A program made the translations under genes and the position numbers. The notes beneath the pieces were generated by a model. The model worked only from the letters and a program-made list of their open reading frames with translations, was not told the origin of the DNA and searched no databases. From IMG/VR virus record IMGVR_UViG_2778261223_000007, positions 12,132 to 76,131 of that record: 64,000 nt of DNA; one strand, written 5' to 3'. Below are positions 1 to 64,000 of the stretch, one piece after another. The DNA comes from a virus. Lineage: Duplodnaviria; Heunggongvirae; Uroviricota; Caudoviricetes. Position 1 is the first letter of the stretch. Each line of letters starts with the position of its first letter.

Positions 1-1
1 T

Positions 2-1948
2 AAGGATACATTTTTATCCACTGACGAAAACACAAAACAAGTAAAAAAAGCTGTTGAAGACGGCACCAAAAAAACTGTCGATGCGATTCATTCTTTAGGT
101 GAGCAGCTACAAGGCGGGCGTGATGGTGAAGATGGTGTTGGTGAGCACGGGTATACTTCCCCGGCTGAATTTAATGCCCCTACCAGCAACACCATTGCAG
201 CGGATCTGAATATTGGTGGCAGCAACGCCAAAAACCGCAATTACCGGAATAATAATCTCGGCAACCTTGTTTTCGCTAATCAGGAAGGGGCGACGCTGGA
301 AGCACCAAATGCAAAAGGTGAACAACGTTTTGCGCGATTTAACACGCCTGAAGAAGGGATCAGGGCGCTGGCAAACCAGGTGTCAAGCTATTACAACGGC
401 ACCAGCGCCGCTGCTGGGTATCAGAAGCTACAGACGGTATCCAGTATTATTTCCAAATGGGCACCCCCAAAGGAGAACAATACTAATCAATATATTGATA
501 ACGTCAGCAAATATCTTGGCGTCTCGCCTAATGAAAAAATAGACGTCAGCAACCCAGAGGTTATGACGCAATTAGTTCGTGCAATAGCGACGAAAGAAGG
601 TGGAAACCCGGCGGTTAACAATGAGTTCATAAAGAATGCTCTTGGGGCATTTAACACAAATACTGGTCGATGGGAGGGACAATTCTCTGACGAAACATTG
701 GCGCGGATTAATAAAATTCAGAAAGAAAATGGTGGTCAGCTAATTGCCCGCGATTCGCAATATAGTGTTGGTCGCAAGATAAAATATGTTAATGGAAAAT
801 CTCCAGCTCAACCAGTTTTGAATGCCGTTCCGACAGCAACACAACAGCCAATTGAGGTTGCACAACATGCCCAGGCAGTCAAAAAGCCACAAAAAACAGG
901 CAATCAATCGCAACCGATTAATCCAGAGAACGTTGATGTTAATACTGGCTCTCCATCAAGTCTGCTTGAGAGATTAATCGCTATAAATGACAGCGGGGTA
1001 GGTAATTTATTTGGAGGTGCGGCTACCAGCCTTGCTGGTACAAGCCTTGGCCTGATTAAGGATTTTGCGTCGGCGACTTCGTTTGGTTCTATATCTTCGC
1101 TTTCCGAAAAAGCGAAAGGAATGGATCAGGCTCTTACTGAAAAGATATCCAGCTTAACCGGTAAATCTTTTGGATTTCAAAAAGCAAGCCAGGTAACTGA
1201 TATAAGAGACGCTTTACAAAAAAGACCAAAAGCTGAACGCGATATGCCTTCAGTGGATCTTCTTTCCGGTGTTTCTTCGGCAAGTGAGAGTGAAAAAATC
1301 CCTGTAAACTCAAGGGGGATTCCAGTTTATGACAATGGATACAAGGTAATTGATGGTGAAGATAAGGGGGTGCTTGGCTCTTTGTTTGACTCGTCATTAA
1401 CAGGTCTGAAACGTATTAGCTCTGCTGTGTTACCTGCAATTGGCGATAACGTTTCACGACTTATTGGTGGGGTAGATGGCACTGGCATTGTTAATGATTT
1501 GGTTTATCAGGCTACTGGGCAGAACTCAACAATTGCTAGGGCTATTAGCCCGCTTACCAGGAGCGCCGGTAGTTGGCTGAATAATGGTATTCAACAAACC
1601 GCAGATAGCATTAGAGGTATATCAAACGAAGCCAATAATGCCATATTTGGCTCTGCGTCAGCCGTGCAAGAACCTTTTCTTGCTATGCCACCACAGCTTC
1701 CTACTGTAACAGATCTCGCACGAAGCGGAATAAGACAACCATTAACTACTGACACTATAAATAACGATCCTGCTATGTTGAAGGCGCTGGATAACATCTG
1801 CTCTATCCTGAACGATCTTCTGAATGTGAACAAGAACAATACAAAAGGCGATCCGGATAAGGTTGTCAAAACATCGCAGCCGCAACCGCGACCACGTGCT
1901 AGCACAACTATTAATGACCCGTCGCTGGATGCTCTGCTTGAGGATTAA
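2..1948 (+). CDS. sit: Sit-like tail tape-measure / injection transglycosylase, C-terminal part (5' end outside window)
   Basis: Frame 2 is open from nt 2, so the ORF-track Met at 380 is internal. NNNLGNLVF..RFNTPEEGIRAL muramidase-type motif at about nt 245-370. Lies upstream of baseplate and tail-fibre genes as in P1. Confidence 0.65.
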   Translation, partial: KDTFLSTDENTKQVKKAVEDGTKKTVDAIHSLGEQLQGGRDGEDGVGEHGYTSPAEFNAPTSNTIAADLNIGGSNAKNRNYRNNNLGNLVFANQEGATLEAPNAKGEQRFARFNTPEEGIRALANQVSSYYNGTSAAAGYQKLQTVSSIISKWAPPKENNTNQYIDNVSKYLGVSPNEKIDVSNPEVMTQLVRAIATKEGGNPAVNNEFIKNALGAFNTNTGRWEGQFSDETLARINKIQKENGGQLIARDSQYSVGRKIKYVNGKSPAQPVLNAVPTATQQPIEVAQHAQAVKKPQKTGNQSQPINPENVDVNTGSPSSLLERLIAINDSGVGNLFGGAATSLAGTSLGLIKDFASATSFGSISSLSEKAKGMDQALTEKISSLTGKSFGFQKASQVTDIRDALQKRPKAERDMPSVDLLSGVSSASESEKIPVNSRGIPVYDNGYKVIDGEDKGVLGSLFDSSLTGLKRISSAVLPAIGDNVSRLIGGVDGTGIVNDLVYQATGQNSTIARAISPLTRSAGSWLNNGIQQTADSIRGISNEANNAIFGSASAVQEPFLAMPPQLPTVTDLARSGIRQPLTTDTINNDPAMLKALDNICSILNDLLNVNKNNTKGDPDKVVKTSQPQPRPRASTTINDPSLDALLED

Positions 1949-1953
1949 TAAAG

Positions 1954-2328
1954 ATGCTTTATGAAATAGACGCAAGACTTCAAACGAATGAGAGCGGTGT
2001 CATTATTGCAGAAGGAAGTTCCGCAGCATGGATGGCCCGACTTGACGAGTGGCTACGAACCCCTGAAGGGAGTGTTTATGGTTTACCCTCTTGGGGGAAT
2101 CCAATGGAAGAATTTAAGCATGAACCATTCGGCTCTGAAACTTCGCACATAGTTGAAGTGGCTATTGAAGGGAGAATGATGAAAAAACTACGACAAGACT
2201 TGCCAGGTTTGGATGTGCAGGGGATTCGTTGCACATCAATTTCTGAAGATTCTTTATTAATTAGTTTTTATGCGAAAGGTGGGAGCATGGATATTGTTAT
2301 GCAGAAATCAAGTGGGGTGGGCGCGTGA
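1954..2328 (+). CDS. small baseplate/tail morphogenesis protein (PmgA position)
   Basis: 124-aa ORF packed between sit and the bplA-like gene; its stop overlaps the next start (GTGA). Confidence 0.45.
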   Translation: MLYEIDARLQTNESGVIIAEGSSAAWMARLDEWLRTPEGSVYGLPSWGNPMEEFKHEPFGSETSHIVEVAIEGRMMKKLRQDLPGLDVQGIRCTSISEDSLLISFYAKGGSMDIVMQKSSGVGA

Positions 2329-3755
2329 CGATTACAGAATTACTGGACAAATTTAACGCCAAGTTAAATGAAAACACATGGTGGTCACGATTTGTAAATA
2401 GTCAGTTTGTGCAGATGCACGCTATATTCGGATCACAGCTTATTTATATTGCCCGTACATTTGCAAGCCGCGGCCTCACTGAGGGACTTATTTCAACGGC
2501 TACGCGCCGCTCAAGTATTTTAGCGGTTGCTGAAGACCGTAGCTACGTAGGGCGATTTGTTAGTGCTTCATACGGAACAACGTCTATAACCAATAAAACT
2601 GATCGGGATATTACGTTACCAGCCGGGGCTGAATTGCTTGCCAATGACCAAACACCTTTGGCAATTATTAACAGTGTTGTAATTCCTGCTGGAGGAACTG
2701 TTTCTGGCGTAGAAACTAAACAGCATGAAGCTGTTAGCGTTACATTTGATATTGAGAAGGAAACTTTATTTCTGACATTGTTGCTTTCCAGAGAATTAAC
2801 AAAAGAAGTCTCTAGCCTGGATGTTTATGTTATTACAGATGGCGTAGAAGAAAAATGGACATATAACCCATTATTTAGAATGTCCAGAGACAAGAGTAAG
2901 CACTATTCATTGGCATATAAACCTACAGAACAACTTGGAGTCAAGTTTGGTGATGGTTCTATGGGTATGATGCCTCCAGCAGGCTGTCAGGTTCGAATCG
3001 ATGTTATGGCTAGCCTTGGCGACTATACTTTGGCTGAAGGACAAAAGTTAGAACCGGCTGGAAATATCGCTCAATATGTGGAGTCACTAGAGTTTAAAAC
3101 TGATTCGATCATTACCGGTGGTAGTGGTATGGAAACTACAGAAGAAACTCGAAATCGTGCTCAGTATTATGTTGCATACGATGAACAAGTGGTATGGGGC
3201 GGTGATTATCGCCAATTCATTCAGAATGTTGTTCATGGAACTTCATGGTTGAACGTTTGGGGCGAAGCGTTGCAAGAGAAAATAACTGGGTTTGACGTTC
3301 GAAACATCAACAAGATTTTCTTTTGCGGACATAAGCCAGGTGTAAGCCAGGCTCAGCTAAAATCAGAAATACTGAAAGCTCTAGAGAATGTTCCAAATGA
3401 GTTGAACAAGCGGTTTGAGTATGTAGATACAAATGAACAACCATTTACTATAATATTTACAGGTATTGCACGTAAAAATGTTCTGATAGACGACGCTCAA
3501 AATGCTATTAAAGCAGCGTTGGAAGAAAATTTTGGTCGTGATTCGTCATCATTCAGTTTATTACTACAGAGTGATGATGATTCTCAGCAATGTTATGCAC
3601 AGGTAAAAGTTAAAGATATTTGGCGAGTAATAGAGTCGCTGGATATGTTTCTCTCTTATGACATAACAATACAAAATATGAAAGATGCAGTTTACTTTAA
3701 TGACTTCATTTATCTTGACGTGAAATCTTCAACGTTCAGCATTTCTTACCCGTAA
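2325..3755 (+). CDS. bplA: baseplate protein, BplA-like
   Basis: 476-aa ORF with a GTG start overlapping the upstream stop. Size and position match P1 BplA; no catalytic motif checked. Confidence 0.55.
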   Translation: MTITELLDKFNAKLNENTWWSRFVNSQFVQMHAIFGSQLIYIARTFASRGLTEGLISTATRRSSILAVAEDRSYVGRFVSASYGTTSITNKTDRDITLPAGAELLANDQTPLAIINSVVIPAGGTVSGVETKQHEAVSVTFDIEKETLFLTLLLSRELTKEVSSLDVYVITDGVEEKWTYNPLFRMSRDKSKHYSLAYKPTEQLGVKFGDGSMGMMPPAGCQVRIDVMASLGDYTLAEGQKLEPAGNIAQYVESLEFKTDSIITGGSGMETTEETRNRAQYYVAYDEQVVWGGDYRQFIQNVVHGTSWLNVWGEALQEKITGFDVRNINKIFFCGHKPGVSQAQLKSEILKALENVPNELNKRFEYVDTNEQPFTIIFTGIARKNVLIDDAQNAIKAALEENFGRDSSSFSLLLQSDDDSQQCYAQVKVKDIWRVIESLDMFLSYDITIQNMKDAVYFNDFIYLDVKSSTFSISYP

Positions 3756-3765
3756 TGAGGTTAGC

Positions 3766-4611
3766 ATGAAAGATAATTGGCTTAAGGAACGATTAACTAA
3801 AGTAAAACAGGATTCACATCTCTGGAGTGCATTTATAGACGCTTTACAGGATGTCTGGAATGAGGCAGTAGAACCAATATTAACAAGAATAAGTAACAGA
3901 AAATCCTTCTTCACTATGGACAGTGAGGACATGGATGCCCGCATTGCTGAATACGGGCGTTTTTTCGTTATCACTGAAAAAGATAAGGCTCGTAGGCCAA
4001 TGCTGCTGGCACAACGTTTAGATGAAGTGCACTTTAAAGGCACTATCTTGCCAATTGAGCAGACATTCTGGCGTGAATTCGGTTGTATTCCTGTTAGTTG
4101 GGAACCGCTGTATGCACCTGTAAATATAGAAAAACACCCCTATGGTTCATATTTTGCGACCGAAATAGAAATACCTACGGCACAGGCTCAATTCGGTGAG
4201 TTCTTCCTGACATCAAGGGGGCTGGTCGTTGTTGATCAGAACAAGCTATATCGCTCATATGGAGAGCAGGATAAAGAAGCCGCTGTACAGAAATTGTTAT
4301 CTGACTTCGAAACAGTAATAGCCCCTTTATTGCCATTGCATATTGTTTTTGATGGCGTCTCGTTTCGGCTTAGTGCTGTATTCCCTGAAGTGGCAGAAAT
4401 ACTAAATTGCTTGTCTACGGATGTTTCGGTAATTGAAGGTGTTTATGTTACTGAGAGTATGGCTGATATGCTATCCCGTAGTGATACCTCCTGCCAGGTA
4501 GACAATATTTCTCTTAACGCCATACCGAACCGAACGGCAGAAAAGCAATTACATCTTGATGTAACCCCACTCGATGCGTGGCCTTTGGATTACCACCTTC
4601 AACCTGTTTAA
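3766..4611 (+). CDS. baseplate/tail protein (P1 gene 16 position)
   Basis: 281-aa ORF, co-directional, 10 nt after the bplA-like stop. Call is from synteny only. Confidence 0.45.
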   Translation: MKDNWLKERLTKVKQDSHLWSAFIDALQDVWNEAVEPILTRISNRKSFFTMDSEDMDARIAEYGRFFVITEKDKARRPMLLAQRLDEVHFKGTILPIEQTFWREFGCIPVSWEPLYAPVNIEKHPYGSYFATEIEIPTAQAQFGEFFLTSRGLVVVDQNKLYRSYGEQDKEAAVQKLLSDFETVIAPLLPLHIVFDGVSFRLSAVFPEVAEILNCLSTDVSVIEGVYVTESMADMLSRSDTSCQVDNISLNAIPNRTAEKQLHLDVTPLDAWPLDYHLQPV

Positions 4612-4646
4612 TAATTCCTCCCCCGCATTTGGGGGAAGAACAACGG

Positions 4647-4667
4647 AAATCACAAACTGAGCATACT
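4647..4667 (+). promoter_or_regulatory. candidate late promoter AAATCACA-AACTGAG-CATACT
   Basis: One of 8 copies of AAAT(C/A)ACA-N7-YAYNNT. The -10 ends 39 nt before the R start codon. Confidence 0.55.
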
Positions 4668-4705
4668 CTCCTTTGGTTCATTGCTTATGAAGGAGCTATG
4701 TTCGT

Positions 4706-5152
4706 ATGGCTGAAAATTTAAAGGCAAGAGATGGTAACCGCCTGTATAAGGCACAATTGCTTTCCTACTATTATTCACGCCGCGCTGAGTCGGCGATCGG
4801 CAAAGGTGCGCGTTTTGTTATCTCTAAGGCGTATTGGTGCAAATCTAGTCTGGTAACTGCTAATGGTGCAGGAGGCTGGAATATAGCGGACATTCCACTC
4901 GATTTTAAATTGAGTGACGCTCAACAGTTTGCTGTGTCCGATCTGATATTGTCCAGCGTGGATGGGATTATCACTATCAATGCAGCCTTCCCACAAGAAA
5001 GAATGCCGGATAACACGCCTTACGATTTTAACACGCTTGTGCTTGTTGATGCTGAGGAACGGGCTTTTGGTGTGCTTTGCACCCAGCAAGATACCCTCTA
5101 TAAAGGTAAACGTTACAGTATTCTCATGACAATCGAGCAAGTTGAGGGTTGA
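4706..5152 (+). CDS. R: tail-fibre-associated protein R
   Basis: 148-aa ORF immediately upstream of and overlapping the S start; position of P1 R. Confidence 0.5.
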   Translation: MAENLKARDGNRLYKAQLLSYYYSRRAESAIGKGARFVISKAYWCKSSLVTANGAGGWNIADIPLDFKLSDAQQFAVSDLILSSVDGIITINAAFPQERMPDNTPYDFNTLVLVDAEERAFGVLCTQQDTLYKGKRYSILMTIEQVEG

Positions 5153-5154
5153 TT

Positions 5155-8154
5155 ATGGGGGCTGATAAAACGAACAACATAATGACACTATCCTCTGGTG
5201 TCTCACAGCCTTTGCTTGCTGATGTTCAATATTTCGAACTCTATAGTAGTTCGGCTCTTAACAGAAAACTTAAAAATATTGTTTTGCCTGGCTTTTACTG
5301 TGGATTTGAACCAGTTCCCGGCACAGGGTTGAGTGTTCGTATAACTTCTGAAAACTCAGAAGGTAAAGGGGCTGCTTCAGTAGATGTAAATAATGTTCAG
5401 ATATCCGTTCAGCAAATAGAAGATGTGACTGTCTCGGTAAAGGCTGGGGCTACCAACATTATTGTGCTGGAAGCCAATTTTGAACATGGTGTAAAAACGA
5501 CACAGGTAGATAGCGCATCTTCTGTCAGTGCTGCAAGAATTTACGCGCGTACGGACAATACTATTGGGCAGAATCAAATTGAATTATGTCGAGTTATCGT
5601 GCCTAACGGCGCAACGGCTGTGACTAAAGAAATGATTGTGCTTAAATACCGGGTTAACCGTGCTGTTGGTGTCGAATTCTCTAATGAAATAAGCAGTACA
5701 GAAGAAAGAAAAGCGGCTACACCTCTGGCTGTCAAAACTCTCCATGATTTGGTTGATACAAAAGCTCCGCTCGATAGTCCGCATCTGTCAGGTACGCCGA
5801 CTTCGCCGACACCTGAACCCGGTACAAACAACACACAGATCGCAAATGCGGCCTTTGTCTATGCTGCTATAAATGCGCTTATCAATGGTGCTCCGGGAAC
5901 GATGGACACGCTGAAAGAAATAGCGGCTGCGATCAATAACGACCCGAATTTCAGCACAACTATCAACAATGCCCTGGCTCTTAAAGCTCCTTTGGCAAGC
6001 CCGGCGTTCACAGGTACGCCGACAGCACCTACGGCCTCACAAGGCACAAATAGCACGCAGATTGCAAATACAGCCTTTGTTAAGGCAGCTATAACGGCAC
6101 TTATCAACGGTGCGCCTGGCACACTGGATACGCTGAAAGAAATAGCGGCTGCGATCAATAACGACCCGAATTTCAGCACAACTATCAACAATGCCCTGGC
6201 TCTCAAAGCGCCTTTGGCAAGCCCTGCATTAACGGGTGTCCCTACTGCGCCGACCGCCGCACAGGGCACAAATAATACGCAGATTGCTACGACCGCTTAT
6301 GTAAGAGCTGCCATATCCGCATTGGTTGGTTCATCACCAGAAGCTCTTGATACCCTGAATGAGCTTGCCGCAGCACTTGGCAATGACCCGAACTTTGCGA
6401 CAACAATGACAAATGCGCTGGCAGGCAAACAGCCTCTGGATGCAACTTTAACCGCGCTCGCTGGCCTTGCGACTGGTGCAAACAAACTGCCTTATTTCAC
6501 CGGTAAGGATACGGTAGCGCAGACTGATTTAACGTCAGTCGGTCGCGATATTCTGGCTAAAACAAGCACACTGGCCGTTATCCAATACCTTGGTTTAAGA
6601 GAACTCGGTACCAGTGGTGAAAAGATCCCCCTGTTGAGTACGGCTAACACATGGAGTGCGCGCCAGACTTTCAATGGCGGGATCACCGGGGCGCTGACAG
6701 GGAACGCCGACACCGCGACGAAATTGAAAACAGCCATAAACATTAATGGCGTCAGGTTCGATGGTTCGGCTGACATTAATATCAATACTCTGGTATCGCG
6801 TGGTCGCGTAACGGCTCTGGGGGCGAATGCACAGGGGACATCCGGGATTCAGCTGTATGAGGCATACAACAATGGCTATCCTTCCCCCTATGGCAATGTG
6901 CTTCACCTTAAAGGTGCCACCGCTGCTGGCGAAGGTGAATTATTCATTGGCTGGAGTGGCTCGAGCGGTGACCATGCGCCCGTACATATCCGTTCGCGGC
7001 GTGATACTGATTCTGCCAACTGGTCTGAATGGGCACAGGTCTATACGTCAAAAGATTCAGTTCCCGGCGTTAATGCCAAAGGGAATCAGGATACCTCTGG
7101 TAATGCGGCTACAGCGACCAAATTGCAGACGGCGTGTACTATCAACGGTGTCTCGTTTGATGGTTCTAAAAACATTGAGCTAACGGCGGAAGATTTAAAT
7201 CTTGAGCAAACCGTAGAATTAGCCGCAGGAGCATTGCAGAAAAACCAGAACGGTGCAGATATTCCGAATAAAGATAAATTCATACAAAACACAGGGGCCT
7301 GTCGTGCATTTAGCGGTCAGACTGATATCGATGGTTCACAAGGTGAATGGTCGACAGTTGCATTTATCTCGTGGCTGGAGAATAACGGAGCTTTCCGACA
7401 TCCATACTGGATGTGTAAAGGGTCATGGTCCTATGCCAGAAACAGGGTTATTACGGATACCGGTTGTGGAAATATCTGCCTTGCCGGAGCCGTGATTGAG
7501 GTTATGGGAACCCGCGGCGCAATGACCATACGCGTTACCACGCCGAGCACGTCCAGCGGTGGCGGAATCACTAACGCTCAATTCACTTATATTAATCATG
7601 GTGATGCTTACGCTCCTGGCTGGCGACGAGACTACAACACGAAAAACCAGCAGCCTGCATTTGCTTTAGGGCAAACAGGACGCAGGGTCGCAAATGATAA
7701 AGCTGTTGGCTGGAACTGGAATAGCGGCGTTTATGATGCAGATATCAGTGGCGCATCGACATTAATCCTCCACTTTAATATGAATGCGGGGAGTTGCCCT
7801 GCTGTACAGTTCCGCGTGAATTACAGAAATGGCGGTATCTTTTATCGTTCAGCGCGTGATGGTTATGGCTTTGAAGCTAACTGGTCAGAGTTTTACACCA
7901 CAACACGCAAACCCTCTGCGGGAGATGTTGGTGCATATACGCAGGCAGAATGTAACTCAAGGTTTATTACAGGTATTCGCCTTGGCGGTCTGTCATCTGT
8001 TAAGACATGGAATGGTCCTGGCTGGTCTGACAGGTCAGGTTATGTCGTTACTGGTTCAGTTAACGGAAACCGTGATGAATTAATTGATACAACTCAGGCA
8101 AGGCCAATTCAGTATTGCATTAATGGAACGTGGTATAACGCGGGGAGTATTTAA
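5155..8154 (+). CDS. S: tail fibre protein S (constant part fused to the currently expressed variable part Sv)
   Basis: ATG 5155 with a GAGGG SD overlapping the R stop (the ORF track uses TTG 5149). N-terminus ADVQYFELYSSSALNRK resembles P1 S. Contains fibre collar repeats, and the ORF crosses the cix site at 6578-6603. Confidence 0.9.
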   Translation: MGADKTNNIMTLSSGVSQPLLADVQYFELYSSSALNRKLKNIVLPGFYCGFEPVPGTGLSVRITSENSEGKGAASVDVNNVQISVQQIEDVTVSVKAGATNIIVLEANFEHGVKTTQVDSASSVSAARIYARTDNTIGQNQIELCRVIVPNGATAVTKEMIVLKYRVNRAVGVEFSNEISSTEERKAATPLAVKTLHDLVDTKAPLDSPHLSGTPTSPTPEPGTNNTQIANAAFVYAAINALINGAPGTMDTLKEIAAAINNDPNFSTTINNALALKAPLASPAFTGTPTAPTASQGTNSTQIANTAFVKAAITALINGAPGTLDTLKEIAAAINNDPNFSTTINNALALKAPLASPALTGVPTAPTAAQGTNNTQIATTAYVRAAISALVGSSPEALDTLNELAAALGNDPNFATTMTNALAGKQPLDATLTALAGLATGANKLPYFTGKDTVAQTDLTSVGRDILAKTSTLAVIQYLGLRELGTSGEKIPLLSTANTWSARQTFNGGITGALTGNADTATKLKTAININGVRFDGSADININTLVSRGRVTALGANAQGTSGIQLYEAYNNGYPSPYGNVLHLKGATAAGEGELFIGWSGSSGDHAPVHIRSRRDTDSANWSEWAQVYTSKDSVPGVNAKGNQDTSGNAATATKLQTACTINGVSFDGSKNIELTAEDLNLEQTVELAAGALQKNQNGADIPNKDKFIQNTGACRAFSGQTDIDGSQGEWSTVAFISWLENNGAFRHPYWMCKGSWSYARNRVITDTGCGNICLAGAVIEVMGTRGAMTIRVTTPSTSSGGGITNAQFTYINHGDAYAPGWRRDYNTKNQQPAFALGQTGRRVANDKAVGWNWNSGVYDADISGASTLILHFNMNAGSCPAVQFRVNYRNGGIFYRSARDGYGFEANWSEFYTTTRKPSAGDVGAYTQAECNSRFITGIRLGGLSSVKTWNGPGWSDRSGYVVTGSVNGNRDELIDTTQARPIQYCINGTWYNAGSI
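5764..6429 (+). repeat. three tandem 222-bp (74-aa) tail-fibre repeats inside S
   Basis: Unit APLxSPxxTGxPTxPT..GTNxTQIAxTAFV..LINGAPGTLDTLKEIAAAINNDPNFSTTINNALALK. Units 1 and 2 are near-identical at DNA level over about 120 bp (5878 versus 6100, offset 222). Confidence 0.9.
6578..6603. other. cix recombination site inside S (TTATCCAATACCTTGGTTTAAGAGAA)
   Basis: 26-bp Hin/Gin/Cin-type crossover site, inverted relative to the copy at 10843-10868. Sequence homology between the two arms begins exactly here. Confidence 0.85.
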
Positions 8155-8156
8155 TT

Positions 8157-8690
8157 ATGATGCACTTAAAAAATATTACTGCTGGCAACCCTAAAACAAA
8201 AGAGCAATACCAGCTAACAAAGCAATTTAACATCAAATGGCTTTATTCAGATGATGGAAAAAACTGGTATGAGGAACAAAAGAATTTCCAGCCAGACACT
8301 TTGAAAATGGTCTATGACCATAACGGCGTTATTATTTGTATTGAAAAGGATGTTTCAGCAATTAATCCGGAAGGCGCAAGCGTCGTTGAATTACCTGATA
8401 TTACAGCAAATCGCCGGGCTGATATTTCGGGTAAATGGATGTTCAAAGATGGCGTAGTGATAAAGCGAACTTATACCGAGGAGGAACAGAGGCAGCAGGC
8501 AGAGAATGAAAAGCAAAGCCTGTTGCAACTTGTCAGGGATAAAACCCAGCTATGGGACTCACAGCTACGGCTGGGTATCATTTCCGACGAGAATAAACAA
8601 AAATTAACCGAGTGGATGCTCTATGCGCAGAAGGTCGAATCCACAGACACCTCCAGCCTGCCAGTAACGTTTCCAGAACAACCAGAATGA
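8157..8690 (+). CDS. U: tail fibre assembly chaperone U
   Basis: 177 aa. N-terminus [22 protein letters not shown] is paralogous to U' on the opposite strand. Confidence 0.8.
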   Translation: MMHLKNITAGNPKTKEQYQLTKQFNIKWLYSDDGKNWYEEQKNFQPDTLKMVYDHNGVIICIEKDVSAINPEGASVVELPDITANRRADISGKWMFKDGVVIKRTYTEEEQRQQAENEKQSLLQLVRDKTQLWDSQLRLGIISDENKQKLTEWMLYAQKVESTDTSSLPVTFPEQPE

Positions 8691-8693
8691 AAC

Positions 8694-8720
8694 AAGGCCC
8701 GCTATCGGGCCTTAATTTTT
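8694..8720. terminator. hairpin between convergent U and U'
   Basis: AAGGCCCG-CTAT-CGGGCCTT followed by AATTTTTA. Confidence 0.6.
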
Positions 8721-9249
8721 ATTCAGGCTTTTGTGGCCATTCAGGATTTGCCGTATCCACACGGCTGACCAGAACACTATAGCGTTCCCATGACTCCAGT
8801 CGTGCGCGTTCCTCATCCGTCGCCATATTCAGCCTGACAGCGCGTTCCAGTGGCTGAATAACGTTTTCTGCTTCGGAAAGTAACGCGGCCTTTTGTGATT
8901 CGGCCTGTTGTTGTTGCTCGTCTGCCGTATAAATCCGTTTAACCACAGCTCCGTCCTTAAACATCCACTTCCCTGAATCATCGGCACGACGATTGGCTGT
9001 TATATCTGGAATCTCAACGACGCTAAAGCCTTCGGGATTAAGCGTTGAGGCATCTTTGGTTATGGCAACAATAATATTATTTTCGTCGTATACAATCTTT
9101 ATGGTGTCGTCCTGAAAGTTATTTACTTCTTCATACCAGTTTTTACCGTCTTCGGACCATAACCAGATAACATCAAAATTCTTTGTTAGCTGATATTGTT
9201 CTTTCGTTTTAGGATTTCCAGACTTAATATTTTTTAAATGCTGCATCAT
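8719..9249 (-). CDS. alternative tail fibre assembly chaperone U'
   Basis: 176 aa, paralog of U ([23 protein letters not shown]); silent in this orientation. Confidence 0.8.
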
Positions 9250-10857
9250 TTACACCTGTGCGACGTTATACCATGTGCCATTGATGTATTTTTGTATTGG
9301 CCTGAAGATGGCTTCATCATCGCCATCTACTTCACCAATGATTCTTAATCCGGTAATTGCGTGTCCGGCTTTTTCATAACGACCACCACGCGCCATCAAT
9401 TGAACAACACGTGTGCCAAGTCGGACATCTCTCACATAGCGTGAGTCAAAATTGCCATAATTGCCGGGAATAACTTGCGCACCACAAAGCCAGTTACCGT
9501 TATTATCCATGTACGCCTGACCATCGGTGCCATTGGCTGTCCTTGAGTTATTAATCATGTAGATGCCAAATTGCTTGTTCCCCAGTCCACCTATCATGAA
9601 CTTTCGGTCGGCGTGATTCTGGCGAAGTAACGCCTGAGCGCTATCAGTGTTAACTATATTTTTCCCAAAGATAGCGTTGTTATCGCGCATCTGAATCCAC
9701 ATACCATTACTGCTGTTAATAGCAAAACGGTCTGAAAGTGTCTCCCCTGAAACATTAAGACCACGTCCCATCGAAACAGCGCCAGTAGCGTTATTAATCC
9801 ATAATGGCCTTAATCCGTTATAAGTCCCCATGTTGTCACCGGAGTTTGTCAACATGAAGTATGTATTTGAACCATCATTACGAATAAAGAATCCGTAATT
9901 ACCATAAGCAATACGTAGGCCGTTTGCTGATTTTGATATGACTTCGCCATTTACAATGGCATTGACAAGAACATACAAAGCATCCCATTTAAGATTCATC
10001 AGGTCTTTTGTTGTGGTACTTTGTTTGCTTCTCCATTTGAAATATTCATTGCCGTTGTCGCCTGTCTCAAACCACATGTATGAATCAGTATCGCTGTCGG
10101 CATCATTTTTAAAACCAATCTTCGCCCAGTCAGTATTCCGAATCCAGGCAAGGATTGAGTCGTTTTCAAAAGTAAGTCCACCGGACAAGGTATCGCCTGT
10201 CTTTTGAACCGCGTTATCAGCCTTGTTTACCGTTTCCTGTAGATTTAAATCTTCCGCCGTTAGCTCAATATTTTTAGAACCGTCAAACGAGACGCCGTTG
10301 ATAGTACATGCTATCTGCAATTTGGTCGCTGTAGCCGCATTACCAGAGGTGTCCTGATTCCCTTTAGCATTGACGCCGGGAACTGAATCTTTTGACGTAT
10401 AGATCTGTGCCCACTCGGACCATGCCGCAGCAGTGCTATCTCTTTTGGATCGAATGAAAGCAGGTGCATGAGCGCCATTTGTGCCACTCCAGCCAATGAA
10501 TAACTCACCTTCGCCAGCAGCGGTGGCACCTTTAAGGTGAAGCACATTGCCATAGGGGGAAGGGTAGCCATTGTTGTATGCCTCATACATCTGCAATCCA
10601 GTAGCAGCACCTTGCGTTGTACCGGTAAGCGCAGTAACGCGTCCTCTAGACGTAATTGTTGGTATCGAAATGTTCGTAGAACCATCGAACCTGACGCCAT
10701 TAATGTTTATGGCTGTTTTTAATTTCGTCGCGGTATCGGCGTTCCCTGTCAGCGCCCCGGTGATCCCGCCGTTGAAAGTCTGGCGTGCACTCCACGTGTT
10801 AGCCGTGCTCAACAGGGGGATCTTTTCACCGCTGGTACCGAGTTCTCTTAAACCAAG
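9250..10857 (-). CDS. alternative tail-fibre variable segment Sv' (no promoter or start of its own)
   Basis: Reading frame runs in frame up to the cix site. Its first roughly 200 aa parallel Sv (STANTWSARQTFNGGITGALTGNADTATKLKTAININGVRFDGS...). It would fuse to Sc after inversion. Confidence 0.85.
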   Translation of the reverse strand, partial: LGLRELGTSGEKIPLLSTANTWSARQTFNGGITGALTGNADTATKLKTAININGVRFDGSTNISIPTITSRGRVTALTGTTQGAATGLQMYEAYNNGYPSPYGNVLHLKGATAAGEGELFIGWSGTNGAHAPAFIRSKRDSTAAAWSEWAQIYTSKDSVPGVNAKGNQDTSGNAATATKLQIACTINGVSFDGSKNIELTAEDLNLQETVNKADNAVQKTGDTLSGGLTFENDSILAWIRNTDWAKIGFKNDADSDTDSYMWFETGDNGNEYFKWRSKQSTTTKDLMNLKWDALYVLVNAIVNGEVISKSANGLRIAYGNYGFFIRNDGSNTYFMLTNSGDNMGTYNGLRPLWINNATGAVSMGRGLNVSGETLSDRFAINSSNGMWIQMRDNNAIFGKNIVNTDSAQALLRQNHADRKFMIGGLGNKQFGIYMINNSRTANGTDGQAYMDNNGNWLCGAQVIPGNYGNFDSRYVRDVRLGTRVVQLMARGGRYEKAGHAITGLRIIGEVDGDDEAIFRPIQKYINGTWYNVAQV

Positions 10858-10868
10858 GTTTAGGATTG
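10843..10868. other. cix recombination site next to cin (TTCTCTTAAACCAAGGTTTAGGATTG)
   Basis: Inverted partner of 6578-6603; shares the core TTCTCTTAAACCAAGGT. Confidence 0.85.
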
Positions 10869-11420
10869 AAATGATGATGCCGGAAACTTCTTATAAAGCG
10901 TGGAAACAGCCACATCATAGATGATTGCAACCTGCTTACGAGGGATGCCCTTCTCCAGCAATCGCCGCATTTGCTGCCATGTTTCTTCTTGGTATTTAGG
11001 CCGACGCCCACCTATACGACCTTCTGCGCGAGCTGCATCAAGTCCAGCGCGTGTACGTTCAATGATAAGCTCACGTTCCATTTCTGCCAGCGCACCCATT
11101 ACGTGAAAGAAAAAGCGCCCCATTGGTGTACTGGTGTCGATGGAGTCAGTGAGACTCCGGAAGTTAATGCCTCTGTCACGCAGCTCTTCCACCAGCACAA
11201 CCAAGTGACGCATGCTGCGCCCAAGGCGATCTAACTTCCATACGACCAGGGTGTCACCTCTGGAAAGAATACGCAGAACCTTTTTTAACCCTGGGCGTTC
11301 AGCCTTTTTGCCGCTCGCCTTATCCTCAAAAATTAGCTCACATCCTGCGCTTTCAAGGGCGTTTCGTTGTAAAGCGGTGTTTTGGTCATTAGTTGATACG
11401 CGAATGTATCCAATAAGCAT
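10860..11420 (-). CDS. cin: serine DNA invertase Cin
   Basis: 186 aa. MLIGYIRVSTNDQ..GDTLVVWKLDRLGRS resolvase/invertase catalytic domain plus a C-terminal HTH; adjacent to cix. Confidence 0.95.
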   Translation of the reverse strand: MLIGYIRVSTNDQNTALQRNALESAGCELIFEDKASGKKAERPGLKKVLRILSRGDTLVVWKLDRLGRSMRHLVVLVEELRDRGINFRSLTDSIDTSTPMGRFFFHVMGALAEMERELIIERTRAGLDAARAEGRIGGRRPKYQEETWQQMRRLLEKGIPRKQVAIIYDVAVSTLYKKFPASSFQS

Positions 11421-11423
11421 ATG

Positions 11424-11448
11424 TCCCCCCTTGTATGTTAAGGGGGGA
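11424..11448 (-). promoter_or_regulatory. hairpin in the cin 5' leader that pairs the G6 Shine-Dalgarno run with a C6 run
   Basis: mRNA sense reads TCCCCCC-TTAACATACAA-GGGGGGA-CAT-ATG. Confidence 0.4.
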
Positions 11449-11472
11449 GATTCTAGAAGATGTCCTGTAAGG

Positions 11473-11493
11473 AAATAACAAACTGACTAAGTT
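11473..11493 (+). promoter_or_regulatory. candidate late promoter AAATAACA-AACTGAC-TAAGTT (dar operon)
   Basis: Motif copy 33 nt upstream of the first dar-operon start codon. Confidence 0.5.
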
Positions 11494-11525
11494 AGTGGCG
11501 CATTAGATGTTATTTCTGGAGGGGT

Positions 11526-11852
11526 ATGTTTGCAGATTATGAAAATCTGGCTGTAGTAGTCATAACATCCCTACTAAGTGGAACCGGCGTATTCCTTCTC
11601 GGAGTTAGAGACGGGCGCATTTCTGCGTCCCTGCTCAATCTTGCGAGTGAATTGTTTACTGCGGTAACAGCCGGGCTTGCGGGGTATGGGGTGGCGGTTA
11701 GCCAAGAATGGCCTGAAGGTATCATTTTCTGCGTTGTTCTGATTGCCAGTAACAACGGTAGTGAAATTTTACAGGGCTTGAAGTCCAGAGCTAGTAACGT
11801 CTTGAATCTCTTAAGCGTAATAGCGAATGGGGGAAAAGGTGGAGAGAAATAA
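11526..11852 (+). CDS. holin-like small membrane protein (LydC position)
   Basis: 108 aa with about three hydrophobic helices; first gene of the darA-type operon. Confidence 0.45.
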   Translation: MFADYENLAVVVITSLLSGTGVFLLGVRDGRISASLLNLASELFTAVTAGLAGYGVAVSQEWPEGIIFCVVLIASNNGSEILQGLKSRASNVLNLLSVIANGGKGGEK

Positions 11853-12298
11853 TGGGTAACTTTGGAAATTATTTCATTTTTATCATGGCATTTGTTGCCA
11901 TCATTGACCGTTTCATTTTTCGTCGCAAGAGTGTTGAGATTTTGAGTATTGGTGACGCTGTAGTGAAAGAATCCGCTATAGCATTTCCTGTTTCGCTACG
12001 TGTTAAGCGAAGCTGGGTGAGCAATGCTCAAATCGAATATTGGTTGCAAGACCTGAAAAATCCATCTGTGGTTATTTCAGGGAAAACGCGACCAGTTGAC
12101 GCCTCAAAACGCGGTGAGAGAGAAGAGTATTTGCTCATCGATACGAAATATCTTGAGCCAACGAAGTGGGATCTGAAAGTCACATTGACTAACGGTAACT
12201 GCCGACTGAATCCGCTTTATCGCATTTTCCCTATCAATGACTGCATAGAGCGCCAATTTACGATCGAAAAGCGTGAAGGAGACTGGGATGTCAAATAA
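11852..12298 (+). CDS. membrane-anchored protein (LydD position)
   Basis: 148 aa with an N-terminal TM helix (NYFIFIMAFVAIIDRFIF); ATGA-type overlap with the upstream gene. Confidence 0.4.
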   Translation: MGNFGNYFIFIMAFVAIIDRFIFRRKSVEILSIGDAVVKESAIAFPVSLRVKRSWVSNAQIEYWLQDLKNPSVVISGKTRPVDASKRGEREEYLLIDTKYLEPTKWDLKVTLTNGNCRLNPLYRIFPINDCIERQFTIEKREGDWDVK

Positions 12299-12908
12299 AA
12301 ATAATTATGTTCTTCTTAATTATGATGAGTTAAACGAAAAGGGGCTGTCAAAACTCGTCAAAGAAATCAGCAAAGGTGGTTACAAGATAGCGAGGGTGAT
12401 CCCTGCAAGTAATGGCAGGAAGAAAGATGGGATCATGACGCGCACGTTTACCCTTATTGGTATTGATGAACAGACAATGGAAGTTCAGGTTAACGATACC
12501 GGTGATATATCTGGGATCAAACTGAATGGTAAAACAGTACCGTTCAAGCCAGTAAAAACAATGTCGGCTTTGGGGCAATCTCTTGCGGCTTTATTTAATC
12601 GTGGAGCAACTTCTTTCCAGAAGTCACTAGCTCGAAAACTTGCTCGTGCAGCAAAAAATATTGATGACGGAAATAAGAAGCGGCAGGGAGTTAAATCTAA
12701 CGCTCAGAAATTAGCTGAAGCGAAAGAATCACGTGATGCACTCCGTGAAGATATCGCTAATGCTAACGACAAACTGTCTAAACTCCAGAGCAAGTCAGAC
12801 AAAGTAATGCAAGATACGGGTAATGTTAAAGCTGCCTTGTCTCAGGAAGTAGCTAAGACACGTGCTCTTAAAGAAGAAATCGCGCGCCTGGAGGATGAGC
12901 ATGATTAA
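12288..12908 (+). CDS. hdf: Hdf-like Dar-system head protein
   Basis: ATG 12288 preceded by GAAGGAG (the ORF track starts at 12273). Coiled-coil C-terminus; directly upstream of darA. Confidence 0.5.
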   Translation: MSNKNNYVLLNYDELNEKGLSKLVKEISKGGYKIARVIPASNGRKKDGIMTRTFTLIGIDEQTMEVQVNDTGDISGIKLNGKTVPFKPVKTMSALGQSLAALFNRGATSFQKSLARKLARAAKNIDDGNKKRQGVKSNAQKLAEAKESRDALREDIANANDKLSKLQSKSDKVMQDTGNVKAALSQEVAKTRALKEEIARLEDEHD

Positions 12909-14838
12909 CAATCCTTTACGAATTAATATTCAGTCTACTTTTGCTGATACGATCCCCGGCTATATGCCAAGTCGCTGGTCTTCAGAAGAATTAAGCGAAG
13001 ATGACCTGATTTTTGAGGCGGCGACCTTAGAAGATATTGAGCTTGCCTATATGGGCAATGAAATTCTGGTTGTGTCTGACGAAGCTATGTTTGAGTCCAT
13101 AACTACAACCAGAATTCGGTTAGCTCAAACAATGCGAGCTTTCGTCCGTGCGCTGAATCGTGGCCTGAATGGTACGAATATTATGGCAGGGACTGATGAA
13201 GCTGGGACCGATGAAAATGGACGTAATTGTATTGGTGGTGCGATTATCGGTCGTGTACGTCGGGTAGCTAATATCCCCGTTTTGACCGCGCAGATACCGC
13301 TTACTGACGGGCAGAGTACAAGCATAATTTTCCACTCTCCAACAGCTGACGGGGCAAAAATAAAGAGTAACGACGAGCTTGTTGCATTTCAGTTTTTACT
13401 TAATAAGCGTAACGTAACTCACGTTGTCGCCCCGATTGGTGGGAGAGATGTTTCTTTAAACCAGGTATGCCAGGCGCTATCTAATTTGATTGAGCGTAAC
13501 AGCGAAAAATTTAAGAAAGCAAAAGAGCGCCAGGACAAAATGAAGGCAGATATTGAGAGTTATCTCAATGAAGCAGATAAACTGGCAGAAGAACGGTCAA
13601 TAATGATTGATCAGGTGGAAGTTGCGCAACGAGGGCTGACTGAAAAGCGTGCTGCTCTTACGGAGATGCAAAAAAAACTTGATTCCCAGAAAGCCATCAA
13701 CGAGGAATTACAAGCAAAACGCGATAAATTGTTGTCTGCTAAAGGTGAAAAAACGAAAGAACGAGCGTTTAGTGACCAGCTGCGACATGTAAAACATAAT
13801 CTTGCCATTGACGGAAAAACAGTGCTGGATAATGGCGCTGAAGTTAATTATGTCACGTCCGGCAGTGATAATTTCGTTACGATAGTAGCACCTGAAGGTA
13901 AATTCAGTATTGATGCCAGTGCTGTCAAAGGAGGCAGTTTGGCAGATGCTGCAACCAAATTACTTAAAGCCTACCGAGAGCATAACGCAGATAAATATAA
14001 AGTTGATGTGTTACCAGGCCAGCAGGAAGACCCCGAACCACCACAGACAGACCCCGAGACGAACCCAGTATCACAACCAGAGAGCCAGGATGTAGGTAAA
14101 TACCACTATGCACTTCAATCTCGCCCGGCTGGTGTTGGTGCTGTGCCGGATGGAAATAAAGCCGTGCTTGATCGTCCTGACCAGGCTGATCAGTATTACG
14201 AATATGCTCGTCACGGTATCATTACGTATGACCGTAAACTGACAGATGAAGAAGTCAGCCAGTACGAGTTGCTCTATCTTCCTGATGAAGATGAGCTGAA
14301 AGATTTTGCAGGCCAATTGGTTGTGTCCAGCATGTCGAAACATATTGATGGCTATGTAGACCTGTTTGGCAGTGACCTGAAAACATTCAAGGCGCAAGTG
14401 AAAATTCTTTTCCGCAAAGCGTTTCCAAACGTGGCGTATCCACTTGGTGATGGGGAGAACCTTTTCATTATGGACGTATATAACGCCCTTCAAAATCATT
14501 CAAACGAAGTAACGCCAGAGCCTGAATTAGCACCTGTAGTTGAGCCAGAATCACACCCACAAACAGCACCAGAGCAACAGCCAACGCCGGAAGACGCTGA
14601 AGAAGCGGCAACTGAAGCTGATCAGGAAGCAGATAAAGCGTTGGAGTACCTTAAATCCGTCCCGGTGCAGTTTACATCTCGCGATCTGACGGTAATCAGT
14701 GCCGAACTTGACCATGTGCAGGAAGCTGCAAACGCTCTTATCAGTGCTGGTCGATACGACGAGAACGAATCAACGGTTGGCGCAGCAGTTGACTACCTGA
14801 TCAACATTCTGGCTGAAATTCAGCAGGGAGGTGCTTAA
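12901..14838 (+). CDS. darA: DarA antirestriction internal head protein
   Basis: ATG 12901 preceded by GGAGGA and overlapping the hdf stop (the ORF track starts at 12862). About 645 aa, close to P1 DarA in size; same operon context. Confidence 0.65.
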   Translation: MINNPLRINIQSTFADTIPGYMPSRWSSEELSEDDLIFEAATLEDIELAYMGNEILVVSDEAMFESITTTRIRLAQTMRAFVRALNRGLNGTNIMAGTDEAGTDENGRNCIGGAIIGRVRRVANIPVLTAQIPLTDGQSTSIIFHSPTADGAKIKSNDELVAFQFLLNKRNVTHVVAPIGGRDVSLNQVCQALSNLIERNSEKFKKAKERQDKMKADIESYLNEADKLAEERSIMIDQVEVAQRGLTEKRAALTEMQKKLDSQKAINEELQAKRDKLLSAKGEKTKERAFSDQLRHVKHNLAIDGKTVLDNGAEVNYVTSGSDNFVTIVAPEGKFSIDASAVKGGSLADAATKLLKAYREHNADKYKVDVLPGQQEDPEPPQTDPETNPVSQPESQDVGKYHYALQSRPAGVGAVPDGNKAVLDRPDQADQYYEYARHGIITYDRKLTDEEVSQYELLYLPDEDELKDFAGQLVVSSMSKHIDGYVDLFGSDLKTFKAQVKILFRKAFPNVAYPLGDGENLFIMDVYNALQNHSNEVTPEPELAPVVEPESHPQTAPEQQPTPEDAEEAATEADQEADKALEYLKSVPVQFTSRDLTVISAELDHVQEAANALISAGRYDENESTVGAAVDYLINILAEIQQGGA

Positions 14839-15212
14839 TGACTATCTCTGTTTTAGACCGTCTGAAATTGGGTAAAGAGCTATCAGATTTAATGCAGGCG
14901 CAGAAAACCGCGCCAGTATTACAACGCGTCGCCATTGGTAAGCAGATTGTCGATCTGATGCTTAAACTGGGGTTGGGTACTGCCGCTCAACCGATGTCGG
15001 AACCGCAACCACAACCACAGTCTGATCCTGTTGCAGATGAAGTTCCTAAGATAGTGACTGACTTCCTGGGCGGCGTGTTCACAAAGTCCACACAAATGGA
15101 ATTTATTGATGCGCTGCGTGGGATCTCAAACTATGTTGGTGAGTTCCTTACGTTGGAGCAGGCTAAAGAGCAGACCATAAGCTGGGTGAAAGCCAACGGT
15201 TATGCCGGGTAA
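14838..15212 (+). CDS. ddrA: DdrA-like Dar-system protein
   Basis: 124 aa; start overlaps the darA stop (TAATG). Confidence 0.5.
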   Translation: MTISVLDRLKLGKELSDLMQAQKTAPVLQRVAIGKQIVDLMLKLGLGTAAQPMSEPQPQPQSDPVADEVPKIVTDFLGGVFTKSTQMEFIDALRGISNYVGEFLTLEQAKEQTISWVKANGYAG

Positions 15213-15215
15213 TCA

Positions 15216-15237
15216 AAAGGGGGTGAAATGCCCCTTT
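15216..15237 (+). terminator. hairpin after ddrA (weak T-tract)
   Basis: AAAGGGG-GTGAAATG-CCCCTTT. Confidence 0.35.
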
Positions 15238-15256
15238 CACTTCTCTGTTCTCACAT

Positions 15257-15277
15257 AAATCACACTCTTTTTACACT
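15257..15277 (+). promoter_or_regulatory. candidate late promoter AAATCACA-CTCTTTT-TACACT
   Basis: Motif copy 30 nt upstream of TTG 15307. Confidence 0.5.
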
Positions 15278-15306
15278 CACAGCTTTCTCTATAGTTGGAG
15301 TGTATT

Positions 15307-16671
15307 TTGAACAAATCAGTTACTTCTGCGCTTTCCGAGGCCGCAGATATTAACAGCGTCATTGCTCTGGTTTCTTCATTAGAGAGGAAAGAAACACGCC
15401 TGGGGCGAAGTAGCTACGTAGTCACCAGCAAAGGTGCAGAGGTAAAGACGGCTTTTAAGGTCGTTGATGCCAGCAGTCTGATCATTTCGAACAACCTTGA
15501 CGGTACGATTAACCCGGCCTTCCCGGAAGAACTCCAACCACGAGATCGTACCCGGCTATCCAGCAAACTCCAGGTTAACCGTATTGCCTCCGATTTACGC
15601 CCGGCACAATTAACGGATTCCGGTATGAGCAGCCACGGAGCGCCGATAGTTGGTCCGGACAACGTTGTTGAATCCGGCAACGGAAGGAGTATGGGTATCT
15701 GGCGTGCCTATGAGCAAGGACAGGCGGATGAGTATCGCCAGTACCTGATCGACCATGCGAAAGAGTTTGGTCTGAATCCTGACGAAATTTCGCAAATGTC
15801 TATGCCCGTACTGGTGCGAGAAAGACTCACAGATGTAGACCGCGCTCAATTTGCCCGCGATTCAAACATTAGCGATCTGCAAGAGATGGCAGCAAGTGAA
15901 AAAGCGTATGCGGATGCGCAATTTCTCACTGAGAGCGTCATGGCGCTATTTAATCCTTCAGATGATGGAAATCTGCTGGCGCGGTCCAATGATGCGTTTA
16001 TTCGTGCGTTTTTGCGCGAAATTGGCGATACAGCGACGGCAGGCTTGCTTACTGCCGATGGGCGTCCCACGAAACAGCTTATCGATCGCATCCAGAATGC
16101 AATTTTTGCCAAAGCGTACAAGGATGAAAGGCTTGTTCGGCTGGTGTCGGAAGAGCCAGATCCGGAAATGCGTAATATCCTGATCGCATTAAATACGGCA
16201 GCCAGCGATTTTGCGCAAATGCAGTCGCTGTCTGGCGATGTTCACCATGACACGGTAACCGGACTGGTAGACGGTATAGAGCAATTGAATGGTCTGGATA
16301 AACAGGCTATTGCAGCGCTACAGGAAGCAATTAACCTTGTTCGTGAAGCAAAAGATAACGGTCAGGCAGTAGAAGAGGTGATCGCACAGCGTGGATTGTT
16401 TGGAGATAGCACTCCGGAAGCAGAAGCGCTTGCTCTGTTTATTGTTGCCAACAACCGAAGCGCTAAGCGAATGGGGGCCGCTTTCAAGAAACTGGCGCAA
16501 AAAATTAACGATGAACTTATTCACCAACAACAAGCGTTAGGCGATATGTTCGGCGGCGGAGATGTCGATCTGCGTAGCATTTTATCTGCCGTTTCTGATG
16601 AAATTGAGACTGAGTTTGGCGAAGGTAAAGGGTTAATTTTTTCTATGTTTGAGCCAACCTCTGTTGGGTAA
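15307..16671 (+). CDS. DdrB-position virion protein with a ParB/Srx-like N-terminal motif
   Basis: TTG 15307 lies 7 nt after GGAG (the ORF track starts at 15295). Motif ELQPRDRTR...VVESGNGRSMGI resembles a ParB-like nuclease fold. Shorter than P1 DdrB as I remember it. Confidence 0.4.
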   Translation: MNKSVTSALSEAADINSVIALVSSLERKETRLGRSSYVVTSKGAEVKTAFKVVDASSLIISNNLDGTINPAFPEELQPRDRTRLSSKLQVNRIASDLRPAQLTDSGMSSHGAPIVGPDNVVESGNGRSMGIWRAYEQGQADEYRQYLIDHAKEFGLNPDEISQMSMPVLVRERLTDVDRAQFARDSNISDLQEMAASEKAYADAQFLTESVMALFNPSDDGNLLARSNDAFIRAFLREIGDTATAGLLTADGRPTKQLIDRIQNAIFAKAYKDERLVRLVSEEPDPEMRNILIALNTAASDFAQMQSLSGDVHHDTVTGLVDGIEQLNGLDKQAIAALQEAINLVREAKDNGQAVEEVIAQRGLFGDSTPEAEALALFIVANNRSAKRMGAAFKKLAQKINDELIHQQQALGDMFGGGDVDLRSILSAVSDEIETEFGEGKGLIFSMFEPTSVG

Positions 16672-16796
16672 CATCAATGTAACTTAATGCTCTTTCTGTG
16701 CGTTCATCACATATCTGAAGATGGGCGCATAATTCATTTTTGTTCCTGTTTAATAATATGTAAACTAGCTGAAAATATAATGAATGAGGATAACCG

Positions 16797-17354
16797 ATGT
16801 CATCATTTACAGATTTGGTTTCAGCTCTTGCATGGCCATTGGTGTTTGTGTGGTTTGTTAATAAGTATGGGGTTGATATTAAGGAGTTAATAGTACGTCT
16901 GAGTAGATTCAAGATTGGAGTAGCTGAAGCTGAGTTTAATGCGGGACTAACCGCAGCAGAAGTATTAGCAACAGATGCATCAGTTGGGAATAGAAATATT
17001 AACAATGGTAATAATAACTCTGAATATATAAATAAAATCGCACAATTAGAGAGAATTGCTGATTTTTCACCTAGAGCTGCTATTATGGAGTCATGGTTGA
17101 TGGTAGAGGAGGCTGCCGGGCGCTCTGGTTTTATACAGGGAGGGTTAAAGCCGAAACGGAATCCAGAACTATTCATTGACTGGTTGATTCAAGAAGGAAA
17201 ACTTGAAGATTCCGCTGCTTTGCTGTTAAAACGGCTTCGCTCGCTAAGAAATGAAGCCGCGCACTTTCTGGATTTTGAAATCACCAGAAATGAAGCTGAA
17301 CGCTATATAAGACTTGCAGCGAAGGTTTCACAACTTATTGTTGATCCAGATTAG
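16797..17354 (+). CDS. membrane-anchored DUF4145-like protein
   Basis: N-terminal hydrophobic helix (LVSALAWPLVFVWFV). C-terminal SPRAAIMESWLMVEE...LLKRLRSLRNEAAHF matches the DUF4145 signature (LR.LRN.AAH). AT-rich by eye. Confidence 0.6.
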   Translation: MSSFTDLVSALAWPLVFVWFVNKYGVDIKELIVRLSRFKIGVAEAEFNAGLTAAEVLATDASVGNRNINNGNNNSEYINKIAQLERIADFSPRAAIMESWLMVEEAAGRSGFIQGGLKPKRNPELFIDWLIQEGKLEDSAALLLKRLRSLRNEAAHFLDFEITRNEAERYIRLAAKVSQLIVDPD

Positions 17355-17398
17355 TTTTACTTACTTAGCTTTGATAATTTATAACATGGAGTATAGTT

Positions 17399-17731
17399 AT
17401 GAGAAATATAATCCTGGTTTGTGCTTTATTAGCTTCTGCATCAGTTTGTGCTGCGCCCTATAAGATAAAAATCCCTTCTGATCCAAAAGCTACTTATACA
17501 GTGCTGGATATTGGTCGTGAAGGTGAATATAAAACTATCATTACAAAAAGGGAAGGCCCATCTGGGACAGCATATTCGAAGAGAATATATAATTGCATGA
17601 CAAATGAAGTGAAGTATCTTGGTTCTGGGGAGACGCTTGAACAGATGAAAAATTCAAAACCTGATCCCAAAATGGGGGGGATTGTAAGTGGTTCCATCGC
17701 TGACTATGTGGGCAGGGAAGCGTGTAAGTAA
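17399..17731 (+). CDS. small secreted protein
   Basis: 110 aa with a Sec signal peptide MRNIILVCALLASASVCA|AP; AT-rich. Confidence 0.6.
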   Translation: MRNIILVCALLASASVCAAPYKIKIPSDPKATYTVLDIGREGEYKTIITKREGPSGTAYSKRIYNCMTNEVKYLGSGETLEQMKNSKPDPKMGGIVSGSIADYVGREACK

Positions 17732-17762
17732 TCATTAACAGCACCAATAAAACTCTCCTATC

Positions 17763-17783
17763 AAATCACATACTGATTATGCT
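17763..17783 (+). promoter_or_regulatory. candidate late promoter AAATCACA-TACTGAT-TATGCT
   Basis: Motif copy 33 nt upstream of the portal start codon. Confidence 0.55.
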
Positions 17784-17815
17784 GCCGCAAAACTGGAAAC
17801 AATTTGCGGTGATTC

Positions 17816-19498
17816 ATGGCAACGAAAGACAAAAACAAAGGCTTTCTGTCAGCATTGAAGAAAGCCTTCAACGGTGGTGATGTTACGCCCGCCGATCCGG
17901 TCGTTTTTACGAGCGGGCATAGTGTCGTTGCTCGTTCCGGCCTGTCTGCTTTACGTCCAGGTATACTGGGGAGCAACAGCGATGGCATGACGAGTGCAGC
18001 AGATTCAATTTCTTTATCCGCTGAACTGCCCGGCGAGCGCCTGCAAAAGTACAACATCCTGGAAACGATGGCTAAAAGCCCGACTATCTCGACGGCTTTA
18101 AACATTCACATTGCACATGCGCTTGCGCCTTCAAAAAAAACCGGACAAGCATTCATCCTTTCGCCAAAGGATGGTTCCGATGCTGAGGCAGTAAGTAGAT
18201 GTGAAGAGTTAACCGCTGATTTGGGGGCGATGATTAATGACGGACTTCCTTCATGGGCCATGATTATGGCTATCTTTGGGGTGTCTTATGTCCGACCTTA
18301 TGCTGAACAGGGCAGGGGGATAACAGGCATTGAGTCCAGTTATTACACTCTGCCACACTTCGTCCAGGAGTTTTATCGTGGTAGCCAGCTGGTAGGTTTC
18401 AGTGGTGATTACATTCTGGATACGCATAGTTTGCGCAGAGTAATAACCGAACCGTGGAATCTGGTTTCCATGAAAAATCCCTATTGGACGCCACAGCATA
18501 AAGTTATTCCGGTTAGCTACGGCACAAAAGGGTACTCACTGTTAAGTGATCAGGCTGATAAGCCGTTAATGGAGACGCAGAATTACGGAACTTCATTCCT
18601 GGAATACAGCTATGAACCTTACCTTAATTTATGTGCTTCGCTCGCCGCGCTGAAATCAACGCGAAATAATGCAGCCAAAATTGACCGCCTGATTGCTCTT
18701 ACGACGAACACACTGGACCCGGTTAATGCGGCGAACTATACGCGTGGCGTCAGCCAGGCATTGAAGCGTCATAGTGACCTGGTGGCGCAAAGGTCGATTA
18801 ATGCCAACGCTATTCCGACTGTGCTTAACCATCTGATACCTGTTATGGGAGACGGGAAGAACGGCATCACCATTGATACGCAATCCATACCCGCAGATAT
18901 CAGTGGTATCGAAGACGTTATGTTTCACCTCCGGCAGCTTGCTGCAAGCCTCGGCATTGACGCAACAATGCTTGGCTGGGCTGATCAGATGAGCGGAGGG
19001 CTTGGAGAAGGCGGCTGGCAGCAAACTGCTATCCAGGCTGCATTGCGTGCGAACTGGATCAGACAGGCCGCCCAGCGAACTATTTATCGGCTTCTGGACA
19101 TTCACCTCGCTTATAAATACGGCAAGGTTTACACCGAAACAAACCGCCCTTATGACGTGCAATTCAACTCAATGAACACTGCTATCCAGGAAGAGGAAAA
19201 CCGAGAACTGGATGCACGCGCCAACTTTGTTGCTGTCATCTCCCAAATTATGGACCAGATCCAGAACAACCCGAAACTGGCTGGTAGCGACGCGTTTATG
19301 CGTTATCTGTTCACTGAGCAGTTGCACATCGACGATGACACTCTCAACACCATGATCAAAGAGTTTAAGGCGAATGAATCAGAGCAAAACAACGAGCATG
19401 GTATGTACGAATCCGCGCCGTTGTCGTCCGGTGACGATCCGGAAAACTGGACGCCAGAACAGTTAATAAACTTTGCAAAATTTGTGATGAGCAATTAA
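17816..19498 (+). CDS. prt: portal protein
   Basis: 560 aa; followed immediately by a protease/scaffold-like gene, the P1 prt-pro arrangement. Confidence 0.65.
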   Translation: MATKDKNKGFLSALKKAFNGGDVTPADPVVFTSGHSVVARSGLSALRPGILGSNSDGMTSAADSISLSAELPGERLQKYNILETMAKSPTISTALNIHIAHALAPSKKTGQAFILSPKDGSDAEAVSRCEELTADLGAMINDGLPSWAMIMAIFGVSYVRPYAEQGRGITGIESSYYTLPHFVQEFYRGSQLVGFSGDYILDTHSLRRVITEPWNLVSMKNPYWTPQHKVIPVSYGTKGYSLLSDQADKPLMETQNYGTSFLEYSYEPYLNLCASLAALKSTRNNAAKIDRLIALTTNTLDPVNAANYTRGVSQALKRHSDLVAQRSINANAIPTVLNHLIPVMGDGKNGITIDTQSIPADISGIEDVMFHLRQLAASLGIDATMLGWADQMSGGLGEGGWQQTAIQAALRANWIRQAAQRTIYRLLDIHLAYKYGKVYTETNRPYDVQFNSMNTAIQEEENRELDARANFVAVISQIMDQIQNNPKLAGSDAFMRYLFTEQLHIDDDTLNTMIKEFKANESEQNNEHGMYESAPLSSGDDPENWTPEQLINFAKFVMSN

Positions 19499-19511
19499 CC
19501 GGAGGGAAATA

Positions 19512-20510
19512 ATGCAATCACTGAATACTGTTACGGATCGCTTCTCCCTGGTAGAGAAAATCCGCAAACACACACCGCAGAACAACCGAAATTACGTCAT
19601 TCAGTCGGTACGAGACACATTCAACTCGCCAGAAACAAAAGAGCGTATCGCGCTGGGTGAGATGTATGGTTATTACGGTCATGGTCGCCGGGCGATGCAC
19701 TATAACAAAACGAAAAGCCTGAACTTGCCGGAAGTCTCTGTTGTGATGGTAGATGGGAAGCCTGTTGTATTGGAGAACGTGCCGTCAAACAGGACTATCG
19801 ACATTTCGATTGACGACAACGGCATTGTTACGCATACGCAGGAAATACTGGATACAGACACCGGGCGTATTGTTCAGGGCATGATTAATTCTGGTGCTGG
19901 TGGTTGGTCGTGGGCTACATCTGGTCCAGATTCATCGGTATCCCTGGTAAAGTCTTTCCACGGCTTTGATTACGTAACTGTGCCTAACTATATCAGCCTC
20001 GACAAGAAAAGCCTGATGCTTGAATCAGCAGAAGAGCGCGATGCGGCTATTCATGCAGCACTTATCGAACAAGGTTTTACCGATAACGCTGCTACGGATC
20101 TGGTTCACCACTTTTCAGCAATGAAAAATCAGCAAGCCATGCTCGAATCTGCACATCGTGAAGCCCTGGAATCAGAATTGATGCTCCTTGAAGTGGAAAA
20201 CATACAGCTTCGAGATAAGCTGCGCGCTCAAACAGCGATGATGGAAAGCCAGGGGGAAAATGCAAAGCAATGCCGCCGGATTTTGCGTGACGCTATCCAG
20301 GAAATGCCTGTTTTTATCAGCGCAGAACAGCGCCGGGCGCTTTGCCGTATGCAGTCTGAAGATGATGCCCGCATAGTGGCTGCGATGCTTGAATCTCTTG
20401 GGGCAAATGCTACTTATGGCTTACCGGTATCAGGCAAGAAAGAACCAGAGTTATCACCGAAGGAGAACAAAAACACCACCCCGTTACTCTTCGTTTCTAG
20501 AAGGGGGTGA
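19512..20510 (+). CDS. pro: prohead protease / scaffold
   Basis: 332 aa with a globular N-terminal half and a coiled-coil C-terminal half; downstream of the portal gene. Confidence 0.55.
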   Translation: MQSLNTVTDRFSLVEKIRKHTPQNNRNYVIQSVRDTFNSPETKERIALGEMYGYYGHGRRAMHYNKTKSLNLPEVSVVMVDGKPVVLENVPSNRTIDISIDDNGIVTHTQEILDTDTGRIVQGMINSGAGGWSWATSGPDSSVSLVKSFHGFDYVTVPNYISLDKKSLMLESAEERDAAIHAALIEQGFTDNAATDLVHHFSAMKNQQAMLESAHREALESELMLLEVENIQLRDKLRAQTAMMESQGENAKQCRRILRDAIQEMPVFISAEQRRALCRMQSEDDARIVAAMLESLGANATYGLPVSGKKEPELSPKENKNTTPLLFVSRRG

Positions 20511-20522
20511 TTGCCTTGTTAA

Positions 20523-20539
20523 GTTAAATTTCTAACATA
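20523..20539 (+). promoter_or_regulatory. repressor-operator-like site GTTAAATTTCTAACATA
   Basis: Exact TTTCTAACA core, one of at least 10 copies in the window. Confidence 0.6.
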
Positions 20540-20625
20540 GTGTATTTATATACACTGTTGATCCTGGTGGATGGGATCGAGTAGGATCGCGGTCACTGCT
20601 CCGGTAGCGACTGCCAAAAAAGCAA

Positions 20626-20648
20626 AAGCCGCTGAGAAGCGGCTTTTT
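20626..20648 (+). terminator. intrinsic terminator after prt-pro
   Basis: AAGCCGC-TGAGAA-GCGGCTT followed by T5. Confidence 0.75.
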
Positions 20649-20710
20649 GGGTGTATAAATCCACTGCCATAGATTTATACGGTAGATAGATTTTTTCACG
20701 GAACTATCTG

Positions 20711-21673
20711 GTGAGTATTTTAAATTCAGTTTCAGTAACTTTCAACACTTCTGAGTATAAAAACAACACTGAATACCACAAAAAAATCAAAGGTCATCAG
20801 TTGAGTTTTTTTGCTCGTCATAGCGGTCTTCTTTCCCCTTCACATAGCGCCATTATTGCCGAGTTCGCCAACCTGGCAGGGTCTACCGATGAATACATGA
20901 TCCGTCGCTCATATGCTGATATGTCCGAGATTACAGGACGCAGTATTTCTACTGTGCGCCGGGCATTTGCTGAAGCGACGAAGTGCGGAATGCTTGTTAA
21001 GCAACATCAGGTAGCGAATAACAATGCCCAGGTGTGTAACGTATATCGGTTTACGACACAATTTCTCCACTTCATTCATGTAGCAATGGAGATAGGGGGT
21101 AAGCAGGGCATCAAATTTGCCAACGCCACAAAACTGGTTAAGCAGTTGATTTCAAAGGTTCGTTATTTTTTTGAAACTGGGAACCCCCTGTTCAAATTGA
21201 ACAAGTCCCCCCATGTTCAAAATGAACAGCCAATAGAAAATAAGAGTCACTCTATAGCCAAAAGAAGAGAAAGATCATACGCGGTTCAGCCAAAGGCTTC
21301 ACCAGCAGATAGTTCTCAAACGGATAACGGTGTACTGGATAAAAAACCAGTAATCAGGGAAGAACATACCAACCACTGCCTGGCGGCGGCAAAAGCGAGA
21401 GCTGCAAAGCGTCGTTCAGACGAGGGGCACGCAAAACGGCAGGCTCTGTATCGTACCGCTGAAAAGCTGGCAAAAAAATTTGCATGGATACGTAGTGCCG
21501 CTACCGCAGTGAATAAGCCTAAACAATCCAATGCCCTGGATTTCTCAATGGATTATTCTGGCTCCCAGGGGTGTGCAACCATTGGTGAAGCCTTTGACCT
21601 GATGAAACAGCGTGGCTATCGGTCTGAATTTGACCGGGAGGATTGGTCAATCCCTGCGGGATTTAGGGGATGA
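20711..21673 (+). CDS. winged-HTH DNA-binding protein (regulator or replication-initiator-like)
   Basis: 320 aa, GTG start. HTH segment YADMSEITGRSISTVRRAFAEATKCGMLV; basic, low-complexity centre. Confidence 0.45.
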   Translation: MSILNSVSVTFNTSEYKNNTEYHKKIKGHQLSFFARHSGLLSPSHSAIIAEFANLAGSTDEYMIRRSYADMSEITGRSISTVRRAFAEATKCGMLVKQHQVANNNAQVCNVYRFTTQFLHFIHVAMEIGGKQGIKFANATKLVKQLISKVRYFFETGNPLFKLNKSPHVQNEQPIENKSHSIAKRRERSYAVQPKASPADSSQTDNGVLDKKPVIREEHTNHCLAAAKARAAKRRSDEGHAKRQALYRTAEKLAKKFAWIRSAATAVNKPKQSNALDFSMDYSGSQGCATIGEAFDLMKQRGYRSEFDREDWSIPAGFRG

Positions 21674-21725
21674 CCTGTGTGTCTACAAAGCATCCCAATG
21701 ATCGGAAAATGCCCGCTCGATGATT

Positions 21726-21743
21726 TATGTTAGAAAATTAATT
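21726..21743 (-). promoter_or_regulatory. operator-like site (TATGTTAGAAAATTAATT) overlapping promoter TTGCTG-16 nt-TATGAT
   Basis: Exact core; the promoter hexamers lie at about 21744-21771 facing the icd/ant module. Confidence 0.6.
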
Positions 21744-21954
21744 TGCTGTTTCTAAATCGGAATGTATGATCTGCATCATCGACTGAAGTCATCCATTGCT
21801 GAAATTTTTAGTTGATCTTCCATGTTTTCAGGCTTATATTCATGCCGTCGTAGCAAATTCTGCGACCAGGTTTGACAGCCTGAATGTTAGTGCGGACAAC
21901 CGCAGATTTCCGATATTGCGGTATTTTTGTGTCCGTAAACCGCGTTACGCCCGA

Positions 21955-22085
21955 ATTATGGTGGGGCGTGATGGGGAGGCTTCGGCCTGCTGGTTTCACT
22001 AACGCCAGTCTGTCAACCCTGTCACGTCCTGCCACCTGTTTGACAGCGGGTAGCAGGTTGTTAAACCTGTTAGTGAGGCCGTAAC
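21955..22085 (+). ncRNA. candidate c4-type antisense/immunity RNA region
   Basis: ORF-free, hairpin-rich leader (GAGGC-TTCG-GCCT; CTGTCAA..TTGACAG) directly upstream of the icd-like ORF, as in P1 immI. Boundaries not determined. Confidence 0.25.
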
Positions 22086-22086
22086 T

Positions 22087-22311
22087 ATGGTTAATGCCAA
22101 TCCTTGCTCACGTCCAGAATTCATCTGGCGTTTCCACTCCCTGCAAAAACACTGCGATCACTTCGCAATTGCCGCAACCGAAAAAGAAGCCCGTTCTCTG
22201 ATCCCTGATCAGCATGGTGTTCTTACTGGTCGTTTCTCTACTTCCCCACAACCAAACACTAATCCCTGGTATCGCAATATTACCAATCCCGGCATTGCGG
22301 AGGCACACTGA
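22087..22311 (+). CDS. icd: Icd-like cell-division inhibitor
   Basis: 74 aa. EFIWRF..AATEKEARSL motif shared with the paralog at 58280; its stop overlaps the ant start (TGATG). Confidence 0.65.
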   Translation: MVNANPCSRPEFIWRFHSLQKHCDHFAIAATEKEARSLIPDQHGVLTGRFSTSPQPNTNPWYRNITNPGIAEAH

Positions 22312-23018
22312 TGGATATCTGCATTCTTGAAAAGCCATCAATGACCAGCATTGAGATCGCGGAGCTGGTGGGAAAACGTCATGACAATGTGAAGCGTACC
22401 ATTGAAACATTAGCCGAATCCGGCGTTATTGTTCGTCCTCAAATTGAGGATGAACCAAAAATAGATGTAATGGGGCGTTCTCGATTAATTCAGGTGTTCC
22501 GATTTAGCGACGAGCAAGGCAAACGAGACAGCATCATTGTAGTCGCACAGCTTTGTCCTGAGTTTACTGCCCGGCTGGTGGACCGCTGGCGCGAACTGGA
22601 AGAACAAGTACGCCAGCCGTTGACCGAAATAGAGATGATCGCCGCAATGGCTGCAAATGCAGTTCAGCAGCAAAAGCGGCTTCATGCTGTTGAGTCAAAG
22701 GTTAGCCAGGTCGCTGAAACCGTCGAGCAAATCAAGAAGGGCAATATGCCAGATGGCTACATTGGCTACCGCCAGCTGGCGGCGAAATGTGGCCTGACCG
22801 AAGCCAAATGCCGTAACCTGGTTAACGCTTACCGGATTCCCACCGATACACATGAGTTTTTAACTCCAGAGGGGGTATTGTCGCGTCGTTCCATCGTGGC
22901 CTTATCTCCCTTCATGAATGCTTTTAACCGGATGATGTCGGAGGCTGAACACCGAGGAAAACGCTGGTATCACCCCAAAATGGGGCAATTCCAGGTGATC
23001 GGTTGGGGAGGTGAGTGA
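22311..23018 (+). CDS. ant: antirepressor (Rha-type N-domain plus KilAC-like C-domain)
   Basis: MTSIEIAELVGKRHDNVKRTIE is the Rha-family signature; paralog of 58495-59421. Confidence 0.75.
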   Translation: MDICILEKPSMTSIEIAELVGKRHDNVKRTIETLAESGVIVRPQIEDEPKIDVMGRSRLIQVFRFSDEQGKRDSIIVVAQLCPEFTARLVDRWRELEEQVRQPLTEIEMIAAMAANAVQQQKRLHAVESKVSQVAETVEQIKKGNMPDGYIGYRQLAAKCGLTEAKCRNLVNAYRIPTDTHEFLTPEGVLSRRSIVALSPFMNAFNRMMSEAEHRGKRWYHPKMGQFQVIGWGGE

Positions 23019-23215
23019 TGGACATCATGCAGGCGGTAAAAAAAATCAGGGAAGGACAGGCTGAAGTGTGCCGCCGTAAAGCATGGAGTGTTGGTGTATG
23101 GGCCTGGCCTGATAATTACTCTACTACCGGATGGTTTTGTATTAATGGACTCCAGATCCGGGAAGTTGATTTATCGACGGCTGATATAGTCGGTAATGAT
23201 TGGATCGTGACTTGA
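23015..23215 (+). CDS. short DUF2829-like protein
   Basis: 66 aa with CRRKAW...DIVGNDWIVT. Homologous to the C-terminal 64 aa fused to Ant in the second module. Confidence 0.55.
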   Translation: MMDIMQAVKKIREGQAEVCRRKAWSVGVWAWPDNYSTTGWFCINGLQIREVDLSTADIVGNDWIVT

Positions 23216-23223
23216 AGCGTGAT

Positions 23224-23248
23224 GCCCCGGCCTGGCCGGGGCTTTTTT
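23224..23248 (+). terminator. intrinsic terminator
   Basis: GCCCCGG-CCTGG-CCGGGGC followed by T6. Confidence 0.8.
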
Positions 23249-23733
23249 CATGCCTCATTAGTTGAGGTTGCTGCGTCTCCGACTGGTAACAGAGCGGTAT
23301 TGCGTGGTTCGCCAGCAGGCCAGCGATAGCCAGACACTCTTGATGTTGGGAATGCGCGAATATTAACCGCATCCCCCTGGTTCCCACCCAGGACAAGCAG
23401 ATCGCCATTGGCGCGGCGTCCGACAACGAAGCCTACGTGCCCACCGCCTACACGGGTAAATACAACGATACATCCGTATGCCGGTGTATCTAATTTCTCG
23501 CCCCAATCCAGATAGGATTTTGCCGACTCAAATCTTGTTGAGCGGATGCCTACACGTTCCAGCATTGCACCGACAAATGCTGCGCACCACGGCGTTTCAT
23601 CGTCTTTAATTCCGCCGCGCTTGATGTCGCGCCAGAACTGAACGATTTCAGGGTTGTGTTTAGCGCCTTTTATTTCAGTCAGGCCAATGTGCTTACGGGC
23701 TTCAATTAGCCAGCGAGGTTCAATGTTTGCCAT
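23248..23733 (-). CDS. NlpC/P60-CHAP-type cell-wall hydrolase (TIGR02594-like), candidate endolysin
   Basis: 161 aa. ETPWCAAFV (catalytic Cys) and GGGHVGFVV (His); LVLGGNQGDAV. No signal or SAR sequence. A late-promoter motif lies upstream. Confidence 0.6.
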   Translation of the reverse strand: MANIEPRWLIEARKHIGLTEIKGAKHNPEIVQFWRDIKRGGIKDDETPWCAAFVGAMLERVGIRSTRFESAKSYLDWGEKLDTPAYGCIVVFTRVGGGHVGFVVGRRANGDLLVLGGNQGDAVNIRAFPTSRVSGYRWPAGEPRNTALLPVGDAATSTNEA

Positions 23734-23768
23734 ATTTTTCTCCCGGTCATGGGTTAATAAGTAGGCAA

Positions 23769-23789
23769 ACTATGGGGAGTATGTGATTT
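23769..23789 (-). promoter_or_regulatory. candidate late promoter AAATCACA-TACTCCC-CATAGT (minus strand)
   Basis: Motif copy 36 nt upstream of the hydrolase start codon. Confidence 0.5.
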
Positions 23790-23812
23790 TGACGGTAGTA
23801 TCGTCCCCCTGA

Positions 23813-23833
23813 AAATAACATTCTCCATACCCT
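23813..23833 (+). promoter_or_regulatory. candidate late promoter AAATAACA-TTCTCCA-TACCCT
   Basis: Motif copy 52 nt upstream of darB; divergent from the previous one. Confidence 0.45.
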
Positions 23834-23884
23834 CTCAACCGTACCGCATAGCGGAATTTTTTACGGTTTAGAGGGGGAAATCCT

Positions 23885-26800
23885 TTGGACAAACTACTTC
23901 ATTCAATCAGTGAAGCCTCCAGCTTAGGCGAACTGATTGAAATTGTTAGTCGGTTGCATAAATTACGTGCTGTTGCGACCTTTGGCGTCAGGAAAGCCGA
24001 TGGCGTCAGTATTCAGAAAACACGCCGGGCAGCAAATAATGCCGCAGTAAATCTTCTTAATTCCCTTCCGCCCGGCTTCGATGGGGCGAAATTAACTGAC
24101 GAACAACGTCAGATTCTTGCCGGGTATACCGGTGAAGGCGGCCTGACAGATGGTGAGGGCAGCCAATACGAATACTACACGCCACAGTTTATGGCTGAAG
24201 GTATATGGGATCTGTTTGCTGACTACGGTATTGATGGCGGGCACGTACTGGAACCATCAGCGGGCACAGGTATTTTCCAGGAGACAAAACGGCAGGGCAT
24301 GATAATGACCAGCGCGGAACTGTCTCCGATTTCTGGTCGAATAAACCAGCTTTTGCACCCGGAAGACGATGTGAATATCGGGGCGTTTGAGGCGCTGGCG
24401 GCGAAAGATGCAATGTATGACCACGCTGTTGGTAACGTACCGTTTGGTGAAGGGCGTTCCGGCGTTGCCGGGCTTGATCCGGCATATGCAAACGAGAAGA
24501 ACGTTGGCAATTACTTTGTGCTGCGCACGATCGACAAGGTTAAGCCTGGTGGGCTTATCGTATTGGTGGTGCCAAATGGCATGACCGATGGTACGAAATA
24601 TAAAAAATTGCGCGATAAAGTCAGCCGTAAAGCGGAATTTTTGGGCGCACATCGTATGCCTTCCGGTACGTTCAGCGAATCCGGTACAGATACCGTGGTG
24701 GACGTATGGGTATTGCGTAAACACCCGGAAACCTTCCTGGAGATGATCCCCGACACGGATGATTCAACACTCAAATCGGCAAACGTCCTTTGGGATACCT
24801 TCCTCAAAGGAAAATGGTTTACAACCGAAGGGAAGCGATTTGTTTACGGCGACATGGAACGTGCCAGCTTCCGCAATACCCTGGTGGTGAAAAAAGACGG
24901 TCGTGTATCCAATGAGTCGATGAAAACCGCGCTATCTCGTCGCTTTGATAGTCGCATCAATTGGGATTTGCTCGGCGTAACTACTCAGGCATGGCAGGGC
25001 GCGAAAGTGGGCGATAAACGCCTTGTAGGCGGTATCTGGCATGAGTTTGATGGTCTGAAATGGGTTAAGGACACGACAACCAAATCCTCCGCGCTTGATG
25101 TAAGTCGATATGGTGTTTCGACGTTTGGCGATCTGCAGATCGCGTTCCAGTCAACAAACGGGATTCTGGCTTTGTCATGGGACCAGATATCGGCGATCGC
25201 GTCCGACTATCCATCGGTTGTCAGTGATGAAGTGGCAGCAATGATTCGCTTTGCTGGCAAGCAGCGAGAAAAAGATAGAGAGCGCGTTATGCGCGGTGCG
25301 CTGATAGGGCAGTTGATCAACAAGGCACTTGATTTGCGTAACCTGGGGGTGAACGTTGATGACAAACTGGCAGATGCATCCCGCCTGGCGGCAGCAGAAG
25401 TTGCGAAGTATGGACCACCACACGCCATTAAGCTGAATGGGCTTGCTGAAGCTGGCGCTAAAAACTGGATGACGTTCACTGGCAATGTGAAACAGGATGG
25501 TTCCACTTCTGACCTTCTGGCAGGGCGACTTGATGTAACGGATGGTGCTGCCGGTATTGACTTTACACGTCCTGAACAAGTGATAGCACATCTTTTCAGT
25601 GATGTAGCCCTTAATCCTATAACGCTGGGAGACTTTCGTGAGGCGTTTGCTGGTGAACTGCCAGAGGACGACGACGCGGCCCTTGAATACCTGGCGAAAT
25701 TTGATGATATCGCTATTGATGGGTATGGCTGTCTGCTGCCGATGGACCGCGCCACCAGCGGCGATGTTGCAACCAAAACAGCACTGCTGGTGGGCTGGCG
25801 TGATGCGTCAACAGGTGAGCAGAAAGCGAACTTTGAGCGTCAGTTGGCGAAAATCGAAGAGAAACGCATTTTCACGCCACTAAATAAAGTCACCGTTAAT
25901 CTGAATGCCCGCTGGCTGGATCGCCGCTTGATAAAAGAGTTCTTGGCAGAGCAGGGCTATGACGAGTTTAAGTACACTGAACCTGATCTGAAGGTCGTCG
26001 ATGGCATTCTGGTATCTCCGGACGATTACGAAGGTAAGGACGGGGTATTTACCGGCTATCAGCTACGAACCGTAAACGGCAAAAACGGGAATGAGTTCAA
26101 GAAGGCCAACAATAAAGACGGCTTCCTGAACCAGTTAGAAAACTACCTGAACGGTGTTAAACCGCGTGGGCAGAACGCTAACGAGTACCTGGATAAAATT
26201 GCTCAACTGGAAGTTAGCTTTAACGACTGGTTACGCACCCACCCGCAGGCGGATCAGATAGCCCGTGACTATAACGACGCATTCAATGGTTTCATTCCGT
26301 TCACACATTCTGACGCACCGCTTGGCCTGGAAGGGATTAGTGGAAAGCGCATTCCTCTGACTTATCAGAATGAAGAAGTTCGGCGCTTGTCAGAAGATGG
26401 GCGTGGCATCATGGGATTTGGTACCGGGCTGGGTAAAACCACGACCGCGCTTGCGCTTGAGGCGTATAACTTCGAAACAGGTCGCACTAAACGCACGTGT
26501 ATTGTTGTTCCGAAGGCGGTTTATCAGAACTGGTATCACGAGGCACAGAGTTTCTACAGTGCTGATGCCTTCGCCAATATGATGTTTATCGGTTTGGATG
26601 AAGTTCGTGATGACAGCGGAAATATTCTGACCGCGCCGGTGCTTGATGAAAATGGCGAACCACGCCTCGACAGTAACGGGCAGCCTCTTACCAGAAATGT
26701 TGTGAAAGAGTCCTCCAGCGCCGTTATCGTTCAGCGTATGAACATGATCCCGTCGTCAAATTGGCGAACGGTCATCATGACAAAAGAACAATTCGCGTCT

Positions 26801-29800
26801 ATCCCGCTACGAGAAAAAACCATCGAGGAGAACTCACAGCAAGCTGTCTTTAATGCTGTGGAAATGGGGCGTCTTGACCTGGCGTCCGGTAAACACCGTG
26901 ATGCGCAGAAGAAGAACAAGATTAAGGATCAGGCCGCGAATACCGGTACAACGAAGAAGCAAAATATCCCGTACTTTGAGGATATGAACTTCGATAGCGT
27001 GATTGCCGACGAGGGGCATAACTACCGCAACTCCTTTAATGCCGGGCGTGAAGCGGGACAACTGGCATATTTGCCTAACCCGGCAGTATCCAAGATGGCC
27101 CGCGACATGGCTGTAAAAGCTGCGTACATGATGAAACGCAACAACGGGCGTGGTGTAGTCATGCTGACGGCAACACCGCTGGTGAACAGTCCGATTGATG
27201 CCTTCAACATGCTGTCTACTGTCATTCCGCAGGAAGAGTGGATGCGTATGGGCATCATTACGCCTGATGATTTCGTTCGTGTGTTTGGCAAAACAGCCAC
27301 AGTTCAGGTCCAGAAAATTTCCGGGGAAGTGGAAGAGAAGCAGGGGCTGGTGGGCTTCCAGAACCTTGACGGCCTGCGTGGTATTTTCCATCGTTGGGCC
27401 ACTCTGAAGACTGCTGCAGATGTCGGAGCGACGGTTAAAATTCCCGACATCATCGAGAACACCTTGCAGATCCCGATGACAGGGGAGCAGGAGACTGCTT
27501 ATGAAGAGCTTCGTAAGCGTGCTCAGGAGTTAAGTCGCAATGATGAGCTGACAGTCGATGAAAACGGGCATATCACTAACGACAAACCGGATGATTTCAT
27601 CTTCTCCATCATCCGTGACATGGATAAGGTTGCTATAGACCCGGATCTGTATGCCAGTGCGATTACATTCCAGTTCCCCGTTGAGCTTGCAGACCAGGTA
27701 AAAGCTATTGCTGATGCCTTGCCAAAAGTAGCTGGCGGTAAAGTGGCAGATGATGTTGATGAGGCCGAGGAAGACGGCGCTGGCGGGCTGGTCAGTACGC
27801 GTACCAGCAAGGTAGTGAAGACCGCTTTTAGTGAACATCCGACGCATGTTGAAATACGTGCCAGCATTGAACTGGAAGCTGAAATACTGAAGGCCATTGC
27901 GGCTGCCGGCATTGATATGCAGCAGGTATCGCACCCCATCCCGCCGAAGTATGCCGCGCTGATCGAAAATCTTCGTGAAGGTCTGAAGAACGGTAAGCAG
28001 ATCGTCTTTATTGATGAAAAAGCCCAGCACCAGAAGCTGCGCCGTATTATCGCCAGTGCACTGCAAATGCCGGAGCAGGAGATTGGCATTATCAATGCGA
28101 CGACAGTTAGCCAGGCTGGTGGCATCAAACTGAAGAAGGTGAATAAGCCGACCGAACCTACTCCAAACAAAAACGGTGAATACAAAGAAGGGGCATGGGA
28201 AACCTACTACAGCAAACTTGCCCAATATGAGGATTATCTCTCCGCTAAAAATGATGCTGGCCTTGAGGGCATGGAAGGTATTGCCGCCGACTATAACGAA
28301 GGTCGCACGCGCATCATAATCTGTAACAAGAAGGCTGAAGTAGGTATTAACCTGCACATCGGGACAACCGATATCCACCACCTGACACTACCCTGGACAC
28401 CAGCCAGTATCGACCAACGAAATGGGCGCGGTGCGCGCGTAGGTTCACCGCAAGAAAAGGTCAATGTTCACTACTATTGTGGCAAAGGCACATTCGATGA
28501 CTTCCGTCTGGATACGCTTAAACGTAAGAAAGACTGGATCAAGATGGTGATGACCTCCGACATGTCAGAGATCGCCAATGGTGATGCGGATGATGCTGAT
28601 GAACGCGCCATTATGCTGGCGGCAAACCCGGAAGAACGCCGCGCAATCATGGCTCGCCAGGCGCAAGAGCGTGAAGAACGTCTGAAACTGAAAGCACAGC
28701 GCGAGGCCAACAATGCTCTCGATATCTACCTGAAAGCGGCAAACGCCGCCGGAAAAGATATCGGCATGATGGAGACAGAACTGAAAAGCGCGATGGAACA
28801 GATAGAGTATTACCAGCGAAATCTTGACGACCTGATAAAAGCGGGTACGAACAGGAATGGGCAAAAATACGCGCTTGAGCAGTTGAGTAGCTACAGAAAA
28901 CGTGCGCGGGTGCTGCGGTTTGCGATCACCAGGGCAAAAGACGCGGATACCATAATGAAACGCTCTCGTGGTGATGTGGAGCGCGCTATTAAGTCTGGTG
29001 TGCTGGATATCAGTATCGATGTTATTCAGAACCCACAGGAATATATGCGCACTGACAAGAATATCCTGTTGCATAAAGGTAGTTATTACCGTGCAGTCAT
29101 TGATGATCGCGAAACAACAGCGATTGTCCGGGTGGAAAAAATTGACGGTGAAAAAGCACAATACCTCTGCCGTATCGCCTGGCTGGATAGAGCAAGTCGT
29201 TACGCTCGAGCACCGGGGTCAATCGTTACATTGCCGTTTGACTCTGTGATTGAAGCGGTAACTTTTGAAGAGGGGGTAGCTGAATCGCGCGCAACGGCTG
29301 CGCGAGGTGTTCAGTGCCACCAGCTATCAACAATACTTACTCGCGATCAGTTCTATGATGCTATTCGCAATGGGGTAATGAATGTTATTGCTGGTAAACC
29401 TGGTAATGCATGGGGCGGTGGGTCAGCTATTAAATACTGGGCATATCGCACAGATGATGGTCAGATCGCGCTGTCATCGGCCTATGATGGCGTGATAGGC
29501 CAAAAAATCGGGCGAGCATCGGATATAGCACCTGAGCGATGGATATATCCTGATGGCAACGACGAGGCGCTGAAGCGTGAAGTGGCAAAAATACAAGCCA
29601 GTGATAACCCGCTGAATATCGTGGACGGCGAGGGATTCCTCCAGGCATTGTATGGGTATGATTACATCCAGGGAATGCAGGCATGGGGCGCACAGGCAAC
29701 GATGGATGATGTTGCCCAGGAGTTCGAAAACTGGATGGCTGGGCGTGGTCTGTCAGGTCGTTCGCTTAATAAAGTCACTTCTGAAGATATTCTTAGCTTG

Positions 29801-30721
29801 TTCCGCAAACCGTCCGGAGAAGGTCTGGAATCATTCTGGAGGACCGTGCTGGCATACCGTTTATTCCAGGGCAGGATGAAAGCCTTTAGCAATATCGATG
29901 ATATTGAACGGATGTTTAATCAGGTCAAGATCGCGAAAATTAAGGCGAAGATCGAAAAAACACGTTCTGCGCTGGTGGCCTGGCGCGATGCATTGTTTGA
30001 GCAATATAAATCACTCAGTGATGCAGATGGATGGGCGGCATTGGAACAGCTGGCGAATAATGGGGTAGATGGAGCGAAACTCGCCATTGTTCAGGCTGAT
30101 AACCCCCTGGAATCACCGGCAGCACAGTGGATTAAGGTGGGGGCTGTCATCAATGCATTTGATGAAAAACACATTAGTAAGGACGATTTTGCTGATGCTG
30201 TTTCTGTTAATCGCCTGGTAGAAATGGCTACCCGCCGCGCCCGTGAGTTGAAAGACGGCGACTATGTGAATGAGTTGCCGGATACGCTCAAATCGGCAAC
30301 GTGGCAGGACTATGTATCGCTGAAAAACGGCGGGGCCACTGAATCAGAGATCGCGGAAAGGCTTGAGCAGGCTGAAAGCAAAAGAGAAGAGCAGGCGGCA
30401 GTGGCTGAAGCCAGAGCTGATGAAGCGGCGAATGATGACTATATCATTGTGGTTAATGATAAGCCGATTCGCGCTAAGGCGCGTGTTCGCGGGCGCTGGT
30501 GGAGCGTCAGCGAGGACGTTGGCGCGGTTTATCTCATTGCCGACCAACCAGGTTCCTCGACAATACGGAACGCCAAAGACGCGATTAAGAAGATTGGCGG
30601 GCGTTTCTGGAATTTTGAAGCAAACCCGGTTGCTGATGTGAACTTTGACCGTCCTGCATGGATGGTATCTACGCGTTACTCGGTAGATGAACTGCGTAAA
30701 ATAATCGCCGATGCGGCCTAA
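23885..30721 (+). CDS. darB: DarB antirestriction protein (N6-adenine methyltransferase fused to an SNF2/DEAD helicase)
   Basis: 2278 aa, TTG start after GAGGGGG. Motifs: VLEPSAGTGIF and GNVPFG (methyltransferase I/IV), GFGTGLGKTTT (Walker A), ADEGHNYRN (DEAH-like), QRNGRGARVGS (helicase motif VI). Confidence 0.9.
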   Translation: MDKLLHSISEASSLGELIEIVSRLHKLRAVATFGVRKADGVSIQKTRRAANNAAVNLLNSLPPGFDGAKLTDEQRQILAGYTGEGGLTDGEGSQYEYYTPQFMAEGIWDLFADYGIDGGHVLEPSAGTGIFQETKRQGMIMTSAELSPISGRINQLLHPEDDVNIGAFEALAAKDAMYDHAVGNVPFGEGRSGVAGLDPAYANEKNVGNYFVLRTIDKVKPGGLIVLVVPNGMTDGTKYKKLRDKVSRKAEFLGAHRMPSGTFSESGTDTVVDVWVLRKHPETFLEMIPDTDDSTLKSANVLWDTFLKGKWFTTEGKRFVYGDMERASFRNTLVVKKDGRVSNESMKTALSRRFDSRINWDLLGVTTQAWQGAKVGDKRLVGGIWHEFDGLKWVKDTTTKSSALDVSRYGVSTFGDLQIAFQSTNGILALSWDQISAIASDYPSVVSDEVAAMIRFAGKQREKDRERVMRGALIGQLINKALDLRNLGVNVDDKLADASRLAAAEVAKYGPPHAIKLNGLAEAGAKNWMTFTGNVKQDGSTSDLLAGRLDVTDGAAGIDFTRPEQVIAHLFSDVALNPITLGDFREAFAGELPEDDDAALEYLAKFDDIAIDGYGCLLPMDRATSGDVATKTALLVGWRDASTGEQKANFERQLAKIEEKRIFTPLNKVTVNLNARWLDRRLIKEFLAEQGYDEFKYTEPDLKVVDGILVSPDDYEGKDGVFTGYQLRTVNGKNGNEFKKANNKDGFLNQLENYLNGVKPRGQNANEYLDKIAQLEVSFNDWLRTHPQADQIARDYNDAFNGFIPFTHSDAPLGLEGISGKRIPLTYQNEEVRRLSEDGRGIMGFGTGLGKTTTALALEAYNFETGRTKRTCIVVPKAVYQNWYHEAQSFYSADAFANMMFIGLDEVRDDSGNILTAPVLDENGEPRLDSNGQPLTRNVVKESSSAVIVQRMNMIPSSNWRTVIMTKEQFASIPLREKTIEENSQQAVFNAVEMGRLDLASGKHRDAQKKNKIKDQAANTGTTKKQNIPYFEDMNFDSVIADEGHNYRNSFNAGREAGQLAYLPNPAVSKMARDMAVKAAYMMKRNNGRGVVMLTATPLVNSPIDAFNMLSTVIPQEEWMRMGIITPDDFVRVFGKTATVQVQKISGEVEEKQGLVGFQNLDGLRGIFHRWATLKTAADVGATVKIPDIIENTLQIPMTGEQETAYEELRKRAQELSRNDELTVDENGHITNDKPDDFIFSIIRDMDKVAIDPDLYASAITFQFPVELADQVKAIADALPKVAGGKVADDVDEAEEDGAGGLVSTRTSKVVKTAFSEHPTHVEIRASIELEAEILKAIAAAGIDMQQVSHPIPPKYAALIENLREGLKNGKQIVFIDEKAQHQKLRRIIASALQMPEQEIGIINATTVSQAGGIKLKKVNKPTEPTPNKNGEYKEGAWETYYSKLAQYEDYLSAKNDAGLEGMEGIAADYNEGRTRIIICNKKAEVGINLHIGTTDIHHLTLPWTPASIDQRNGRGARVGSPQEKVNVHYYCGKGTFDDFRLDTLKRKKDWIKMVMTSDMSEIANGDADDADERAIMLAANPEERRAIMARQAQEREERLKLKAQREANNALDIYLKAANAAGKDIGMMETELKSAMEQIEYYQRNLDDLIKAGTNRNGQKYALEQLSSYRKRARVLRFAITRAKDADTIMKRSRGDVERAIKSGVLDISIDVIQNPQEYMRTDKNILLHKGSYYRAVIDDRETTAIVRVEKIDGEKAQYLCRIAWLDRASRYARAPGSIVTLPFDSVIEAVTFEEGVAESRATAARGVQCHQLSTILTRDQFYDAIRNGVMNVIAGKPGNAWGGGSAIKYWAYRTDDGQIALSSAYDGVIGQKIGRASDIAPERWIYPDGNDEALKREVAKIQASDNPLNIVDGEGFLQALYGYDYIQGMQAWGAQATMDDVAQEFENWMAGRGLSGRSLNKVTSEDILSLFRKPSGEGLESFWRTVLAYRLFQGRMKAFSNIDDIERMFNQVKIAKIKAKIEKTRSALVAWRDALFEQYKSLSDADGWAALEQLANNGVDGAKLAIVQADNPLESPAAQWIKVGAVINAFDEKHISKDDFADAVSVNRLVEMATRRARELKDGDYVNELPDTLKSATWQDYVSLKNGGATESEIAERLEQAESKREEQAAVAEARADEAANDDYIIVVNDKPIRAKARVRGRWWSVSEDVGAVYLIADQPGSSTIRNAKDAIKKIGGRFWNFEANPVADVNFDRPAWMVSTRYSVDELRKIIADAA

Positions 30722-30757
30722 CAGATAAGGAGCGGCCCCAACTGGGGCCGAATTTGA

Positions 30758-31192
30758 ATGACGACATTAATTGACACTGTAAAACCGACGGAATCCTACC
30801 TTGAGGACATTTTGCCGCAGGCGCTCAATGGCAGGAGTGAAGAGGCGTTTCTGGATGCATATCTGAATGGCATGGTGGAAAGGCTGAAACGAGATCCACA
30901 GCTTTATCACCTTTATGGGCCGTGGTGGCCTGCGCTTAAAACGTTATTGCTGGAGCGCGGCGACATATCATTTGGACAAGTGGTAGATAGTGATGTGGCA
31001 GAGATCTACAAAATGAGTCGCCCGGCGCTTACGGTTTTGGCTGGGCATCTGTATTCGAGCGATCGCCTGGAAAATGACGCGGTATACAATCCTGTTCATG
31101 CTCTGGAAGTCGCACCTTATGCCGATGATACAGAGCCATACGTGTACACAAGTTACGACGAGTCTATAGAGAAATATCGAATTATGGGGTAG
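30758..31192 (+). CDS. ulx: Ulx-position protein (Dar-system accessory?)
   Basis: 144 aa directly downstream of darB, as ulx is in P1. Positional call only. Confidence 0.35.
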   Translation: MTTLIDTVKPTESYLEDILPQALNGRSEEAFLDAYLNGMVERLKRDPQLYHLYGPWWPALKTLLLERGDISFGQVVDSDVAEIYKMSRPALTVLAGHLYSSDRLENDAVYNPVHALEVAPYADDTEPYVYTSYDESIEKYRIMG

Positions 31193-31194
31193 CC

Positions 31195-31455
31195 ATGCGA
31201 AAGAATCGTAGGTTTACGGTCGAAGACCTAAAGGAATATTCCATATCGAAGGGGTATATCCTTGAGTTCCACCGATACAAGAAGGTTTTTACGCTGCGAA
31301 AAGCAGAAAACCCTGCGAACTGGAGCTGGATATACTTTCCTCACACCGATGATAAGTTGGTAGAACTTGTTGATGATTTAACCTATGAAGGTTGGTTGAT
31401 CGCAATCGACAAGACAATCAAAGAATTATCCGAACAGGATAAAATAACCCTTTAA
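31195..31455 (+). CDS. small protein at the Lxc/Bof position
   Basis: 86 aa following the ulx-like gene. Positional call only. Confidence 0.3.
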   Translation: MRKNRRFTVEDLKEYSISKGYILEFHRYKKVFTLRKAENPANWSWIYFPHTDDKLVELVDDLTYEGWLIAIDKTIKELSEQDKITL

Positions 31456-31575
31456 AAATAACAGGTTGGGTAAATGCCATGCGATTTACCCTCCTTGTTG
31501 ATTAAGGTCGCTCTTTACTCTAAAAGCAAATCCGACCTGTTGCATATAGACCATCCTTGAGTAGTATCTCTCTTG

Positions 31576-31644
31576 TTTTACAAATCTAACGTTGTTGTTA
31601 TTATTTCGCATATTTACTATCAATTGGTGTGTTAGAAAAATAGC
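31576..31644 (+). promoter_or_regulatory. promoter TTGTTG-17 nt-TACTAT (31591-31619) flanked by two operator-like sites
   Basis: Left site is degenerate (AAATCTAACGT, 31576-92). Right site has the exact core on the minus strand (TGTGTTAGAAAAATAGC, 31628-44). Confidence 0.5.
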
Positions 31645-32086
31645 GCGAAAGAGAAGGCGTCGCAGTGAATATTCTGAAACATCCCCACATGCCGCAGCTC
31701 TTAGAGAACTGGAGAAAAACCCAGATCTAATCAAAAGGAACCATGAGCATTACGAGCAGGTTCGCGTCCTGGACTGGATGTATCGCAATATGCGTTATGT
31801 GTATGAGCATACTCACGCCACTCCAAACGGTGGCCTGCGAGGCATAAGGACGGCAATAAAAATGGTGGCAGAGGGCCAAAAGAAGGGATATCCCGATCTT
31901 TCTATAGACCTTGCTTGTGGGGGATACCACGGAATGCGCATTGAGATGAAACATGGGAGAAATCGCCTGACTCCCGAACAACTCGTCTGGATGACTCGCC
32001 TCACAGAAGCCGGTTACTACTGCTTTGAGGCGCGCAGTGCCGCTGAAGCCATAAAAGCTATCACGGAGTATGTTTGTCTTGATTAA
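31592..32086 (+). CDS. VRR-NUC family nuclease (start codon uncertain)
   Basis: HEHYEQVRVLDW..THATPNGG..KGYPDLSI..GMRIEMK..LTPEQLVW matches the PD-(D/E)xK VRR-NUC pattern. The ORF-track TTG start lies inside the predicted promoter, and the first in-frame ATG (31778) would clip helix 1. Confidence 0.65.
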   Translation: MLLLFRIFTINWCVRKIARKRRRRSEYSETSPHAAALRELEKNPDLIKRNHEHYEQVRVLDWMYRNMRYVYEHTHATPNGGLRGIRTAIKMVAEGQKKGYPDLSIDLACGGYHGMRIEMKHGRNRLTPEQLVWMTRLTEAGYYCFEARSAAEAIKAITEYVCLD

Positions 32087-32100
32087 ACGGAGAAATCGTT

Positions 32101-32301
32101 TTGCGTTTACATAACGTGGCAGAACTTATCCCTGCAGGAACTAATGCTATCGCTCGTCGTCGCTCATGGCAGCAGGCTCTATGTATTGAGATCTCGAAAC
32201 GTATCAATGGAAGTTTTGAAGCTCGCAATATTGTTACTGGCGATAAGGTTCACATAACCCCGGAAAGTGCAAGCGCTGATGATTGGGAGTTTGTACATTG
32301 A
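32101..32301 (+). CDS. short DUF2829-like protein
   Basis: 66 aa, TTG start 8 nt after ACGGAG. IARRRSW...SADDWEFV. Confidence 0.45.
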   Translation: MRLHNVAELIPAGTNAIARRRSWQQALCIEISKRINGSFEARNIVTGDKVHITPESASADDWEFVH

Positions 32302-32597
32302 GCAAAAAATATTATGTGAGTCTGGCGTTCGCTGACGATGCGGGGAGGACGCGGAGTATCACGTTGAGCACACCGGTTCAGGCTGTGACAGCGCCGTTAA
32401 TCCGTGAAGCTCTCAGAGAGCTGGAATTGGGTGAAAACTCGGCACTGTTGTCGGTTAGTTGGTTAGGGAAAATGTCAGAGAAACAATACGTGGATGGAGT
32501 TACCCCAATAACAGTAATGAGGCTACTTTCATTGCTGCAATGGGCCATCGTACCTGTATTTATCGCGTATCTTATTTATCAGGCTGCAACACAGTAA
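32298..32597 (+). CDS. C-terminally membrane-anchored small protein
   Basis: TTG 32298 overlaps the upstream stop (the ORF track starts at 32283). C-terminal TM helix LLSLLQWAIVPVFIAYLIY. Confidence 0.4.
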   Translation: MSKKYYVSLAFADDAGRTRSITLSTPVQAVTAPLIREALRELELGENSALLSVSWLGKMSEKQYVDGVTPITVMRLLSLLQWAIVPVFIAYLIYQAATQ

Positions 32598-32604
32598 TTG
32601 CATA

Positions 32605-32630
32605 AAAACCCGCCAATTAGCGGGTTTTTT
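32605..32630 (+). terminator. intrinsic terminator
   Basis: AAAACCCGC-CAATTA-GCGGGTTTT within a T6 run. Confidence 0.85.
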
Positions 32631-32670
32631 GTTTATTGCATCTTCCGATACCGTCATCAAACTAATAAAA

Positions 32671-32688
32671 TATGTTAGAAAACTAATT
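32671..32688 (-). promoter_or_regulatory. operator-like site TATGTTAGAAAACTAATT
   Basis: Exact core, 23 nt upstream of ATG 32711. Confidence 0.6.
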
Positions 32689-32710
32689 TAACAAAGTGAC
32701 GGGAACAGCA

Positions 32711-33919
32711 ATGAGTCAACACACTGATACTTCTAATCTGGAAATTATCTCGACAGCAATTGAAACGCTGCGCACACAAATCGCTCTTATACAGAAACGG
32801 AATCCTGGTGATGACCTGTCAAAGCGACTGCACGAGAGTGTCATTGCCACTACAGATAACCTGGTGGCGGAAATCAACAAGCTGCTTGATGATGGGGCAG
32901 TTGATTACAATAAGCTGGTGGATCAGTTTGAGGAATACCAACAAGCCGTTAATGATGGCTTGATCCGTTTTTCACAAGTCACAGGCGTATCAGCGACAGT
33001 TGAAAGCCTGGGTGATGCAGTTAATCAATTTGCCACGAATATGCGTAATGAGATCGGCAATCTGGAAGCGCGTCTTGAACAGGCAAATACACTGCGTAAA
33101 TCTGCTGAAGCCGATTTGAACCGTTACAAAAAAGACTATCCGCCCACCCTGACAAAGCGGCTGGATGTTGCGGAGAAGGATAACCGCACGCTGAAAAGAG
33201 AGCGCCGGGAACTAAAAGAGCGTTTAACCAAGCTCAATCAGCAATGCATTGATTATCAAGGCGAAGGCGTCACACTGCGTAAAAAGTTGGCTACAGCGCA
33301 GAGCATTATCGAAACATTAAAGCGAGAGTGCTCACAGCTTGGTCACGATCTGAACCGTGCTTGTGGCATGGGACAAAGACCAGAGACATTTCCACTTATG
33401 TATGACGGAAGGGATGCCATTGCCTACATCCATGAGTATCCGCACGGCCTGGTTGCGGAAACTGGGCAGCGTGGCGAAGCACTGCTGACGGCTAATTACC
33501 ATCAACAAATCAGAACCAATCGCCTGTTAACGATGGATGTGATCCCATCGGTATGGGGAACGCCGCTTTACTATCGCCTGCCGGGCTTCGAAAAGGACTG
33601 GAATACCGACATAGACGAATGTCTCGCAGATAAAATTATGGCGTACCTGGAGACGGATTTTCCGCGCTTATATCGCCGGATTATGGACTCAAAGGATGCG
33701 CCAATCGATGAATTAAAAATGCGTCCGGAGACGCTGGAGGCAATCAAGCAGACGGAGTTTGATACTGTATTCAGTGTGGCCTGCATTCCAAGCTGTTTCC
33801 ATGAAAGCATTCCGTTCATGCAAGGAGATCGTCGTCAGGAAATCATTGACGCTTGCCGGGTATGGGCGAACGAATGGGATAAGAAGAATGGGGGTGTAGA
33901 AGATCTTTACGGGAAGTAA
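32711..33919 (+). CDS. coiled-coil protein of unknown function, monocistronic and operator-flanked
   Basis: 402 aa from ATG 32711 (the ORF track uses GTG 32696). N-terminal ~230 aa are heptad-rich; the Cys-containing C-terminal domain has no motif I recognise. Confidence 0.6.
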   Translation: MSQHTDTSNLEIISTAIETLRTQIALIQKRNPGDDLSKRLHESVIATTDNLVAEINKLLDDGAVDYNKLVDQFEEYQQAVNDGLIRFSQVTGVSATVESLGDAVNQFATNMRNEIGNLEARLEQANTLRKSAEADLNRYKKDYPPTLTKRLDVAEKDNRTLKRERRELKERLTKLNQQCIDYQGEGVTLRKKLATAQSIIETLKRECSQLGHDLNRACGMGQRPETFPLMYDGRDAIAYIHEYPHGLVAETGQRGEALLTANYHQQIRTNRLLTMDVIPSVWGTPLYYRLPGFEKDWNTDIDECLADKIMAYLETDFPRLYRRIMDSKDAPIDELKMRPETLEAIKQTEFDTVFSVACIPSCFHESIPFMQGDRRQEIIDACRVWANEWDKKNGGVEDLYGK

Positions 33920-33920
33920 T

Positions 33921-33938
33921 GTGTTAGAAATCTAAAAT
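33921..33938 (-). promoter_or_regulatory. operator-like site GTGTTAGAAATCTAAAAT
   Basis: Exact core immediately after the stop of the 402-aa gene and upstream of the promoter at 33954. Confidence 0.6.
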
Positions 33939-33953
33939 CACAATTCGAATGTG

Positions 33954-33982
33954 TTGATTGTGAAGGTAACTTAACATAGAAT
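33954..33982 (+). promoter_or_regulatory. sigma70-type promoter TTGATT-17 nt-TAGAAT
   Basis: Near-consensus hexamers with ideal spacing; no ORF follows. Confidence 0.55.
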
Positions 33983-33988
33983 TTTCCT

Positions 33989-34693
33989 TGCTGGTGGGCG
34001 GTACCCACGTTTCGCTTGCTGGGCTTGATAGTCACTTATTGGTTATTGTTCGCCCACCAGCATTTAACAAATTAAAGCGTTAGAAAAGTATAGTAACGCA
34101 AGAGCACGCTTTGGCACTGTGCAGGCAAAAGTTCAGCAGGTTTAGTGCGGAAAGTGGTTTCAGAGAGAGCACTTTGCGGAGTAAACGACAATACATGTTG
34201 AGCCACGGAAGGTCTTTTTAAGGTGTTCATTGATGATGGTCCGGCAGAGAGTAACGGTACATGCTGCATCTAATCATCAATGCACATCTTCAACATTAAG
34301 GAGGCATAGGGATTTTTGTGGCGGTTACCTTTTGCCCTGAGTCTCCTTAATGTTGCAGTAATGCACCTATGCGGATGTGGCCTTGCATTGTGTCTTGAAA
34401 GAATGGGGTAAGGCCGGGGATATCCCCAGGGGGAGGCACTCCCGCTGCAACGAACAGCCACAGACGGCAGTCGAGTGATGGGAACGTGAAAAGACTTTAA
34501 ACCTCGTTATGGCTGGCGTGGCAAACGCGACAACCGAGACAGAGCGGTGACGGGCGGAGAGAGTGCCGCATCAAGAAAGAAGCCGACTTGTGATCCCTTT
34601 CAGCGGGCATTTGAAAGTGAATCCAACTCAGGCAGTCGGCTTCTTTCTTGTGTGAGATGTAGCGTATTTGCCCATCTTCGGGTGGGCTTTTTT
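33989..34693 (+). ncRNA. candidate ~0.7-kb structured non-coding transcript
   Basis: Promoter-to-terminator unit without a credible ORF. Perfect stems of 10, 10, 13 and 16 bp (see findings). Confidence 0.35.
34670..34693 (+). terminator. intrinsic terminator
   Basis: GCCCATC-TTCG-GGTGGGC followed by T6. Confidence 0.8.
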
Positions 34694-34867
34694 AGGGTTT
34701 TCGTCATGGTTAGCGACTTTGCGGCGGTTTAGAAACCGACCATTAAAGTAAATGCAAACGATGATCTGATGATGGTAGCGGCCTAAGAAGCCAGACGCCA
34801 CGGGGTATGAGTCGTCCCCCGTCAAAAAATCGACCGCAGAGTGTCCCCGTCTGTGTATTAGGGAACG

Positions 34868-34964
34868 GGGAGGCATAACAGGCAAGGGCGCTGGTGTGAT
34901 TAACCAGATGAATGAGAAGGGTCAGGTCTTTCTGGTCAGCGCCCTTACCTGTTACGTCCCTCCC
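34868..34964 (+). other. long hairpin A of the CAYAACAGG family
   Basis: AACAGGCAAGGGCGCTG (34877-93) pairs with CAGCGCCCTTACCTGTT (34937-53); extended by GGGAGG/CCTCCC. Confidence 0.6.
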
Positions 34965-35153
34965 GCGTAACAGCCATTGCTTAATGGCATCCTGGGGGAA
35001 TTTCTTGTAACGGGTATATCCCGTCATGCTGAAGGCGCTAATCACGCTGGAAGCCAGGGTTGTGCATCCCCTGTTACCGAATTGCAGCCAGGGCGCGGTG
35101 CGCCGAAAAGCATACGGAGGTGGAAGCCCTCGCCGGAGACGTACCCGGCAAGT

Positions 35154-35229
35154 GATGGTGTAGCTCAGCGGTTAGAGCGGTTGACTGTTAATCAACGGGT
35201 CGATGGTTCAAATCCATCCACCATCGCCA
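35154..35229 (+). tRNA. tRNA-Asn (GUU)
   Basis: Manual cloverleaf: acceptor GATGGTG/CACCATC, D stem GCTC/GAGC, anticodon loop CTGTTAA, T arm GATGG-TTCAAAT-CCATC, encoded CCA. Confidence 0.9.
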
Positions 35230-35231
35230 AT

Positions 35232-35307
35232 GCCGGTTTAGCTCAGTTGGTAGAGCGCCTGCCTTGTAAGCAGGATGTCAGCGGTTCGAGTCCGTTAATC
35301 GGCACCA
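35232..35307 (+). tRNA. tRNA-Thr (UGU)
   Basis: Acceptor GCCGGTT/AATCGGC, anticodon loop CTTGTAA, T loop TTCGAGT, encoded CCA. Starts 2 nt after tRNA-Asn. Confidence 0.9.
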
Positions 35308-35308
35308 G

Positions 35309-35395
35309 CACAACAGGTAAGGGTATTTTGCGACGTCGGAGATCGCCGAGCTTGGCAGAGGGTTCGAATCCCTACGAAGTACCCTTACCGTTGTG
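35309..35395 (+). ncRNA. tRNA-like element lacking an anticodon arm, closed by a 16-bp bulged stem (hairpin B)
   Basis: CACAAC-A-GGTAAGGGTA pairs with TACCCTTACC-GTTGTG. Interior has a D-arm-like GCGA-CGTCGGAGA-TCGC and a T-arm AGGG-TTCGAAT-CCCT. No CCA. Confidence 0.45.
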
Positions 35396-35535
35396 ATGAA
35401 GTGCAGCTCTTTGAAGCAACCAGAAGATAAGCATCTGGCTTCACAACATAAACCGCAGGAACGACCAATAAACGGTAGTCCGTACGGAGAACACCCCGTT
35501 GAGGAAGAGGCCTGGCCGGAACCGTAACCGGCACT

Positions 35536-35627
35536 ACAACGTTGAGAACACTGGCGTAACGGGGTCATATCCCAATCTACGAATAAATGTTGCGTTGCAG
35601 CGTGACAACCAGTGTTCTCAACGTTGT
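35536..35627 (+). other. 19-bp perfect hairpin D (ACAACGTTGAGAACACTGG / CCAGTGTTCTCAACGTTGT)
   Basis: Perfect inverted repeat 35536-54 / 35609-27 with a 54-nt loop. Confidence 0.7.
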
Positions 35628-35772
35628 GGTGGATTCGCAGGCTGATGCGATAGCTTTCTTGGATGTTAGGGAAATGCGGCCGCAAATCTTCCCTTTCGCG
35701 AGCGGTGATCGTCCGTAGTCCTAATTGGCTGCACCGTATGCCGGAGATTCAGTACCGGCCACCACAACGGCC

Positions 35773-35859
35773 GGAGAGTAGGGCGCATGGTGCTCAAGCG
35801 GTCTTGAAAACCGTCCCATTGCGCAAGCGATGATGGTTCGATTCCATTACTCTCCGCCA
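35773..35859 (+). tRNA. class II tRNA-Ser (UGA), slightly non-canonical
   Basis: Acceptor GGAGAGT/ACTCTCC, anticodon stem GCGGT/ACCGT with loop CTTGAAA, variable arm ATTGC-GCAA-GCGAT, T loop TTCGATT, encoded CCA. Position 8 is A rather than U. Confidence 0.7.
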
Positions 35860-36126
35860 GCGCAACGTTAAGAGTATTTGGCTAATTAAGCGAATGCCGG
35901 AAGCAGAACCGGATCACCAAATGCGTACAGGCGTCATCGCCGCCCAGCCAGCCAAGTGCTCTTACCATTGCGGTGAATGCGGCTAAGCGCACGCGGAACA
36001 GTTAAAACAATCCTCCTTAGTGGTTAAGTCAAAAATCCCGGCGTTAATTGTTAACTGGTTAACGTCACCTGGAGGCACCAGGCACCGCAACCTAATAAAT
36101 ACGTCATGTTTATTGAGGGATAACCA

Positions 36127-36561
36127 ATGTTCGGTAAATTTTTCGGTAAGAAAGTCGCTTCAGCAAAAGTAGAGCTGAAAAGGGTTGAGAATCGCGATCT
36201 GATGGAGGCCATTATCGGTGGCTGTTTGTTGGTGTCTGCCGCAGATGGTGAAATCGAAAAGGAAGAAACAGCGAAACTTGATCAGCTTGTCCGCTCTAAT
36301 CCTCGCTTAAGTCATTTTGGCAACGAAATTACCGCAACAATCACCCGTTTTACTGAGCAACTGGAAGCTGGTTTCCGTGTTGGTCGCATGAATATCCTTC
36401 GCGAAATTGAAGATATCAAAAATGATCCAAAAGAAGCGGAAGAAGTATTCGTTAACATGCTGACGATTGCAGAAGCGGACGGTGAAATCGAGCCAGCAGA
36501 ACACAAAGTACTGGAAGAAGTAGGCCGTCGTTTGGGCCTTCGTGTGGAAGATTATCTGTAA
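36127..36561 (+). CDS. tciA: TerB-domain protein TciA
   Basis: 144 aa with two SAADGEIEKEE / AEADGEIEPAE TerB-type repeats; embedded in the tRNA cluster as in P1. Confidence 0.75.
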   Translation: MFGKFFGKKVASAKVELKRVENRDLMEAIIGGCLLVSAADGEIEKEETAKLDQLVRSNPRLSHFGNEITATITRFTEQLEAGFRVGRMNILREIEDIKNDPKEAEEVFVNMLTIAEADGEIEPAEHKVLEEVGRRLGLRVEDYL

Positions 36562-36725
36562 TGATTGGCAAGGCGCGTATTGCGTGCGCCATTGGTTTTC
36601 TCGTTTTGTCCGTGCTGGTGGATTTCACCAGCAAAGTGATGTCGGTGTTGGCTGATGGGGCACTGGTTTCAGTAGCTGTGGTATTGCTATTGCCGATTAT
36701 TAAAGCTGCGTTCAGGAACTCATGA
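36561..36725 (+). CDS. tciB: small membrane protein (TciB position)
   Basis: 54-aa ORF below the ORF-track cutoff. ATG overlaps the tciA stop (TAATG). Two hydrophobic helices. Confidence 0.5.
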   Translation: MIGKARIACAIGFLVLSVLVDFTSKVMSVLADGALVSVAVVLLLPIIKAAFRNS

Positions 36726-36835
36726 TGGATTTTTGGACGTATATTGATAAGAACCCTGGATGGTCTTTGCTATTTCTGCTTGTGATCGTATACGGAGTAG
36801 AACAAGTAGCGAAGAATCTCAGGCGTCGAAAATAA
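36722..36835 (+). CDS. tciC: small membrane protein (TciC position)
   Basis: 37-aa ORF MMDFWTYIDKNPGWSLLFLLVIVYGV..; overlaps the tciB stop. Confidence 0.45.
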   Translation: MMDFWTYIDKNPGWSLLFLLVIVYGVEQVAKNLRRRK

Positions 36836-36844
36836 AAACTAATT

Positions 36845-36920
36845 GGCCCCTTAGCTCAGTGGTTAGAGCTGGCGACTCATAATCGCACGGTCACCGGTTC
36901 AAGTCCGGTAGGGGCCACCA
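36845..36920 (+). tRNA. tRNA-Ile2 (CAU, lysidine type)
   Basis: GGCCCCTTAGCTCAGTGGTTAGAGC..CTCATAA.. is nearly identical in its 5' half to E. coli ileX as I remember it. Encoded CCA. Confidence 0.85.
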
Positions 36921-37104
36921 TATTTGGTTGTAACACGGCGTCTGGCACATGCGTCGTTAGCGGTCTGGTGACGTTAAAGGGGTTACCTTTTCCCCTAGCT
37001 CAGGCAACAAACCAGGTAGCCGGAATGTGCAAGCCCCGTTCATATCGTCGGACCGAGGATTCACCATCCTGGCGATTCGGTGTGACAGCCGGAAGAGCAC
37101 GGCG

Positions 37105-37152
37105 CACAACAGGAAAAGGCGTTTAATTAGCGTGAGCGCCGTTTCCGTTGTG
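37105..37152 (+). other. hairpin C of the CACAACAGG family
   Basis: CACAAC-A-GGAAAAGGCG pairs with CGCCGTTTCC-GTTGTG; same bulged A as hairpin B. Confidence 0.55.
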
Positions 37153-37374
37153 GTAATTGCGGCTATGCGCTCGTGACGAAGCCATTTTCATTCACTACGT
37201 TCTGATAAGTGACGTCGCCAGGAGTGGCTAACCTGGCAGGTGGAGGCACCACCGCCACAACTCCTTTCAATTCATCATATAGCCGCTCAGGCTGTACCCC
37301 TTAATTAATACGAAGTTACGACATCACTACCGGCACTTCCGGGGGATAGTCGCGCGTGTAAAAAAGGAGACGTT

Positions 37375-37950
37375 ATGTTAATGGCGAACGATAACGCATA
37401 TGCAGAAGAAGATCTCATTTTGAGTGACTTCATAGGGAAGCGTGAACGCTGGACCCAAAAGCGAGAGGAACTTTACGCCTCATTAGTTCGCAAAGGCGTC
37501 AATATCGAAACCGCACAGAGCGGCGATATGACAGTGGTAAGCGTTGGATTGCACGGTGTAAGCGTGTCAGCAATCAATCATGAGCCATACGTTGCGTTAT
37601 CCGAGTCAATGGTAAGGTTAGTTAAGTTCCTGAAGTACACAGAAGCGAATAATGTAATCATTGGCAAAAAGAATATCCCTTTTTCCTCGGCTTTTTACTG
37701 GATGATGAAAGGGCTTGATGCCCGGCGGACATCATGGCCTAAAGGGAGCTATATATCGATGTTCCGTGGCAGCATTGGCAGCAAAGAAAAGCTCTTCGAA
37801 TTCTTGCCGGAAGAGGCATTCGATATTGTGGAAGGGTGCGATGTGATGGTGATGCCTCGCCTGGTAATGATGAATGGTGATTTACAGGCGCAGACAGACT
37901 GGTTTGCAACTGGTGTGGATATTATCGCGACTGACTGGGAGGCTTTCTGA
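37375..37950 (+). CDS. protein with a C-terminal DUF2829-like domain
   Basis: 191 aa. FSSAFYWMMKGLDARRTSWPKG...DIIATDWEAF. Confidence 0.55.
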   Translation: MLMANDNAYAEEDLILSDFIGKRERWTQKREELYASLVRKGVNIETAQSGDMTVVSVGLHGVSVSAINHEPYVALSESMVRLVKFLKYTEANNVIIGKKNIPFSSAFYWMMKGLDARRTSWPKGSYISMFRGSIGSKEKLFEFLPEEAFDIVEGCDVMVMPRLVMMNGDLQAQTDWFATGVDIIATDWEAF

Positions 37951-38342
37951 TGTACGGGACTACCAAATTAAGCACTCAACAGGCCACCAATATTGAGTGG
38001 TCTATCGCTAACTGTAAGATCGTGTCATGCAATGCCACGCGTACTGATGTGGGCCATAAAAGCACTATAACAGGCTATCTAGTAATGACCACCAGGGGGA
38101 TGAGGGTTAGATTTCGTTGGAAAGCAGAGCAAGTAACGCCATTCAGAGAGCCATCAATGCCGCTGCAGGTTGAGCAGGATTATCTATGTTTACCAGAAAT
38201 AGATGGCGGAATGCTGGTGGAGTCTGATGGTAGTAAGGCTGATTTTGAAGCCAATTTGAAGCTGGCACAGGCCGTAATCAATAGTTATCGCGGACAGTGG
38301 ATCGCAAAAGTGAAACATGTTGTTCGTTTGTCTCGCTGGTAG
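37950..38342 (+). CDS. hypothetical protein
   Basis: 130 aa; ATGA overlap with the upstream gene. Confidence 0.45.
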   Translation: MYGTTKLSTQQATNIEWSIANCKIVSCNATRTDVGHKSTITGYLVMTTRGMRVRFRWKAEQVTPFREPSMPLQVEQDYLCLPEIDGGMLVESDGSKADFEANLKLAQAVINSYRGQWIAKVKHVVRLSRW

Positions 38343-38374
38343 TATTAGATATTTGGTATTAATTTTCTAATACA
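38342..38374. promoter_or_regulatory. bipartite inverted operator-like pair, TCTAATA variant (GTATTAGATA..TTTCTAATAC)
   Basis: Two half sites in inverted orientation, 77 nt upstream of the lpa-like start. P1 lpa is also C1-controlled. Confidence 0.45.
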
Positions 38375-38450
38375 ATCATCTTTTTGCCAGTCTATACAGT
38401 TTTAACATTCTCATTATCATCCCCTCGGTCATTTCCTGCCCGGGGGATTA

Positions 38451-38843
38451 ATGGAACAAATCAGCAGCGCAGAAATTGCGGATATCATGATCAGGGCTGA
38501 CTGCTATCTGACAGTCACTGAAATTACCACTCTCGCCAAAGAAAAATACCCTCATCTCCATGTTTCACGAGTAAGTGTAACTAACATCATTCGTCATTTT
38601 GTTCGTTCAAGCAGGGCAATCTGTGAGCTTGATGATCGTGTGTATCCACGAAAATACTGGTTGCATGGCCTGAACGGATATCAGTTCAAGGTGCGTGGGC
38701 GAACCCCGGAATACGGCAGTTTACTGGTTAAAAACTGTAGCAGGAAATCAGTCGAACAGGCGCGAAAAGAGCAACGAGAGCTGGTGGACATGGCGAATAA
38801 GCTGTGGAATGCCGCCGTTAAAAAGCGTGGTGTTGCTTTATGA
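38451..38843 (+). CDS. lpa: late promoter activator Lpa-like
   Basis: 130 aa immediately upstream of and overlapping pacA, preceded by the operator pair. Positional call. Confidence 0.5.
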   Translation: MEQISSAEIADIMIRADCYLTVTEITTLAKEKYPHLHVSRVSVTNIIRHFVRSSRAICELDDRVYPRKYWLHGLNGYQFKVRGRTPEYGSLLVKNCSRKSVEQARKEQRELVDMANKLWNAAVKKRGVAL

Positions 38844-40204
38844 GTCTGGTTAATTGGGAGGAGCACCGCGCCCGCTTTATGGCGTTGCGTGAAGAAAAAG
38901 GGATCACTGTAAAGGAATACTGTGAGGAGCATGGCCTTAGCTTCAATACAGCCAGAAAGCATCTCAATATGAAAAAAAATGAGGTGCGGTCGCAGGTAAA
39001 GACAACAAAAAAAAGCACCAAATCACCTGAAAAAAAACGGGCGGGAAGAGCAACAAAAAAGCTGGAAGAGGGTGCAGAAAAAACAAAATTTACAGAAATT
39101 GACAATTCGCAGGGCGCAGGTTCTTTCCGAAGTATGCCGAGAAAGAAAACTTCGGATCATGAAAATAATTCAAATAATAACAATGAGATAAAAGAATCCG
39201 TCAGGAGATCATTGCGCGAAAAAATGGCGAAAATGATCCCCGAAGAAGATAAAAGCGCCCCAAAAATTGAGGGATCTTCTGCAATGATCCCTGACGGTGC
39301 TGTGCAGCGTGCCACATTGCCAACTACGAATGTGGCTCGCGATATGATGAAGAACGGCGCAGAAGAACACCTGCGGTTAGCAATTCAAATGGCGCAAGAG
39401 CGCGCACTTCAGTATCAAAGCATTGTTGATCAGGAGGCCGAACGTCTACAGGCGGAAATAGACGCCTTGGGCGATAAAGAGCCAGAAGGAATGCACCCTG
39501 GGCAGCGCCTTCTCGGTCTAATCAGTGACGCGGCCTACTACATGAATGATTTTATCAGTAGGTTGGCAGCTATATATCAGTCCGAACAAAAGCTGCGACA
39601 GGGGGATGAAAAGCTTCGTCAGAGCGCTCGCCAGCAAGCATTCAAAGAGGCTGAGGCCAGAGAAAAACTCGAATTAGCACGCCTACAGGCCGAACAGCGT
39701 GGCAAAGAGATTGAATATCGCATTGGCGCTGACGCACGCGCAGCCAGAGTTATCGCCGCCGCTATACGTATGCGTGAGCGCGAGGAACTGGATGATATCG
39801 GTGTTGCTGAATACATCGAGCGCCAGGGTGTCAGCGTCCCGGCTATCCTCGCGGCGCGCGCGGCGAAAGCTATCACTCTTCTCGAACCACCTGTTTCTGA
39901 CGTCAATGATGTTGATGATGAACAGCTGGACAAAGAGGCAAGGGAGTTTGCAACGCTTCAGGCTAACCATCCGCAATGGCTGGCAGAGCGCCGGGCGGAT
40001 GTGGCAACCATTGTTGAAGAATTGGGGTGCGGAGATTACGACCGCAATGGCGAGCGTAAAGCAGGAGAATTCGAGGCCAACGACGAAGAGCTGGATATTG
40101 ACCCTTCGGCAACGGCTGAAATTTACGGTGATTATGATGCATCTGATGCAGGGTATGACGCCGGAGATGATGATATCGCGATAGAACCGCCGGAGGATGA
40201 TTAA
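38840..40204 (+). CDS. pacA: terminase small / pac-recognition subunit PacA
   Basis: 454 aa. N-terminal HTH (ITVKEYCEEHGLSFNTARKHL), acidic C-terminus; contains a GATC cluster; overlaps pacB. Confidence 0.75.
   Translation: MSLVNWEEHRARFMALREEKGITVKEYCEEHGLSFNTARKHLNMKKNEVRSQVKTTKKSTKSPEKKRAGRATKKLEEGAEKTKFTEIDNSQGAGSFRSMPRKKTSDHENNSNNNNEIKESVRRSLREKMAKMIPEEDKSAPKIEGSSAMIPDGAVQRATLPTTNVARDMMKNGAEEHLRLAIQMAQERALQYQSIVDQEAERLQAEIDALGDKEPEGMHPGQRLLGLISDAAYYMNDFISRLAAIYQSEQKLRQGDEKLRQSARQQAFKEAEAREKLELARLQAEQRGKEIEYRIGADARAARVIAAAIRMREREELDDIGVAEYIERQGVSVPAILAARAAKAITLLEPPVSDVNDVDDEQLDKEAREFATLQANHPQWLAERRADVATIVEELGCGDYDRNGERKAGEFEANDEELDIDPSATAEIYGDYDASDAGYDAGDDDIAIEPPEDD
39155..39289. other. 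candidate pac packaging site (cluster of 5 GATC)
   Basis: GATC at 39155, 39207, 39235, 39273 and 39286, two as GATCA and two as TGATCC. P1 pac is a Dam-methylated hexamer cluster inside pacA. Confidence 0.45.
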
Positions 40205-41712
40205 TGGCTGGAGGGCGCAAGATTAAATGCGTCACCAGCGATCCACGCTGGCGCGATATGGTAATCAAATACCGCTACAACTTTACCCAAGCTGTTGTCG
40301 ATATTTTTGGGATGTTCCCCTCCCACCAGCAGCAGCAGATCATTCAGTCCGTGCAGGAAACGGGGAGTAGGACGACCGTCACGTCCGGACACGGAACGGG
40401 GAAGTCGTCCCTTACCGCGATGTTGCTGTTGATTTTCATGATCCTGTTCCCCGATGCCCGTGTCATCATTGTTGCTAACAAGATAGGCCAGGTAAAAACA
40501 GGCGTATTCAAATACGTTAAACAGTATTGGGCGAATGCAGTTAAGCGTCATGGGTGGTTGCAGACCTATTTTGTCCTCTCTGACACCATGTTTTATGAGC
40601 GCTCCCGTAAGGGGATTTGGGAAGTTCTCTGCAAAGGTTATCGACTCGGCAACGAAGAAGCGCTGGCGGGGGAACACGCGGCACATTTGCTTCTAATTCT
40701 GGATGAAGCATCTGGTATATCTGATAAGGCGATCGGCGTAATGACCGGTGCTCTTACTGAAGAAGATAACCGGATGTTGATGCTATCCCAGCCAACAAGG
40801 CCAAGTGGTTATTTCTACGATTCGCACCATTCTCAAGCAAAAACCCCAGACAACCCGAAAGGGATCTGGACAGCAATTGTTCTTAACTCGGAAGAATCAC
40901 CGTTCGTCACACCACAATTCATCAAGCAGAAGCTTCTGGAATATGGCGGGCGCGATTCTATTGAGTACATGGTCAAGGTGCTTGGTCAGTTCCCACGAGA
41001 AATTAACGGCTATTTGCTTGGTCGTGATGAATGCGATCGCGCTGCTCGCCGCAAGGTGTTGTTGGAGAAAAACTGGGGATGGGTGGCAACGGCTGACGTT
41101 GGTAATGGGCGAGATAAGTCGGTCCTCAACATCTGCAAGGTATCAGGTCACAGGGATAAGCGGCGCGTTGTTAACTTTAAGGTAATGGAGATGCCTGGCA
41201 CTATGGACCCATTGGCCTTTGCTGACTTCATATATAACGAATGTACGCCGGAAAAATACCCGAATATAACAATCGCGGTTGATGCTGATGGTTTTGGTTC
41301 TGATACGTGTGCGCAGTTGGTGCGTCGTGGTGCGAACCCGGTACGTATTCGGTGGGGAAAACCCATGTTTGCGAACAAAGACAGGGAGCGATTTGTTAAT
41401 CAGCGTGCCTACGCAAATATTATGGCGCGTGATGCCATAAAGTCAGGGCGTATGCGGATAGACAGTGACCCTAAAACGGCAGAGCAAGCGTCAAAAATCC
41501 CCTTTTTACTGAATGAAGAAGGGAAAATGGCGATGATGCGCAAAGAGCACATGCGGCAAAAGCTAAACATCAAATCGCCTGACCGATGGGATACCTACTG
41601 CTTCACTATGCTGGTGGACTATGTGCCTGCTAATGAAGATATTGGTGCCGAAATGGCAACTTTCCGAGATCAGGTTCTGGCGGATATCGAAATGCCGGAT
41701 CTGGATATATAA
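40204..41712 (+). CDS. pacB: terminase large subunit PacB
   Basis: 502 aa with Walker A TSGHGTGKSS and Walker B LLILDEA. Confidence 0.8.
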   Translation: MAGGRKIKCVTSDPRWRDMVIKYRYNFTQAVVDIFGMFPSHQQQQIIQSVQETGSRTTVTSGHGTGKSSLTAMLLLIFMILFPDARVIIVANKIGQVKTGVFKYVKQYWANAVKRHGWLQTYFVLSDTMFYERSRKGIWEVLCKGYRLGNEEALAGEHAAHLLLILDEASGISDKAIGVMTGALTEEDNRMLMLSQPTRPSGYFYDSHHSQAKTPDNPKGIWTAIVLNSEESPFVTPQFIKQKLLEYGGRDSIEYMVKVLGQFPREINGYLLGRDECDRAARRKVLLEKNWGWVATADVGNGRDKSVLNICKVSGHRDKRRVVNFKVMEMPGTMDPLAFADFIYNECTPEKYPNITIAVDADGFGSDTCAQLVRRGANPVRIRWGKPMFANKDRERFVNQRAYANIMARDAIKSGRMRIDSDPKTAEQASKIPFLLNEEGKMAMMRKEHMRQKLNIKSPDRWDTYCFTMLVDYVPANEDIGAEMATFRDQVLADIEMPDLDI

Positions 41713-41713
41713 A

Positions 41714-41730
41714 GCCCCGCGATGCGGGGC
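41714..41730. terminator. hairpin between convergent pacB and the c1-position gene
   Basis: GCCCCGC-GAT-GCGGGGC; weak T tracts. Confidence 0.5.
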
Positions 41731-41739
41731 CGGTTGTGA

Positions 41740-42777
41740 TTACCAGAGCTTCGCGGCGTACTGCGTTTGGGGGAATGTGTATCCGTAACGTTCTTCGATT
41801 GCTTTGCCGTATTTTTTACGAGCTTCATTCAGTTTAATGCCGGTCAGGTCGTCTCCAGAGGCCATCATTACGTCTAACAATTCCAGATCCATTTTATCCA
41901 GCCTTGCCATTGCTTCACGTGATGTACGTATCTTACGCTCAATGATATGGCGAATAGCCGGATCGGCATCCTCCAGCATCTTAGCGGATTTCTGCTTAAG
42001 GCTTTCATTGCGAATATCGATGTTCCTTAAGATGTACGACTTCGCAACGTAGCTTGGCTGGTGTTTTTCCAGGTCACGAACACGATATAAGTTAAAATCG
42101 CCGAGAAGGCTGCAAGGTACCGATTCGACGCCAGAATAAATTGTAATGCTCCGGCGTTCACCAACATTATTGACAACGGGGATCGTTGTCTTCGGTTGTC
42201 TTGCGAAAACCAATGCGCCATGTGCGCCAACTCTAAAGCGAGAAAGGGCATTGCTGCCTTCGATGTTTGTTGTCAGCACAACATCTGTATATGCCTCTTT
42301 ACGCGCCCGGTAGATCTCGCCTTCAGGCTCAGCTTCAAAGAAGCGCTGTTCTTCTTCAAGAGCACCTACGATTTGAGAAAAAACCCTATTTTTCAGGCTT
42401 TTCTTTATGATTTTGTCGTATTTTTTTAGCAATTGTTCACGTGTAAATGTACGTGTTGTTGTAGCGCTTTGCACAACGACATGCGTGCTTTGATTGGTGT
42501 CCTCAATGATGAATGGGATCGGAGAATATACAGACTCAACAATGTTCGACGCTTTGCCGTCGGCATCGCGGCACATGTCAACGAAGGCTTTCCATTCAGC
42601 AAGACATTTTTCAGCTTCTTCTAATATGTTTTGGTCATGCGTTAATGCAACATGGCGGAATTCCTCGCCAGCATAACTGGTATCATGGAAAACAGAGTTT
42701 GCGACCACCAGCTCTTTCCACCGTTCAGCGGTTTGCAGGAACCGTTTGTACTCTTTCTCGATCGACTTCTTACTCAT
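41740..42777 (-). CDS. c1: protein at the c1 repressor position (putative immunity repressor)
   Basis: 345 aa on the minus strand between pacB and rox-dre, exactly where P1 c1 sits. An operator-like site lies 13 nt upstream of its ATG. No visible similarity to P1 C1 as I recall it. Confidence 0.45.
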   Translation of the reverse strand: MSKKSIEKEYKRFLQTAERWKELVVANSVFHDTSYAGEEFRHVALTHDQNILEEAEKCLAEWKAFVDMCRDADGKASNIVESVYSPIPFIIEDTNQSTHVVVQSATTTRTFTREQLLKKYDKIIKKSLKNRVFSQIVGALEEEQRFFEAEPEGEIYRARKEAYTDVVLTTNIEGSNALSRFRVGAHGALVFARQPKTTIPVVNNVGERRSITIYSGVESVPCSLLGDFNLYRVRDLEKHQPSYVAKSYILRNIDIRNESLKQKSAKMLEDADPAIRHIIERKIRTSREAMARLDKMDLELLDVMMASGDDLTGIKLNEARKKYGKAIEERYGYTFPQTQYAAKLW

Positions 42778-42789
42778 TATTCCTACTCG

Positions 42790-42807
42790 ATTTAGTTTTC
42801 TAACATA
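42790..42807 (+). promoter_or_regulatory. operator-like site ATTTAGTTTTCTAACATA
   Basis: Exact core in the leader of the c1-position gene. A degenerate copy (TTTTAGAAAA) lies at 42878-92. Confidence 0.6.
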
Positions 42808-42987
42808 AAATTACTATGACAAATTTATGTCGAATAACAGAGTGAGTAAAGGATCGAACTGTGATTTTTTGTCATCAATTTTAGAAAACCAACCGTAGAA
42901 ACCACACTTCGCTAATTAAAGACCATGAAGGCAACGTGTTACTGGTCATCATCAATCTATGATGGATTAAAAAAAATCGGCATTTTA

Positions 42988-43019
42988 TAACTTTAAATAA
43001 TTGGCATTATTTAAAGTTA
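42988..43019. other. rox recombination site TAACTTTAAATAAT-TGGC-ATTATTTAAAGTTA
   Basis: 14-bp perfect inverted arms with a 4-bp spacer. Reverse complement equals the published D6 rox sequence as I remember it. Confidence 0.9.
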
Positions 43020-43171
43020 GGCTATAATCATGTGTAGATGAACAGTATTGACATCACTGAAAATACGTGCATCCAATCAAAGGCTTGTATTTTGAAAATT
43101 AACTTATAGCTACCCTGTCATTTTTATATTTTTCGCGTAGCTTCATCTGTATATAGAGGTGAAATGGTTTC

Positions 43172-44200
43172 ATGAGTGAATTAATTATCTCTGGCAGTTC
43201 CGGTGGTTTTCTGCGCAACATTGGCAAAGAGTACCAGGAAGCCGCAGAAAACTTTATGCGGTTCATGAATGATCAGGGTGCTTATGCGCCGAATACTCTG
43301 CGCGACCTCCGGTTGGTGTTTCATTCCTGGGCGCGCTGGTGTCACGCTCGCCAGCTTGCCTGGTTTCCGATCTCACCAGAAATGGCCCGCGAGTATTTTC
43401 TTCAGTTGCATGATGCCGATCTGGCTTCGACCACCATTGATAAGCACTACGCCATGCTTAACATGCTGCTTTCTCATTGTGGCCTTCCGCCACTTTCGGA
43501 TGATAAAAGTGTTTCTCTGGCTATGCGGCGTATCCGGCGCGAAGCGGCAACGGAAAAAGGCGAACGAACAGGCCAGGCTATACCGCTGCGATGGGACGAC
43601 CTGAAACTGCTCGACGTCCTGTTGTCCAGGTCAGAACGGCTGGTGGACCTGCGCAACCGGGCTTTTCTCTTTGTTGCATACAATACGCTGATGCGTATGT
43701 CGGAAATCTCGCGTATTCGTGTAGGAGATCTGGACCAAACAGGTGACACTGTCACGCTACATATTTCACACACGAAGACAATAACGACCGCCGCCGGGCT
43801 TGATAAGGTGCTTTCCCGTCGCACTACTGCTGTGCTGAATGACTGGCTGGATGTTTCCGGGCTTCGTGAACATCCTGACGCGGTGCTGTTCCCGCCGATA
43901 CACCGTAGCAATAAGGCCAGGATTACGACAACGCCCCTTACTGCACCTGCAATGGAGAAAATATTCAGCGACGCCTGGGTGTTGCTGAATAAAAGGGATG
44001 CCACGCCAAACAAAGGGAGATACCGGACGTGGACCGGGCATAGTGCTCGTGTCGGGGCCGCTATCGATATGGCTGAAAAGCAGGTGTCTATGGTGGAGAT
44101 TATGCAGGAAGGAACCTGGAAGAAACCGGAAACACTTATGCGGTATCTGCGCCGTGGCGGTGTGTCTGTGGGGGCTAATAGCCGCTTGATGGATTCATAA
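43172..44200 (+). CDS. dre: Dre tyrosine recombinase (Cre homolog)
   Basis: 342 aa. MSELIISGSSGGFLRNIGKEYQEAAENF... matches Dre from memory. Tyr-recombinase motifs HSARVGAA and LMRYL; located next to rox. Confidence 0.9.
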   Translation: MSELIISGSSGGFLRNIGKEYQEAAENFMRFMNDQGAYAPNTLRDLRLVFHSWARWCHARQLAWFPISPEMAREYFLQLHDADLASTTIDKHYAMLNMLLSHCGLPPLSDDKSVSLAMRRIRREAATEKGERTGQAIPLRWDDLKLLDVLLSRSERLVDLRNRAFLFVAYNTLMRMSEISRIRVGDLDQTGDTVTLHISHTKTITTAAGLDKVLSRRTTAVLNDWLDVSGLREHPDAVLFPPIHRSNKARITTTPLTAPAMEKIFSDAWVLLNKRDATPNKGRYRTWTGHSARVGAAIDMAEKQVSMVEIMQEGTWKKPETLMRYLRRGGVSVGANSRLMDS

Positions 44201-44217
44201 ATTAAATTTCTAACACA
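44199..44217 (+). promoter_or_regulatory. operator-like site AAATTAAATTTCTAACACA
   Basis: Exact core overlapping the dre stop codon, upstream of the next operon. Confidence 0.6.
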
Positions 44218-44273
44218 TCTTTTTAGATTGATATCTTTGCTGTAAAGTACCCTCGCCTATTTTGGAGGGTGCT

Positions 44274-44618
44274 TTGCAGAGTCAAATCACGGAATCAAGA
44301 CGCTTCACGGTGGATGGTTACACCGTAACCTTCGCCGCTGGTGTTAAGAACAGTCATGCTGTCGTTGTATTCGGCATCATGACCGGGCTTGAGGCCGTCC
44401 CTGTGTTTACCCTCGAAAAAAACTGGCGAAATCTGGAGGAAGCAGAAAGCTACGTCCGGAAAGTAACCATCATTGCCGCCGAAAAACTCCTGGCCCACTA
44501 TCAGGAAAATTATCGCACTATGGTCGAGAAGATTAATCTCGCTTTCACTCGCCCCACTACCGGCTTTATTGCACCGGATACTAATGCAGGTCGATATCCG
44601 GCAAGGGGGCGTCGGTGA
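44274..44618 (+). CDS. hypothetical early protein
   Basis: TTG 44274 lies 5 nt after GGAGG (the ORF track starts at 44262). First gene after the operator. Confidence 0.4.
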   Translation: MQSQITESRRFTVDGYTVTFAAGVKNSHAVVVFGIMTGLEAVPVFTLEKNWRNLEEAESYVRKVTIIAAEKLLAHYQENYRTMVEKINLAFTRPTTGFIAPDTNAGRYPARGRR

Positions 44619-45091
44619 AAACTTATTACCCATCTCTGAATTGTTACCCGTCTTCCTATCCAGGATTGTCCGGGAAGCTGTTAGCTCTATTAGCTAAAGC
44701 ACCTACGGAATGGTTTAAGCCAGTCGTTATCAATCCACACTTCCTGGATTACGGATCTGTTCGCACTCGTAACGAACTCAAAAACCTACTGGCGCATGGA
44801 TTCATTCGACACCGTGCCGGTAAAGGCTATCAGTTATCGATTGCGCCAGAAGAGGCCGTGCGGCTATTCGCATATCGTGACAGCCAGACAAAAGCTCGGG
44901 TAATAGCTCAAATACTTCATAACGGCAGCACCTATGCCCGCCAGTTTGGCGGCGACACGTCGCAGTTCTTGCGGGCGGTGCGATCGCTGGAGGAGCAAGG
45001 AGTTATTGAAAGTTCCTGTCTTCCTGTTCCAACCGTTCCACATATCAAACGTCGGGTTTACACCTTCACGCAGAGAGCTAAAAAACAATGA
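44615..45091 (+). CDS. tandem winged-helix protein
   Basis: 158 aa with two wHTH-like segments (NELKNLLAHGFIRHRAGKGYQL; FLRAVRSLEEQGVIES); overlapping stop/start. Confidence 0.45.
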   Translation: MKTYYPSLNCYPSSYPGLSGKLLALLAKAPTEWFKPVVINPHFLDYGSVRTRNELKNLLAHGFIRHRAGKGYQLSIAPEEAVRLFAYRDSQTKARVIAQILHNGSTYARQFGGDTSQFLRAVRSLEEQGVIESSCLPVPTVPHIKRRVYTFTQRAKKQ

Positions 45092-45582
45092 TTTACGTAA
45101 AAGTGAAACGCCTACATCCGGCAGCAAAACTTCCAGCTTATGCCACCTCCGGATCGGCGGCGATGGATTTTGAGGCTGTTGAAATAAAACCATGTGTCGA
45201 TAGCAATGGTGCAATTTCCTCAAGCTGGTGGGTGTACACCGGATTGGCTATGGAGATCCCGCCCGGCTGGTGTCTGAAACTCTATCCGCGATCCGGATTG
45301 GGCTGCAAAAAACATACTCGCCTGGCTAACTGCGTAGGAATTATCGACTCCGATTATCGCGGCGAAATCATGGCAAAACTGATTACTGATCCCGGCGGGG
45401 AAGGCGTTTGTCTCAAGCCTGGAATGGCTGTCATGCAAGGAATTTTTGAGCGTGTTGAACAAGTCTCACTAGTCGAGGTTGAGGAACTCAACGAAACGGA
45501 ACGTGGTGATGGTGGCTTTGGTAGCACATCGGAAGGCCACTTTGAAATTAAGCGTTCACCGCTTCAGTACGAAAAGTTATAA
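45088..45582 (+). CDS. dut: dUTPase (trimeric type)
   Basis: Motifs AMDF, GIIDSDYRGE and RGDGGFGST. Confidence 0.9.
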   Translation: MIYVKVKRLHPAAKLPAYATSGSAAMDFEAVEIKPCVDSNGAISSSWWVYTGLAMEIPPGWCLKLYPRSGLGCKKHTRLANCVGIIDSDYRGEIMAKLITDPGGEGVCLKPGMAVMQGIFERVEQVSLVEVEELNETERGDGGFGSTSEGHFEIKRSPLQYEKL

Positions 45583-45596
45583 GCAGAGAAAAGACT

Positions 45597-46037
45597 ATGA
45601 ATAACATGGCAACGAAAGAGCTTTTTAAGTTCCTTCCAAAATACAAAGCTCACAAAAAAAATGGAACCACGGTCATCATTACGGATGACAACGGCGTGAT
45701 GATTAATCTTACCGGGAGCGTAACTATTTCTGCTGGTGGCATCACCACCCAGCAAGAAGAAATCGACCTTGAAGCAGCCGACTTTTCTGACGCGCTGATG
45801 TGGCTGAAGGATGGCAAGAAAGTTGCTCGACGCGGGTGGAACGGCGAAAACCAATTCTGCTGGCTGGTTCCTGAAGGACAGTACCCGGCACGAATGGAAG
45901 CCATTAAGGGATATTTCCCCGGCGACCTCGTTCCGTATGGTGCTTATTTCGCCTTAAAAAATGCACAAGGTGTAGTTGTTCCGTGGGTTCCTTCTGTAGG
46001 CGACTTACTGGCATGTGACTGGTTTGTGGTGGAGTGA
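45597..46037 (+). CDS. DUF2829 (Tad2-like) domain protein
   Basis: C-terminal half FSDALMWLKDGKKVARRGWNGENQF...VVPWVPSVGDLLACDWFVVE is a canonical DUF2829 pattern. Confidence 0.7.
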   Translation: MNNMATKELFKFLPKYKAHKKNGTTVIITDDNGVMINLTGSVTISAGGITTQQEEIDLEAADFSDALMWLKDGKKVARRGWNGENQFCWLVPEGQYPARMEAIKGYFPGDLVPYGAYFALKNAQGVVVPWVPSVGDLLACDWFVVE

Positions 46038-46043
46038 TTTAAC

Positions 46044-46820
46044 GTGGAAAATACTAAAGCAATTCAATACCGCTTGCGTAATGGCCTGCTGGTGGCTGTT
46101 AACGCCGACATGTCACTGCCGTTTGACACGATTGAACGCACTATCATGACATATCTCGGCTTTAATGAAGAACTGAATGAAGAGCATGGCGTAGCTATAT
46201 GGAGCGATGCAGAAAGCGGCGTTCATCGTTACATCACCGCCAGGGGCAAAGACTACTCTCTGGAAGAACTGTTTACCCTTGCACAGTCTTTCGAATGTGT
46301 AGCATTAGACATGTTTAATGATCCTGCTATAGCGCAACGACTTATACGCGAGCTTGGGCTATCCGTTACACCAATTATCTTTAAGAATGGCAGCCTGACT
46401 GGCACATGGCGCGTAGAACGCATCTCAAACTACCTTCCATATAACCGACAGTTAAATGGAGTAATCTCCGGCGTTAATCAGCCCGTAGCGTGTGAAAATG
46501 TAAACCTGGTTGTCGCTGTTTTGGCAACCGCATGTCGTGTTATCGGTTTGGCTAAACAGGCATTTATTCATTTCCCAAATGGTGCAGAAGGTAGCGCAGA
46601 GATTATCGCGTGTGATTTCGAATTTACCTGGATGCTACGCGAATATCTGGACCAAACAGTATTCCGTGCCGAAGAACTGGATATGTATATCACGTCAACG
46701 ATTCCAGACGATGTGCGAGCAGAAGCAATCGCTACAGCCAGGGCGAAATGCCGTGCGGCGATTGCAGAACGGGCCAAAGAAGAACAGTCCAATGATACAG
46801 CGGCAGAAGAGGTGGAATAA
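46044..46820 (+). CDS. hypothetical protein
   Basis: 258 aa, GTG start; last gene before the terminator. Confidence 0.5.
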   Translation: MENTKAIQYRLRNGLLVAVNADMSLPFDTIERTIMTYLGFNEELNEEHGVAIWSDAESGVHRYITARGKDYSLEELFTLAQSFECVALDMFNDPAIAQRLIRELGLSVTPIIFKNGSLTGTWRVERISNYLPYNRQLNGVISGVNQPVACENVNLVVAVLATACRVIGLAKQAFIHFPNGAEGSAEIIACDFEFTWMLREYLDQTVFRAEELDMYITSTIPDDVRAEAIATARAKCRAAIAERAKEEQSNDTAAEEVE

Positions 46821-46824
46821 CAAA

Positions 46825-46853
46825 AAGCCCGCTTGGTATGGCGGGCTTCTTTT
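46825..46853. terminator. intrinsic terminator between convergent operons
   Basis: AAGCCCGC-TTGGTATG-GCGGGCTT followed by CTTTT. Confidence 0.75.
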
Positions 46854-47050
46854 CAAATACTGGAAGCACTTTGTCTGCTACCAAGCATTCTCTGTTTAAG
46901 CACAACCATTTCCTGACGGCATAACACAGCAATAGCGGTCCTGGCACCAATTTGCTTACCAACCAGGTATTGCTTTACCTCGCGGCGACTCACGCCATCA
47001 AGAAGCATCTTTAACGCTTCACGGGACAACTTGTTGTATTTACGTGCCAT
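46853..47050 (-). CDS. small HTH-like protein downstream of doc (pdc position)
   Basis: 65 aa from ATG 47050, 8 nt after GGAG (the ORF track starts at 47071). Confidence 0.4.
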   Translation of the reverse strand: MARKYNKLSREALKMLLDGVSRREVKQYLVGKQIGARTAIAVLCRQEMVVLKQRMLGSRQSASSI

Positions 47051-47054
47051 TAAT

Positions 47055-47435
47055 CTACTCCGCAGAACCATACAATCTACGTAACGTGTCGGCGACAGAA
47101 GATACAGATATCTCGCCAGTCGCAGCGCCTACAGTAAGGTCTGCCAGTTCAGGTGAATCAAATACCTGAACCCCGTTACGGCGTAGAAATAGCAGCGCAC
47201 TGTTTAGCGCGGTACGCTTATTGGCATCATTGAATATATGCCCTCTCGCTGTAGCCACCAGGTAGGTGGCGGAGACTTCGAAAAGGTCGCTGATCTCTTC
47301 GTAGGCAACTCTGGCCTGAACTCTCCCGATAATGGCCTCTGCCCTACCCGGATCTGACATTCCCGGCAGGCCACCGTAGCGGCTTATATTCGCATCATGA
47401 AGCGCAATAAGTTCTTCCGGTGATATATGCCTCAT
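47055..47435 (-). CDS. doc: Doc toxin (Fic-fold kinase)
   Basis: 126 aa with [11 protein letters not shown] Fic motif; essentially the P1 Doc sequence from memory. Confidence 0.95.
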
Positions 47436-47656
47436 TATCGGTTAACCAGTTCCTTGTTGGTGGAGTCCAGGGTGTCAAACAGGGATGCAAATTCGGCATC
47501 CAGCGCCGCTTTTTTGTAGGCTTCAAAAGTAGCCTTGCTAACAATTACTGCTGGCTCACGGCCTCTGCGGGTGATTTCAACCTCTTCCCCGGCTTCAACA
47601 TTGTTGAGCACTTCAGAAAGGTTGCCGCGCGCGGTACGGAAGTTAATGGATTGCAT
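47435..47656 (-). CDS. phd: Phd antitoxin
   Basis: [40 protein letters not shown] matches P1 Phd. The stop overlaps the doc start by 1 nt. The ORF track adds 2 codons. Confidence 0.95.
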
Positions 47657-47764
47657 AAACACCTCGTGTGCTCGTTATGTGTACGCAATTATAGGTTTTA
47701 ATGATGCTGAATACCACTTCTTGGTGCCTTAAATCCTCGAGATGCAGTCTTGCAATTGCTGGGA

Positions 47765-48187
47765 TTAAGCAGAATAAGTGGTTGGAATTCTGAGCAGTAA
47801 TCCAATCTTGGCTATGTGCTCATATGGCAGCTCTCCGGTTTTACCGTCATGTATCGAGGCTATCAGATTCAATTCTTGCGCCGCTTTACGAATTTCAGTT
47901 TCTGATGGAACAAGGCGAAAACCGATGTGTAACATTTTGATATAGAAAGGTAATAGTTCGTACTTCACCCGTAACTGTGCTGCCGCATCTTTCAAATCAT
48001 GGATGATTTCTTGTTTTAAGTCAGAGCGGGGATTCGATAGCTTTGCTTGGTTAGACAATAACAGATGCGATATTTCCCCCAACTGTTCCTTGAATGAAAT
48101 GTAAGACTCAACCCCCTTGATGATGAGTCGACCTAGGACAAAAACGCTTACTCCAGTGACAACAGTGACAAAAGCAGACGAACTCAT
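47765..48187 (-). CDS. membrane-anchored protein of unknown function (insert between humD and phd)
   Basis: 140 aa. N-terminal TM helix SSAFVTVVTGVSVFVLGRLII followed by a helical cytoplasmic part; lower GC by eye. Confidence 0.55.
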   Translation of the reverse strand: MSSSAFVTVVTGVSVFVLGRLIIKGVESYISFKEQLGEISHLLLSNQAKLSNPRSDLKQEIIHDLKDAAAQLRVKYELLPFYIKMLHIGFRLVPSETEIRKAAQELNLIASIHDGKTGELPYEHIAKIGLLLRIPTTYSA

Positions 48188-48321
48188 TCGCGTACCTAAA
48201 AAGAGAATTATAACCTCATCTTATCTTCAAGTGAGTAACCGCGTCTAATGGGAGGAATCATTTAAATGGCCAGGGCGATATAGATCCAGTCATGCCTCTC
48301 TATGGTTTCTCTGAAAACAAA

Positions 48322-48711
48322 TCATATAGCAGGACTATCATCAAATTCACCGCCCCTGGCGTCATTGATAATGTGGGTGATCACACCAAAAACAGCATTA
48401 CTACCCGTGTAACCATCGTCATCTACTGGTAACGCCTCTTTCTTCCCGGTGCTTAAATCCTCCAGGTGCTGGCGCGGATACTTCCGGTATCTTTTTACGC
48501 GATATTCCCCCTCCATAGCGCATATAAGCAGTGAGCCATCAACCGGAGTAAGTGAGGAATCAACCACCAGCAAAGCACCCTGCAATATTCCCTCACGGTG
48601 ATGGCTATCAGCTGCCCGCATGAAGTAGGTTGCTGATGGATGTCTAATTAGTTGCTGATCAAGAGAAATTCGGCTTTCAACATAATCCGCCGCAGGAGAA
48701 GGGAAGCCCAT
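48322..48711 (-). CDS. humD: HumD, UmuD'-like SOS mutagenesis protein
   Basis: 129 aa, S24 peptidase-like (LLVVDSS..GSLLICAMEGEYRVKRY); LexA box upstream. Confidence 0.85.
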   Translation of the reverse strand: MGFPSPAADYVESRISLDQQLIRHPSATYFMRAADSHHREGILQGALLVVDSSLTPVDGSLLICAMEGEYRVKRYRKYPRQHLEDLSTGKKEALPVDDDGYTGSNAVFGVITHIINDARGGEFDDSPAI

Positions 48712-48729
48712 AGCGTTTTACCTCAATGA

Positions 48730-48749
48730 TACTGTTTATTCATACAGTA
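48730..48749. promoter_or_regulatory. LexA (SOS) box TACTGTTTATTCATACAGTA
   Basis: CTG-N10-CAG palindrome 19 nt upstream of the humD ATG. Confidence 0.85.
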
Positions 48750-48901
48750 TACATTGAAAAGGCATAGTTTGTGAAAGCGGGGTTTGTAAGCAACGCCGCT
48801 GGCGGCAAGGTCTACGTTCACCTTGTCTCGCTCTTCCTGGCTTTTAGCTGCTATATTTCGATCTGACACAAGAAACCTCCAGGAGTTAGTGGATCAGGCA
48901 C

Positions 48902-49252
48902 ATGCACAATAACGTTCTCAATGTTAGCCGTTCAATTCAGACAATCAGAGACTGCACCAGTGTGGTGGCATCAATCCCATTGCGAAACAGCATAGACGAA
49001 CTGCAAATTCGTGTATTGAATCTGAATCAGGCTAATAAGCAATTGCGCTTTATTTTGACGCTGAAAAGTGAAACAGAGGGGATAAAGCACAGCGTAAAAG
49101 TGTTTTCTGAGGCCATTCTGCTTAATGGGAAGCTCCGGCATCTAGTAAGGCCAGAACGTCAATATCCTGACGTCCTGGCGCGTGAAAAAGACCTTCTTTC
49201 TGAAGTTCAGGATAGGGTGATCGATTTCGTCAAATGCTATCCCCTGCATTGA
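48902..49252 (+). CDS. hypothetical protein (weak call)
   Basis: 116-aa ORF with no obvious SD; convergent with the leftward operon; a hairpin follows at about 49262-83. Confidence 0.3.
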   Translation: MHNNVLNVSRSIQTIRDCTSVVASIPLRNSIDELQIRVLNLNQANKQLRFILTLKSETEGIKHSVKVFSEAILLNGKLRHLVRPERQYPDVLAREKDLLSEVQDRVIDFVKCYPLH

Positions 49253-49358
49253 GGGCAGGTGTTCCCTTCCGCAAAGTAGGGAAAACTGCTATCAAGTTCA
49301 TCACACCATCTGCGATGGTCGTAGCACCAAAACGCCTCCCACGGTGCACGGAAATACT

Positions 49359-49511
49359 TCATCCACCAGGACACTCGATCAGGTATATCTGCTGGTGGCA
49401 GTTCTTCTGGCAATAATTTGCCTGATAATCCCGCGACAGCATTTTTTTGAGGCTCGCGTTCTCTTTTTCAAGCTCATCTACGCGCACCTGTAATTCAGCT
49501 TTCGTTGGCAT
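49359..49511 (-). CDS. small coiled-coil protein (weak call)
   Basis: 50 aa from the internal Met MPTKAELQVRVDELEKENASLKKM; overlaps the upstream stop. Confidence 0.3.
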   Translation of the reverse strand: MPTKAELQVRVDELEKENASLKKMLSRDYQANYCQKNCHQQIYLIECPGG

Positions 49512-50577
49512 GGTCCGCCTCATGCTTTTCAGCCACCAGCGGCAATAAAGCCCTGGCCATCTTATGAACCAATAGTGCATCAATAATGCCAAGCGTATGC
49601 CCCGGCTTAATGTTTAATGCCGCCTCAAGGTGACACCTTTCCAAGCCACTTTTCTCGGCTTGTTTATGATGATCTGGTGTAATAACGTCGCCCAAAACAC
49701 GGCTAATTCTTTCTCGTAATTGCTGGGTGCCCGCACTCTTGATCGCTGTATCGTGGAGACGGTTAACCAGTTCGCGATAAACATGCGGCTTAATTCGGAT
49801 ACGTTCACCGGTGACGCCCTTTCCTGGCGCTGGCACCGAACTATCCGGAATATCCGGATAGTTGCCAGCCAGTCTACGCAAAACGGCCTTAACAGCCTCA
49901 ATACGGTCATCATCGCAATTTTCCAGCGTATCTATGCGATCGAGCATGATGATGGCGTTATCAATATCAGGATTGCCGGTCCACTCATTACCGCGATTGG
50001 ATTCGGCAGCCTGGTTGCCGCGTACTGGTTGATTATCGGCTTTACCCAGTCTGTCGTTGCTGCATGAATGCCCTTCCAGCCAGGCCAATGCTTGTCGCAT
50101 GAAATACGCAATATGTTTGCCGTGGTAATCGTCTTCATCGATGTGAAAAGCGATACTGCGGATGTATTCAATTGCGTTTTCAATGGCCTCCGGCGTTATC
50201 GGCGCTGACATATTTTGATTTTGGAGTGCCAAGACGCGGCTGGCATCCTCAACACCTTTAACGGCATCTGCGCAGTAGTTATAGCGATTGCATTCCACTA
50301 ACTTCTGCTTGAGATTTTCAATTGCTTGCGCGACATCAGCCTGCAATTCCCGAACTGGCGGAGTAGCATATAACGGCACCCACTTTGGTGCTTTATCCCC
50401 GACCGAACGCTGATACCAGTCACCCGGTTTGTATTCATAAAACTCACCAACAGGCTCTGCTTCCAGCGATGCCAGCGCAATTTCATAAGCACGGCGCTCA
50501 ATATTGTCTCGAACGTCCAGACTGCCTATGCGCTCTTTGATTTCTTTAATCAGTTCTTTGTCGGTTAAAACGGTCAT
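49495..50577 (-). CDS. Ead/Ea22-like early protein
   Basis: 360 aa. HVYRELVNRLHDTAIKSAGTQQLRERISRVL motif is shared with the protein at 56007-56618. Confidence 0.55.
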   Translation of the reverse strand: MTVLTDKELIKEIKERIGSLDVRDNIERRAYEIALASLEAEPVGEFYEYKPGDWYQRSVGDKAPKWVPLYATPPVRELQADVAQAIENLKQKLVECNRYNYCADAVKGVEDASRVLALQNQNMSAPITPEAIENAIEYIRSIAFHIDEDDYHGKHIAYFMRQALAWLEGHSCSNDRLGKADNQPVRGNQAAESNRGNEWTGNPDIDNAIIMLDRIDTLENCDDDRIEAVKAVLRRLAGNYPDIPDSSVPAPGKGVTGERIRIKPHVYRELVNRLHDTAIKSAGTQQLRERISRVLGDVITPDHHKQAEKSGLERCHLEAALNIKPGHTLGIIDALLVHKMARALLPLVAEKHEADHANES

Positions 50578-50587
50578 AATTTATGCC

Positions 50588-51043
50588 TCAGTTGTAGCCA
50601 ATCGGATTAACAGCAACAAGAACGCCGTCGGCGAATAAGTCTTTAATGAGGTGTTCGCTCGGCTTGCCTTTTTCGTACTCTTCAATAAGGTAAGTGTCGC
50701 CATTTTCATTGATATAAACAGGAAGGATGGAGCCGTTGATAAAGTAGGTTCCGTTATTGTCGAGGATTTTTGCCTCGGCGATTTGTTTTTTGGTAAAACT
50801 CTCTTCTTTTGTCAAAGTTGCCATATCAGTTTCCTTGTATGGGTTAATTTTATTGTGTAGTGCCCCGAATGGTTTACACACTATATCGATATACAGGTCA
50901 ACTAACGGTTCAAATGCTTTCCCCACTAGAACAGTCACTAATATTGAGGATATCGGTATCAGCAGCACGATAAACAGAATGAGAAACAAGAGTTCTATAG
51001 CCCTGCTTCTTCGCGGATATTCTTTTCTGAATAATGTCGGCAC
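50588..51043 (-). CDS. membrane-anchored small protein (possibly two genes; alternative start 50824)
   Basis: GTG 51043 follows AAGGAGAG. An internal ATG at 50824 follows AAGGAAAC. N-terminal TM helix. Confidence 0.4.
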   Translation of the reverse strand: MPTLFRKEYPRRSRAIELLFLILFIVLLIPISSILVTVLVGKAFEPLVDLYIDIVCKPFGALHNKINPYKETDMATLTKEESFTKKQIAEAKILDNNGTYFINGSILPVYINENGDTYLIEEYEKGKPSEHLIKDLFADGVLVAVNPIGYN

Positions 51044-51044
51044 A

Positions 51045-51260
51045 TCACTCTCCTTTGTTGATCCTCAAAATTTTATGACCTGGCGCAAAAGCACGCGTTT
51101 TGTCGGCGCTTATTCGCCAGCCATCCTTACGCGCCTCTTTTGCACAGCCAGCCCATGACGTACCGATATACTCACCGAAGTCTGGCGTTTGATATTTACC
51201 ATTTGTACACTGGCGACAATCACAGTAGAGATGCATGGTGTAACTTGCGGCAATAGCCAT
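51045..51260 (-). CDS. small Cys-rich protein
   Basis: 71 aa from ATG 51260, which follows AAAGGAGA (the ORF track starts at 51368). MHLYCDCRQC. Confidence 0.45.
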   Translation of the reverse strand: MAIAASYTMHLYCDCRQCTNGKYQTPDFGEYIGTSWAGCAKEARKDGWRISADKTRAFAPGHKILRINKGE

Positions 51261-51439
51261 ATCAGTCTCCTTTAGTGCGCAGGTGGTTTTTCCAGCGGTT
51301 TTGCGCCGCGCTGCCCTTATCTCGGACTCCCTCTCTGGCAATTCCAGAAAATGAAAACAACACCACACGACGATTGCTAACTCTCAACCACTGGCTGGGA
51401 TAGCAAAGTCTGTATACACGGGAGATAAGCATCTTAGCT

Positions 51440-52087
51440 TTACGGTTTTTCATCGTTTTGCTCTCCTGCGTCTCCTTTGATGCAAATGCCAGCGACGCGT
51501 GGCACATTAACTTCCACGATGCGCACTGTTGGTTTGTACATCTCAATCGCTGTCAGCCAGTCAGCGCCAGTCATGCGCTTTTCTGCATCGCCATTAGTCC
51601 ACTTAACCGGTACACCAATAGCCTTCATCGCGATTTCTATTTCCCCGGCGATGGCGCTTTTTCCGCAACCAGTAAAACCAGAAACAACGACAAGAACTTC
51701 ACCTTTGGCTGGTTTTATTTCCCGTGCTTCCAGTTCTGCTATGCGCTTTTCTGATGCTTCAAGTAACGCCTGCTTATCGCGTAGCGCTTCTTCCAGTTCA
51801 GCAACATGGCATTCACTATCAATAAGGTTGTTCTCTGCTGCTTCCAGCTCAACACGCAGCTTCCCTACCGTTAGCGCAATATCCTCGTTCTCCTGATCGC
51901 GGCTTTTGATGTATTGCAGGTTTCTTTCCCGTTCATCCAACAATGCCAGCGCGATATCTGGCGAAAAGTGCTTCATAAAATCGTTAAGCGCATTAATTCG
52001 CTGATCGAAAGGCATTACAGGTGCTTCACCAGCAATTTTTGTTTTTTCAGCGATTTCACGAAGCTTTTGATAATCAATCTTGCTCAC
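51440..52087 (-). CDS. Ead/Ea22-like protein with a P-loop-like segment
   Basis: MSKIDYQKLREIAEK N-terminus, coiled coil, then GFTGCGKSAIA. Confidence 0.5.
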   Translation of the reverse strand: MSKIDYQKLREIAEKTKIAGEAPVMPFDQRINALNDFMKHFSPDIALALLDERERNLQYIKSRDQENEDIALTVGKLRVELEAAENNLIDSECHVAELEEALRDKQALLEASEKRIAELEAREIKPAKGEVLVVVSGFTGCGKSAIAGEIEIAMKAIGVPVKWTNGDAEKRMTGADWLTAIEMYKPTVRIVEVNVPRVAGICIKGDAGEQNDEKP

Positions 52088-52373
52088 TGGTTGCCTCCGC
52101 TTCCCACGTTTTCAGACTTTCACCACAGAATGGGCAAAATGAAACTCGAATAGGCGATTTAGAAAATTCACCAGACCGCAGCATGATCAGGTCCTGTGAA
52201 TGAATTAATTCATGGTTATAGACTTTGTATTTCAGCAGGCCTTTTCGCGTCGTGTATTCAGCATCCTGCTCCAGAGATTGTGCCAGCGCCGCGCACGGTT
52301 CTATTTTTCTGCCATTAATCAAACAAGTGGAGATTCTGCACTTTGCAGCTCCGTCACCGTTACCTTGACTCAT
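52074..52373 (-). CDS. hypothetical protein
   Basis: 99 aa within the overlapping gene chain; C-terminal CPFCGE. Confidence 0.4.
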   Translation of the reverse strand: MSQGNGDGAAKCRISTCLINGRKIEPCAALAQSLEQDAEYTTRKGLLKYKVYNHELIHSQDLIMLRSGEFSKSPIRVSFCPFCGESLKTWEAEATSEQD

Positions 52374-52386
52374 TGCGTTGTTCCCA

Positions 52387-53382
52387 TCAGTTATTAAACG
52401 TGATCACTCCGCGCTCGATGGCGAAGTCGAAAAGCTGGTTAGCGGCTACATAAAGTCGTATGCCATGTGCTTTTTCCCATGCCCGGACATCGTTTTCTGC
52501 GCTTCTGGCGCAGTCATCGCAAAGAGGAACAGCCCAGCGGTCGTGTTCGTTTAACGAGCGGACGCGGTACATGAACGGGTGGTTAACTTTGCCACCGCAT
52601 CCGATGCACGGACGAGAAACCACAAACCGGAGATAAGCTGGGCTTTTACCGAGGACCACTTTTGGTCGGCGCATATAAAGCAGGCCGGAATCCTCATCTA
52701 CAGACAGGTTGACGATCTGCTCTGCGGTTATGTCCACCAGCTCGCGGGTACTGTGCTCCCAAGTGATATCTGATTCTTTCAGCGTACCGGTAGGGATTTC
52801 AGTTTTTGGCTGACAAAATGCAATGCGACCGGCTTCATCTGGCAGCTCATCTTTCAGATTCCGGCGAATGGCCCAAAAAGTGAGTTCAACCATGCTCAGA
52901 TCGCGTTCTGGCGGTAGTTTTAACTCGCTCGCAGCCCAGTTCATAACCCAGTTGGCGCGATTCAGGGATAACTGGTCGTCCAGCTTGCTGTACCCCTTCA
53001 TCATGTATTCCGCATCATGCTTCCAGCACAGGCGAACGGCAGAGCCGTTATAGAAATGAGTGGTTAGCTGGTGGCTACAATCGCGCTTATCGTGCGCCTG
53101 GCAATCGTGGATATTGGAACTTACCCAATGAACAAGCGAATCTTCACCGCCTAACGCGTTAAATACGCGCTCGCTTTGAAAAAACGGTTTCAGAGACTGG
53201 TTGGCAACCAGCGAATAATTCAGATCCACTACGCCATCTGGCGTGTTTTCAGCCTGTTCACGCGGAAGTGGGGAGATAATGAAACGGCGACCTGCGCCAA
53301 TGTAGTTACTGGTGGGCTTGTCTACCGGAAAGACAGCCACACCAGCTCCGTTTACGAAATGAGGTGTGATTATTGCACTCAT
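52387..53382 (-). CDS. DUF968-like protein with an HNH-type Cys/His cluster
   Basis: 331 aa. C-terminal CIGCGGKVNHP...WAVPLCDDCA. First gene after the operator pair at 53423. Confidence 0.35.
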   Translation of the reverse strand: MSAIITPHFVNGAGVAVFPVDKPTSNYIGAGRRFIISPLPREQAENTPDGVVDLNYSLVANQSLKPFFQSERVFNALGGEDSLVHWVSSNIHDCQAHDKRDCSHQLTTHFYNGSAVRLCWKHDAEYMMKGYSKLDDQLSLNRANWVMNWAASELKLPPERDLSMVELTFWAIRRNLKDELPDEAGRIAFCQPKTEIPTGTLKESDITWEHSTRELVDITAEQIVNLSVDEDSGLLYMRRPKVVLGKSPAYLRFVVSRPCIGCGGKVNHPFMYRVRSLNEHDRWAVPLCDDCARSAENDVRAWEKAHGIRLYVAANQLFDFAIERGVITFNN

Positions 53383-53422
53383 AATGTATACCGACTCTGT
53401 TTTGTTCCGAGCGGTAAAATAA

Positions 53423-53456
53423 TGTGTTAGAAAACTAAAATCAATGTTCTAACGTA
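53423..53456. promoter_or_regulatory. inverted operator-like pair TGTGTTAGAAAACTAAAAT / AATGTTCTAACGTA
   Basis: Left half has the exact core and the right half is near-exact. Overlaps a leftward TTGATT-17 nt-TATTTT promoter. Confidence 0.55.
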
Positions 53457-53480
53457 ATTTTGAGTGCGTAAATGATTTGA

Positions 53481-54173
53481 TCAGACTTTAAGCTGCCCTC
53501 CCTTCACCTGCATTAGCGTCAGATTTCCGCAAAAAACCGCGCCCGTGTCTATGTAGTGCTGATTCCAGTATGCTTTTGGTCTTCGTACCGGTGTGTGCCC
53601 AAAGATAAAGCGATCTGCGCCTGTGATTTCTCCACCAATGCCATCTATCGAATCACCGACGCGACTGCGCGACCAGACAACATCAAAAAGCGACACATCC
53701 TTACCGAACTGGTACTCTCCACCTGGATAGTCGGCATGGGCTATAACGATAGTTTCATGCCCGGTGTTCAACTCAATGATATATGGCAGACGCTTTACCA
53801 GCTCCACCAGCGCCCAGGCTAATATTTCCTGATCAGTGTCCAGCATGAAGAACCATTGTCCGCCATTCATTAGCCAGTTATTCACGTTGCCATCAGGACT
53901 TAACGCATCAAGCATCAACCGCTCATGGTTCCCCATTACTGCCCTGAACCAGGGCATCTGCAATAGTTCCAGACATTCGACATTTTCAGTACCGCGATCG
54001 ATAAGGTCGCCAACAGATATCAGTAAATCCTGCGCCGGGTCAAAATCCACACGATGGAGTTCGGACATCAGTCTGGTGTAGCAACCATGCAGATCACCAA
54101 CAACCCATATGTTTCTGTAGCCAGAACCATCAATACGGCTATATAAATTCACTTCATGCATAGTCTGGATCAT
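53481..54173 (-). CDS. pap: Ser/Thr protein phosphatase (lambda PPase-like metallophosphoesterase)
   Basis: GDLHG, GDLIDRG and GNHE motifs. ATG 54173 follows GGGAGAAGG and overlaps the upstream stop (the ORF track starts at 54203). Confidence 0.85.
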
Positions 54174-54481
54174 GCGGCAACCTTCTCCCGCAGCCAGATA
54201 CAAACTGGACCATCTTCAGTGTCATGAATAGAGCCAACAAACCAGCCTTCACCCTCTGGTCGCTCCGGTTCCCAGGCGGCAATATCGGGACCAGCTGCGT
54301 CCAGATCAAAATCATCTTCATCCATACTGCGAATAGTCCACTGAAGATTATTTTCCTTCATCCAGGCGTCAAATTCCTCAGTGGAAATATATTCACGACC
54401 TGCGCAAAACTTCTCATACTCCGGATGTGTCCAGCAGCCATATTCATCACGTTCTACCGGCATTTCTTTAATGATGCTCAC
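54170..54481 (-). CDS. acidic hypothetical protein
   Basis: 103 aa within the overlapping gene chain. Confidence 0.45.
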
Positions 54482-54702
54482 TCTTCATCCTCCAAGTCGG
54501 CAACGGCCTCCATCACATCAGAACCGCGAATAACCGCAAAAGCACGGCAGGCCATTTCAAACACCTGTTGTTCTTGCGGATGCGGTGACTCCCAATACTT
54601 AAAACCAGGTCGATGCTCGTAACCCATCATGGAATAAAAATCGCCAGCAAGTTCAATCGCGGCATCAACAAGTTCGCGATTTGTCATCGTCTGTTCTGTC
54701 AT
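54478..54702 (-). CDS. hypothetical protein
   Basis: 74 aa within the overlapping gene chain. Confidence 0.4.
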   Translation of the reverse strand: MTEQTMTNRELVDAAIELAGDFYSMMGYEHRPGFKYWESPHPQEQQVFEMACRAFAVIRGSDVMEAVADLEDEE

Positions 54703-54973
54703 TTGGTTTCTCCTGTCTGAACATCACTATCATCAGGTCGCCTTTTATCGCTATTCTGGCTGTTGTGCCTGGTTCAATGCGGCTAAGTTCAAATGCGTCA
54801 TAGAACGCTTCTAATGCCTTCTGGCGTAGTTCCTGTTTGCGCCGTTTTTTCCACTCTTTTAGGAAAATGGAACCCAGCCATCGCCAGGTACGGGACATGA
54901 TGTAAAGCCAACCGAGAAGTGCCAGACCGGTATTTAGGGCCGTATCGATCGTTATCGTGGTGTCGATATTCAC
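54665..54973 (-). CDS. membrane protein
   Basis: 102 aa with TM helix GLALLGWLYIM; GTGA overlap with the upstream gene. Confidence 0.4.
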   Translation of the reverse strand: MNIDTTITIDTALNTGLALLGWLYIMSRTWRWLGSIFLKEWKKRRKQELRQKALEAFYDAFELSRIEPGTTARIAIKGDLMIVMFRQEKPNDRTDDDKSRTC

Positions 54974-55218
54974 TGTGGTGGCTCCTGCTTTTCTGCCTTT
55001 AATACCATGCGAGAACCATCATCCAGCTCCCAATTAATTTCACCGCCTTCAGCCATGACTAGATGCCAAACGAGTTGTGCGGCCTCGTTGGTTACATCAC
55101 GACCGCGATCATTGCCGACACGACGTTTTGTTCCATCCCCTAAGTCACGCATTTTTGCCAACACGATGGTTTTTGATAGCGGTGAAAAACCAAGCTGTAG
55201 TCGTGCGGTATTACTCAC
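54970..55218 (-). CDS. hypothetical protein
   Basis: 82 aa from GTG 55218, 6 nt after GGAGG (the ORF track starts at 55251). Confidence 0.4.
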   Translation of the reverse strand: MSNTARLQLGFSPLSKTIVLAKMRDLGDGTKRRVGNDRGRDVTNEAAQLVWHLVMAEGGEINWELDDGSRMVLKAEKQEPPQ

Positions 55219-55703
55219 TGTTTGCCTCCTTTGCGAAGCTGTTCCGCCCATTCTTCAAGGGATTTCTCCGCATATTCACCGGACAGGCCATCAATCGGGT
55301 GCGGTTCATTAGCCAACTCTTCTTTCGCTGACAGAATCATGCGCGTAACGTCGAAAACTTCACGTAAAGACTTATTGATAAATCCGTGGTTGAAAGCAGC
55401 AGCAAGACGGCTTGCGGTATAGTTAATCCCCTCGTTGCGAGCCGCCGCACGAATTTCAGCCAGAAAAGCATCGGTGGCTGGAGTTTCGCTGTGGTGCAGG
55501 GCATCGTTGATAATCATTGCAGCAACTCCGGCCTGACCTGCATCCGTGACCGACACATGCTCAAGAGTTACAGCCATTGCATGTTTCAGCCCAGCATTCT
55601 CCGCCGCCAGCGCAGCACACGCTTTCTCAAGTCGGGAAATTTCCGTTACATACTCAGCGTTACGCTCTGCCAGTTGTGCGGGCGTTAAACCTTCAGACTT
55701 CAT
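55215..55703 (-). CDS. hypothetical early protein
   Basis: 162 aa, helical. Confidence 0.45.
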   Translation of the reverse strand: MKSEGLTPAQLAERNAEYVTEISRLEKACAALAAENAGLKHAMAVTLEHVSVTDAGQAGVAAMIINDALHHSETPATDAFLAEIRAAARNEGINYTASRLAAAFNHGFINKSLREVFDVTRMILSAKEELANEPHPIDGLSGEYAEKSLEEWAEQLRKGGKQ

Positions 55704-56010
55704 ACACTCTCCTTTCGAAATAAACGTACTGATTAATCATGCCTAGGGGCATTTCGAGTTTTTCCGCGATCTCACGGCGGGGAACACCACACCGATGAAG
55801 CTGCCGTGCCAGTTCTATATCGCCCTGCCGGTATTTGGCTGACGGGTGAAAGTCTCCTTTCAGAATCATGCAGATCCGCAGTTGCCGCGCTTTGGTTCTG
55901 ACAGCACTACCGGTACGCCCGATCAGCCTCCCAATACTCTCGACTGTCATAGTCCCGGCGCACTGGCGGAGTATCATGATTTCTGCCCTTCCCCATCCCC
56001 GCCAGCTCAC
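55693..56010 (-). CDS. HTH protein
   Basis: 105 aa with two HTH-like segments (VESIGRLIGRTGSAVRTKARQL; REIAEKLEMPLGMINQYV). Confidence 0.45.
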   Translation of the reverse strand: MSWRGWGRAEIMILRQCAGTMTVESIGRLIGRTGSAVRTKARQLRICMILKGDFHPSAKYRQGDIELARQLHRCGVPRREIAEKLEMPLGMINQYVYFERRVYEV

Positions 56011-56618
56011 GCAGAACTCCTTCTAACCAAAAGCACGCCATCTTCAGAAACAACGTTGCAGGACTTCAGGTAATTCATTGCCTCTTTCGGTAATGGATTC
56101 TTTGGATCGGCGTTTGCCAGGGATTTCGATAACCTCATGATAAATTTGATCATTACCTTCTGGCGGAGCTTGTGCTCATGAGATAAAGACAGGTAATAGG
56201 AAATGGTATGGGCTAAACGCTCACGAAGCTGTTCTGTGCCGTGATATACAGCAGCGATATCACACAGTGCATTGACCAGTTCCCGGTAAATATGCGGAGC
56301 AACCTGGCATTCAATGTTGGTTGGTGACTCATAAATTACAGTCAGCCCCAGCTTTTCAGCCAGCGCGTGCTCTGCACGAGCACCAATCGATTCCTCCCAT
56401 CGATTGAGCAAGTAGATCGCATCAGCAGAACGCACCATTGCCAGGCAAATATCCATGTATTCACTCTGACAAAGGCCACCAGGTAACACAGCTGGATTCA
56501 GAACGATATGCCCTTCAGCCATCAGCTCGCTCGCTTTCGCATTAAACGCAGCACGGTTGTAATCTGGATAACCAGTCATCGGCCCCGCGATGTAAATTTT
56601 CAAAACACGTTTCACCAT
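56007..56618 (-). CDS. DUF4406 (nucleoside 2-deoxyribosyltransferase-like) domain fused to an Ea22-type C-terminal segment
   Basis: KIYIAGPMTGYPDYNRAAFN...NPA...LLNRWEESIGARAEHALAEKLGL is the DUF4406 pattern. ATG 56618 overlaps the upstream stop (the ORF track starts at 56645). Confidence 0.65.
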   Translation of the reverse strand: MVKRVLKIYIAGPMTGYPDYNRAAFNAKASELMAEGHIVLNPAVLPGGLCQSEYMDICLAMVRSADAIYLLNRWEESIGARAEHALAEKLGLTVIYESPTNIECQVAPHIYRELVNALCDIAAVYHGTEQLRERLAHTISYYLSLSHEHKLRQKVMIKFIMRLSKSLANADPKNPLPKEAMNYLKSCNVVSEDGVLLVRRSSA

Positions 56619-56770
56619 CAAAATTTCCCCAAAATCGTGACGCAAAACATAAGCACTGCGAAAAGCTCAATACCAAGCTCAAGTAGCGCCAACGCCCCGA
56701 AAAACAACACATAGAACAGGCCAATCTCATTCACAGATGGCTGGTGGATCGCACTTAAAGCTATAAGCAT
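56618..56770 (-). CDS. 50-aa hydrophobic peptide, first ORF of the leftward early operon
   Basis: MLIALSAIHQPSVNEIGLFYVLFFGALALLELGIELFAVLMFCVTILGKF. GGAGGA SD upstream. Below the ORF-track cutoff. Confidence 0.4.
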   Translation of the reverse strand: MLIALSAIHQPSVNEIGLFYVLFFGALALLELGIELFAVLMFCVTILGKF

Positions 56771-56810
56771 CATGTCCTCCAAACAGTTATCAGGAATGAT
56801 ATTAATGTTT

Positions 56811-56843
56811 TGTGTTAGAAAATCAATTTTGAATATCTAATCA
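56811..56843. promoter_or_regulatory. bipartite operator-like pair TGTGTTAGAAAATCAATTTT / GAATATCTAATCA between divergent operons
   Basis: Left half has the exact core and the right half is a TCTAATC variant. P1 ref is likewise controlled by a bipartite C1 operator. Confidence 0.55.
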
Positions 56844-56890
56844 TTTTGATCAATCATAGAAAAATCGCTGAAAAGTAAGAGGCAGCCATC

Positions 56891-57469
56891 ATGCAGAAAC
56901 AGAGCTATTGGGAGAAACAGAGACAAAAAGCCATGCAAAAATTGGCTGACCCAGCCTGGCGAGAGGAACAAAGGGCAAAGTGCCTTCAACAAGCTCAACG
57001 CCAGCAGCAGCGAGCGAGAGAAAAAGCCGCATCGCCTGAATATCGGCAAAAGAAAATTGAAAAAGCAAAGCAATATGAACAGCGGAGAAAAGATAAAGCT
57101 GTATCCGCTCCGTCCAAAAAAACACGCACGTCACGCGGCCTGAAAGGCAGATCACTCACAGCCGATGAACGCCGGATACAGACCGCTATCGGTGCTCTCC
57201 CCTGCATTGCCTGCCATATTCACGGGCAACATAGCCCAGTGGTATCCCTGCACCATATCTTCGGGAGAACGGCAGAGAACGCGCATAAATATGTCCTCCC
57301 TTTGTGTAAATGGCACCACCAGTACGCAGCGCCAGCCGAGGTCCGAGAACAATATCCCTGGCTGGTCCCTGTTCATGCTGACGGAAAAATAGGCGGAAAA
57401 GCAGATTTCATGCGGCACAATGCCGATGAAATGACGTTGTATCAGATGGCGATTGAATTGATAAATTAG
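56891..57469 (+). CDS. ref: Ref, RecA-dependent HNH endonuclease
   Basis: 192 aa. ADPAWREEQ..SRGLKGRSLTADERRIQTAIGALPCIACHIHG..VSLHHI..LPLCKWHHQYAAPAEVREQYPWLVPVHADG closely parallels P1 Ref from memory. Confidence 0.85.
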   Translation: MQKQSYWEKQRQKAMQKLADPAWREEQRAKCLQQAQRQQQRAREKAASPEYRQKKIEKAKQYEQRRKDKAVSAPSKKTRTSRGLKGRSLTADERRIQTAIGALPCIACHIHGQHSPVVSLHHIFGRTAENAHKYVLPLCKWHHQYAAPAEVREQYPWLVPVHADGKIGGKADFMRHNADEMTLYQMAIELIN

Positions 57470-57480
57470 TTTTCTAACAT
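57463..57480 (+). promoter_or_regulatory. operator-like site AAATTAGTTTTCTAACAT, followed by promoter TTGAAT..TACATT
   Basis: Exact core overlapping the ref stop; heads the second immunity-I-like module. Confidence 0.6.
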
Positions 57481-57714
57481 TTTAAGTTGAATTGTAAATT
57501 TCTCCGATGTACATTCACTACCGATTGGCACACCGGTCAACTTTTTGAGACAAACTGTTTAGTTTTTCGTATTATTGCCGCCGCTATACCTATGGCGGTG
57601 CAATATAGGTGGCTGAAAAGCCCCCGTTGACTCACGGTGTTCCAGCCTTTATTGCGCCGCCACCAGACCGTGGAACAGTCGATGGCGGCTCCGAAAGCAA
57701 GGAGTCACTACACT

Positions 57715-57804
57715 ATGAACAGCTACTGTCTTTTCCCATCACTCGTTGTCCGCCACTCACGCGATAATCTGCATTCTTTACTCGCGCTGGGGGTGTCAAA
57801 ATGA
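57715..57804 (+). CDS. 29-codon leader ORF (weak call)
   Basis: AAGGAG SD upstream of the ATG; its stop overlaps the next ATG (ATGA). Confidence 0.25.
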   Translation: MNSYCLFPSLVVRHSRDNLHSLLALGVSK

Positions 57805-57968
57805 CCGTTCGTTACCTCAACTTTCAAATCCAGAACATCACTGGCGGTTGCTATGACTGGTTTGTCACTCTCGGAAAAGAAGTGATCACCGGGAAGCTGG
57901 ATGAAGTGAAAACTAAAGCAATGGCCTACGCCTGCAAGCAAGCCCGGAAGAAATCCGCCAAAGCATAA
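57801..57968 (+). CDS. 55-aa basic protein
   Basis: MTVRYLNFQIQNITGGCYDWFVTLGKEVITGKLDEVKTKAMAYACKQARKKSAKA. Translationally coupled to the leader ORF. Below the ORF-track cutoff. Confidence 0.4.
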   Translation: MTVRYLNFQIQNITGGCYDWFVTLGKEVITGKLDEVKTKAMAYACKQARKKSAKA

Positions 57969-58073
57969 AATACTGACTGTTGCGCCCTGGCATTATCGTG
58001 GGGTATATTTCTACGGCACCTTAGAAAAACGGGTGCCGGGATTGGAACCCCGGATAATGTCAAAGGCGACACA

Positions 58074-58094
58074 GACGCCGAAAGCGTCTTTTTT
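58074..58094 (+). terminator. intrinsic terminator
   Basis: GACGC-CGAAA-GCGTC followed by T6. Confidence 0.65.
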
Positions 58095-58109
58095 GTGTCA
58101 TGCCATCGC

Positions 58110-58275
58110 ACAGCCATACGTAGCGTTTAGCTCAGAGATCAATGGTAGTGCTGGCTGGGCTGCCGAAAGGCAGGCCGGTTCCCTTTGACGCCGGTAGTTC
58201 CAACCCAGTCAGTGCTACCGCCATTGAGATTGGAACCTCACGCGGTAGCTCCTTAACTTAGTCAAAGGAGGCTGC
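58110..58275 (+). ncRNA. candidate c4-type RNA region with tRNA-like 5' sequence
   Basis: GCGTTTAGCTCAGAG (tRNA D-arm-like), a CTGCC-GAAA-GGCAG hairpin, and CTCCTT..AAGGAG pairing that sequesters the icd SD. Boundaries unknown. Confidence 0.25.
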
Positions 58276-58279
58276 CAAT

Positions 58280-58495
58280 ATGGCTACTATCCCTACCCCA
58301 ACTCATTCTGAATTTATCTGGCGTTTCTATTCCTGCCAAAAACACCTGTATATCTGCGTCATGGCTGCTACCGAAGCAGAGGCGCGCTCATACCTTCCCG
58401 AAGAACCCTGCATTTTTGCTGCTCGCTTCACTCTTGATGCGATGGAGATCCTCAATTACTGGAATCTGCCGATGAACTGCGTGGAGGCGCACTGA
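58280..58495 (+). CDS. icd: Icd-like cell-division inhibitor, second copy
   Basis: 71 aa. SEFIWRFYSCQKH..AATEAEARSYLP; the stop overlaps the ant start. Confidence 0.65.
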   Translation: MATIPTPTHSEFIWRFYSCQKHLYICVMAATEAEARSYLPEEPCIFAARFTLDAMEILNYWNLPMNCVEAH

Positions 58496-59421
58496 TGAAT
58501 CTGTCCATCTCTCAAAAAGCGACAATGACCAGCATTGAGATCGCGGAACTGGTAGGTAAGCGCCCTGATAACGTTAAACGCACCATTGAACACCTGGCGG
58601 AACGGGGCGTAATATCTTTTCCTCAAATTGAGGAAAAGCCCACCGCAGGCCGCCCGGCGAGCTATTACGTCTTTGAAGGCGAACAAGGCAAGCGTGACAG
58701 TATCATTGTCGTCGCACAGCTTTCTCCCGAATTTACCGCCCGGCTGGTGGACCGCTGGCGCGAACTGGAGAATGCCCGGGTACAGTTAAAATCAAAAGCC
58801 GAAATCCTGGCTGAAATGGCGCAAATGCATCTTGAGCATGAACGCCGGATCAACGCCGTTAATGCCCAGGTAGCCGAAGTATCGGCACAAGTGTCCAAAG
58901 TCGCTGAAACCGTCGAGCAAATCAAGAAAGGCAATATTCCGGAAGGCTACATTGGCTACCGCCAGCTGGCGGCGAAATGTGGCCTGACTGAAGCCAAATG
59001 CCGAAACCTGGTTAACGCTTACCGGATTCCCACCGATACGCATGAGTTTTTAACTCCCGATGGTTTGCTTGCGCAACGCTCCATTGTGGCCCTGGCCCCC
59101 TTCCGGAAAGCCTTTAAGCAGGTGATGTCGGAGGCAGAACCACGCAATAAACGCTGGTATCATCCAAAGATGGGGATGTTTCAGGCAATCCACCATCCTG
59201 TGCCTGAAAGTCCAAAGGCAAACCTGTCGTTGCATACCGCCAGAGAGAGGATTAAAACAGGCTATGCAATCGTATGCCGTCGAGCATCCTGGCCTGAAGG
59301 TGTATGGGTGTGGCCCGAAGGTGGATCACGAAAGCACTGGCGCACTATCCGGGATGGGAAAATCCATGCGATTGATTTAGCTCCAGAGGATGTTGTTGCT
59401 ACGGACTGGATTGTTAGTTAA
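58495..59421 (+). CDS. ant: antirepressor, second copy, with a fused C-terminal DUF2829-like domain
   Basis: 308 aa. Rha signature MTSIEIAELVGKRPDNVKRTIE; C-terminus CRRASWPEGVW...DVVATDWIVS. Confidence 0.75.
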   Translation: MNLSISQKATMTSIEIAELVGKRPDNVKRTIEHLAERGVISFPQIEEKPTAGRPASYYVFEGEQGKRDSIIVVAQLSPEFTARLVDRWRELENARVQLKSKAEILAEMAQMHLEHERRINAVNAQVAEVSAQVSKVAETVEQIKKGNIPEGYIGYRQLAAKCGLTEAKCRNLVNAYRIPTDTHEFLTPDGLLAQRSIVALAPFRKAFKQVMSEAEPRNKRWYHPKMGMFQAIHHPVPESPKANLSLHTARERIKTGYAIVCRRASWPEGVWVWPEGGSRKHWRTIRDGKIHAIDLAPEDVVATDWIVS

Positions 59422-59429
59422 TTACTGTT

Positions 59430-59451
59430 GCCCCGGCCTGTCCGGGGCTTT
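59430..59451 (+). terminator. terminator hairpin
   Basis: GCCCCGG-CCTGT-CCGGGGC followed by TTTA. Sequence-related to the terminator at 23224. Confidence 0.6.
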
Positions 59452-59480
59452 AACTACTAAATAACCGGATTCTCCGCACG

Positions 59481-59765
59481 ATGAAGAAAATAGATTTCAC
59501 TTACTCTGCTGCCACAATCCAGCGACGTTTCAGTCTCATAAGGGAAGTGGAACTATCAAAAAACTGCTATCAAATTCTACTGGATGAAGAGTTTTCACTG
59601 ATGGTTATAGCAGAAAAATTGGCTATGCCGAATGACCGGCACAAGGTCATAGCCAGCCTGGATCTGGTGACAAACAGATACTGGGAATACGAGGAACTAC
59701 TTGAAGTTGGCTTGATACGCGAGATGATAGAACAGGCTGTTCCCCTCCACTTACAGCAACCATAA
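59481..59765 (+). CDS. hypothetical protein (AT-rich island)
   Basis: 94 aa with no motif recognised. Confidence 0.45.
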   Translation: MKKIDFTYSAATIQRRFSLIREVELSKNCYQILLDEEFSLMVIAEKLAMPNDRHKVIASLDLVTNRYWEYEELLEVGLIREMIEQAVPLHLQQP

Positions 59766-59901
59766 TTGAAAGATCTTAACGATAGTCTGCCACGAATAGT
59801 TACTTCCACTGCCTAAAGTTATTTAATTGCATTACAAAGTGTAAATTAGTAACATTAGAATCTCACACAGCACTATAACTATATGTTTTTTATGTAAAAG
59901 G

Positions 59902-60261
59902 ATGATAATCGTGGCTACTAAAATTAAACTTGAAAACCCTCAAACTGGCGAATCAATCACCGGTTTTTATGGTTTTTCCTGGACTACATTCTTGTTTGGT
60001 GCTTTTCCAGCTTTGTTCAGGAAAGACTTTATAACTTTTATTGGGGTATTTGTAGTGATGCTGATACTGGCATTCCTCACAGCCGGAATTGGCCCGTGGA
60101 TTGCCTCATTTATCTGGGCGTTCATGTATAATAAATATTTCACCGTAAATAAGATAAAACAAGGCTTCATTTTTGCTGGTTCTCACACAGAAAATGAGTT
60201 GGCTGCTAGCAAGCTAGGATTGTCATTAAATCAAAACAACTGCAAAACTATTACCGAGTAA
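59902..60261 (+). CDS. two-TM membrane protein, DUF2628-like (alternative GTG start 59911)
   Basis: GFYGFSWTTFLFGAFPALFRKDF...FLTAGIGPWIASFIWAFMY. Confidence 0.5.
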   Translation: MIIVATKIKLENPQTGESITGFYGFSWTTFLFGAFPALFRKDFITFIGVFVVMLILAFLTAGIGPWIASFIWAFMYNKYFTVNKIKQGFIFAGSHTENELAASKLGLSLNQNNCKTITE

Positions 60262-60300
60262 AGCCAAAAAGCAGGCTTAATAGTAAGCCTGCTATGTCAA

Positions 60301-61134
60301 TCACGAATCTCTCTGACAATTCAGAAACATAAACGCCCGCTTGTCTGTTAAATCCGTAACATAATACTCTCTCATGCCTGTAGGTTTTATTCTACGAGCA
60401 TATACAAACTTATGAACTGGTTGTTTTTCCCCATAACTTACATCAGTCCTAAATTCATCAACCACGCTACCATCTTTTTCAGTTTCCTTTCTCACTAGCT
60501 GATTTTCTAATACAGGCTTTGATTCGTCCATGCCACTAAAAGCATCCTGACCTGTGCTGTTGCCTCGGTTTCCGCGTGGCAAATCCCATGAAAAATAAGT
60601 GCCATAGTCAGTAATCACACGATCCCATGTTCCGGAATCCCCCATATAGTTAGAACGCTCCCCCTTGTAAGTTACAGCCACCTTACAGGCATACGTTTCA
60701 CCATTATTTTTTTTATCATGTCCAGCCATGCTTGCAGGAGTTGCAGGGGAATTATGAATAGATGCGCTTACATCATCTTGCGTTAATTTCTCAACTGGAG
60801 CAAATTCATATATGGGTGTGCCGAGGCTATTTAAATATAACTTATATCTAACCCTAAGCGCACTTCCATCTGAGAATTCATACGTTCCCAGGCATTGGAG
60901 CTTATTGTTTTCTCTTATCTCATTGATCTGATTATAAGCATCAATTACAGAGATTGCTTCCTGCTCGTCCTTCAGCAGTTCATTATAATCATCGATTAAC
61001 ATCTGCCTAGTTTTAGGGGAATTGCAGTCAATTTTGCTAAAATCATAAGCAAAGGTGAGTGTGGGAACAAAAAGAGCAACAACAGTAGCTAGTATTGTTG
61101 AGGAAAATCTTTTTCCATTTTTTATAAAAAACAT
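60301..61134 (-). CDS. secreted protein of unknown function
   Basis: 277 aa from ATG 61134, 9 nt after GGAG (the ORF track starts at 61212). Signal peptide MFFIKNGKRFSSTILATVVALFVPTLTFA|YD. Confidence 0.55.
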   Translation of the reverse strand: MFFIKNGKRFSSTILATVVALFVPTLTFAYDFSKIDCNSPKTRQMLIDDYNELLKDEQEAISVIDAYNQINEIRENNKLQCLGTYEFSDGSALRVRYKLYLNSLGTPIYEFAPVEKLTQDDVSASIHNSPATPASMAGHDKKNNGETYACKVAVTYKGERSNYMGDSGTWDRVITDYGTYFSWDLPRGNRGNSTGQDAFSGMDESKPVLENQLVRKETEKDGSVVDEFRTDVSYGEKQPVHKFVYARRIKPTGMREYYVTDLTDKRAFMFLNCQRDS

Positions 61135-61322
61135 TTCATTAACTCCATACCTTACCATCTTAGCCGCGAGCGCGGTCCCTAAAACCATTAACTTCACTGC
61201 ACCGTCCTTCATGCAATCAAAATGACTTTTATGTTATAAAAATAATCAGCCAAATCAACATGATTTAGGCCAAATTTCTGTCAAAAAATAAAATCCACAA
61301 AAAGTGGTTGACACTATTTTGG

Positions 61323-61343
61323 AAATCACAAACTGCACATAAT
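61323..61343 (+). promoter_or_regulatory. candidate late promoter AAATCACA-AACTGCA-CATAAT
   Basis: Motif copy, unusually 137 nt upstream of the next ATG, with a terminator in between. Confidence 0.5.
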
Positions 61344-61427
61344 CCATCGCGCTAACGGCTCCCGTTGAAGGTTCTTTTGACGATTAACTTTCAGCCGAAG
61401 CGCGGTAGGGAGTCATAACGCCAAAGC

Positions 61428-61452
61428 AGGCCGCCATGTGCGGCCTTTTTTT
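61428..61452 (+). terminator. intrinsic terminator inside the leader
   Basis: AGGCCGC-CATGT-GCGGCCT followed by T7; ends 28 nt before ATG 61480. Confidence 0.8.
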
Positions 61453-61479
61453 GTATCCGTCATCCGTGGAGGAAGGACA

Positions 61480-62133
61480 ATGGAAAAGATCGCAATATTC
61501 AGCCTGACCACCAGCAAGCCTCAAATGCTCACTGCAATACTGAAAGACGGTGCTCTCATTATTAACGAAGTAAAACCCCTTCCCGCGTCAGCATTGGAGC
61601 AAAAGCAAAAAATTCCTCCAGCTATAGCAGCCCTGCGGAAAAGCAAATTTAAGGTACTGGTAGACGAAATTACGCCAACGATCTCCGCTGGCACCGGAGC
61701 AAGCCAGGTGACTCTCAAGACCCGTCATGCCGATGGCAGAGCAGCAATCATCGTCGGGATGGAAAGATACAGAGAGTTAAAACTCCAGAAGCTATTATCC
61801 CTGCCGCAAAATAACAAAGGTGCTTTCGAAATCCCTGACTCCATCGTTGACACCGAATACAACGGTAACGGAGAAGAAGTCTACCGGGTGAACTGGCAGG
61901 ATATCAGGCCGGAGCATATTTTGATGATCCTGTGTTGCTACGCGACCGTATACCACAATGTTGCCAGTGCGGATTACGTAGAGCAGATGACCGGTACAGT
62001 CGAGAAAGAGCAAAAAACAGGCATACTCGCTTCGTTCCTGTCCATTATTGGGCATGAAAAAGTTAAAGCAGGCACCTCCCAGCCAAAGTCACTGACTGGG
62101 AAAGAAGTTGATGAAGATACCGTGATACTTTGA
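61480..62133 (+). CDS. hypothetical late protein
   Basis: 217 aa from ATG 61480, which follows GGAGGAAGG. The ORF-track GTG 61438 would read through the terminator hairpin. Confidence 0.55.
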   Translation: MEKIAIFSLTTSKPQMLTAILKDGALIINEVKPLPASALEQKQKIPPAIAALRKSKFKVLVDEITPTISAGTGASQVTLKTRHADGRAAIIVGMERYRELKLQKLLSLPQNNKGAFEIPDSIVDTEYNGNGEEVYRVNWQDIRPEHILMILCCYATVYHNVASADYVEQMTGTVEKEQKTGILASFLSIIGHEKVKAGTSQPKSLTGKEVDEDTVIL

Positions 62134-62268
62134 TCACATTAGTAGCTTTGTTAACTCCCTCAATACCAGGTAGAAGAGTAACAAAAATATTGACGCCAGT
62201 ATTTGCGTGGTCAATGAAGCGTTCATAAACAGATCAATTAGCATTAATAATTCGAAGATAACATCCAT
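62134..62268 (-). CDS. 44-aa hydrophobic peptide
   Basis: MDVIFELLMLIDLFMNASLTTQILASIFLLLFYLVLRELTKLLM. GGAGTG SD upstream. Below the ORF-track cutoff. Confidence 0.35.
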   Translation of the reverse strand: MDVIFELLMLIDLFMNASLTTQILASIFLLLFYLVLRELTKLLM

Positions 62269-62409
62269 GTCATTCACTCCGTTTAATTTTTAATCTAATG
62301 CCAGCAAATGAAGCTGGCCCCCGCATAAAGATTAATGAAAGTCACTTGTCACCAGTGAGGGGATTTATGAACCACATCCCCCTGAACTGGTGGCCTGTCT
62401 GTTTCTCGC

Positions 62410-62430
62410 ATTTCACACCCTGCATACAGT
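62410..62430 (+). promoter_or_regulatory. candidate late promoter ATTTCACA-CCCTGCA-TACAGT
   Basis: Variant motif copy 32 nt upstream of ATG 62462. Confidence 0.45.
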
Positions 62431-62461
62431 TTCCCCCAGGTTATGACTGAGAGGCTTTGTT

Positions 62462-62791
62462 ATGGGCTATAGCAGACTCGACGATAGGTACATTGAAGAC
62501 GATATTTTTCGTGCGCTGTTTCACCAGGAAATGATTAAGCGGGTATCGGAGTATCACTCTGATAATTTCCAGTACACGATAAAGATTGATGAAGTATATC
62601 GTTCAGACCTTGCAGCCTACCGGGCGTATGGCAATGCAGATTTGCGCTGGGTATTCCGGGTGCTGGTGGGCCATGAGTCAGAAATGGAAGAAATGCCCGC
62701 CGGGACCACGTTAACTCTTCCTGATGTGGCATGGCTGAGGAACAAGATCCGTGATTACGCGAGCGCGGAACCGGAGATAGAAAATGCCTGA
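62462..62791 (+). CDS. tail-protein-X-like (LysM-like) small protein
   Basis: 109 aa. YTIKIDEVYRSDLAAYRAYGNADLRWVF...GTTLTLPD resembles P2 gpX-type proteins. Confidence 0.4.
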   Translation: MGYSRLDDRYIEDDIFRALFHQEMIKRVSEYHSDNFQYTIKIDEVYRSDLAAYRAYGNADLRWVFRVLVGHESEMEEMPAGTTLTLPDVAWLRNKIRDYASAEPEIENA

Positions 62792-63926
62792 TTTCCTGAA
62801 AAACCAGGACGGGCGCTATATCACTGACGGCCTGTCCTCTAAGGACTTCACGCGTTTATTCGACCTTATCAGGAAAGAACAAACCCGTAAGCGCCGACAA
62901 GCTCACCGGACGCTGACGCCAGGTAGACTGAGGAACAAATCCGCCGAAGATATTCTCAAGTTAGGGAAGAAAAAAGGCGGCACGTTCTTCACGCGAGACG
63001 ACCTGAAAGGTTTCGAAAAGCTACGGAGTAAAACACGCGAAAAATATGACAGCAAGACGGCTGGCATCACATACGCCCAGCTGGTGGCATCCAGCCAGGC
63101 AATCGATATTAAGCGTGCAAATAACGCCGTGGATGACGGATCTGGTATCAAAAGAGCTACACCCGTATCTCTTCGCCACAACGTGATTAATATCCGCGTA
63201 GAAGCATCGAATATATCCGTCCACCAGCACCATATCGTCCGGATACGCTTTGAAGAATGGGATCAGATGGTCGATGACATCGCAGAAGACGATAAATCAG
63301 CTCTGAAAATCACTAAATCACTGTGCGCCGGGCGGGTGTCTTTCGATTGTGACTGTGGTCGTCATCAATACTGGTATCGTTACATCGCTACTGCGGGTAA
63401 CTTTGCCCTGGCCCCGCCAAAAGAATACGCCTATCCAAAAGTTCGTAACCCTAAGCTACAAGGCGTCGCCTGTAAACACGTGATCCACTCAATGACGCGG
63501 TTACAGTCCGCCAGTTGGCAAATGAGTATTGCTCGTGCGTTACAAAAGGCTGCAACGCAAATTGCATTTGGTGACGATCGCCGCCGTACAACCAAACACT
63601 TCTCAAAAGAAGACGAGAGGGAGTTTAATCGCAATCGCAACAGTAAAACAAACGTTGACGCTGCCAAGCGCGAATGGAGGCTCTATCAGAAGCGCCAGGC
63701 AGCTTTAAGTACAAAACTGGCAAAGGACAACGGCAAGATCGACAAGCTACGTGACCAATTGACCAGGGCCAGAAAGTTGTCAGACGCACAGAAAAAACGG
63801 GCGGCTGCAAAAGAAGCGGCCTTGCAACGAGAGAAACAGAAAAACAAGGAGCTTCAGCAACGCCTTGCCGATCAGTTCGCACTGAAGAAGCAGGCGTTCA
63901 TTGATGCGCTTGTCATGGCAGGATGA
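62784..63926 (+). CDS. SWIM zinc-finger protein with basic coiled-coil tails
   Basis: 380 aa. CDCGRHQYWYRY...GVACKHVIH fits the CxC..CxH SWIM pattern. Confidence 0.5.
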   Translation: MPDFLKNQDGRYITDGLSSKDFTRLFDLIRKEQTRKRRQAHRTLTPGRLRNKSAEDILKLGKKKGGTFFTRDDLKGFEKLRSKTREKYDSKTAGITYAQLVASSQAIDIKRANNAVDDGSGIKRATPVSLRHNVINIRVEASNISVHQHHIVRIRFEEWDQMVDDIAEDDKSALKITKSLCAGRVSFDCDCGRHQYWYRYIATAGNFALAPPKEYAYPKVRNPKLQGVACKHVIHSMTRLQSASWQMSIARALQKAATQIAFGDDRRRTTKHFSKEDEREFNRNRNSKTNVDAAKREWRLYQKRQAALSTKLAKDNGKIDKLRDQLTRARKLSDAQKKRAAAKEAALQREKQKNKELQQRLADQFALKKQAFIDALVMAG

Positions 63927-63976
63927 ACCGCCCCGGAAATCCTGGAGACTAAACTCCCTGAGAAAGAGGTAAACAG

Positions 63977-64000
63977 GATGACTAAAAATACTCGTTTTTC
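63977..64000 (+). CDS. start of the next late gene (truncated by the window end)
   Basis: ATG 63977 follows GAGAAAGAGG; MTKNTRF... Confidence 0.4.

Follow-up and report, generated by a model that had tools for sequence, protein, structure and literature searches.

Five Tad2-like (DUF2829) candidates are encoded in a D6-type P1-like phage-plasmid, analysed here as a single window of 64,000 nucleotides with ~99% identity to phage D6 and 99.9% identity to Salmonella pYU39_89. Judged by sequence, two of them (45597 and 37375, designated here by their first nucleotide) are certain members of the family, while the other three, the stand-alone ORF 23018, the C-terminus of the antirepressor-like protein Ant2 and ORF 32101, are probably remote homologues that retain only the core of the domain. 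We consider the chance somewhat better than even that these form two classes, in which 45597 and 37375 are full-domain sponges and the three core-only copies of the 65-aa type have been exapted. Among phage counter-defence families, that of the Tad2 sponges is a major one, and its ligand range is now being mapped. For the five candidates, the results below establish relatedness or resemblance in fold, conserved residues, genomic context and purifying selection; the oligomeric states, ligands and anti-defence activities proposed for them are inferred.

Membership of the Tad2-like family

All five ORFs of a preliminary description of this DNA were recovered in place, with the start of the first moved from the GTG at 23015 (66 aa) to the ATG at 23018 (65 aa), which is the likely initiation codon. 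The two-part signature proposed there was too narrow: its first half, [AC]RR.[SAG]W, matches only four of the five because 45597 reads ARRGW, and its second half, D[LIV]..[DN]DW.[VF], matches 23015 and none of the other four. A relaxed signature, RR.{1,2}W followed after 25-90 residues by DW at 1-5 residues from the C-terminus, retrieves exactly these five and no others among the 776 ORFs with 40 aa or more in the six frames of the window, and sub-family HMMs searched against the window return the remaining candidates as their best non-self matches. A sixth copy was ruled out, three family HMMs run over the 776 six-frame ORFs having recovered five only. At least five D6-like contigs in IMG/VR carry all five types together, and in alignment with SPO1 Tad2 every one of the five conserves the core residues G, R, W and D-W. 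No NCBIfam model proved relevant to any of these proteins, and none of these sequences is present in the supplementary tables of the 84-sponge screen.

The preliminary description had assigned DUF2829 to all five. At the gathering cut-off of PF11195 (Tad2-like/DUF2829; 25 bits, profile length 73 positions), this assignment stands for 45597 (81.3 bits, E 8e-23) and 37375 (39.1 bits, E 1e-9), and the three short copies fall below the 25 bits. ORF 23015 scores 15.1 bits (E 0.034) in an end-to-end alignment covering profile positions 1-72 of 73, while the whole of Ant2 and 32101 give no match. When relatives are considered, PF11195 is the top family, below threshold, in 14 of the 15 members of the short family that comprises 23018 and the Ant2 C-terminus (best E 0.0066), and the top match, again below threshold, in two of the ten members of the 32101 family (E >= 0.15). 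Annotation by Pfam threshold would overlook family membership for most of the five paralogues. Even the two Pfam-positive domains, 37375 and 45597, do not match each other significantly by BLASTP (E 0.84), indicating that the family is strongly diverged.

Full-domain members at 45597 and 37375

The canonical member is a 146-aa protein, the equivalent of D6 orf114 (45597..46037, + strand), with its Tad2-like domain at aa 62-145 (~nt 45780-46031); it is labelled 'DUF2829 domain-containing protein' in RefSeq, and the canonical P1-like/D6 copy is widespread among Enterobacteriaceae phage-plasmids. A phmmer search of the PDB with 45597 retrieves ModTad2 (9eib, E 2e-20), as well as HgmTad2/AcrIIA7 (8kbi) and SPO1 Tad2 (8sme), and the domain is nearer to ModTad2 (77 bits, 40 of 88 residues identical) than to SPO1 Tad2 (41 bits). 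ModTad2, or MoTad2, is a His-ADPR/Pycsar sponge from a Myroides odoratus prophage (PDB 9EIB, 8V3E), the nearest relative of solved structure, and is 45% identical to the 45597 domain over 88 aa; the extended beta2-beta3 region is of equal length in both and the pocket motifs GWN, PW.PS and D..A.DW are kept. Unlike ModTad2, 45597 has 57 aa left over from an extra N-terminal domain that has been deleted, and several changes on the adenine side (T65->N, D67->Q and H71->V in SPO1 numbering). This remnant derives by in-frame deletion from the ~130-aa N-domain found in relatives of 220-263 aa in other P1-like elements, and, given the deleted N-domain, 45597 might be a decaying gene.

The ligand residues of SPO1 Tad2 are W25, N26, W73, S76 and D79 (bioRxiv 10.1101/2023.05.01.538930), and all five are kept in 45597. 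Proteins of the ModTad2 clade sequester His-ADPR and cUMP/cCMP, and single Tad2 homologues, by way of two distinct pockets, counteract Thoeris I/II/IV, CBASS or Pycsar (10.1101/2024.01.03.573942; 10.1101/2025.08.24.671296). With its complete ModTad2-type domain, 45597 would most likely form the usual homotetramer and sequester TIR-derived ADP-ribose signals of the His-ADPR or gcADPR type, with cyclic nucleotides possibly bound in a second pocket. Such a sponge would shield the phage-plasmid against abortive infection by systems of the Thoeris type, and perhaps by those of the Pycsar or CBASS type, making the 45597-type canonical copy a concrete candidate for an anti-Thoeris and anti-Pycsar protein in E. 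coli and Salmonella.

The second member is a diverged two-domain protein of 191 aa, equivalent to D6 orf6 (37375..37950, + strand), in which an N-terminal part of 100 aa with no assigned domain precedes a Tad2-like domain at aa 103-190 (~nt 37681-37944). This C-terminal domain aligns by hhalign with an 88-sequence canonical alignment (Prob 92%, E 7e-7), and a homologue in a 90-kb contig has a precomputed PF11195 match, while phmmer with the single 37375 sequence against the PDB retrieves no Tad2 chain. The beta2-beta3 loop with its helix alpha2 segment is present in the alignment, as it is in 45597. Compared with SPO1 Tad2, 37375 has, besides the N-terminal domain, an extra insert of ~14 aa ahead of the second pocket Trp and the replacements N26->P and S->T (SPO1 numbering); W25, W73 and D79 are kept, which makes a sponge role plausible. 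Both halves of the protein show a dN/dS of 0.08-0.11, and among phage records it is found in D6 only. With both pocket tryptophans and the aspartate, the diverged domain would probably be a sponge of altered specificity.

Core-only copies: homology, fold and pocket

The three short copies are the stand-alone 65-aa protein corresponding to D6 orf17 (23018..23215, + strand), the C-terminal domain of Ant2 (aa 244-308, nt 59224-59418, + strand) and a 66-aa protein corresponding to D6 orf11 (32101..32301, + strand), with a TTG start and a GGAG Shine-Dalgarno sequence. By hhalign, the family comprising 23018 and the Ant2 C-terminus aligns with canonical Tad2 end to end (E 1e-5 to 2e-3), the 32101 family with that family (E 3-5e-5) and the 37375 C-terminal domain with the 32101 family (E 3e-4), and none of 80-100 column shuffles per comparison attains these three scores. 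The 32101 ORF also matches the Ant2 C-terminus by BLASTP (E 6e-7). Direct comparison of 32101, the most diverged of the core-only candidates, with canonical Tad2 is weaker: against a 15-sequence canonical profile its family is not significant (14 of 100 shuffles attain the score), and against an 88-sequence profile it aligns across 27 columns only (E 3e-3). Word-indexed homologue searches with two of the short ORFs returned only 3-8 close relatives, as did searches with the alignment of the two, so that no deep profiles could be obtained by this route. When 32101 was compared exhaustively by phmmer with 1.84 billion representatives, only five members of its own family and no bridge to DUF2829 were recovered. 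Searches of PDB sequences with the short proteins (phmmer) and the short-family profiles (hmmsearch) gave noise only and no Tad2 chains.

It had been feared that the 66-aa forms might be too short to adopt the Tad2 fold. This concern does not seem to be borne out, as the whole 73-position Pfam core is covered and the models resemble Tad2 structures. In rankings of 48,164 chains, two independent AF2 models of short forms share a pair of Tad2 representatives among their four best matches, a pair that also surpasses the other top matches in sequence identity; the model of 23018 has a pLDDT of only 68, and Foldseek of the 32101 model against the PDB returned nothing significant. The short forms appear to retain helix alpha1, the sheet and the helix/strand with the C-terminal ..DW, along with the G...RR..W segment, and probably belong to the alpha1 and antiparallel-sheet fold family of SPO1 Tad2 (Gp34.65; PDB 8SME), the founding gcADPR sponge. 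That 45597 and 37375 are the only real Tad2-like domains, and that the 65-aa sequences belong to an unrelated small alpha+beta family which acquired its motifs by convergence or chance, is unlikely: the alignments extend well past the motifs, over 60-62 hhalign columns and nearly the entire Pfam profile, composition-preserving column shuffles never match the real scores, and both the structural ranking and the best Pfam family of 14 of the 15 members point to Tad2.

In the alignment, all three short copies retain the core and lack a segment of ~25 aa between beta2 and beta3 that contains helix alpha2. In Tad2 this loop builds the V-shaped dimer of the homotetramer, while in HgmTad2/AcrIIA7 (PDB 8KBI, 9KZR) a far longer beta2-beta3 insert is the site of cyclic dinucleotide binding; the short forms have no insert whatever. 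The pocket is likewise depleted, with W25 and D79 kept in 23018 and the Ant2 C-terminus alongside W73->V/I and N26->S/P, and W25 alone kept in 32101, which has lost N26, W73 and D79. The absence of both the alpha2 dimer insert and the second pocket Trp leaves canonical sponge activity unsupported in the short forms, although these losses are no proof that ligand binding has gone, since at least two distinct pockets are in use among Tad2 homologues. The idea of a panel of sponges with differing specificities, put forward in the preliminary description, is accordingly narrowed to 45597, with its full set of ligand residues, and 37375, with W25, W73 and D79; the three short copies drop out for want of the alpha2 insert and W73.

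In its strongest form, that idea would make all five proteins active nucleotide sponges with different ligands, the short forms binding through a re-modelled interface. The functional plasticity of the Tad2 family, whose two pockets serve to inhibit several defence systems, speaks for this, as do the retention of W25 in every short form and of D79 in all but 32101 and the joint conservation of all five in the D6 lineage. P1 immI operons are active from the moment of infection, when C4 RNA has yet to build up, and operons of this type, switched on at once, would offer good timing for anti-defence. We nevertheless judge it decidedly improbable, since the residue and helix losses above are compounded by the covalent attachment of one copy to a DNA-binding Rha/Ant protein and by relaxed constraint on the stand-alone copy, 23018, for which dN/dS is 0.35-0.6, compared with 0.08-0.2 for 37375, 32101 and the Ant2 C-terminus (0.09-0.20 in the last). 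The favoured two-class reading treats the 65-aa core-only form, devoid of the dimerisation insert, as a minimal version of the fold. If such forms still bind nucleotides, the minimal sponge would be redefined; if they do not, recycling of the sponge fold would be demonstrated.

Antirepressor modules and the pmg operon

The contexts of the short copies, an antirepressor C-terminus and a darB-pmg operon, point to other roles, and under the two-class reading these copies would probably serve, by exaptation, as small protein-interaction or oligomerisation modules and not as free sponges. Two of them form the last module of two C4-RNA-controlled icd-ant operons, coupled to Ant1 in one and fused to Ant2 in the other. 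The first immI-like module, c4-icd-ant1-orf17, includes a C4 antisense RNA (21954..22039, + strand; Rfam RF01695, 68.8 bits) with its c4-a1b1 target at 21834-21886, Ant1, a Rha-type antirepressor-like protein of 235 aa (22311..23018, + strand; Phage_pRha 37.2 bits and D6 annotation), and the 65-aa ORF, translationally coupled to Ant1 via a TGATG overlap. Directly after this ORF, the sequence reads as a hairpin, GCCCCGG...CCGGGGC, followed by TTTTTT (23225..23249, + strand), which is likely to be where the icd-ant1-orf17 transcript terminates. The alternative that Ant1 and the 65-aa ORF are joined by a -1 frameshift was rejected on account of a TGA in that frame (23012-23014), directly ahead of the start. 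The second module, c4-icd-ant2, comprises a C4 antisense RNA (58138..58225, + strand; RF01695, 77.1 bits), an icd ORF (58280-58495) and Ant2 (58495..59421, + strand), a 308-aa protein with a Rha/wHTH N-terminal part, a centre shared with Ant1 and the core-only Tad2-like C-terminus. Ant2 matches Phage_pRha (PF09669; 30.7 bits, cut-off 29.9) and phrog_63 (E 2e-64), and its residues 247-307 match phrog_7385 (E 1e-13). In both modules a C4 RNA lies upstream of icd and a putative antirepressor gene, as in P1 immI (c4 antisense RNA - icd - ant), and the annotations of D6 and pYU39_89 include Icd-like genes. Unlike in P1 immI, where Ant is of the Ant1/2 type, the Ant proteins here are Rha-type and a Tad2-like mini-domain closes each module.

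Ant1 and Ant2 are paralogues, 66% identical over aa 1-230; Ant1 ends where the Ant2 linker starts and has no C-terminal mini-domain. This split and fused layout, together with the TGATG coupling and the C4 RNA control common to both modules, lends itself to a reading in which the short domain is an antirepressor partner, mediating oligomerisation or repressor binding within Ant2, with the free copy modulating the Ant proteins through hetero-oligomers, either as a co-factor or as an anti-antirepressor. Oligomerisation via alpha1 and alpha2 contacts is obligatory for the Tad2 fold, and in related contigs with broken Ant2 genes the C-terminal ORF is still intact, which also suits this reading; it is rather unlikely, given that the 32101 copy adjoins no ant gene and that an identity of just 40% between the 23018 and Ant2 copies argues against tight hetero-oligomerisation. 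It would represent a specific form of the role envisaged for the core-only class.

The third copy, 32101, is a fixed part of another operon. It lies between pmgM-like and pmgR-like genes, and genes of its type occupy position X in a darB-ulx-pmgM-X-pmgR-pmgS operon in which synteny is kept down to 37% identity.

The core-only form in antirepressor operons may represent the exaptation of an anti-defence domain for lysis-lysogeny regulation. It is conceivable, if highly improbable, that on the antirepressors this domain is a degenerate sponge turned sensor of a host immune messenger or related nucleotide that switches Ant, with the free and darB-operon copies having arisen from this minimal fold by further exaptation. 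The plasmid-prophage would then detect the alarm of abortive infection, set off for instance by a superinfecting phage, and lift the repression of its own lytic cycle before cell death. A tblastn search with the mini-domain across 50,697 phage records, P1 and P7 included, located it in D6 only.

Membership of the Tad2-like family

The window derives from a D6-type P1-like phage-plasmid, sharing ~99% identity with Escherichia phage D6 (NC_050154) and 99.9% identity with the Salmonella Typhimurium plasmid-prophage pYU39_89 (megablast). Five ORFs had been described as carrying DUF2829 (Tad2-like, PF11195) domains, and all five translate as described, at 23015 (65 aa, likely start 23018), 32101 (66 aa), 37375 (191 aa), 45597 (146 aa) and 58495-59421 (Ant2, 308 aa). 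The proposed N-terminal signature is found in four of them, with ARRGW instead in 45597, while the C-terminal signature occurs in 23015 only. Relaxing the pattern to RR.{1,2}W and then a DW lying 1-5 residues from the C-terminus retrieves exactly these five from the 776 six-frame ORFs that reach 40 aa or more. When each sequence is compared with PF11195 (cut-off 25 bits), the family assignment stands for 45597 (81.3 bits, aa 62-145) and 37375 (39.1 bits, aa 103-190). The cut-off is missed by 23015 (15.1 bits, E 0.034), which aligns end to end with profile positions 1-72 of 73, and neither whole Ant2 nor 32101 matches this profile; the short copies are not formal Pfam members. The D6 equivalents of 23015, 32101, 37375, 45597 and Ant2 are orf17, orf11, orf6, orf114 and orf82 ('Ant'), respectively, of which only orf114 is labelled 'DUF2829 domain-containing protein' in RefSeq, orf17, orf11 and orf6 being 'hypothetical' and orf82 'anti-repressor Ant'. 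In the literature examined, DUF2829 is mentioned neither for D6-type elements nor as a fusion partner of antirepressors.

Profile comparisons link the short copies to the family. PHROGs assigns the 23015 ORF to phrog_7385 and reveals its homology to residues 247-307 of Ant2 (E 1e-13); its identity to this C-terminal mini-domain of Ant2 (Ant2C) is 40%. In hhalign, the 23015/Ant2C pair matches a 15-sequence canonical alignment (Prob 82%, E 1e-5, 62 columns) and broader canonical profiles (E 1e-3 to 2e-3), the 32101 family matches the 23015/Ant2C family (E 3-5e-5, 60 columns) and the 37375 domain matches the 32101 family (E 3e-4). These scores were reached by none of 80-100 column-shuffled controls, which preserve composition (z 3.8 to 8.7). 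Plain BLASTP aligns 32101 with the Ant2 C-terminus end to end (E 6e-7), and PF11195 is the top Pfam match for 14 of the 15 distinct 23015/Ant2C family members (best E 0.0066). Sub-family HMMs scanned over the 776 window ORFs return other candidates as their best non-self matches and no sixth Tad2-like copy. With the predicted structure of 23015, a weaker model (pLDDT 68), the known proteins ModTad2 and HgmTad2 rank second and fourth in structure comparison. A Foldseek search of the 32101 model against the PDB gave no significant match, profile HMMs of the short families recovered no Tad2 chains from PDB sequences, and 32101 aligns only weakly with canonical Tad2 in direct hhalign runs. Taken together, 23015 and Ant2C are probable remote Tad2-like homologues, as is 32101 with somewhat less confidence.

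Pocket residues and candidate sponges

The fold of SPO1 Tad2 comprises alpha1, a five-stranded sheet and a beta2-beta3 loop with helix alpha2, through which the V-shaped dimer is formed, and its pocket consists of W25, N26, W73 and D79, with contributions from S76, T78, I63, T65, D67 and H71 (10.1101/2023.05.01.538930). With this numbering verified on the sequence of 8SME, a seven-way alignment shows G, R, W25 and the terminal D-W to be invariant across all sequences. W25, N26, W73, S76 and D79 are retained in 45597. The 37375 domain retains W25, W73 and D79, carries the substitutions N26 to P and S76 to T and has an extra 14-aa insert. W25 and D79 are retained in 23015 and Ant2C, where W73 is replaced by V or I and the ~25-aa beta2-beta3 insert is missing, while 32101 retains W25 only. 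The suggestion that the 66-aa forms may be too truncated to fold like Tad2 is probably unfounded, as the entire Pfam core is represented in them and nothing is missing at either end. Judged from the alignments, they are core-only and lack the dimerisation helix and half of the canonical pocket.

The preliminary description, the observations of which are confirmed in part and the interpretation supported in part, proposed that the five paralogues could form a panel of sponges with different ligand specificities. More than one pocket is used among Tad2 homologues, which would leave room for such a panel, and the proposal fits 45597 and 37375, where pocket residues are kept; the three short copies, however, have neither the interface nor the residues on which the known mechanism depends, and a five-member panel is improbable. 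Most likely, the ORFs represent a Tad2-like family that is specific to this lineage, strongly diverged and divided into two classes, of which the first would comprise one or two true sponges and the second the three core-only copies, which were probably recruited to other roles.

Between the two candidate sponges, 45597 would present the stronger case. The closest relative of its domain is ModTad2 (77 bits, 40/88 identical), followed by HgmTad2 (48 bits) and SPO1 Tad2 (42 bits), and the extended post-beta2 region is of the same length in 45597 and ModTad2. A second pocket of ModTad2 binds cUMP and cCMP (10.1101/2025.08.24.671296). The ligands of 45597 are probably of the His-ADPR or gcADPR type, and perhaps also cyclic mononucleotides, while 37375 is a predicted sponge with probably altered specificity. 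In at least 60 P1-like IMG/VR contigs the 45597 domain forms the end of a 220-263-aa protein with a ~130-aa N-domain, of which only residues 1-20, plus the linker, are left in the window and D6 protein; the 146-aa protein is an in-frame deletion derivative. The N-domain of three relatives (L026, L014 and L007) carries the motif PKYKxHK...GGYLV.YEDGY.SYSPE..FE..Y, its remnant lying at 45597-45770, and two further loci (L048 and L070) have other N-domains, with the motif GDWIV...G..Y.C.P.IF..TY, fused to the same Tad2 domain. The gene is part of the string dre-orf-orf-dut-tad2-isaA, headed by a strong, near-consensus sigma-70-like site upstream of the recombinase gene dre (43001-43028, TTGGCA-16-TATAAT, 11/12 matches) and followed by a terminator-like site at 46831.

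Core-only copies in antirepressor modules

Complete C4 antisense RNAs are found at 21954-22039, with a c4-a1b1 target match at 21834-21886, and at 58138-58225 (Rfam). Each is followed downstream by icd and an Ant gene, and the window thus contains two immI-like modules, as already noted for pYU39_89 (PMC6799933). An isrK-like Hfq-binding sRNA match (58016-58094) lies upstream of the second C4 RNA. Ant1 (22311-23018) and Ant2 both have an N-terminal Phage_pRha domain and are 66% identical over residues 1-230. Ant1 ends at the point where the Ant2 linker starts, and the 65-aa ORF begins at a TGATG overlap, with GGAGG upstream and a GC hairpin and T-run downstream. The mini-domain is therefore fused in Ant2 and translationally coupled to Ant1. 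Frameshift fusion of Ant1 to the 65-aa ORF is ruled out by a TGA at 23012-23014. The stand-alone copy has 65 aa in all 11 of its variants from D6-like IMG/VR contigs, and Ant2 there either measures 308-313 aa or is broken upstream but keeps its C-terminal ORF. A role as terminal module of Rha-type antirepressors, in oligomerisation or partner binding, is the best-supported of those proposed for the core-only copies.

In several of the D6-like contigs L098-L104, Ant2 is interrupted upstream and an 83-120-aa ORF with the mini-domain stays intact, a pattern that could stem from repeated fission of the gene or from frameshifts in sequencing. The PLSDB gene table of pYU39_89 lists no CDS at 15488-16474, equivalent to window 58495-59421, despite an intact 308-aa Ant2 ORF; this may represent a pseudogene mark or plain omission.

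Distribution, selection and the darB-pmg neighbourhood

All five types occur together on at least five D6-like IMG/VR contigs. Among 50,697 phage records searched by tblastn, the 37375, 32101 and Ant2C types are found in D6 only, and a set of 1.84 billion proteins holds no more than five representatives of the 32101 family at 50% identity. In other P1-like elements, SJ46, RCS47 and Ro157c2YLVW among them, matches are confined to the region of the canonical copy, and classical P1 and P7 show no match even to this region. Values of dN/dS are 0.08-0.11 for both halves of 37375, 0.09-0.20 for the Ant2 C-terminus, 0.15-0.20 for 32101 (at dS 0.5-1.3) and 0.35-0.6 for the stand-alone 65-aa copy, the last figure resting on few substitutions. 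An IMG/VR homologue of the 191-aa gene (L241, 1501-2073) is disrupted by in-frame stops and a frameshifted segment near the N-terminal end of its Tad2-like domain (~aa 101-130), either through occasional pseudogenisation or assembly error.

The 32101 ORF begins with TTG, has GGAG as its Shine-Dalgarno sequence and runs into the start of the next gene. The order darB-ulx-x-pmgM-[66 aa]-pmgR-pmgS is kept around its homologues down to 37% identity. ARAGORN predicts four tRNA genes on the + strand at 35154-36920 (Asn, Thr, Ser(tga) and Met(cat)); the RefSeq table for D6 has three only, which in the oriented locus fall on the other strand, and Met(cat) (36845-36920) is not among them. Directly upstream of the 66-aa ORF lies the pmgM-like gene (31592-32086), homologues of which (L242, 4513-5004; L243, 4507-4956) show a weak VRR_NUC nuclease-domain match.

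Follow-up and report, generated by a model that had tools for sequence, protein, structure and literature searches.

The gene-free stretch of about 700 nt described here is a conserved, highly folded RNA leader of a D6-type phage-plasmid. It lies in a window of 64,000 nucleotides, the whole stretch of DNA that was analysed, which is 99% identical to phage D6. Judged by gene order and control elements, it corresponds in the D6 lineage to the leader that C1 controls in the P1 ban/tRNA operon, and its core is, according to covariance modelling, a previously unrecognised distant relative of the STnc100/PasD prophage small RNAs. The reading that we favour, to which we would give a probability of about 0.6, is that of a D6-lineage version of a repressor-controlled, ban-type early-operon leader endowed with an STnc100/PasD-like core and yielding a trans-type RNA. 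The initial annotation could assign the unit to no known class. This still holds for direct matches, as a permissive Rfam scan of the 6 kb from 32000 to 38000 found no family in 33921-34612, and it gives way at a more remote level, where the core would be an STnc100/PasD homologue and the whole unit the counterpart of the P1 ban-operon leader. The relevant features, in window coordinates, are as follows (R1 is a covariance model described below).

33920-33938, + strand: operator O1, putative site of a D6-type C1-like repressor, with core TGTTAGAAA at 33922-30
33954-33982, + strand: predicted sigma-70-type promoter, TTGATT-17 nt-TAGAAT, hexamers and spacing kept in all lineages
33989-34062, + strand: 5′-terminal hairpin, about 7 nt past the -10 hexamer, with a 12-bp perfect closing stem
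34078-34094, + strand: second operator-like site of putative function, GCGTTAGAAAAGT here and GTGTTAGAAAA in most relatives
34111-34293, + strand: variable 5′ domain, comprising a hairpin (34132-34202) and an inverted-repeat hairpin (34217-37 / 34273-93)
34281-34365, + strand: long hairpin with a 13-bp perfect core and a variable loop, AAGGAGG being sequestered against CUCCUU
34316-34411, + strand: weak candidate ORF of 31 codons with a TTG start, MWRLPFALSLLNVAVMHLCGCGLALCLERMG, and an occluded Shine-Dalgarno sequence
34350-34452, + strand: copy A, the near-invariant STnc100/PasD-like five-way-junction core, proposed from a covariance model, folds and compensatory changes
34453-34571, + strand: dispensable short-hairpin module, missing in the L003-L005 lineage
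34572-34650, + strand: 17-bp-stem hairpin, with a perfect stem and compensatory changes
34670-34693, + strand: intrinsic terminator GCCCATC-TTCG-GGTGGGC-T6, the same hairpin that closes the P1 'dicF-like region'
34694-35153, + strand: P1-shared ORF-free stretch between the terminator and tRNA-Asn, in the same leader and outside the unit
35966-36091, + strand: copy B, 36 nt ahead of tciA (R1 29.1 bits, E 4e-5)
37145-37262, + strand: copy C, 113 nt ahead of a 191-codon gene at 37375 (R1 40 bits, E 2e-8)

The order pmgS, gap, tRNAs, tciA is conserved in every relative fetched, and the unit, unannotated throughout, is present in at least 121 PLSDB plasmids and in 99 of 5426 complete E. coli genomes. 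In the searches made, it was limited to D6-type plasmids of Escherichia, Salmonella and Shigella; scans of metagenomes and of IMG/VR brought back D6-type variants only, and no deeper homologue of the whole unit. A one-genome-per-species scan with a 20-nt core pattern was uninformative, since its five matches, in unrelated MAGs, are about what chance would give. The unit is non-coding and folds on the + strand. That it is not decayed coding DNA, as the initial annotation had surmised, is borne out by the lack of any Pfam or PHROGs match in the ten longest stop-to-stop segments across six frames, by indels that in 17 of 22 cases among homologues are not multiples of three, and by the absence of 3-base periodicity in the substitutions. 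The frame 34547-34732, first described as the sole short sense ORF, is indeed alone on the + strand in reaching 60 codons, but several of 30-36 codons exist on the same strand; the - strand has ORFs of 63-85 codons. To place the unit directly upstream of the tRNA cluster was somewhat loose, as tRNA-Asn begins at 35154, 460 nt past the terminator. Complementary stretches shared by the unit and the remainder of the window were only of 10-13 nt, at chance level.

Operator O1 sits right behind the pmgS-like stop codon and 16 nt ahead of the -35 hexamer, at a position that corresponds to P1 Oban/Op72. The operator-like sequence GTGTTAGAAATCTAAAAT is found at 33921-38, as had been proposed, and is unchanged in 12 relatives, while its core TGTTAGAAA has ten exact copies in the window against 0.53 expected, a 19-fold enrichment, within a common 17-bp context, rTGTTAGAAAwyTAAwT. 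The near-consensus sigma-70 promoter previously noted at 33954-82 is also there, and it is the sole promoter-like site on either strand between 33500 and 36200. The second operator-like site, about 90 nt inside the transcript and 157 bp from the first, has one mismatch to the core in the window, and its core is kept in 12 of 12 aligned relatives. Switching off of the leader by the phage C1-type repressor is predicted on these motifs. At the other end, the intrinsic terminator is present at 34670-93 exactly as first described.

The P1 ban operon, whose named elements are Oban/Op72ab, P1ban/P2ban, trnA, trnT, tciABC, trnI and ban, has its leader in the same slot in gene order, with an operator abutting a sigma-70 promoter and a long ORF-free leader behind it; the operator is asymmetric, 17-bp and C1-type, as in the unit. 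The order in P1 runs from Oban/Pban through the 'dicF-like' leader to the same terminator and then tRNA-Asn. The terminator hairpin is identical in P1 and in the window, it is followed by 92% identity up to tRNA-Asn and tRNA-Thr, and both genomes have an STnc100-like copy ahead of tciA. What places the window with this operon, namely an operator and sigma-70 promoter followed in order by leader, tRNAs and tciA, is all found there, repressor binding being predicted. The two leaders differ in their operator (ATTGCTCTAATAAATTT in P1 versus the 17-bp consensus given above) and, above all, in their interior: P1 has some 190 nt from promoter to terminator, and no similarity could be detected between these and the 700 nt of the window, which match nothing in P1, the homology beginning at the terminator, at 34667. 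P1 is also without copy A and copy C. The label 'dicF-like' borne by the P1 leader is unsupported by any DicF model match, as Rfam DicF was matched neither in the window, nor in the annotated P1 region, nor in the relatives that carry this module.

The P1-shared segment 34694-35153 has features of its own: an ORF resembling a tmRNA tag occupies 34753-85, and an imperfect hairpin of 27 nt lies at 34867-34963. The tag-like frame (GCA AAC GAT ... GCG GCC TAA, that is ANDDLMMVAA and a stop) aligns to the tag end of Rfam tmRNA_permuted, and ARAGORN recognises its resume consensus. Over 34694-34860, the Rfam tmRNA score is 24 bits against a gathering score of 47, and ARAGORN finds no tRNA-like domain at its default or 90% thresholds, the calls made at 80% being mutually inconsistent and some of them on the reverse strand; a tmRNA identity was rejected because the tRNA-like domain (acceptor stem, T-arm) is lacking. 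Small stable RNAs co-transcribed with phage tRNA genes are known in T4, as species 1 and 2, or RNA C and D. Like the unit, they belong to a phage tRNA operon, are structured, have no known function and show acceptor-stem-like paired ends; they come from a different phage family.

The folding of the unit is far from ordinary. Its 711 nt hold four inverted repeats that are perfect over 10 bp or more, where 300 dinucleotide shuffles give 0.04 on average and one at most, and where the first 33 kb of the window have 0.11 per 711 nt; the MFE z-score on the + strand is -6.7. These are the four long stems listed by the initial annotation, all of which exist, with some correction of their limits: the first is of 12 bp rather than 10 (33989-34000 / 34051-62), the second of 10 bp (34228-37 / 34273-82), the third of 13 bp, with AAGGAG and CTCCTT in its arms (34291-303 / 34343-55), and the fourth, which had been placed out of register by 1-2 nt, is of 17 bp (34572-88 / 34634-50), the earlier register 34574-89 / 34634-49 giving no pairing as written. 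The Chi octamers noticed in the first stem are real, but they are not special to it: the window has 36 of them against 1.9 expected, and as this roughly 19-fold enrichment extends throughout, a special role for the Chi pair was set aside.

Comparison of homologues bears on which molecule folds. The covariation that would be expected of an RNA is found, with 10 compensatory pairs in an alignment of 23 sequences and 201 pairs; the covariation score is 0.075, against 0.060 after shuffling (none of 500 shuffles reaches it) and at most 0.028 with partners slid, modest values for the unit as a whole because most homologues are at least 92% identical. The sequence of pSa1423-90k (L009), apparently riddled with indel errors, was excluded from the structural counts. 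The alignment contains 456 G.U cells versus 25 A.C cells, G.U is the majority state at 19 pairs and A.C at none, and the alignment-fold energy is -353 on the + strand versus -323 on the - strand. These compensatory and wobble-preserving changes in the stems favour an RNA of the + strand.

The unit is modular and mosaic, not one large RNA of the GOLLD/ROOL type, and its conservation is concentrated in one 100-nt core. The 5′-terminal hairpin, with Chi in one arm and the Chi complement in the other, shows a compensatory C-G to G-C change at 33999/34052 together with a U-A to U.G change, while changes in the variable 5′ domain are mainly one-sided and wobble-preserving, with one compensatory pair. 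The long hairpin at 34281-34365 has compensatory changes at 34289/357, 34295/351, 34307/339 and 34310/336, and the 17-bp-stem hairpin has two, A-U to U-A at 34577/645 and G-C to A-U at 34579/643. Entire modules come and go: relatives L003-L005 are without 34452-34575, and L006 and L010-12 carry an extra 'dicF-like' module of about 130 nt, of P1 type, alongside the D6 modules. The loop of the long hairpin is inverted in two relatives (L024 and L056). A site-specific invertase switch was considered and rejected by inference, the segment being just 39 bp long and its repeats, presumably, unlike the P1 Cin/cix sites; template switching at the quasi-palindrome is a simpler cause.

Copy A, the conserved core, has a closing stem (34351-59 / 34444-52) that encloses AAU at the junction, a hairpin whose loop reads CUAUGCG, a further, long one, GGGGAUAUCCCC, and a last arm, the hairpin GGGGG-AGGCA-CUCCC, which is stacked on the closing stem. 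Folded alone, 16 of 16 variants give the same junction; in the full-length fold, the upstream long hairpin captures 4 nt of the closing stem. Among variants the closing pair 34357/34446 passes from A-U to G.U to G-C, and relative L005 has compensatory changes within the long hairpin of the core. The modelled topology is that of a class-II-tRNA-like molecule, with a closing stem on a terminal hairpin and three further arms. It must be kept in mind that the near-invariance of copy A, amid flanks that are 65-82% identical, could in part come from mosaic recombination rather than from selection.

Salmonella and pathogenic E. coli carry the prophage small RNAs STnc100, PasD1 and PasD2. Structural homology links STnc100 with PasD, neither of which has a known function, and PasD is an Hfq-bound RNA identified by RIL-seq and validated by northern blotting (bioRxiv 10.64898/2026.05.13.724894). 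The covariance model R1, built from variants of copy A only, matches copies B and C, the copy ahead of P1 tciA, and canonical STnc100 of lambdoid phages, five loci of which score 28-50 bits (E 6e-6 to 4e-12). Over 15 R1 matches, compensatory changes affect 22 of the 34 pairs. The share of paired cells is 98%, falling to 72% when shuffled and 35-47% when slid, a pairing that is inflated since the alignment from which it comes (A5) was fitted to the model. The Rfam model of STnc100 (RF02076), which gives canonical members 122-161 bits for a gathering threshold of 47, leaves copy A unmatched at E<=1 in the 6 kb scan and at E<=10 in a 141-nt one.

Copy A has the same arms as the Rfam consensus of STnc100, together with its GAAU, UGCG and GGAGGCACC motifs. 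In STnc100/PasD and in copy A alike, an 8-9-bp closing stem is followed at the junction by (G)AAU and by a first arm looped with U.UGCG; then come the middle hairpins and, stacked on the closing stem, a 5-bp terminal arm with GGAGGCACC. STnc100 is phage-borne like the copies of the window, and its canonical members come just after phage tRNA clusters. Copy A differs in lacking what flanks the core in the STnc100 model (its positions 1-30 and 148-206), in its P1/D6-type phage-plasmid carrier where STnc100 belongs to lambdoid prophages, and in its place some 360 nt inside a longer, predicted repressor-controlled transcript. In canonical STnc100 a terminator of its own comes about 40 nt past the core; after copy A the first one is 218 nt downstream. 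The operon of the window holds three copies of the fold. Copy B reaches 39.6 bits with the Rfam STnc100 model, under the gathering score of 47, and copy C is unmatched by it at E<=10; no terminator was found between either copy and the next gene. Since the terminator of copy A is 218 nt off and copies B and C precede genes as elements of a 5′ UTR do, action in cis is no less plausible than action in trans. Lambdoid loci bearing TerB/TciA (L104-L141) are matched neither by R1 nor by Rfam STnc100.

We may now propose how the leader would work. In the plasmid prophage, a D6 C1-type repressor bound to the promoter-side operator, and probably to the second site about 90 nt downstream, would keep the unit silent. 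Upon induction or infection, transcription would start near 33989, and the 12-bp hairpin at the very 5′ end should slow down 5′-end-dependent decay while the rest folds as a chain of independent modules. Transcription might stop at the terminator 34670-93, leaving an RNA of about 700 nt, or read through into the P1-shared segment and the tRNA genes. The functional heart would be the 103-nt five-way junction at 34350-34452, as a diverged paralogue of the STnc100/PasD fold with two further copies in the operon. This core most likely marks a stable processed RNA that would act like those STnc100/PasD relatives, of E. coli and Salmonella only, for which Hfq association and pairing with mRNA are reported, and an RNA of the STnc100/PasD type is the most likely product of the induced transcript.

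Other explanations deserve consideration. Possible, if clearly less probable, is that the leader acts in cis, the five-way junction being a sensor or a domain that binds a protein or ligand, in the manner of a riboswitch or of put, and setting the level of read-through of 34670-93 into the tRNA, tciA and replication genes, with copies B and C acting likewise ahead of their own start codons, 36 and 113 nt away. The unpaired AAU, CUAUGCG and GAGGCAC, conserved over covarying stems, have the look of an aptamer; a terminator inside an operon calls for read-through, and canonical STnc100 has one close behind its core. P1 speaks in the same sense, as its ban gene lies 2.6 kb downstream of the annotated C1-controlled P1ban/P2ban, with no other + strand promoter annotated ahead of the ban coding sequence, and so does the overlap of 4-5 nt between closing stem and upstream hairpin, both pairings of which survive changes at 34351. 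However, no ligand or partner is known, two dispensable modules occupy the 218 nt between copy A and the terminator, no alternative pairing of core and terminator was found, and the PasD relatives are discrete Hfq-bound RNAs.

We consider as unlikely, taken with all its parts, a variant in which the STnc100/PasD fold, rather than acting chiefly in trans as a small RNA, is a tRNA-derived, class-II-tRNA-shaped cis module, repeated in phage tRNA operons. It would serve as processing or stabilising punctuation for RNase P or other tRNA enzymes, or as a sensor gating terminator read-through, and copy A would compete with the AAGGAGG/CUCCUU hairpin in such a way that refolding couples processing to translation of the 31-codon peptide on induction.

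Less probable again is that the unit is a structured messenger from which a small, toxic membrane peptide of type I toxin or kil character would be made, the AAGGAGG/CUCCUU hairpin blocking translation until processing or refolding frees the ORF in lytic growth. The weakly supported 31-codon hydrophobic ORF is intact in about 50 of 54 loci, and across three different and unrelated loop versions it keeps its frame, a start codon (TTG or GTG) 7-15 nt behind an invariant AAGGAGG, and the hydrophobicity of its N-terminus. Five of eight substitutions in it are synonymous, by a hand count on the alignments, and changes in the length of a T-run are located just ahead of the start codon. Yet several of these 'synonymous' changes are equally explained as preserving RNA pairs, and the 50 nt past the stop codon are conserved as well as the ORF. 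L005, L010, L024 and L056 have lost the start codon, L052 has lost the stop, and a frameshift in a G-run turns the ORF into a 63-codon form in the L011 group. Neither Pfam nor NCBIfam nor PHROGs has a match to the peptide, none of four versions of its 31 residues occurs exactly among 15 billion proteins, and no antisense promoter was found on the - strand of 33500-36200.

A single large ornate RNA with a global architecture, for which GOLLD and ROOL had initially been put forward as precedents, is very unlikely. The unit resembles them as a long, hairpin-rich phage sequence of about 700 nt without a conserved ORF and near tRNA genes, and a long-range helix predicted between 34111-19 and 34545-53 has U.G to C-G changes; against this, the Rfam scan gave no large-RNA match, the 3′ strand of that helix is missing in L003-5, modules are absent or inserted while the remainder is retained, conservation is uneven and the host range narrow. 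The least probable reading of all is that of an element acting as DNA, through cruciform or quasi-palindrome hotspots, protection by Chi or repressor looping between operators: perfect palindromic arms are stems in DNA too, Chi occurs in both orientations, two operator-like sites stand 157 bp apart and a hairpin loop was inverted as DNA in two relatives, but Chi is enriched all over the window, changes preserve wobble pairs, the asymmetry of 19 mostly-G.U pairs and no A.C pair is explained solely by a + strand RNA, and the core fold is common to experimentally detected RNAs.

The consequence of the favoured reading, that of a repressor-controlled leader with an STnc100/PasD-like core, goes beyond the locus itself. 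STnc100/PasD are abundant prophage RNAs of Salmonella and of Shiga-toxin and enteropathogenic E. coli, and a diverged version of their fold, missed by the current Rfam model, is now met in P1/D6-type phage-plasmids, with three copies in the operon of the window, scattered among tRNA genes and downstream of a promoter that bears a clear repressor operator. The STnc100 family is thereby widened, and its five-way junction gains a much stronger support from covariation. The link to phage tRNA clusters now appears in lambdoid phages and in P1/D6-type phage-plasmids alike. For the D6-type plasmids, which are carried by about 2% of complete E. coli genomes, this means that some 1.2 kb of conserved non-coding sequence have stood unannotated at this locus; and a D6-type phage-plasmid offers a genetically tractable setting for an RNA of the STnc100 type.

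The window shares 99% identity with Escherichia phage D6. In it, the ORF-free unit of about 0.7 kb (33921-34693) is flanked upstream by a pmgS-like gene (32696-33919) and downstream by a cluster of tRNA-Asn (35154), tRNA-Thr, tRNA-Ser and tRNA-Met, itself followed by tciA/tciB. The equivalent place in P1 is occupied by the C1 operator Oban (Op72ab) with the promoters P1ban and P2ban, then by an ORF-free leader annotated as 'dicF-like region', and further on by trnA, trnT, tciABC, trnI and ban. Identity between P1 and the window (92%) starts exactly at the terminator (34667) and continues into the tRNAs, whereas the interval from promoter to terminator, about 190 nt in P1, is unrelated to the 700 nt of the window. 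This shared position, together with the control elements of P1 and the identity from the terminator onward, allows us to understand the unit as the form that a known leader under repressor control takes in the D6 lineage. The operator, promoter and terminator proposed in the initial annotation are all found in the sequence:

33921-38, + strand: operator-like sequence GTGTTAGAAATCTAAAAT
33954-82, + strand: promoter TTGATT-17-TAGAAT, the sole sigma-70-like site on both strands of 33500-36200
34670-93, + strand: terminator GCCCATC-TTCG-GGTGGGC-T6
20529, 21728, 31630, 32673, 33922, 42797, 44207, 53425, 56813 and 57471: ten TGTTAGAAA cores, putative operators of the D6 repressor

The operator core TGTTAGAAA is thus present in 10 copies in the window for 0.5 expected, and with the asymmetric 17-bp context common to the copies, rTGTTAGAAAwyTAAwT, it looks in its sequence like a P1-type repressor operator. 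One core stands directly ahead of the pmgS-like gene.

The unit is folded as a + strand RNA. Four perfect stems had been recognized in it at the outset; all exist, the fourth lying 1-2 nt out of the register first assigned to it:

33989-34000 / 34051-62: perfect stem 1, 12 bp
34228-37 / 34273-82: perfect stem 2, 10 bp
34291-303 / 34343-55: perfect stem 3, 13 bp
34572-88 / 34634-50: perfect stem 4, 17 bp
34316 (TTG) to 34411 (TAA), + strand: candidate small ORF encoding MWRLPFALSLLNVAVMHLCGCGLALCLERMG, downstream of a sequestered AAGGAGG

The 711 nt of the unit contain four perfect inverted repeats of 10 bp or more; dinucleotide-preserving shuffles (300) average 0.04, and the first 33 kb of the window have 0.11 per 711 nt. 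The z-score of the fold energy is -6.7. The Chi octamers (GCTGGTGG) of the first stem are real; they are part of a genome-wide feature, because Chi is enriched across the window (36 copies, mostly on the + strand, for 1.9 expected). A further close inverted Chi pair is seen at 25752 / 25786. Covariation among homologs, proposed initially as a check, bears the fold out: for 201 predicted pairs examined in 23 sequences, 98.2% of cells are paired and 10 pairs display compensatory changes, for a score of 0.075 versus 0.060 after shuffling (none of 500 shuffles reaches 0.075) and at most 0.028 with partners slid, a test of limited power since identity is 92% or higher for most homologs. The support falls on four pairs of the AAGGAG/CUCCUU hairpin, two to three pairs of the 17-bp hairpin, and the 5' hairpin. 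As for the strand, G.U cells outnumber A.C cells (456 versus 25), 19 pairs are mostly G.U across sequences and none mostly A.C, and the alignment folds better by 30 kcal/mol as the + strand, which matches the direction of promoter and terminator.

The unit is also non-coding, and the early opinion that it is not decayed coding DNA was borne out: translated in six frames, its segments have no counterpart in Pfam or PHROGs, 17 of the 22 indel events among homologs have lengths not divisible by three, and the variable sites are spread over the three phases as 75/72/68. At least 121 PLSDB plasmids (Escherichia, Salmonella, Shigella) hold a homolog, as do 99 of the 5426 complete E. coli genomes, plasmid-borne in every case and annotated in none; D6 is the only phage record holding the unit, and scans of IMG/VR and metagenomes returned the same lineages only. 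The relatives, 63% to 99% identical to the window, form a mosaic when 12 of them are aligned: one lineage (L003-L005) is without 34452-34575, while L006 and L010-12 have the P1 'dicF-like' module inserted after the 17-bp hairpin and ahead of the terminator. This module, carried by some D6-type plasmids and absent from the window, has in P1 (locus L002, 3937-4038) no match to Rfam DicF at E<=1, nor to another Rfam family. The large ornate RNA imagined at first, akin to GOLLD or ROOL, gives way to a modular, mosaic unit, which does not make up a large RNA of a categorically new kind. Conservation differs greatly along it: 34339-34458 is near-invariant (1-4% variable positions), even in relatives with strongly diverged flanks. 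In a metagenomic relative, L044 (ERZ1035044 contig), the core is interrupted after GGCACCCC by unrelated ATAAGCGCTAACTTAAGG..., which suggests an insertion or rearrangement.

This block folds alone as a five-way junction (copy A, 34350-34452), formed by all 16 distinct versions, among them the divergent version of E. fergusonii (L005), where two compensatory changes maintain the long hairpin.

34351-59 / 34444-52, + strand: predicted closing stem
Inside it, in order: AAU spacer; CUAUGCG-loop hairpin; long hairpin; GGGGAUAUCCCC; GGGGG-AGGCA-CUCCC hairpin, immediately next to the 3' strand of the closing stem

The closing pair 34357/34446 is A-U in the window, G.U in most relatives and G-C in L003-5, L017 and L018, and its T-to-C change disrupts an alternative hairpin proposed by RNAalifold. 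A covariance model trained on the 16 copy A sequences alone, R1, finds two more copies on the + strand: copy C (37145-37262; 40 bits, E 2e-8), before a 191-codon gene at 37375, and copy B (35966-36091; 29 bits, E 4e-5), before tciA. The tciA-preceding copy is also found in P1, where it is the only one, and in P1-like contigs. Copy B overlaps a sub-threshold match to Rfam STnc100 (39.6 bits, gathering score 47), the consensus of which shares these arms as well as the GAAU, UGCG and GGAGGCACC motifs. Conversely, canonical STnc100 RNAs of lambdoid viral contigs (122-161 bits in Rfam), also directly after a tRNA cluster, are recognized by R1 with E 6e-6 to 4e-12. Over 15 R1 matches, in an alignment that was fitted to the model, 22 of 34 pairs have compensatory changes, 98% of cells are paired (72% shuffled, 35-47% slid) and the covariation score is 0.569 versus 0.181 shuffled. 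Rfam's own STnc100 model gives no match to copies A or C, even at E<=10. The unit, which could not be placed in a known class at first, is a modular, probably repressor-controlled leader, at the heart of which lies a diverged form of the STnc100/PasD fold that had gone unrecognised.

The RNAs STnc100 and PasD1/PasD2 are encoded by prophages and have been judged homologous in structure; PasD is among the most abundant Hfq-bound RNAs in EPEC (RIL-seq) and validated by northern blot, and the function of the family 'has not been elucidated' (bioRxiv 10.64898/2026.05.13.724894). Stx2 phages encode STnc100 at a distance of 75 nt downstream of stx2, and it has been detected in vesicle preparations (PMC12370729). 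Our literature search found no paper that reports STnc100 or PasD from phage-plasmids of the P1 or D6 type.

We give a probability of about 0.6 to the reading of a repressor-controlled leader RNA with an STnc100/PasD-type core. The main rival, which we hold unlikely, is a role of the junction in cis: copies B and C are 36 and 113 nt ahead of genes, in canonical STnc100 a terminator comes after the core, and 4-5 nt of the closing stem also belong to the upstream hairpin (-72.2 kcal/mol with that hairpin complete, -67.6 with the junction closed), position 34351 co-varying with both possible partners. Less probable still would be that the fold works in cis as a tRNA-shaped element governing processing or read-through in the tRNA operons of phages. 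In the order of its arms and in the stacking of a hairpin on the closing stem the junction has the topology of a class II tRNA; this is a likeness of shape only, and neither tRNA models nor ARAGORN call a tRNA there. A further rival is a structured mRNA for a hydrophobic 31-codon peptide, the frame, start codon and hydrophobicity of which are retained across three unrelated loop sequences, but which is very doubtful, as the start is missing in L005, L010, L024 and L056 and the stop in L052 (by a change improving an RNA pair), a G-run shift yields 63 codons in the L011 group, the peptide matches nothing in the families or database entries searched, and no antisense promoter was found in 33500-36200. 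In L024 and L056 the loop 34304-34342, between the 13-bp arms CAACATTAAGGAG / CTCCTTAATGTTG, is inverted (with a 10-nt deletion in L056), probably by small hairpin-loop inversion through template switching, which removed the TTG.

Beyond the terminator, 34753-34785 (+ strand) reads GCA AAC GAT GAT CTG ATG ATG GTA GCG GCC TAA, ANDDLMMVAA*, strongly resembling a tmRNA tag (E. coli ANDENYALAA*), upstream resume context included, in a stretch of about 170 nt near-invariant across P1 and all D6 lineages. The search for a tRNA-like domain in 34694-34860 gave no credible candidate; there Rfam tmRNA_permuted scores 24 bits (gathering score 47) and ARAGORN makes calls only at the 80% threshold, inconsistently. 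A 27-nt imperfect inverted repeat (34867-34963, + strand) lies in the P1-shared segment, with, by eye, a T-A to C-G compensatory difference between window and P1. Between tRNA-Thr and tRNA-Ser a tRNA-like remnant (35318-35392, + strand; GGTAAGGGTA ... GGTTCGAATCC ... TACCCTTACC) gets no ARAGORN call at default, an overlapping tRNA-Tyr being called at the 80% threshold; relatives have tRNA-Arg or tRNA-Tyr at this cluster, in varying combinations.

Under the leader RNA reading, the D6 C1-type repressor would silence the promoter via its operator O1 (33920-33938), perhaps also via a second operator-like site (34078-94). Upon induction a transcript would start at about 33989, its first nucleotides thus forming the 12-bp hairpin, and would stop at 34693 or continue into the tRNAs, while the junction would persist as a stable RNA acting like STnc100/PasD. 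The tRNA operon of D6 holds three copies of this fold.

What the first reader, a model, noticed from the sequence alone, without database searches (positions are those of the whole stretch)
34868..37152. Family of long hairpins with a shared CA(C/T)AAC(A)GG...CC-GTTGTG closing helix, interleaved with the tRNA genes
Four hairpins start and end with related sequence:
- A: 34877-93 / 34937-53
- B: 35309-25 / 35380-95
- C: 37105-21 / 37137-52
- D: 35536-54 / 35609-27 (19 bp, perfect)

B and C share a bulged A after CACAAC. The inner parts of the helices differ in sequence but stay paired: GGTAAGGGTA/TACCCTTACC, GGAAAAGGCG/CGCCGTTTCC and GGCAAGGGCGCTG/CAGCGCCCTTACC. These are compensatory differences, which suggests the structure rather than the sequence is conserved.

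The loops are unrelated; B's loop holds a tRNA-like core. Possible roles are RNase III/RNase P processing modules for the tRNA operon, protein-binding decoys, or a small mobile hairpin element.
Basis: seen in the sequence. Interest (0 to 1): 0.7.

Follow-up and report, generated by a model that had tools for sequence, protein, structure and literature searches.

The report
Phage small-RNA precursor hairpin family
The four hairpins, plus a fifth that was missed, are real members of a large unnamed family of phage RNA hairpins; the phage lambda copy is the source of the small RNA LPR2, so these are most likely excisable small-RNA and processing modules in a transcript full of tRNAs, not a new kind of system.

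Summary
The window is phage D6, a P1 relative.

**Observation.** All four hairpins exist at the stated coordinates and fold far better than shuffles. A fifth copy lies at 35860-35975.

**Family.**
- More than 100 copies occur in temperate enterobacterial phages (lambda-, P22-, P1-, epsilon15- and Sasha-like). No Rfam family covers them.
- The basal stem is conserved in sequence: CACAAC, a bulged A, GG, a U.U mismatch, then AAG.
- The upper stem covaries. The interior is hypervariable, with 35 types in 115 copies.
- The sense strand folds better and points the same way as neighbouring tRNA genes.
- Interiors and flanks reassort, with exchange points inside the arms (P7 versus D6/P1 at hairpin B).
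- The 3' strand GUUGUG can instead pair with a downstream CACAAC that closes the next RNA domain. That second helix also covaries.

**Link to known biology.**
- Lambda has one canonical copy, just after the 6S terminator. The published northern probe for the ~63-nt Hfq-bound sRNA LPR2 maps inside it. The hairpin minus its outer helix is exactly 63 nt.
- An RNase III-dependent site in the E. coli K-12 dicF-dicB spacer maps beside the hairpin-5-linked closing helix when transferred to D6.

**Reading.** These are RNA hairpins excised from the leader, probably by RNase III. The enzyme is inferred, not shown.

The parts
34874..34956 (.). Hairpin A: CATAACAGGCAAGGGCGCTG ... CAGCGCCCTTACCTGTTACG. A degenerate family member with no bulge. 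The outer GGGGAGG/CCTCCC pairing extends it to 34867-34963. Its 3' strand CTGTTACG (34949-56) can also pair with CGTAACAG (34966-73).
   Evidence: (I2). Model R1 scores 36.8 bits on the minus strand and 26.6 on the plus strand in D6. The P1 orthologue scores 36.8 on plus and 31.5 on minus. Strand left open.
35309..35395 (+). Hairpin B, a canonical member that starts 1 nt after the CCA of tRNA-Thr. It has the outer helix CACAAC/GTTGTG, a bulged A at 35315, and the inner helix GGTAAGGGTA/TACCCTTACC. The interior holds a T-arm-like GGGTTCGAATCCC. By analogy with lambda LPR2, the predicted excised product is 35316-35389 (74 nt).
   Evidence: R1 63.6 bits, E 7e-17. Fold -42.7 kcal/mol, z -5.3. P7 carries a different interior between identical arms.
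35390..35447 (+). Domain E. It is closed by GUUGUGA (35390-96, shared with the 3' arm of B) and UCACAAC (35441-47). The conserved interior is UGCAG...ACAACCAGAAGAUAAGCAUCUGGC.
   Evidence: The same interior occurs in the epsilon34 PL-N leader, closed there by GAUGCGAUG/CAUCGCAUC. In phage Sasha it is closed by GUUGUGGUG/CACCACAAC.
35532..35631 (+). Hairpin D: CACTACAACGTTGAGAACACTGG / CCAGTGTTCTCAACGTTGTGGTG. It has 23 pairs, including one U:G that exists only on the plus strand. It is the most divergent member.
   Evidence: I3; -55.1 kcal/mol, z -8.3. R1 33.7 bits on plus against 27.3 on minus.
35622..35768 (+). Domain closed by GUUGUGGUGG (35622-31, shared with the 3' arm of D) and CCACCACAAC (35759-68). 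It starts with the widely recurring GAAU-GCGCAGGCUGAUGCG hairpin and ends 4 nt before tRNA-Ser.
   Evidence: the same arrangement is seen in BUCT554, CUS-3 and many IMG/VR loci.
35860..35975 (+). Arms are GCGCAAC-G-TTAAGAGTATTTGG / CCAAGTGCTCTTACCATTGCG. It starts directly after the CCA of tRNA-Ser. Its interior is the 'AATTAAGCGAATRCCGGAAGCAGAACCGGATCACCAA...' module that follows the lambda hairpin.
   Evidence: R1 29.8 bits, E 9e-7. The interior is compared with lambda.
35968..36092 (+). STnc100/PasD-like sRNA domain. It is closed by UUGCGGUG (35968-75, which is also the 3' arm of hairpin 5) and CACCGCAA (36085-92). It is homologous to the E. coli K-12 dicF-dicB spacer.
   Evidence: Rfam STnc100 scores 39.6 bits, below the gathering score of 47. 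It is 83% identical to K-12. An RNase III-dependent site at K-12 1,649,470 corresponds to D6 ~35983.
37105..37152 (+). Hairpin C, a canonical but short member with a bulged A at 37111. The predicted product is 37112-37146 (35 nt). Homology between D6 and P1/P7 ends at 37106, the hairpin's second base.
   Evidence: R1 45.4 bits, E 2e-11. The homology break is shown.
37147..37261 (+). Domain closed by GUUGUGGU (37147-54, shared with the 3' arm of C) and GCCACAAC (37254-61), upstream of orf6.
   Evidence: by direct reading.
35154..35307 (+). tRNA-Asn (GTT) and tRNA-Thr (TGT), the neighbours between hairpins A and B.
35773..35859 (+). tRNA-Ser (TGA), lying between the D-linked domain and hairpin 5.
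36845..36920 (+). tRNA with anticodon CAT (annotated Ile2 in P1), 184 nt upstream of hairpin C.

Best explanation
**What it is.** The hairpins act as RNA on the transcribed plus strand. They sit in the long untranslated leader that P1-like phages transcribe from the C1-controlled ban-type promoter. They belong to one family whose lambda member is the source of the ~63-nt Hfq-associated sRNA LPR2.

**Anatomy of each copy.**
- A sequence-conserved basal stem: CACAAC/GUUGUG, a bulged A, GG/CC, usually a U.U mismatch, then AAG/CUU.
- A covarying upper stem.
- A free 'payload' interior.

**Proposed steps, with their status.**
1. The hairpin folds as it is transcribed. *Status: inferred from covariation.*
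2. A double-strand-specific cut near the bulge removes the outer helix. This releases the upper hairpin as a small stable RNA. *Status: shown only for lambda, and only by size and probe position. The enzyme, most likely RNase III, is inferred.*
3. The same cut separates the neighbouring tRNAs and sRNA-like domains. *Status: inferred.*
4. The freed GUUGUG strand pairs with the downstream CACAAC to close the next domain, which is an sRNA-like fold or a tRNA acceptor stem. *Status: the helix is supported by covariation; the order of events is inferred.*

**By-product.** Because the arms are nearly identical between copies, they also serve as homology for recombination that swaps payloads and flanks.
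For: **Family and structure**
- At least 120 pattern matches were found in viral contigs. 117 of 126 form the helix. Chance matches in unrelated genomes do not: only 3 of 120 have the family's consensus arms.
- 94.9% of stem cells are paired. Five pairs show double changes in 48 cells, and none of 500 shuffles reaches this.
- All five D6 copies are found by a model built without them.

**Sense-strand RNA**
- Changes in the 5' outer strand almost all give wobble pairs. One stem position has a U:G pair as its consensus.
- The sense strand is more stable in 70 of 77 whole hairpins and 75 of 77 stems.
- All 13 loci that carry tRNA genes have the hairpin in the tRNA orientation.
- About 77% of flanking ORFs point the same way, and 51 of 119 copies sit directly after a T-run.

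**Product**
- Lambda has a 70.4-bit member at 44,783-44,866.
- The LPR2 northern probe P844 is antisense to lambda 44,816-44,850, inside that hairpin. LPR2 gives one band of ~63 nt, mainly in the lytic cycle, and is bound by Hfq (bioRxiv 10.1101/2024.10.31.621285).
- The segment from GG to CC in the lambda hairpin is exactly 63 nt.

**RNase III**
- The title of Daniels et al. [quoted passage not shown]
- This hairpin (6 + 13 pairs) is the longest helix found in that leader; the next longest, the 15-bp stem of the 6S terminator, is too short to be a good candidate.
- The homologue of D6 35968-36092 in the E. coli K-12 Qin prophage holds a known RNase III-dependent site beside its closing helix.

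**Second helix**
- It reaches 8 bp or more in 60 of 102 distinct downstream contexts. Its first extension pair is G:C, C:G or A:U in different copies.
- ACAAC occurs within 400 nt downstream in 95 of 119 copies, against 23 of 119 for GTTGT.

**Reassortment**
- 115 copies give 43 upstream contexts, 35 interiors and 43 downstream contexts.
- P7 has swapped the interior of hairpin B while keeping the arms.
Against: - There are no transcript data for D6 or P1.
- The ends of LPR2 are not mapped to the nucleotide. A 63-nt RNA that covers the probe could be offset by up to about 15 nt, so the exact 63-nt match is suggestive only.
- I could not read Daniels 1988. The position of its RNase III sites relative to the hairpin is therefore unverified.
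- The K-12 RNase III site lies in a neighbouring domain, not in a hairpin of this family. The weak family member in Qin (34.1 bits) has no reported site, although that operon is barely expressed.
- Hairpins A and D depart from the conserved basal features.
- The hairpins lack the usual Hfq-binding 3' U-tail.
- RNase E cleavage followed by exonuclease trimming back to a stable stem could also leave a hairpin-sized RNA.
Confidence: 0.6

Rival explanations
1. Passive structural punctuation. The hairpins are not cut. Instead they act as stable stems that stop 3' exonucleases and 5'-end-dependent RNase E decay. They also keep the long untranslated leader too structured for Rho to load. On this view the ~63-nt lambda RNA is a decay-resistant remnant.
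For: - The stems are very stable, at -23 to -55 kcal/mol.
- They sit at the edges of tRNAs, sRNA-like domains and terminators.
- The whole leader folds into closed domains.
Against: - Stability alone does not explain a basal stem that is conserved in sequence, with a fixed bulged A and a U.U mismatch, across unrelated phages.
- A remnant trimmed back to the stem should be about 76 nt in lambda, not ~63.
Confidence: 0.2
2. A DNA-level element. The inverted repeats would be recombination sites or linkers, such as attC-like folded single-strand sites or simple boundary homology. Their purpose would be to shuffle tRNA and sRNA cassettes, with RNA folding being incidental.
For: - Exchange points lie in the arms.
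- The AAC...GTT ends, an extrahelical base and a variable apical part resemble integron attC sites. This resemblance is from my own knowledge and was not tested with an attC model.
- CACAAC and GTTGTG alternate along the array.
- Clark and Casjens annotated 'boundary sequences' next to the CUS-3 copy.
Against: - Orientation follows transcription.
- The transcribed strand is the better-pairing one, whereas attC sites fold on the bottom strand.
- CACAAC does not fit the attC RYYYAAC box.
- These phages share no integron-type integrase.
- The lambda copy is expressed as a discrete RNA.
- Recombination in the arms is expected anyway for 20-nt near-identical sequences.
Confidence: 0.1
3. Decayed tRNA genes or tRNA mimics. 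On this view the long stems are extended acceptor stems, and the interiors are remnants of tRNA bodies that serve RNase P or tRNA-targeting defence systems.
For: - T-arm-like GGTTCGAnTCC hairpins occur in B and in several unrelated interiors.
- D6, P1 and Sf6-type phages place tRNAs in the same slots.
Against: - ARAGORN and the Rfam tRNA model are negative on the hairpins.
- Most interiors have no T-arm.
- Most loci have no tRNA gene.
- The T-arm-like hairpin lies on the 5' side in some interior types.
- There is no CCA at the 3' flank.
Confidence: 0.05
4. Protein-coding sequence on the minus strand: plp and upl as annotated in P1, and the 100-aa D6 ORF over hairpin A. The inverted repeats would then be incidental.
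For: - P1 annotates plp and upl across B, D and a fourth hairpin.
- The D6 ORF 34743-35045 matches phrog_27020.
Against: - The ORF over hairpin A is not open in P1 or P7.
- The plp-like ORF has no PHROG match and uses a TTG start. It also runs across a 19-nt length difference between P1 and P7 in the interior of B.
- The same hairpins occur in many phages where no such ORF exists.
Confidence: 0.03

Closest known systems
Phage lambda sRNA LPR2 (bioRxiv 10.1101/2024.10.31.621285)
   Same: - It is the same family by covariance model: lambda scores 70.4 bits and D6 hairpin B 63.6 bits.
- The basal stem is the same, the strand sense is the same, and both lie in an untranslated leader downstream of a regulated promoter.
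   Different: - LPR2 was described as a single lambda sRNA seen by RIL-seq and northern blot. No hairpin family, processing signal or relatives were reported.
- D6 has five copies with unrelated interiors, interleaved with tRNAs, in an early operon controlled by the C1 repressor rather than in the Q-dependent late leader.
RNase III processing hairpins of polycistronic phage and rRNA transcripts (T7 early R sites, rrn 16S/23S stems, DicF maturation)
   Same: - Stems of about 20 bp with small irregularities lie between functional RNAs.
- A family of related sites occurs within one transcript.
- The processing-site comparison rests on an RNase III-dependent site in the homologous K-12 dicF-dicB spacer.
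   Different: - Cleavage of these hairpins by RNase III is not shown.
- Here the basal stem is conserved across many unrelated phages and the apex is a swappable payload that itself accumulates.
- The 3' strand is shared with the next domain's closing helix.
Animal pri-miRNA hairpins (a working analogy only)
   Same: A recognisable basal stem directs a double-strand-specific cut that frees a variable upper hairpin from a long primary transcript.
   Different: The enzymes are unrelated and there is no homology. The product is about 35-100 nt and associates with Hfq. This is not a membership claim.
Integron attC sites
   Same: - Imperfect palindromes that begin ...AAC and end GTT...
- An extrahelical base and a hypervariable apex.
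- They flank exchangeable cassettes.
   Different: - The transcribed strand, not the bottom strand, is the better folder.
- The end boxes do not fit RYYYAAC/GTTRRRY.
- No integron integrase is present.
- The lambda copy is an expressed RNA.
STnc100 / PasD prophage sRNAs (Rfam RF02076; bioRxiv 10.64898/2026.05.13.724894)
   Same: - They lie in the same neighbourhoods, next to TerB/tciA, tRNAs and the Q-to-holin leader.
- D6 35968-36092 is an STnc100-like domain whose closing helix uses the 3' arm of hairpin 5.
   Different: - This is a different fold, and these sRNAs have their own terminators.
- The hairpin family itself has no Rfam match.

Membership tests
LPR2-type hairpin family (model R1, built here) | Significant score against a covariance model built from independent copies | tested here: met
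   B scores 63.6 bits, C 45.4, A 36.8, D 33.7 and hairpin 5 29.8. All have E of 1e-6 or lower in 64 kb, and nothing else in the window does.
LPR2-type hairpin family (model R1, built here) | Basal stem of CACAAC/GUUGUG, a bulged A, then GG/CC | tested here: inconclusive
   - Met in full by B and C.
- A has CAUAAC/GUUACG with the A paired.
- D lacks both the bulge and GG/CC.
- Hairpin 5 has GCGCAAC/AUUGCG, with UU opposite CC.
LPR2-type hairpin family (model R1, built here) | Sense orientation: the better-pairing strand is the transcribed strand | tested here: inconclusive
   - Met by B, C and D.
- Hairpin 5 is neutral.
- A is better on the minus strand in D6 but on the plus strand in P1.
LPR2-type hairpin family (model R1, built here) | Accumulation of a discrete small RNA from the hairpin | not testable with these tools
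   Known only for lambda: a ~63-nt band, with the probe lying inside the hairpin.
E. coli RNase III substrates | About two turns (roughly 20 bp) of double-stranded RNA | tested here: met
   The stems have 19-23 pairs with one bulge or mismatch.
E. coli RNase III substrates | Base-pair preferences in the proximal, middle and distal boxes | not tested
   The scoring matrix of PMC6212723 is in a figure and a supplement that are not held.
E. coli RNase III substrates | rnc-dependent staggered cleavage | not testable with these tools
   Only leads are available: the title of Daniels 1988 and the K-12 dicF-dicB site next to the homologous closing helix.
tRNA | Cloverleaf recognised by ARAGORN or Rfam RF00005 | tested here: not met
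   There is no call on any hairpin, including B with its T-arm-like loop.
Integron attC | The bottom strand is the folding strand; R boxes fit RYYYAAC/GTTRRRY; an integron integrase is nearby | tested here: not met
   - The top strand folds better in 75 of 77 stems.
- CACAAC breaks the YYY rule (direct reading).
- The family spans phage types that share no such integrase.
- No attC model was available to run.
Intrinsic terminators | GC-rich stem followed by a U-tract | tested here: not met
   No hairpin is followed by a T-run. The scan flags only the apex of C, with a weak GTTTCCGTTG tail.
MITE or other transposable hairpin element | Target-site duplication and many near-identical copies per genome | tested here: not met
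   The copies within D6 have unrelated interiors. Lambda has a single copy. The flanking CACAAC belongs to a covarying RNA helix.
Rfam STnc100 (for the neighbouring domain 35968-36092) | Score at or above the gathering threshold of 47 bits | tested here: not met
   It scores 39.6 bits. The domain is nonetheless 83% identical to the K-12 dicF-dicB spacer.

The most novel reading that the evidence does not exclude
The conserved arms form a bacterial-virus 'expression cassette' for small RNAs.
- A fixed basal stem tells a host double-strand nuclease where to cut.
- Any payload placed between the arms is released as an Hfq-associated RNA that could act as a sponge, decoy or regulator.
- Recombination within the arms lets temperate phages trade payloads.
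- The cut triggers a programmed refolding: GUUGUG leaves CACAAC number 1 and pairs with CACAAC number 2, which matures the next tRNA or sRNA in line.

This would be a modular, diversifying small-RNA platform, analogous in logic to pri-miRNA clusters.
Probability: 0.25. Interest if true: 0.8.

Novelty: new member of a known kind. Interest (0 to 1): 0.55.

Why it matters
- It ties an unannotated 2.3-kb stretch of P1-like phages to a recently seen but uncharacterised lambda sRNA, LPR2.
- It shows that LPR2 is one of more than 100 related hairpins in the best-studied temperate phages, none of them in Rfam.
- It gives a concrete, testable processing signal: the outer helix plus the bulged A.
- It suggests how phage tRNAs and leader sRNAs are cut apart.
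- It explains some mosaic joints in lambdoid late leaders.
- It indicates that the P1 genes plp and upl, lambda orf-64 and one PHROG family are probably not genes.

Tried and rejected
**Searches that gave nothing**
- Rfam, at gathering and at permissive thresholds, on the window and on 15 related loci. No family covers the hairpins.
- A pattern scan of 185,579 bacterial genomes was swamped by chance matches. Only 3 of 120 hits have the family's consensus arms.
- A search for targets of the five interiors within the window found only chance-level 10-12-mers.
- Scanning both K-12 RNase III data sets for a site at the weak Qin hairpin found none. That operon is hardly expressed.

**Ideas tested and set aside**
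- Minus-strand coding (plp-like ORF, phrog_27020): rejected.
- The common 'GUGAAUGCGCAGGCUGAUGCG' downstream domains being STnc100 relatives: no sub-threshold Rfam hits in lambda, CUS-3, BUCT554 or Sasha.
- Nus-factor boxA. The consensus 3' arm, CAGUGCUCUUU, resembles rrn boxA as I remember it. However, it is base-paired, it covaries away in many copies, and it is absent from D6 hairpins A to D. Rejected as a function.

**Sources I could not reach**
- Daniels 1988 and the P1 genome paper are not held.

**Not relied on**
- A duplex prediction between LPR2 and the lambda PreS region was only marginally better than shuffles (-46.3 against -36.5 ± 3.9 kcal/mol).


Full report
**Identity of the window.** The region is 100% identical to Escherichia phage D6, a P1-like plasmid prophage. 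It corresponds to the untranslated stretch that in P1 and P7 lies between the C1-controlled ban promoter/operator and ban. That stretch carries a dicF-like region, tRNA-Asn, tRNA-Thr, tciA/B/C and a CAT-anticodon tRNA. D6 has an extra tRNA-Ser.

- All four arm pairs are at the stated coordinates.
- Each hairpin folds far better than dinucleotide shuffles, with z-scores from -3.4 to -8.3.
- Long inverted repeats are concentrated here. Five of the nine in 64 kb lie in 34217-35631.
- CACAAC is at chance level window-wide (36 found against 32 expected). Yet nine of the 36 fall within 35059-37261.

**A large family outside D6.** A distant BLAST of 35300-35760 showed that this stretch is a mosaic of 60-140-nt modules found separately in unrelated temperate phages. 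Hairpin B alone appears in Enterobacter phage BUCT554.

I then searched viral contigs with the pattern AACAGGYAAG, a gap of 40-70 nt, then YCGTTGTG.
- 117 of 126 matches have the extended helix.
- The same pattern in a collection of bacterial and archaeal genomes gave almost only chance matches, with the distribution of paired positions centred on 7-8 of 16. Only three had the family's consensus arms.

The family consensus is: 5'-CACAAC, a bulged A, GG, U, AAGAGCAUUG, then 25-50 variable nt, then CAGUGCUCUU, U or A, YC, GUUGUG-3'.

**Covariation, on 77 distinct copies.**
- 94.9% of stem cells are paired.
- Five pairs carry double changes in 48 cells, and none of 500 shuffles reaches the observed values. 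Sliding the partner columns destroys the signal.
- The search pattern fixed part of both arms. The informative positions are therefore the upper stem and the outer 5' strand.
- On the outer 5' strand, 36 of 37 changes give wobble pairs.
- One stem position has U:G as its consensus. One position is a U.U mismatch in 58 of 77 copies.

**The sense strand is the functional one.**
- The sense RNA is more stable than the antisense in 70 of 77 whole hairpins and in 75 of 77 stems.
- All 13 loci with tRNA genes have the hairpin in the tRNA orientation.
- About 43 of 60 loci have no tRNA gene at all. The association with tRNAs is therefore not a property of the family.

**Membership of the D6 copies.** A covariance model (R1) built from those 77 copies gave these results on the window:

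| Hairpin | Bits | Strand note |
|---|---|---|
| B | 63.6 | plus |
| C | 45.4 | plus |
| A | 36.8 | minus (26.6 on plus) |
| D | 33.7 | plus |
| Fifth copy, 35857-35976 | 29.8 | plus |

- Nothing else in the window has an E-value below 0.01.
- The unrelated dicF-like hairpin scores 12.7 bits.
- P1 has four copies, one of them inside the annotated upl gene. P7 has its own set. Lambda has exactly one.

**Modularity.**
- 115 copies fall into 43 upstream contexts, 35 interiors and 43 downstream contexts, giving 77 combinations.
- At hairpin B, P7 is identical to D6 and P1 through the flanks and most of both arms. Its interior, however, is a different type that is common in lambdoid phages.
- Homology between D6 and P1/P7 ends at 37106, the second base of hairpin C.
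- In CUS-3 the hairpin plus a ~210-nt domain occupies exactly the slot that tRNA-Asn and tRNA-Thr occupy in Sf6. That slot lies between tR' and a conserved pre-holin block annotated as a 'boundary sequence'.

**A second, competing helix.**
- The 3' strand GUUGUG, plus 1-4 further nt, is complementary to a downstream (N)CACAAC. This pairing closes the next domain.
- In D6 the pairs are 35390-96/35441-47, 35622-31/35759-68, 37147-54/37254-61 and 35968-75/36085-92.
- Across 102 distinct downstream contexts the helix reaches 8 bp or more in 60. Its first extension pair is G:C, C:G or A:U in different copies.
- ACAAC occurs within 400 nt downstream in 95 of 119 copies, against 23 of 119 for GTTGT.
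- In the lambda leader the minimum-energy fold uses this second helix, while the centroid fold uses the hairpin.
- Where a tRNA follows directly, the last GUG of the hairpin forms the first bases of the acceptor stem.

**Link to known biology.**
- The lambda copy lies at 44,787-44,862, 5 nt after the 6S/tR' terminator, and overlaps the end of the hypothetical orf-64.
- A 2024 preprint on lambda RIL-seq reports LPR2. It is an Hfq-bound RNA that gives one ~63-nt northern band, mainly in the lytic cycle, and lies close to 6S RNA. Its RIL-seq partners are PreS and fliC.
- The LPR2 probe is antisense to lambda 44,816-44,850, which is inside the hairpin.
- The hairpin without CACAAC-A and GUUGUG is exactly 63 nt. 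The size on the blot is approximate and the ends are not mapped, so this match is suggestive, not proof.

**Evidence bearing on RNase III.**
[quoted passage not shown] I could not read it.
- D6 35968-36092 is 83% identical to the E. coli K-12 dicF-dicB spacer.
- A published rnc comparison lists a known RNase III-dependent site at K-12 1,649,470.
- That site lies 8 nt beyond the 5' strand of the domain's closing helix. In D6 the same strand is also the 3' arm of hairpin 5.
- K-12 also has a weak family member between ydfC and dicF.

**Interpretation.**
- *Shown:* a conserved, sense-strand RNA hairpin family; five copies in D6; reassortment through the arms; a covarying alternative helix; and a discrete small RNA from the lambda copy.
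- *Inferred:* excision at the bulge junction by RNase III; the same processing in D6; the role in separating tRNAs from sRNA-like domains; and refolding after the cut.
- *Rivals:* passive stabilising stems, DNA-level recombination sites, tRNA relics and minus-strand coding. Each is weighed in its own section, and none fits as many observations.

**Novelty.** The D6 hairpins are new members of a kind that has one recently reported but uncharacterised representative, lambda LPR2. They are processed in a way that resembles known RNase III sites in phage and rRNA transcripts. New here are the family itself, its conserved processing stem with swappable payloads, and the shared-strand arrangement with the next domain.

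Noticed in passing
Its interior is the module that follows the lambda hairpin rather than sitting inside one. The same cargo can therefore lie either inside a hairpin or between hairpins.
   Followed up: yes
window 35968-36092: This is an STnc100/PasD-like sRNA domain (39.6 bits, below the Rfam threshold). It is 83% identical to the E. coli K-12 dicF-dicB spacer, which holds a known RNase III-dependent site.
   Followed up: yes
window 34572-34692: The counterpart of P1's annotated 'dicF-like region'. It has a perfect 17-bp hairpin (34572-88/34634-50) followed by a strong intrinsic terminator (34670-87 plus T6). It is not a member of the hairpin family (12.7 bits).
   Followed up: partly
window 35390-35447; L005 1500-1560; L006 1515-1570: A ~58-nt hairpin module with a conserved interior (UGCAG...ACAACCAGAAGAUAAGCRYCUGGC). 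It is also found in Sashavirus and between PL and the N gene of epsilon34-type P22-like phages. That is the position where, from memory, lambda has its N-leader RNase III site. Its closing helix differs completely between phages.
   Followed up: partly
window 36921-37104; L004 1340-1500: A ~180-nt conserved non-coding block (GGCACATGCGTCG...GTAGCCGGAATGTGCAAG...GGTGTGACAGCCGGAAGAG). It lies downstream of the CAT-anticodon tRNA and directly upstream of hairpin C. It recurs upstream of family hairpins in BUCT554 and in viral contigs.
   Followed up: no
L003 (P1) 2083-2652; window 35278-35685 and 34743-35045: The P1 genes plp and upl lie antisense over three family hairpins and overlap tRNA-Thr. 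The D6 ORF over hairpin A matches phrog_27020 but is not open in P1 or P7. These are probably not genes, and that PHROG family may be built from non-coding DNA.
   Followed up: partly
L249 322-516 (lambda 44,621-44,815): The hypothetical lambda orf-64 starts inside 6S RNA, runs through tR' and ends in the 5' arm of the hairpin. It is probably not a real gene.
   Followed up: no
alignment A1, columns 79-91: The consensus 3' arm, GCAGUGCUCUUUCC, resembles the rrn antitermination boxA with its 5' flank (GCACUGCUCUUUAACAA, from memory). It is base-paired and not conserved in the D6 copies, so the resemblance is probably coincidence or shared ancestry.
   Followed up: partly
L251 19170-19261 (E. 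coli K-12 1,649,169-1,649,260): [quoted passage not shown]
   Followed up: partly
window 21834-22039 and 58016-58225: There are two separate C4 antisense-RNA loci. One has the a1/b1 target element upstream and the other has an isrK-like RNA upstream. This suggests two immunity-type regulatory regions in this phage.
   Followed up: no
window 35773-35859: The tRNA-Ser (UGA) is called by ARAGORN. In the permissive Rfam scan its only listed match is tRNA-Sec at 43.1 bits, below that family's threshold of 47, and it has no match at gathering thresholds. The GenBank record notes that tRNAscan-SE did not assign its amino acid.
   Followed up: no
L191 and L203 (genome contigs): Lambda-type copies with identical interiors turn up in contigs labelled Pseudomonas sp. 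30_B and a Chromatiales MAG. This could reflect contamination or an unexpectedly wide host range.
   Followed up: no
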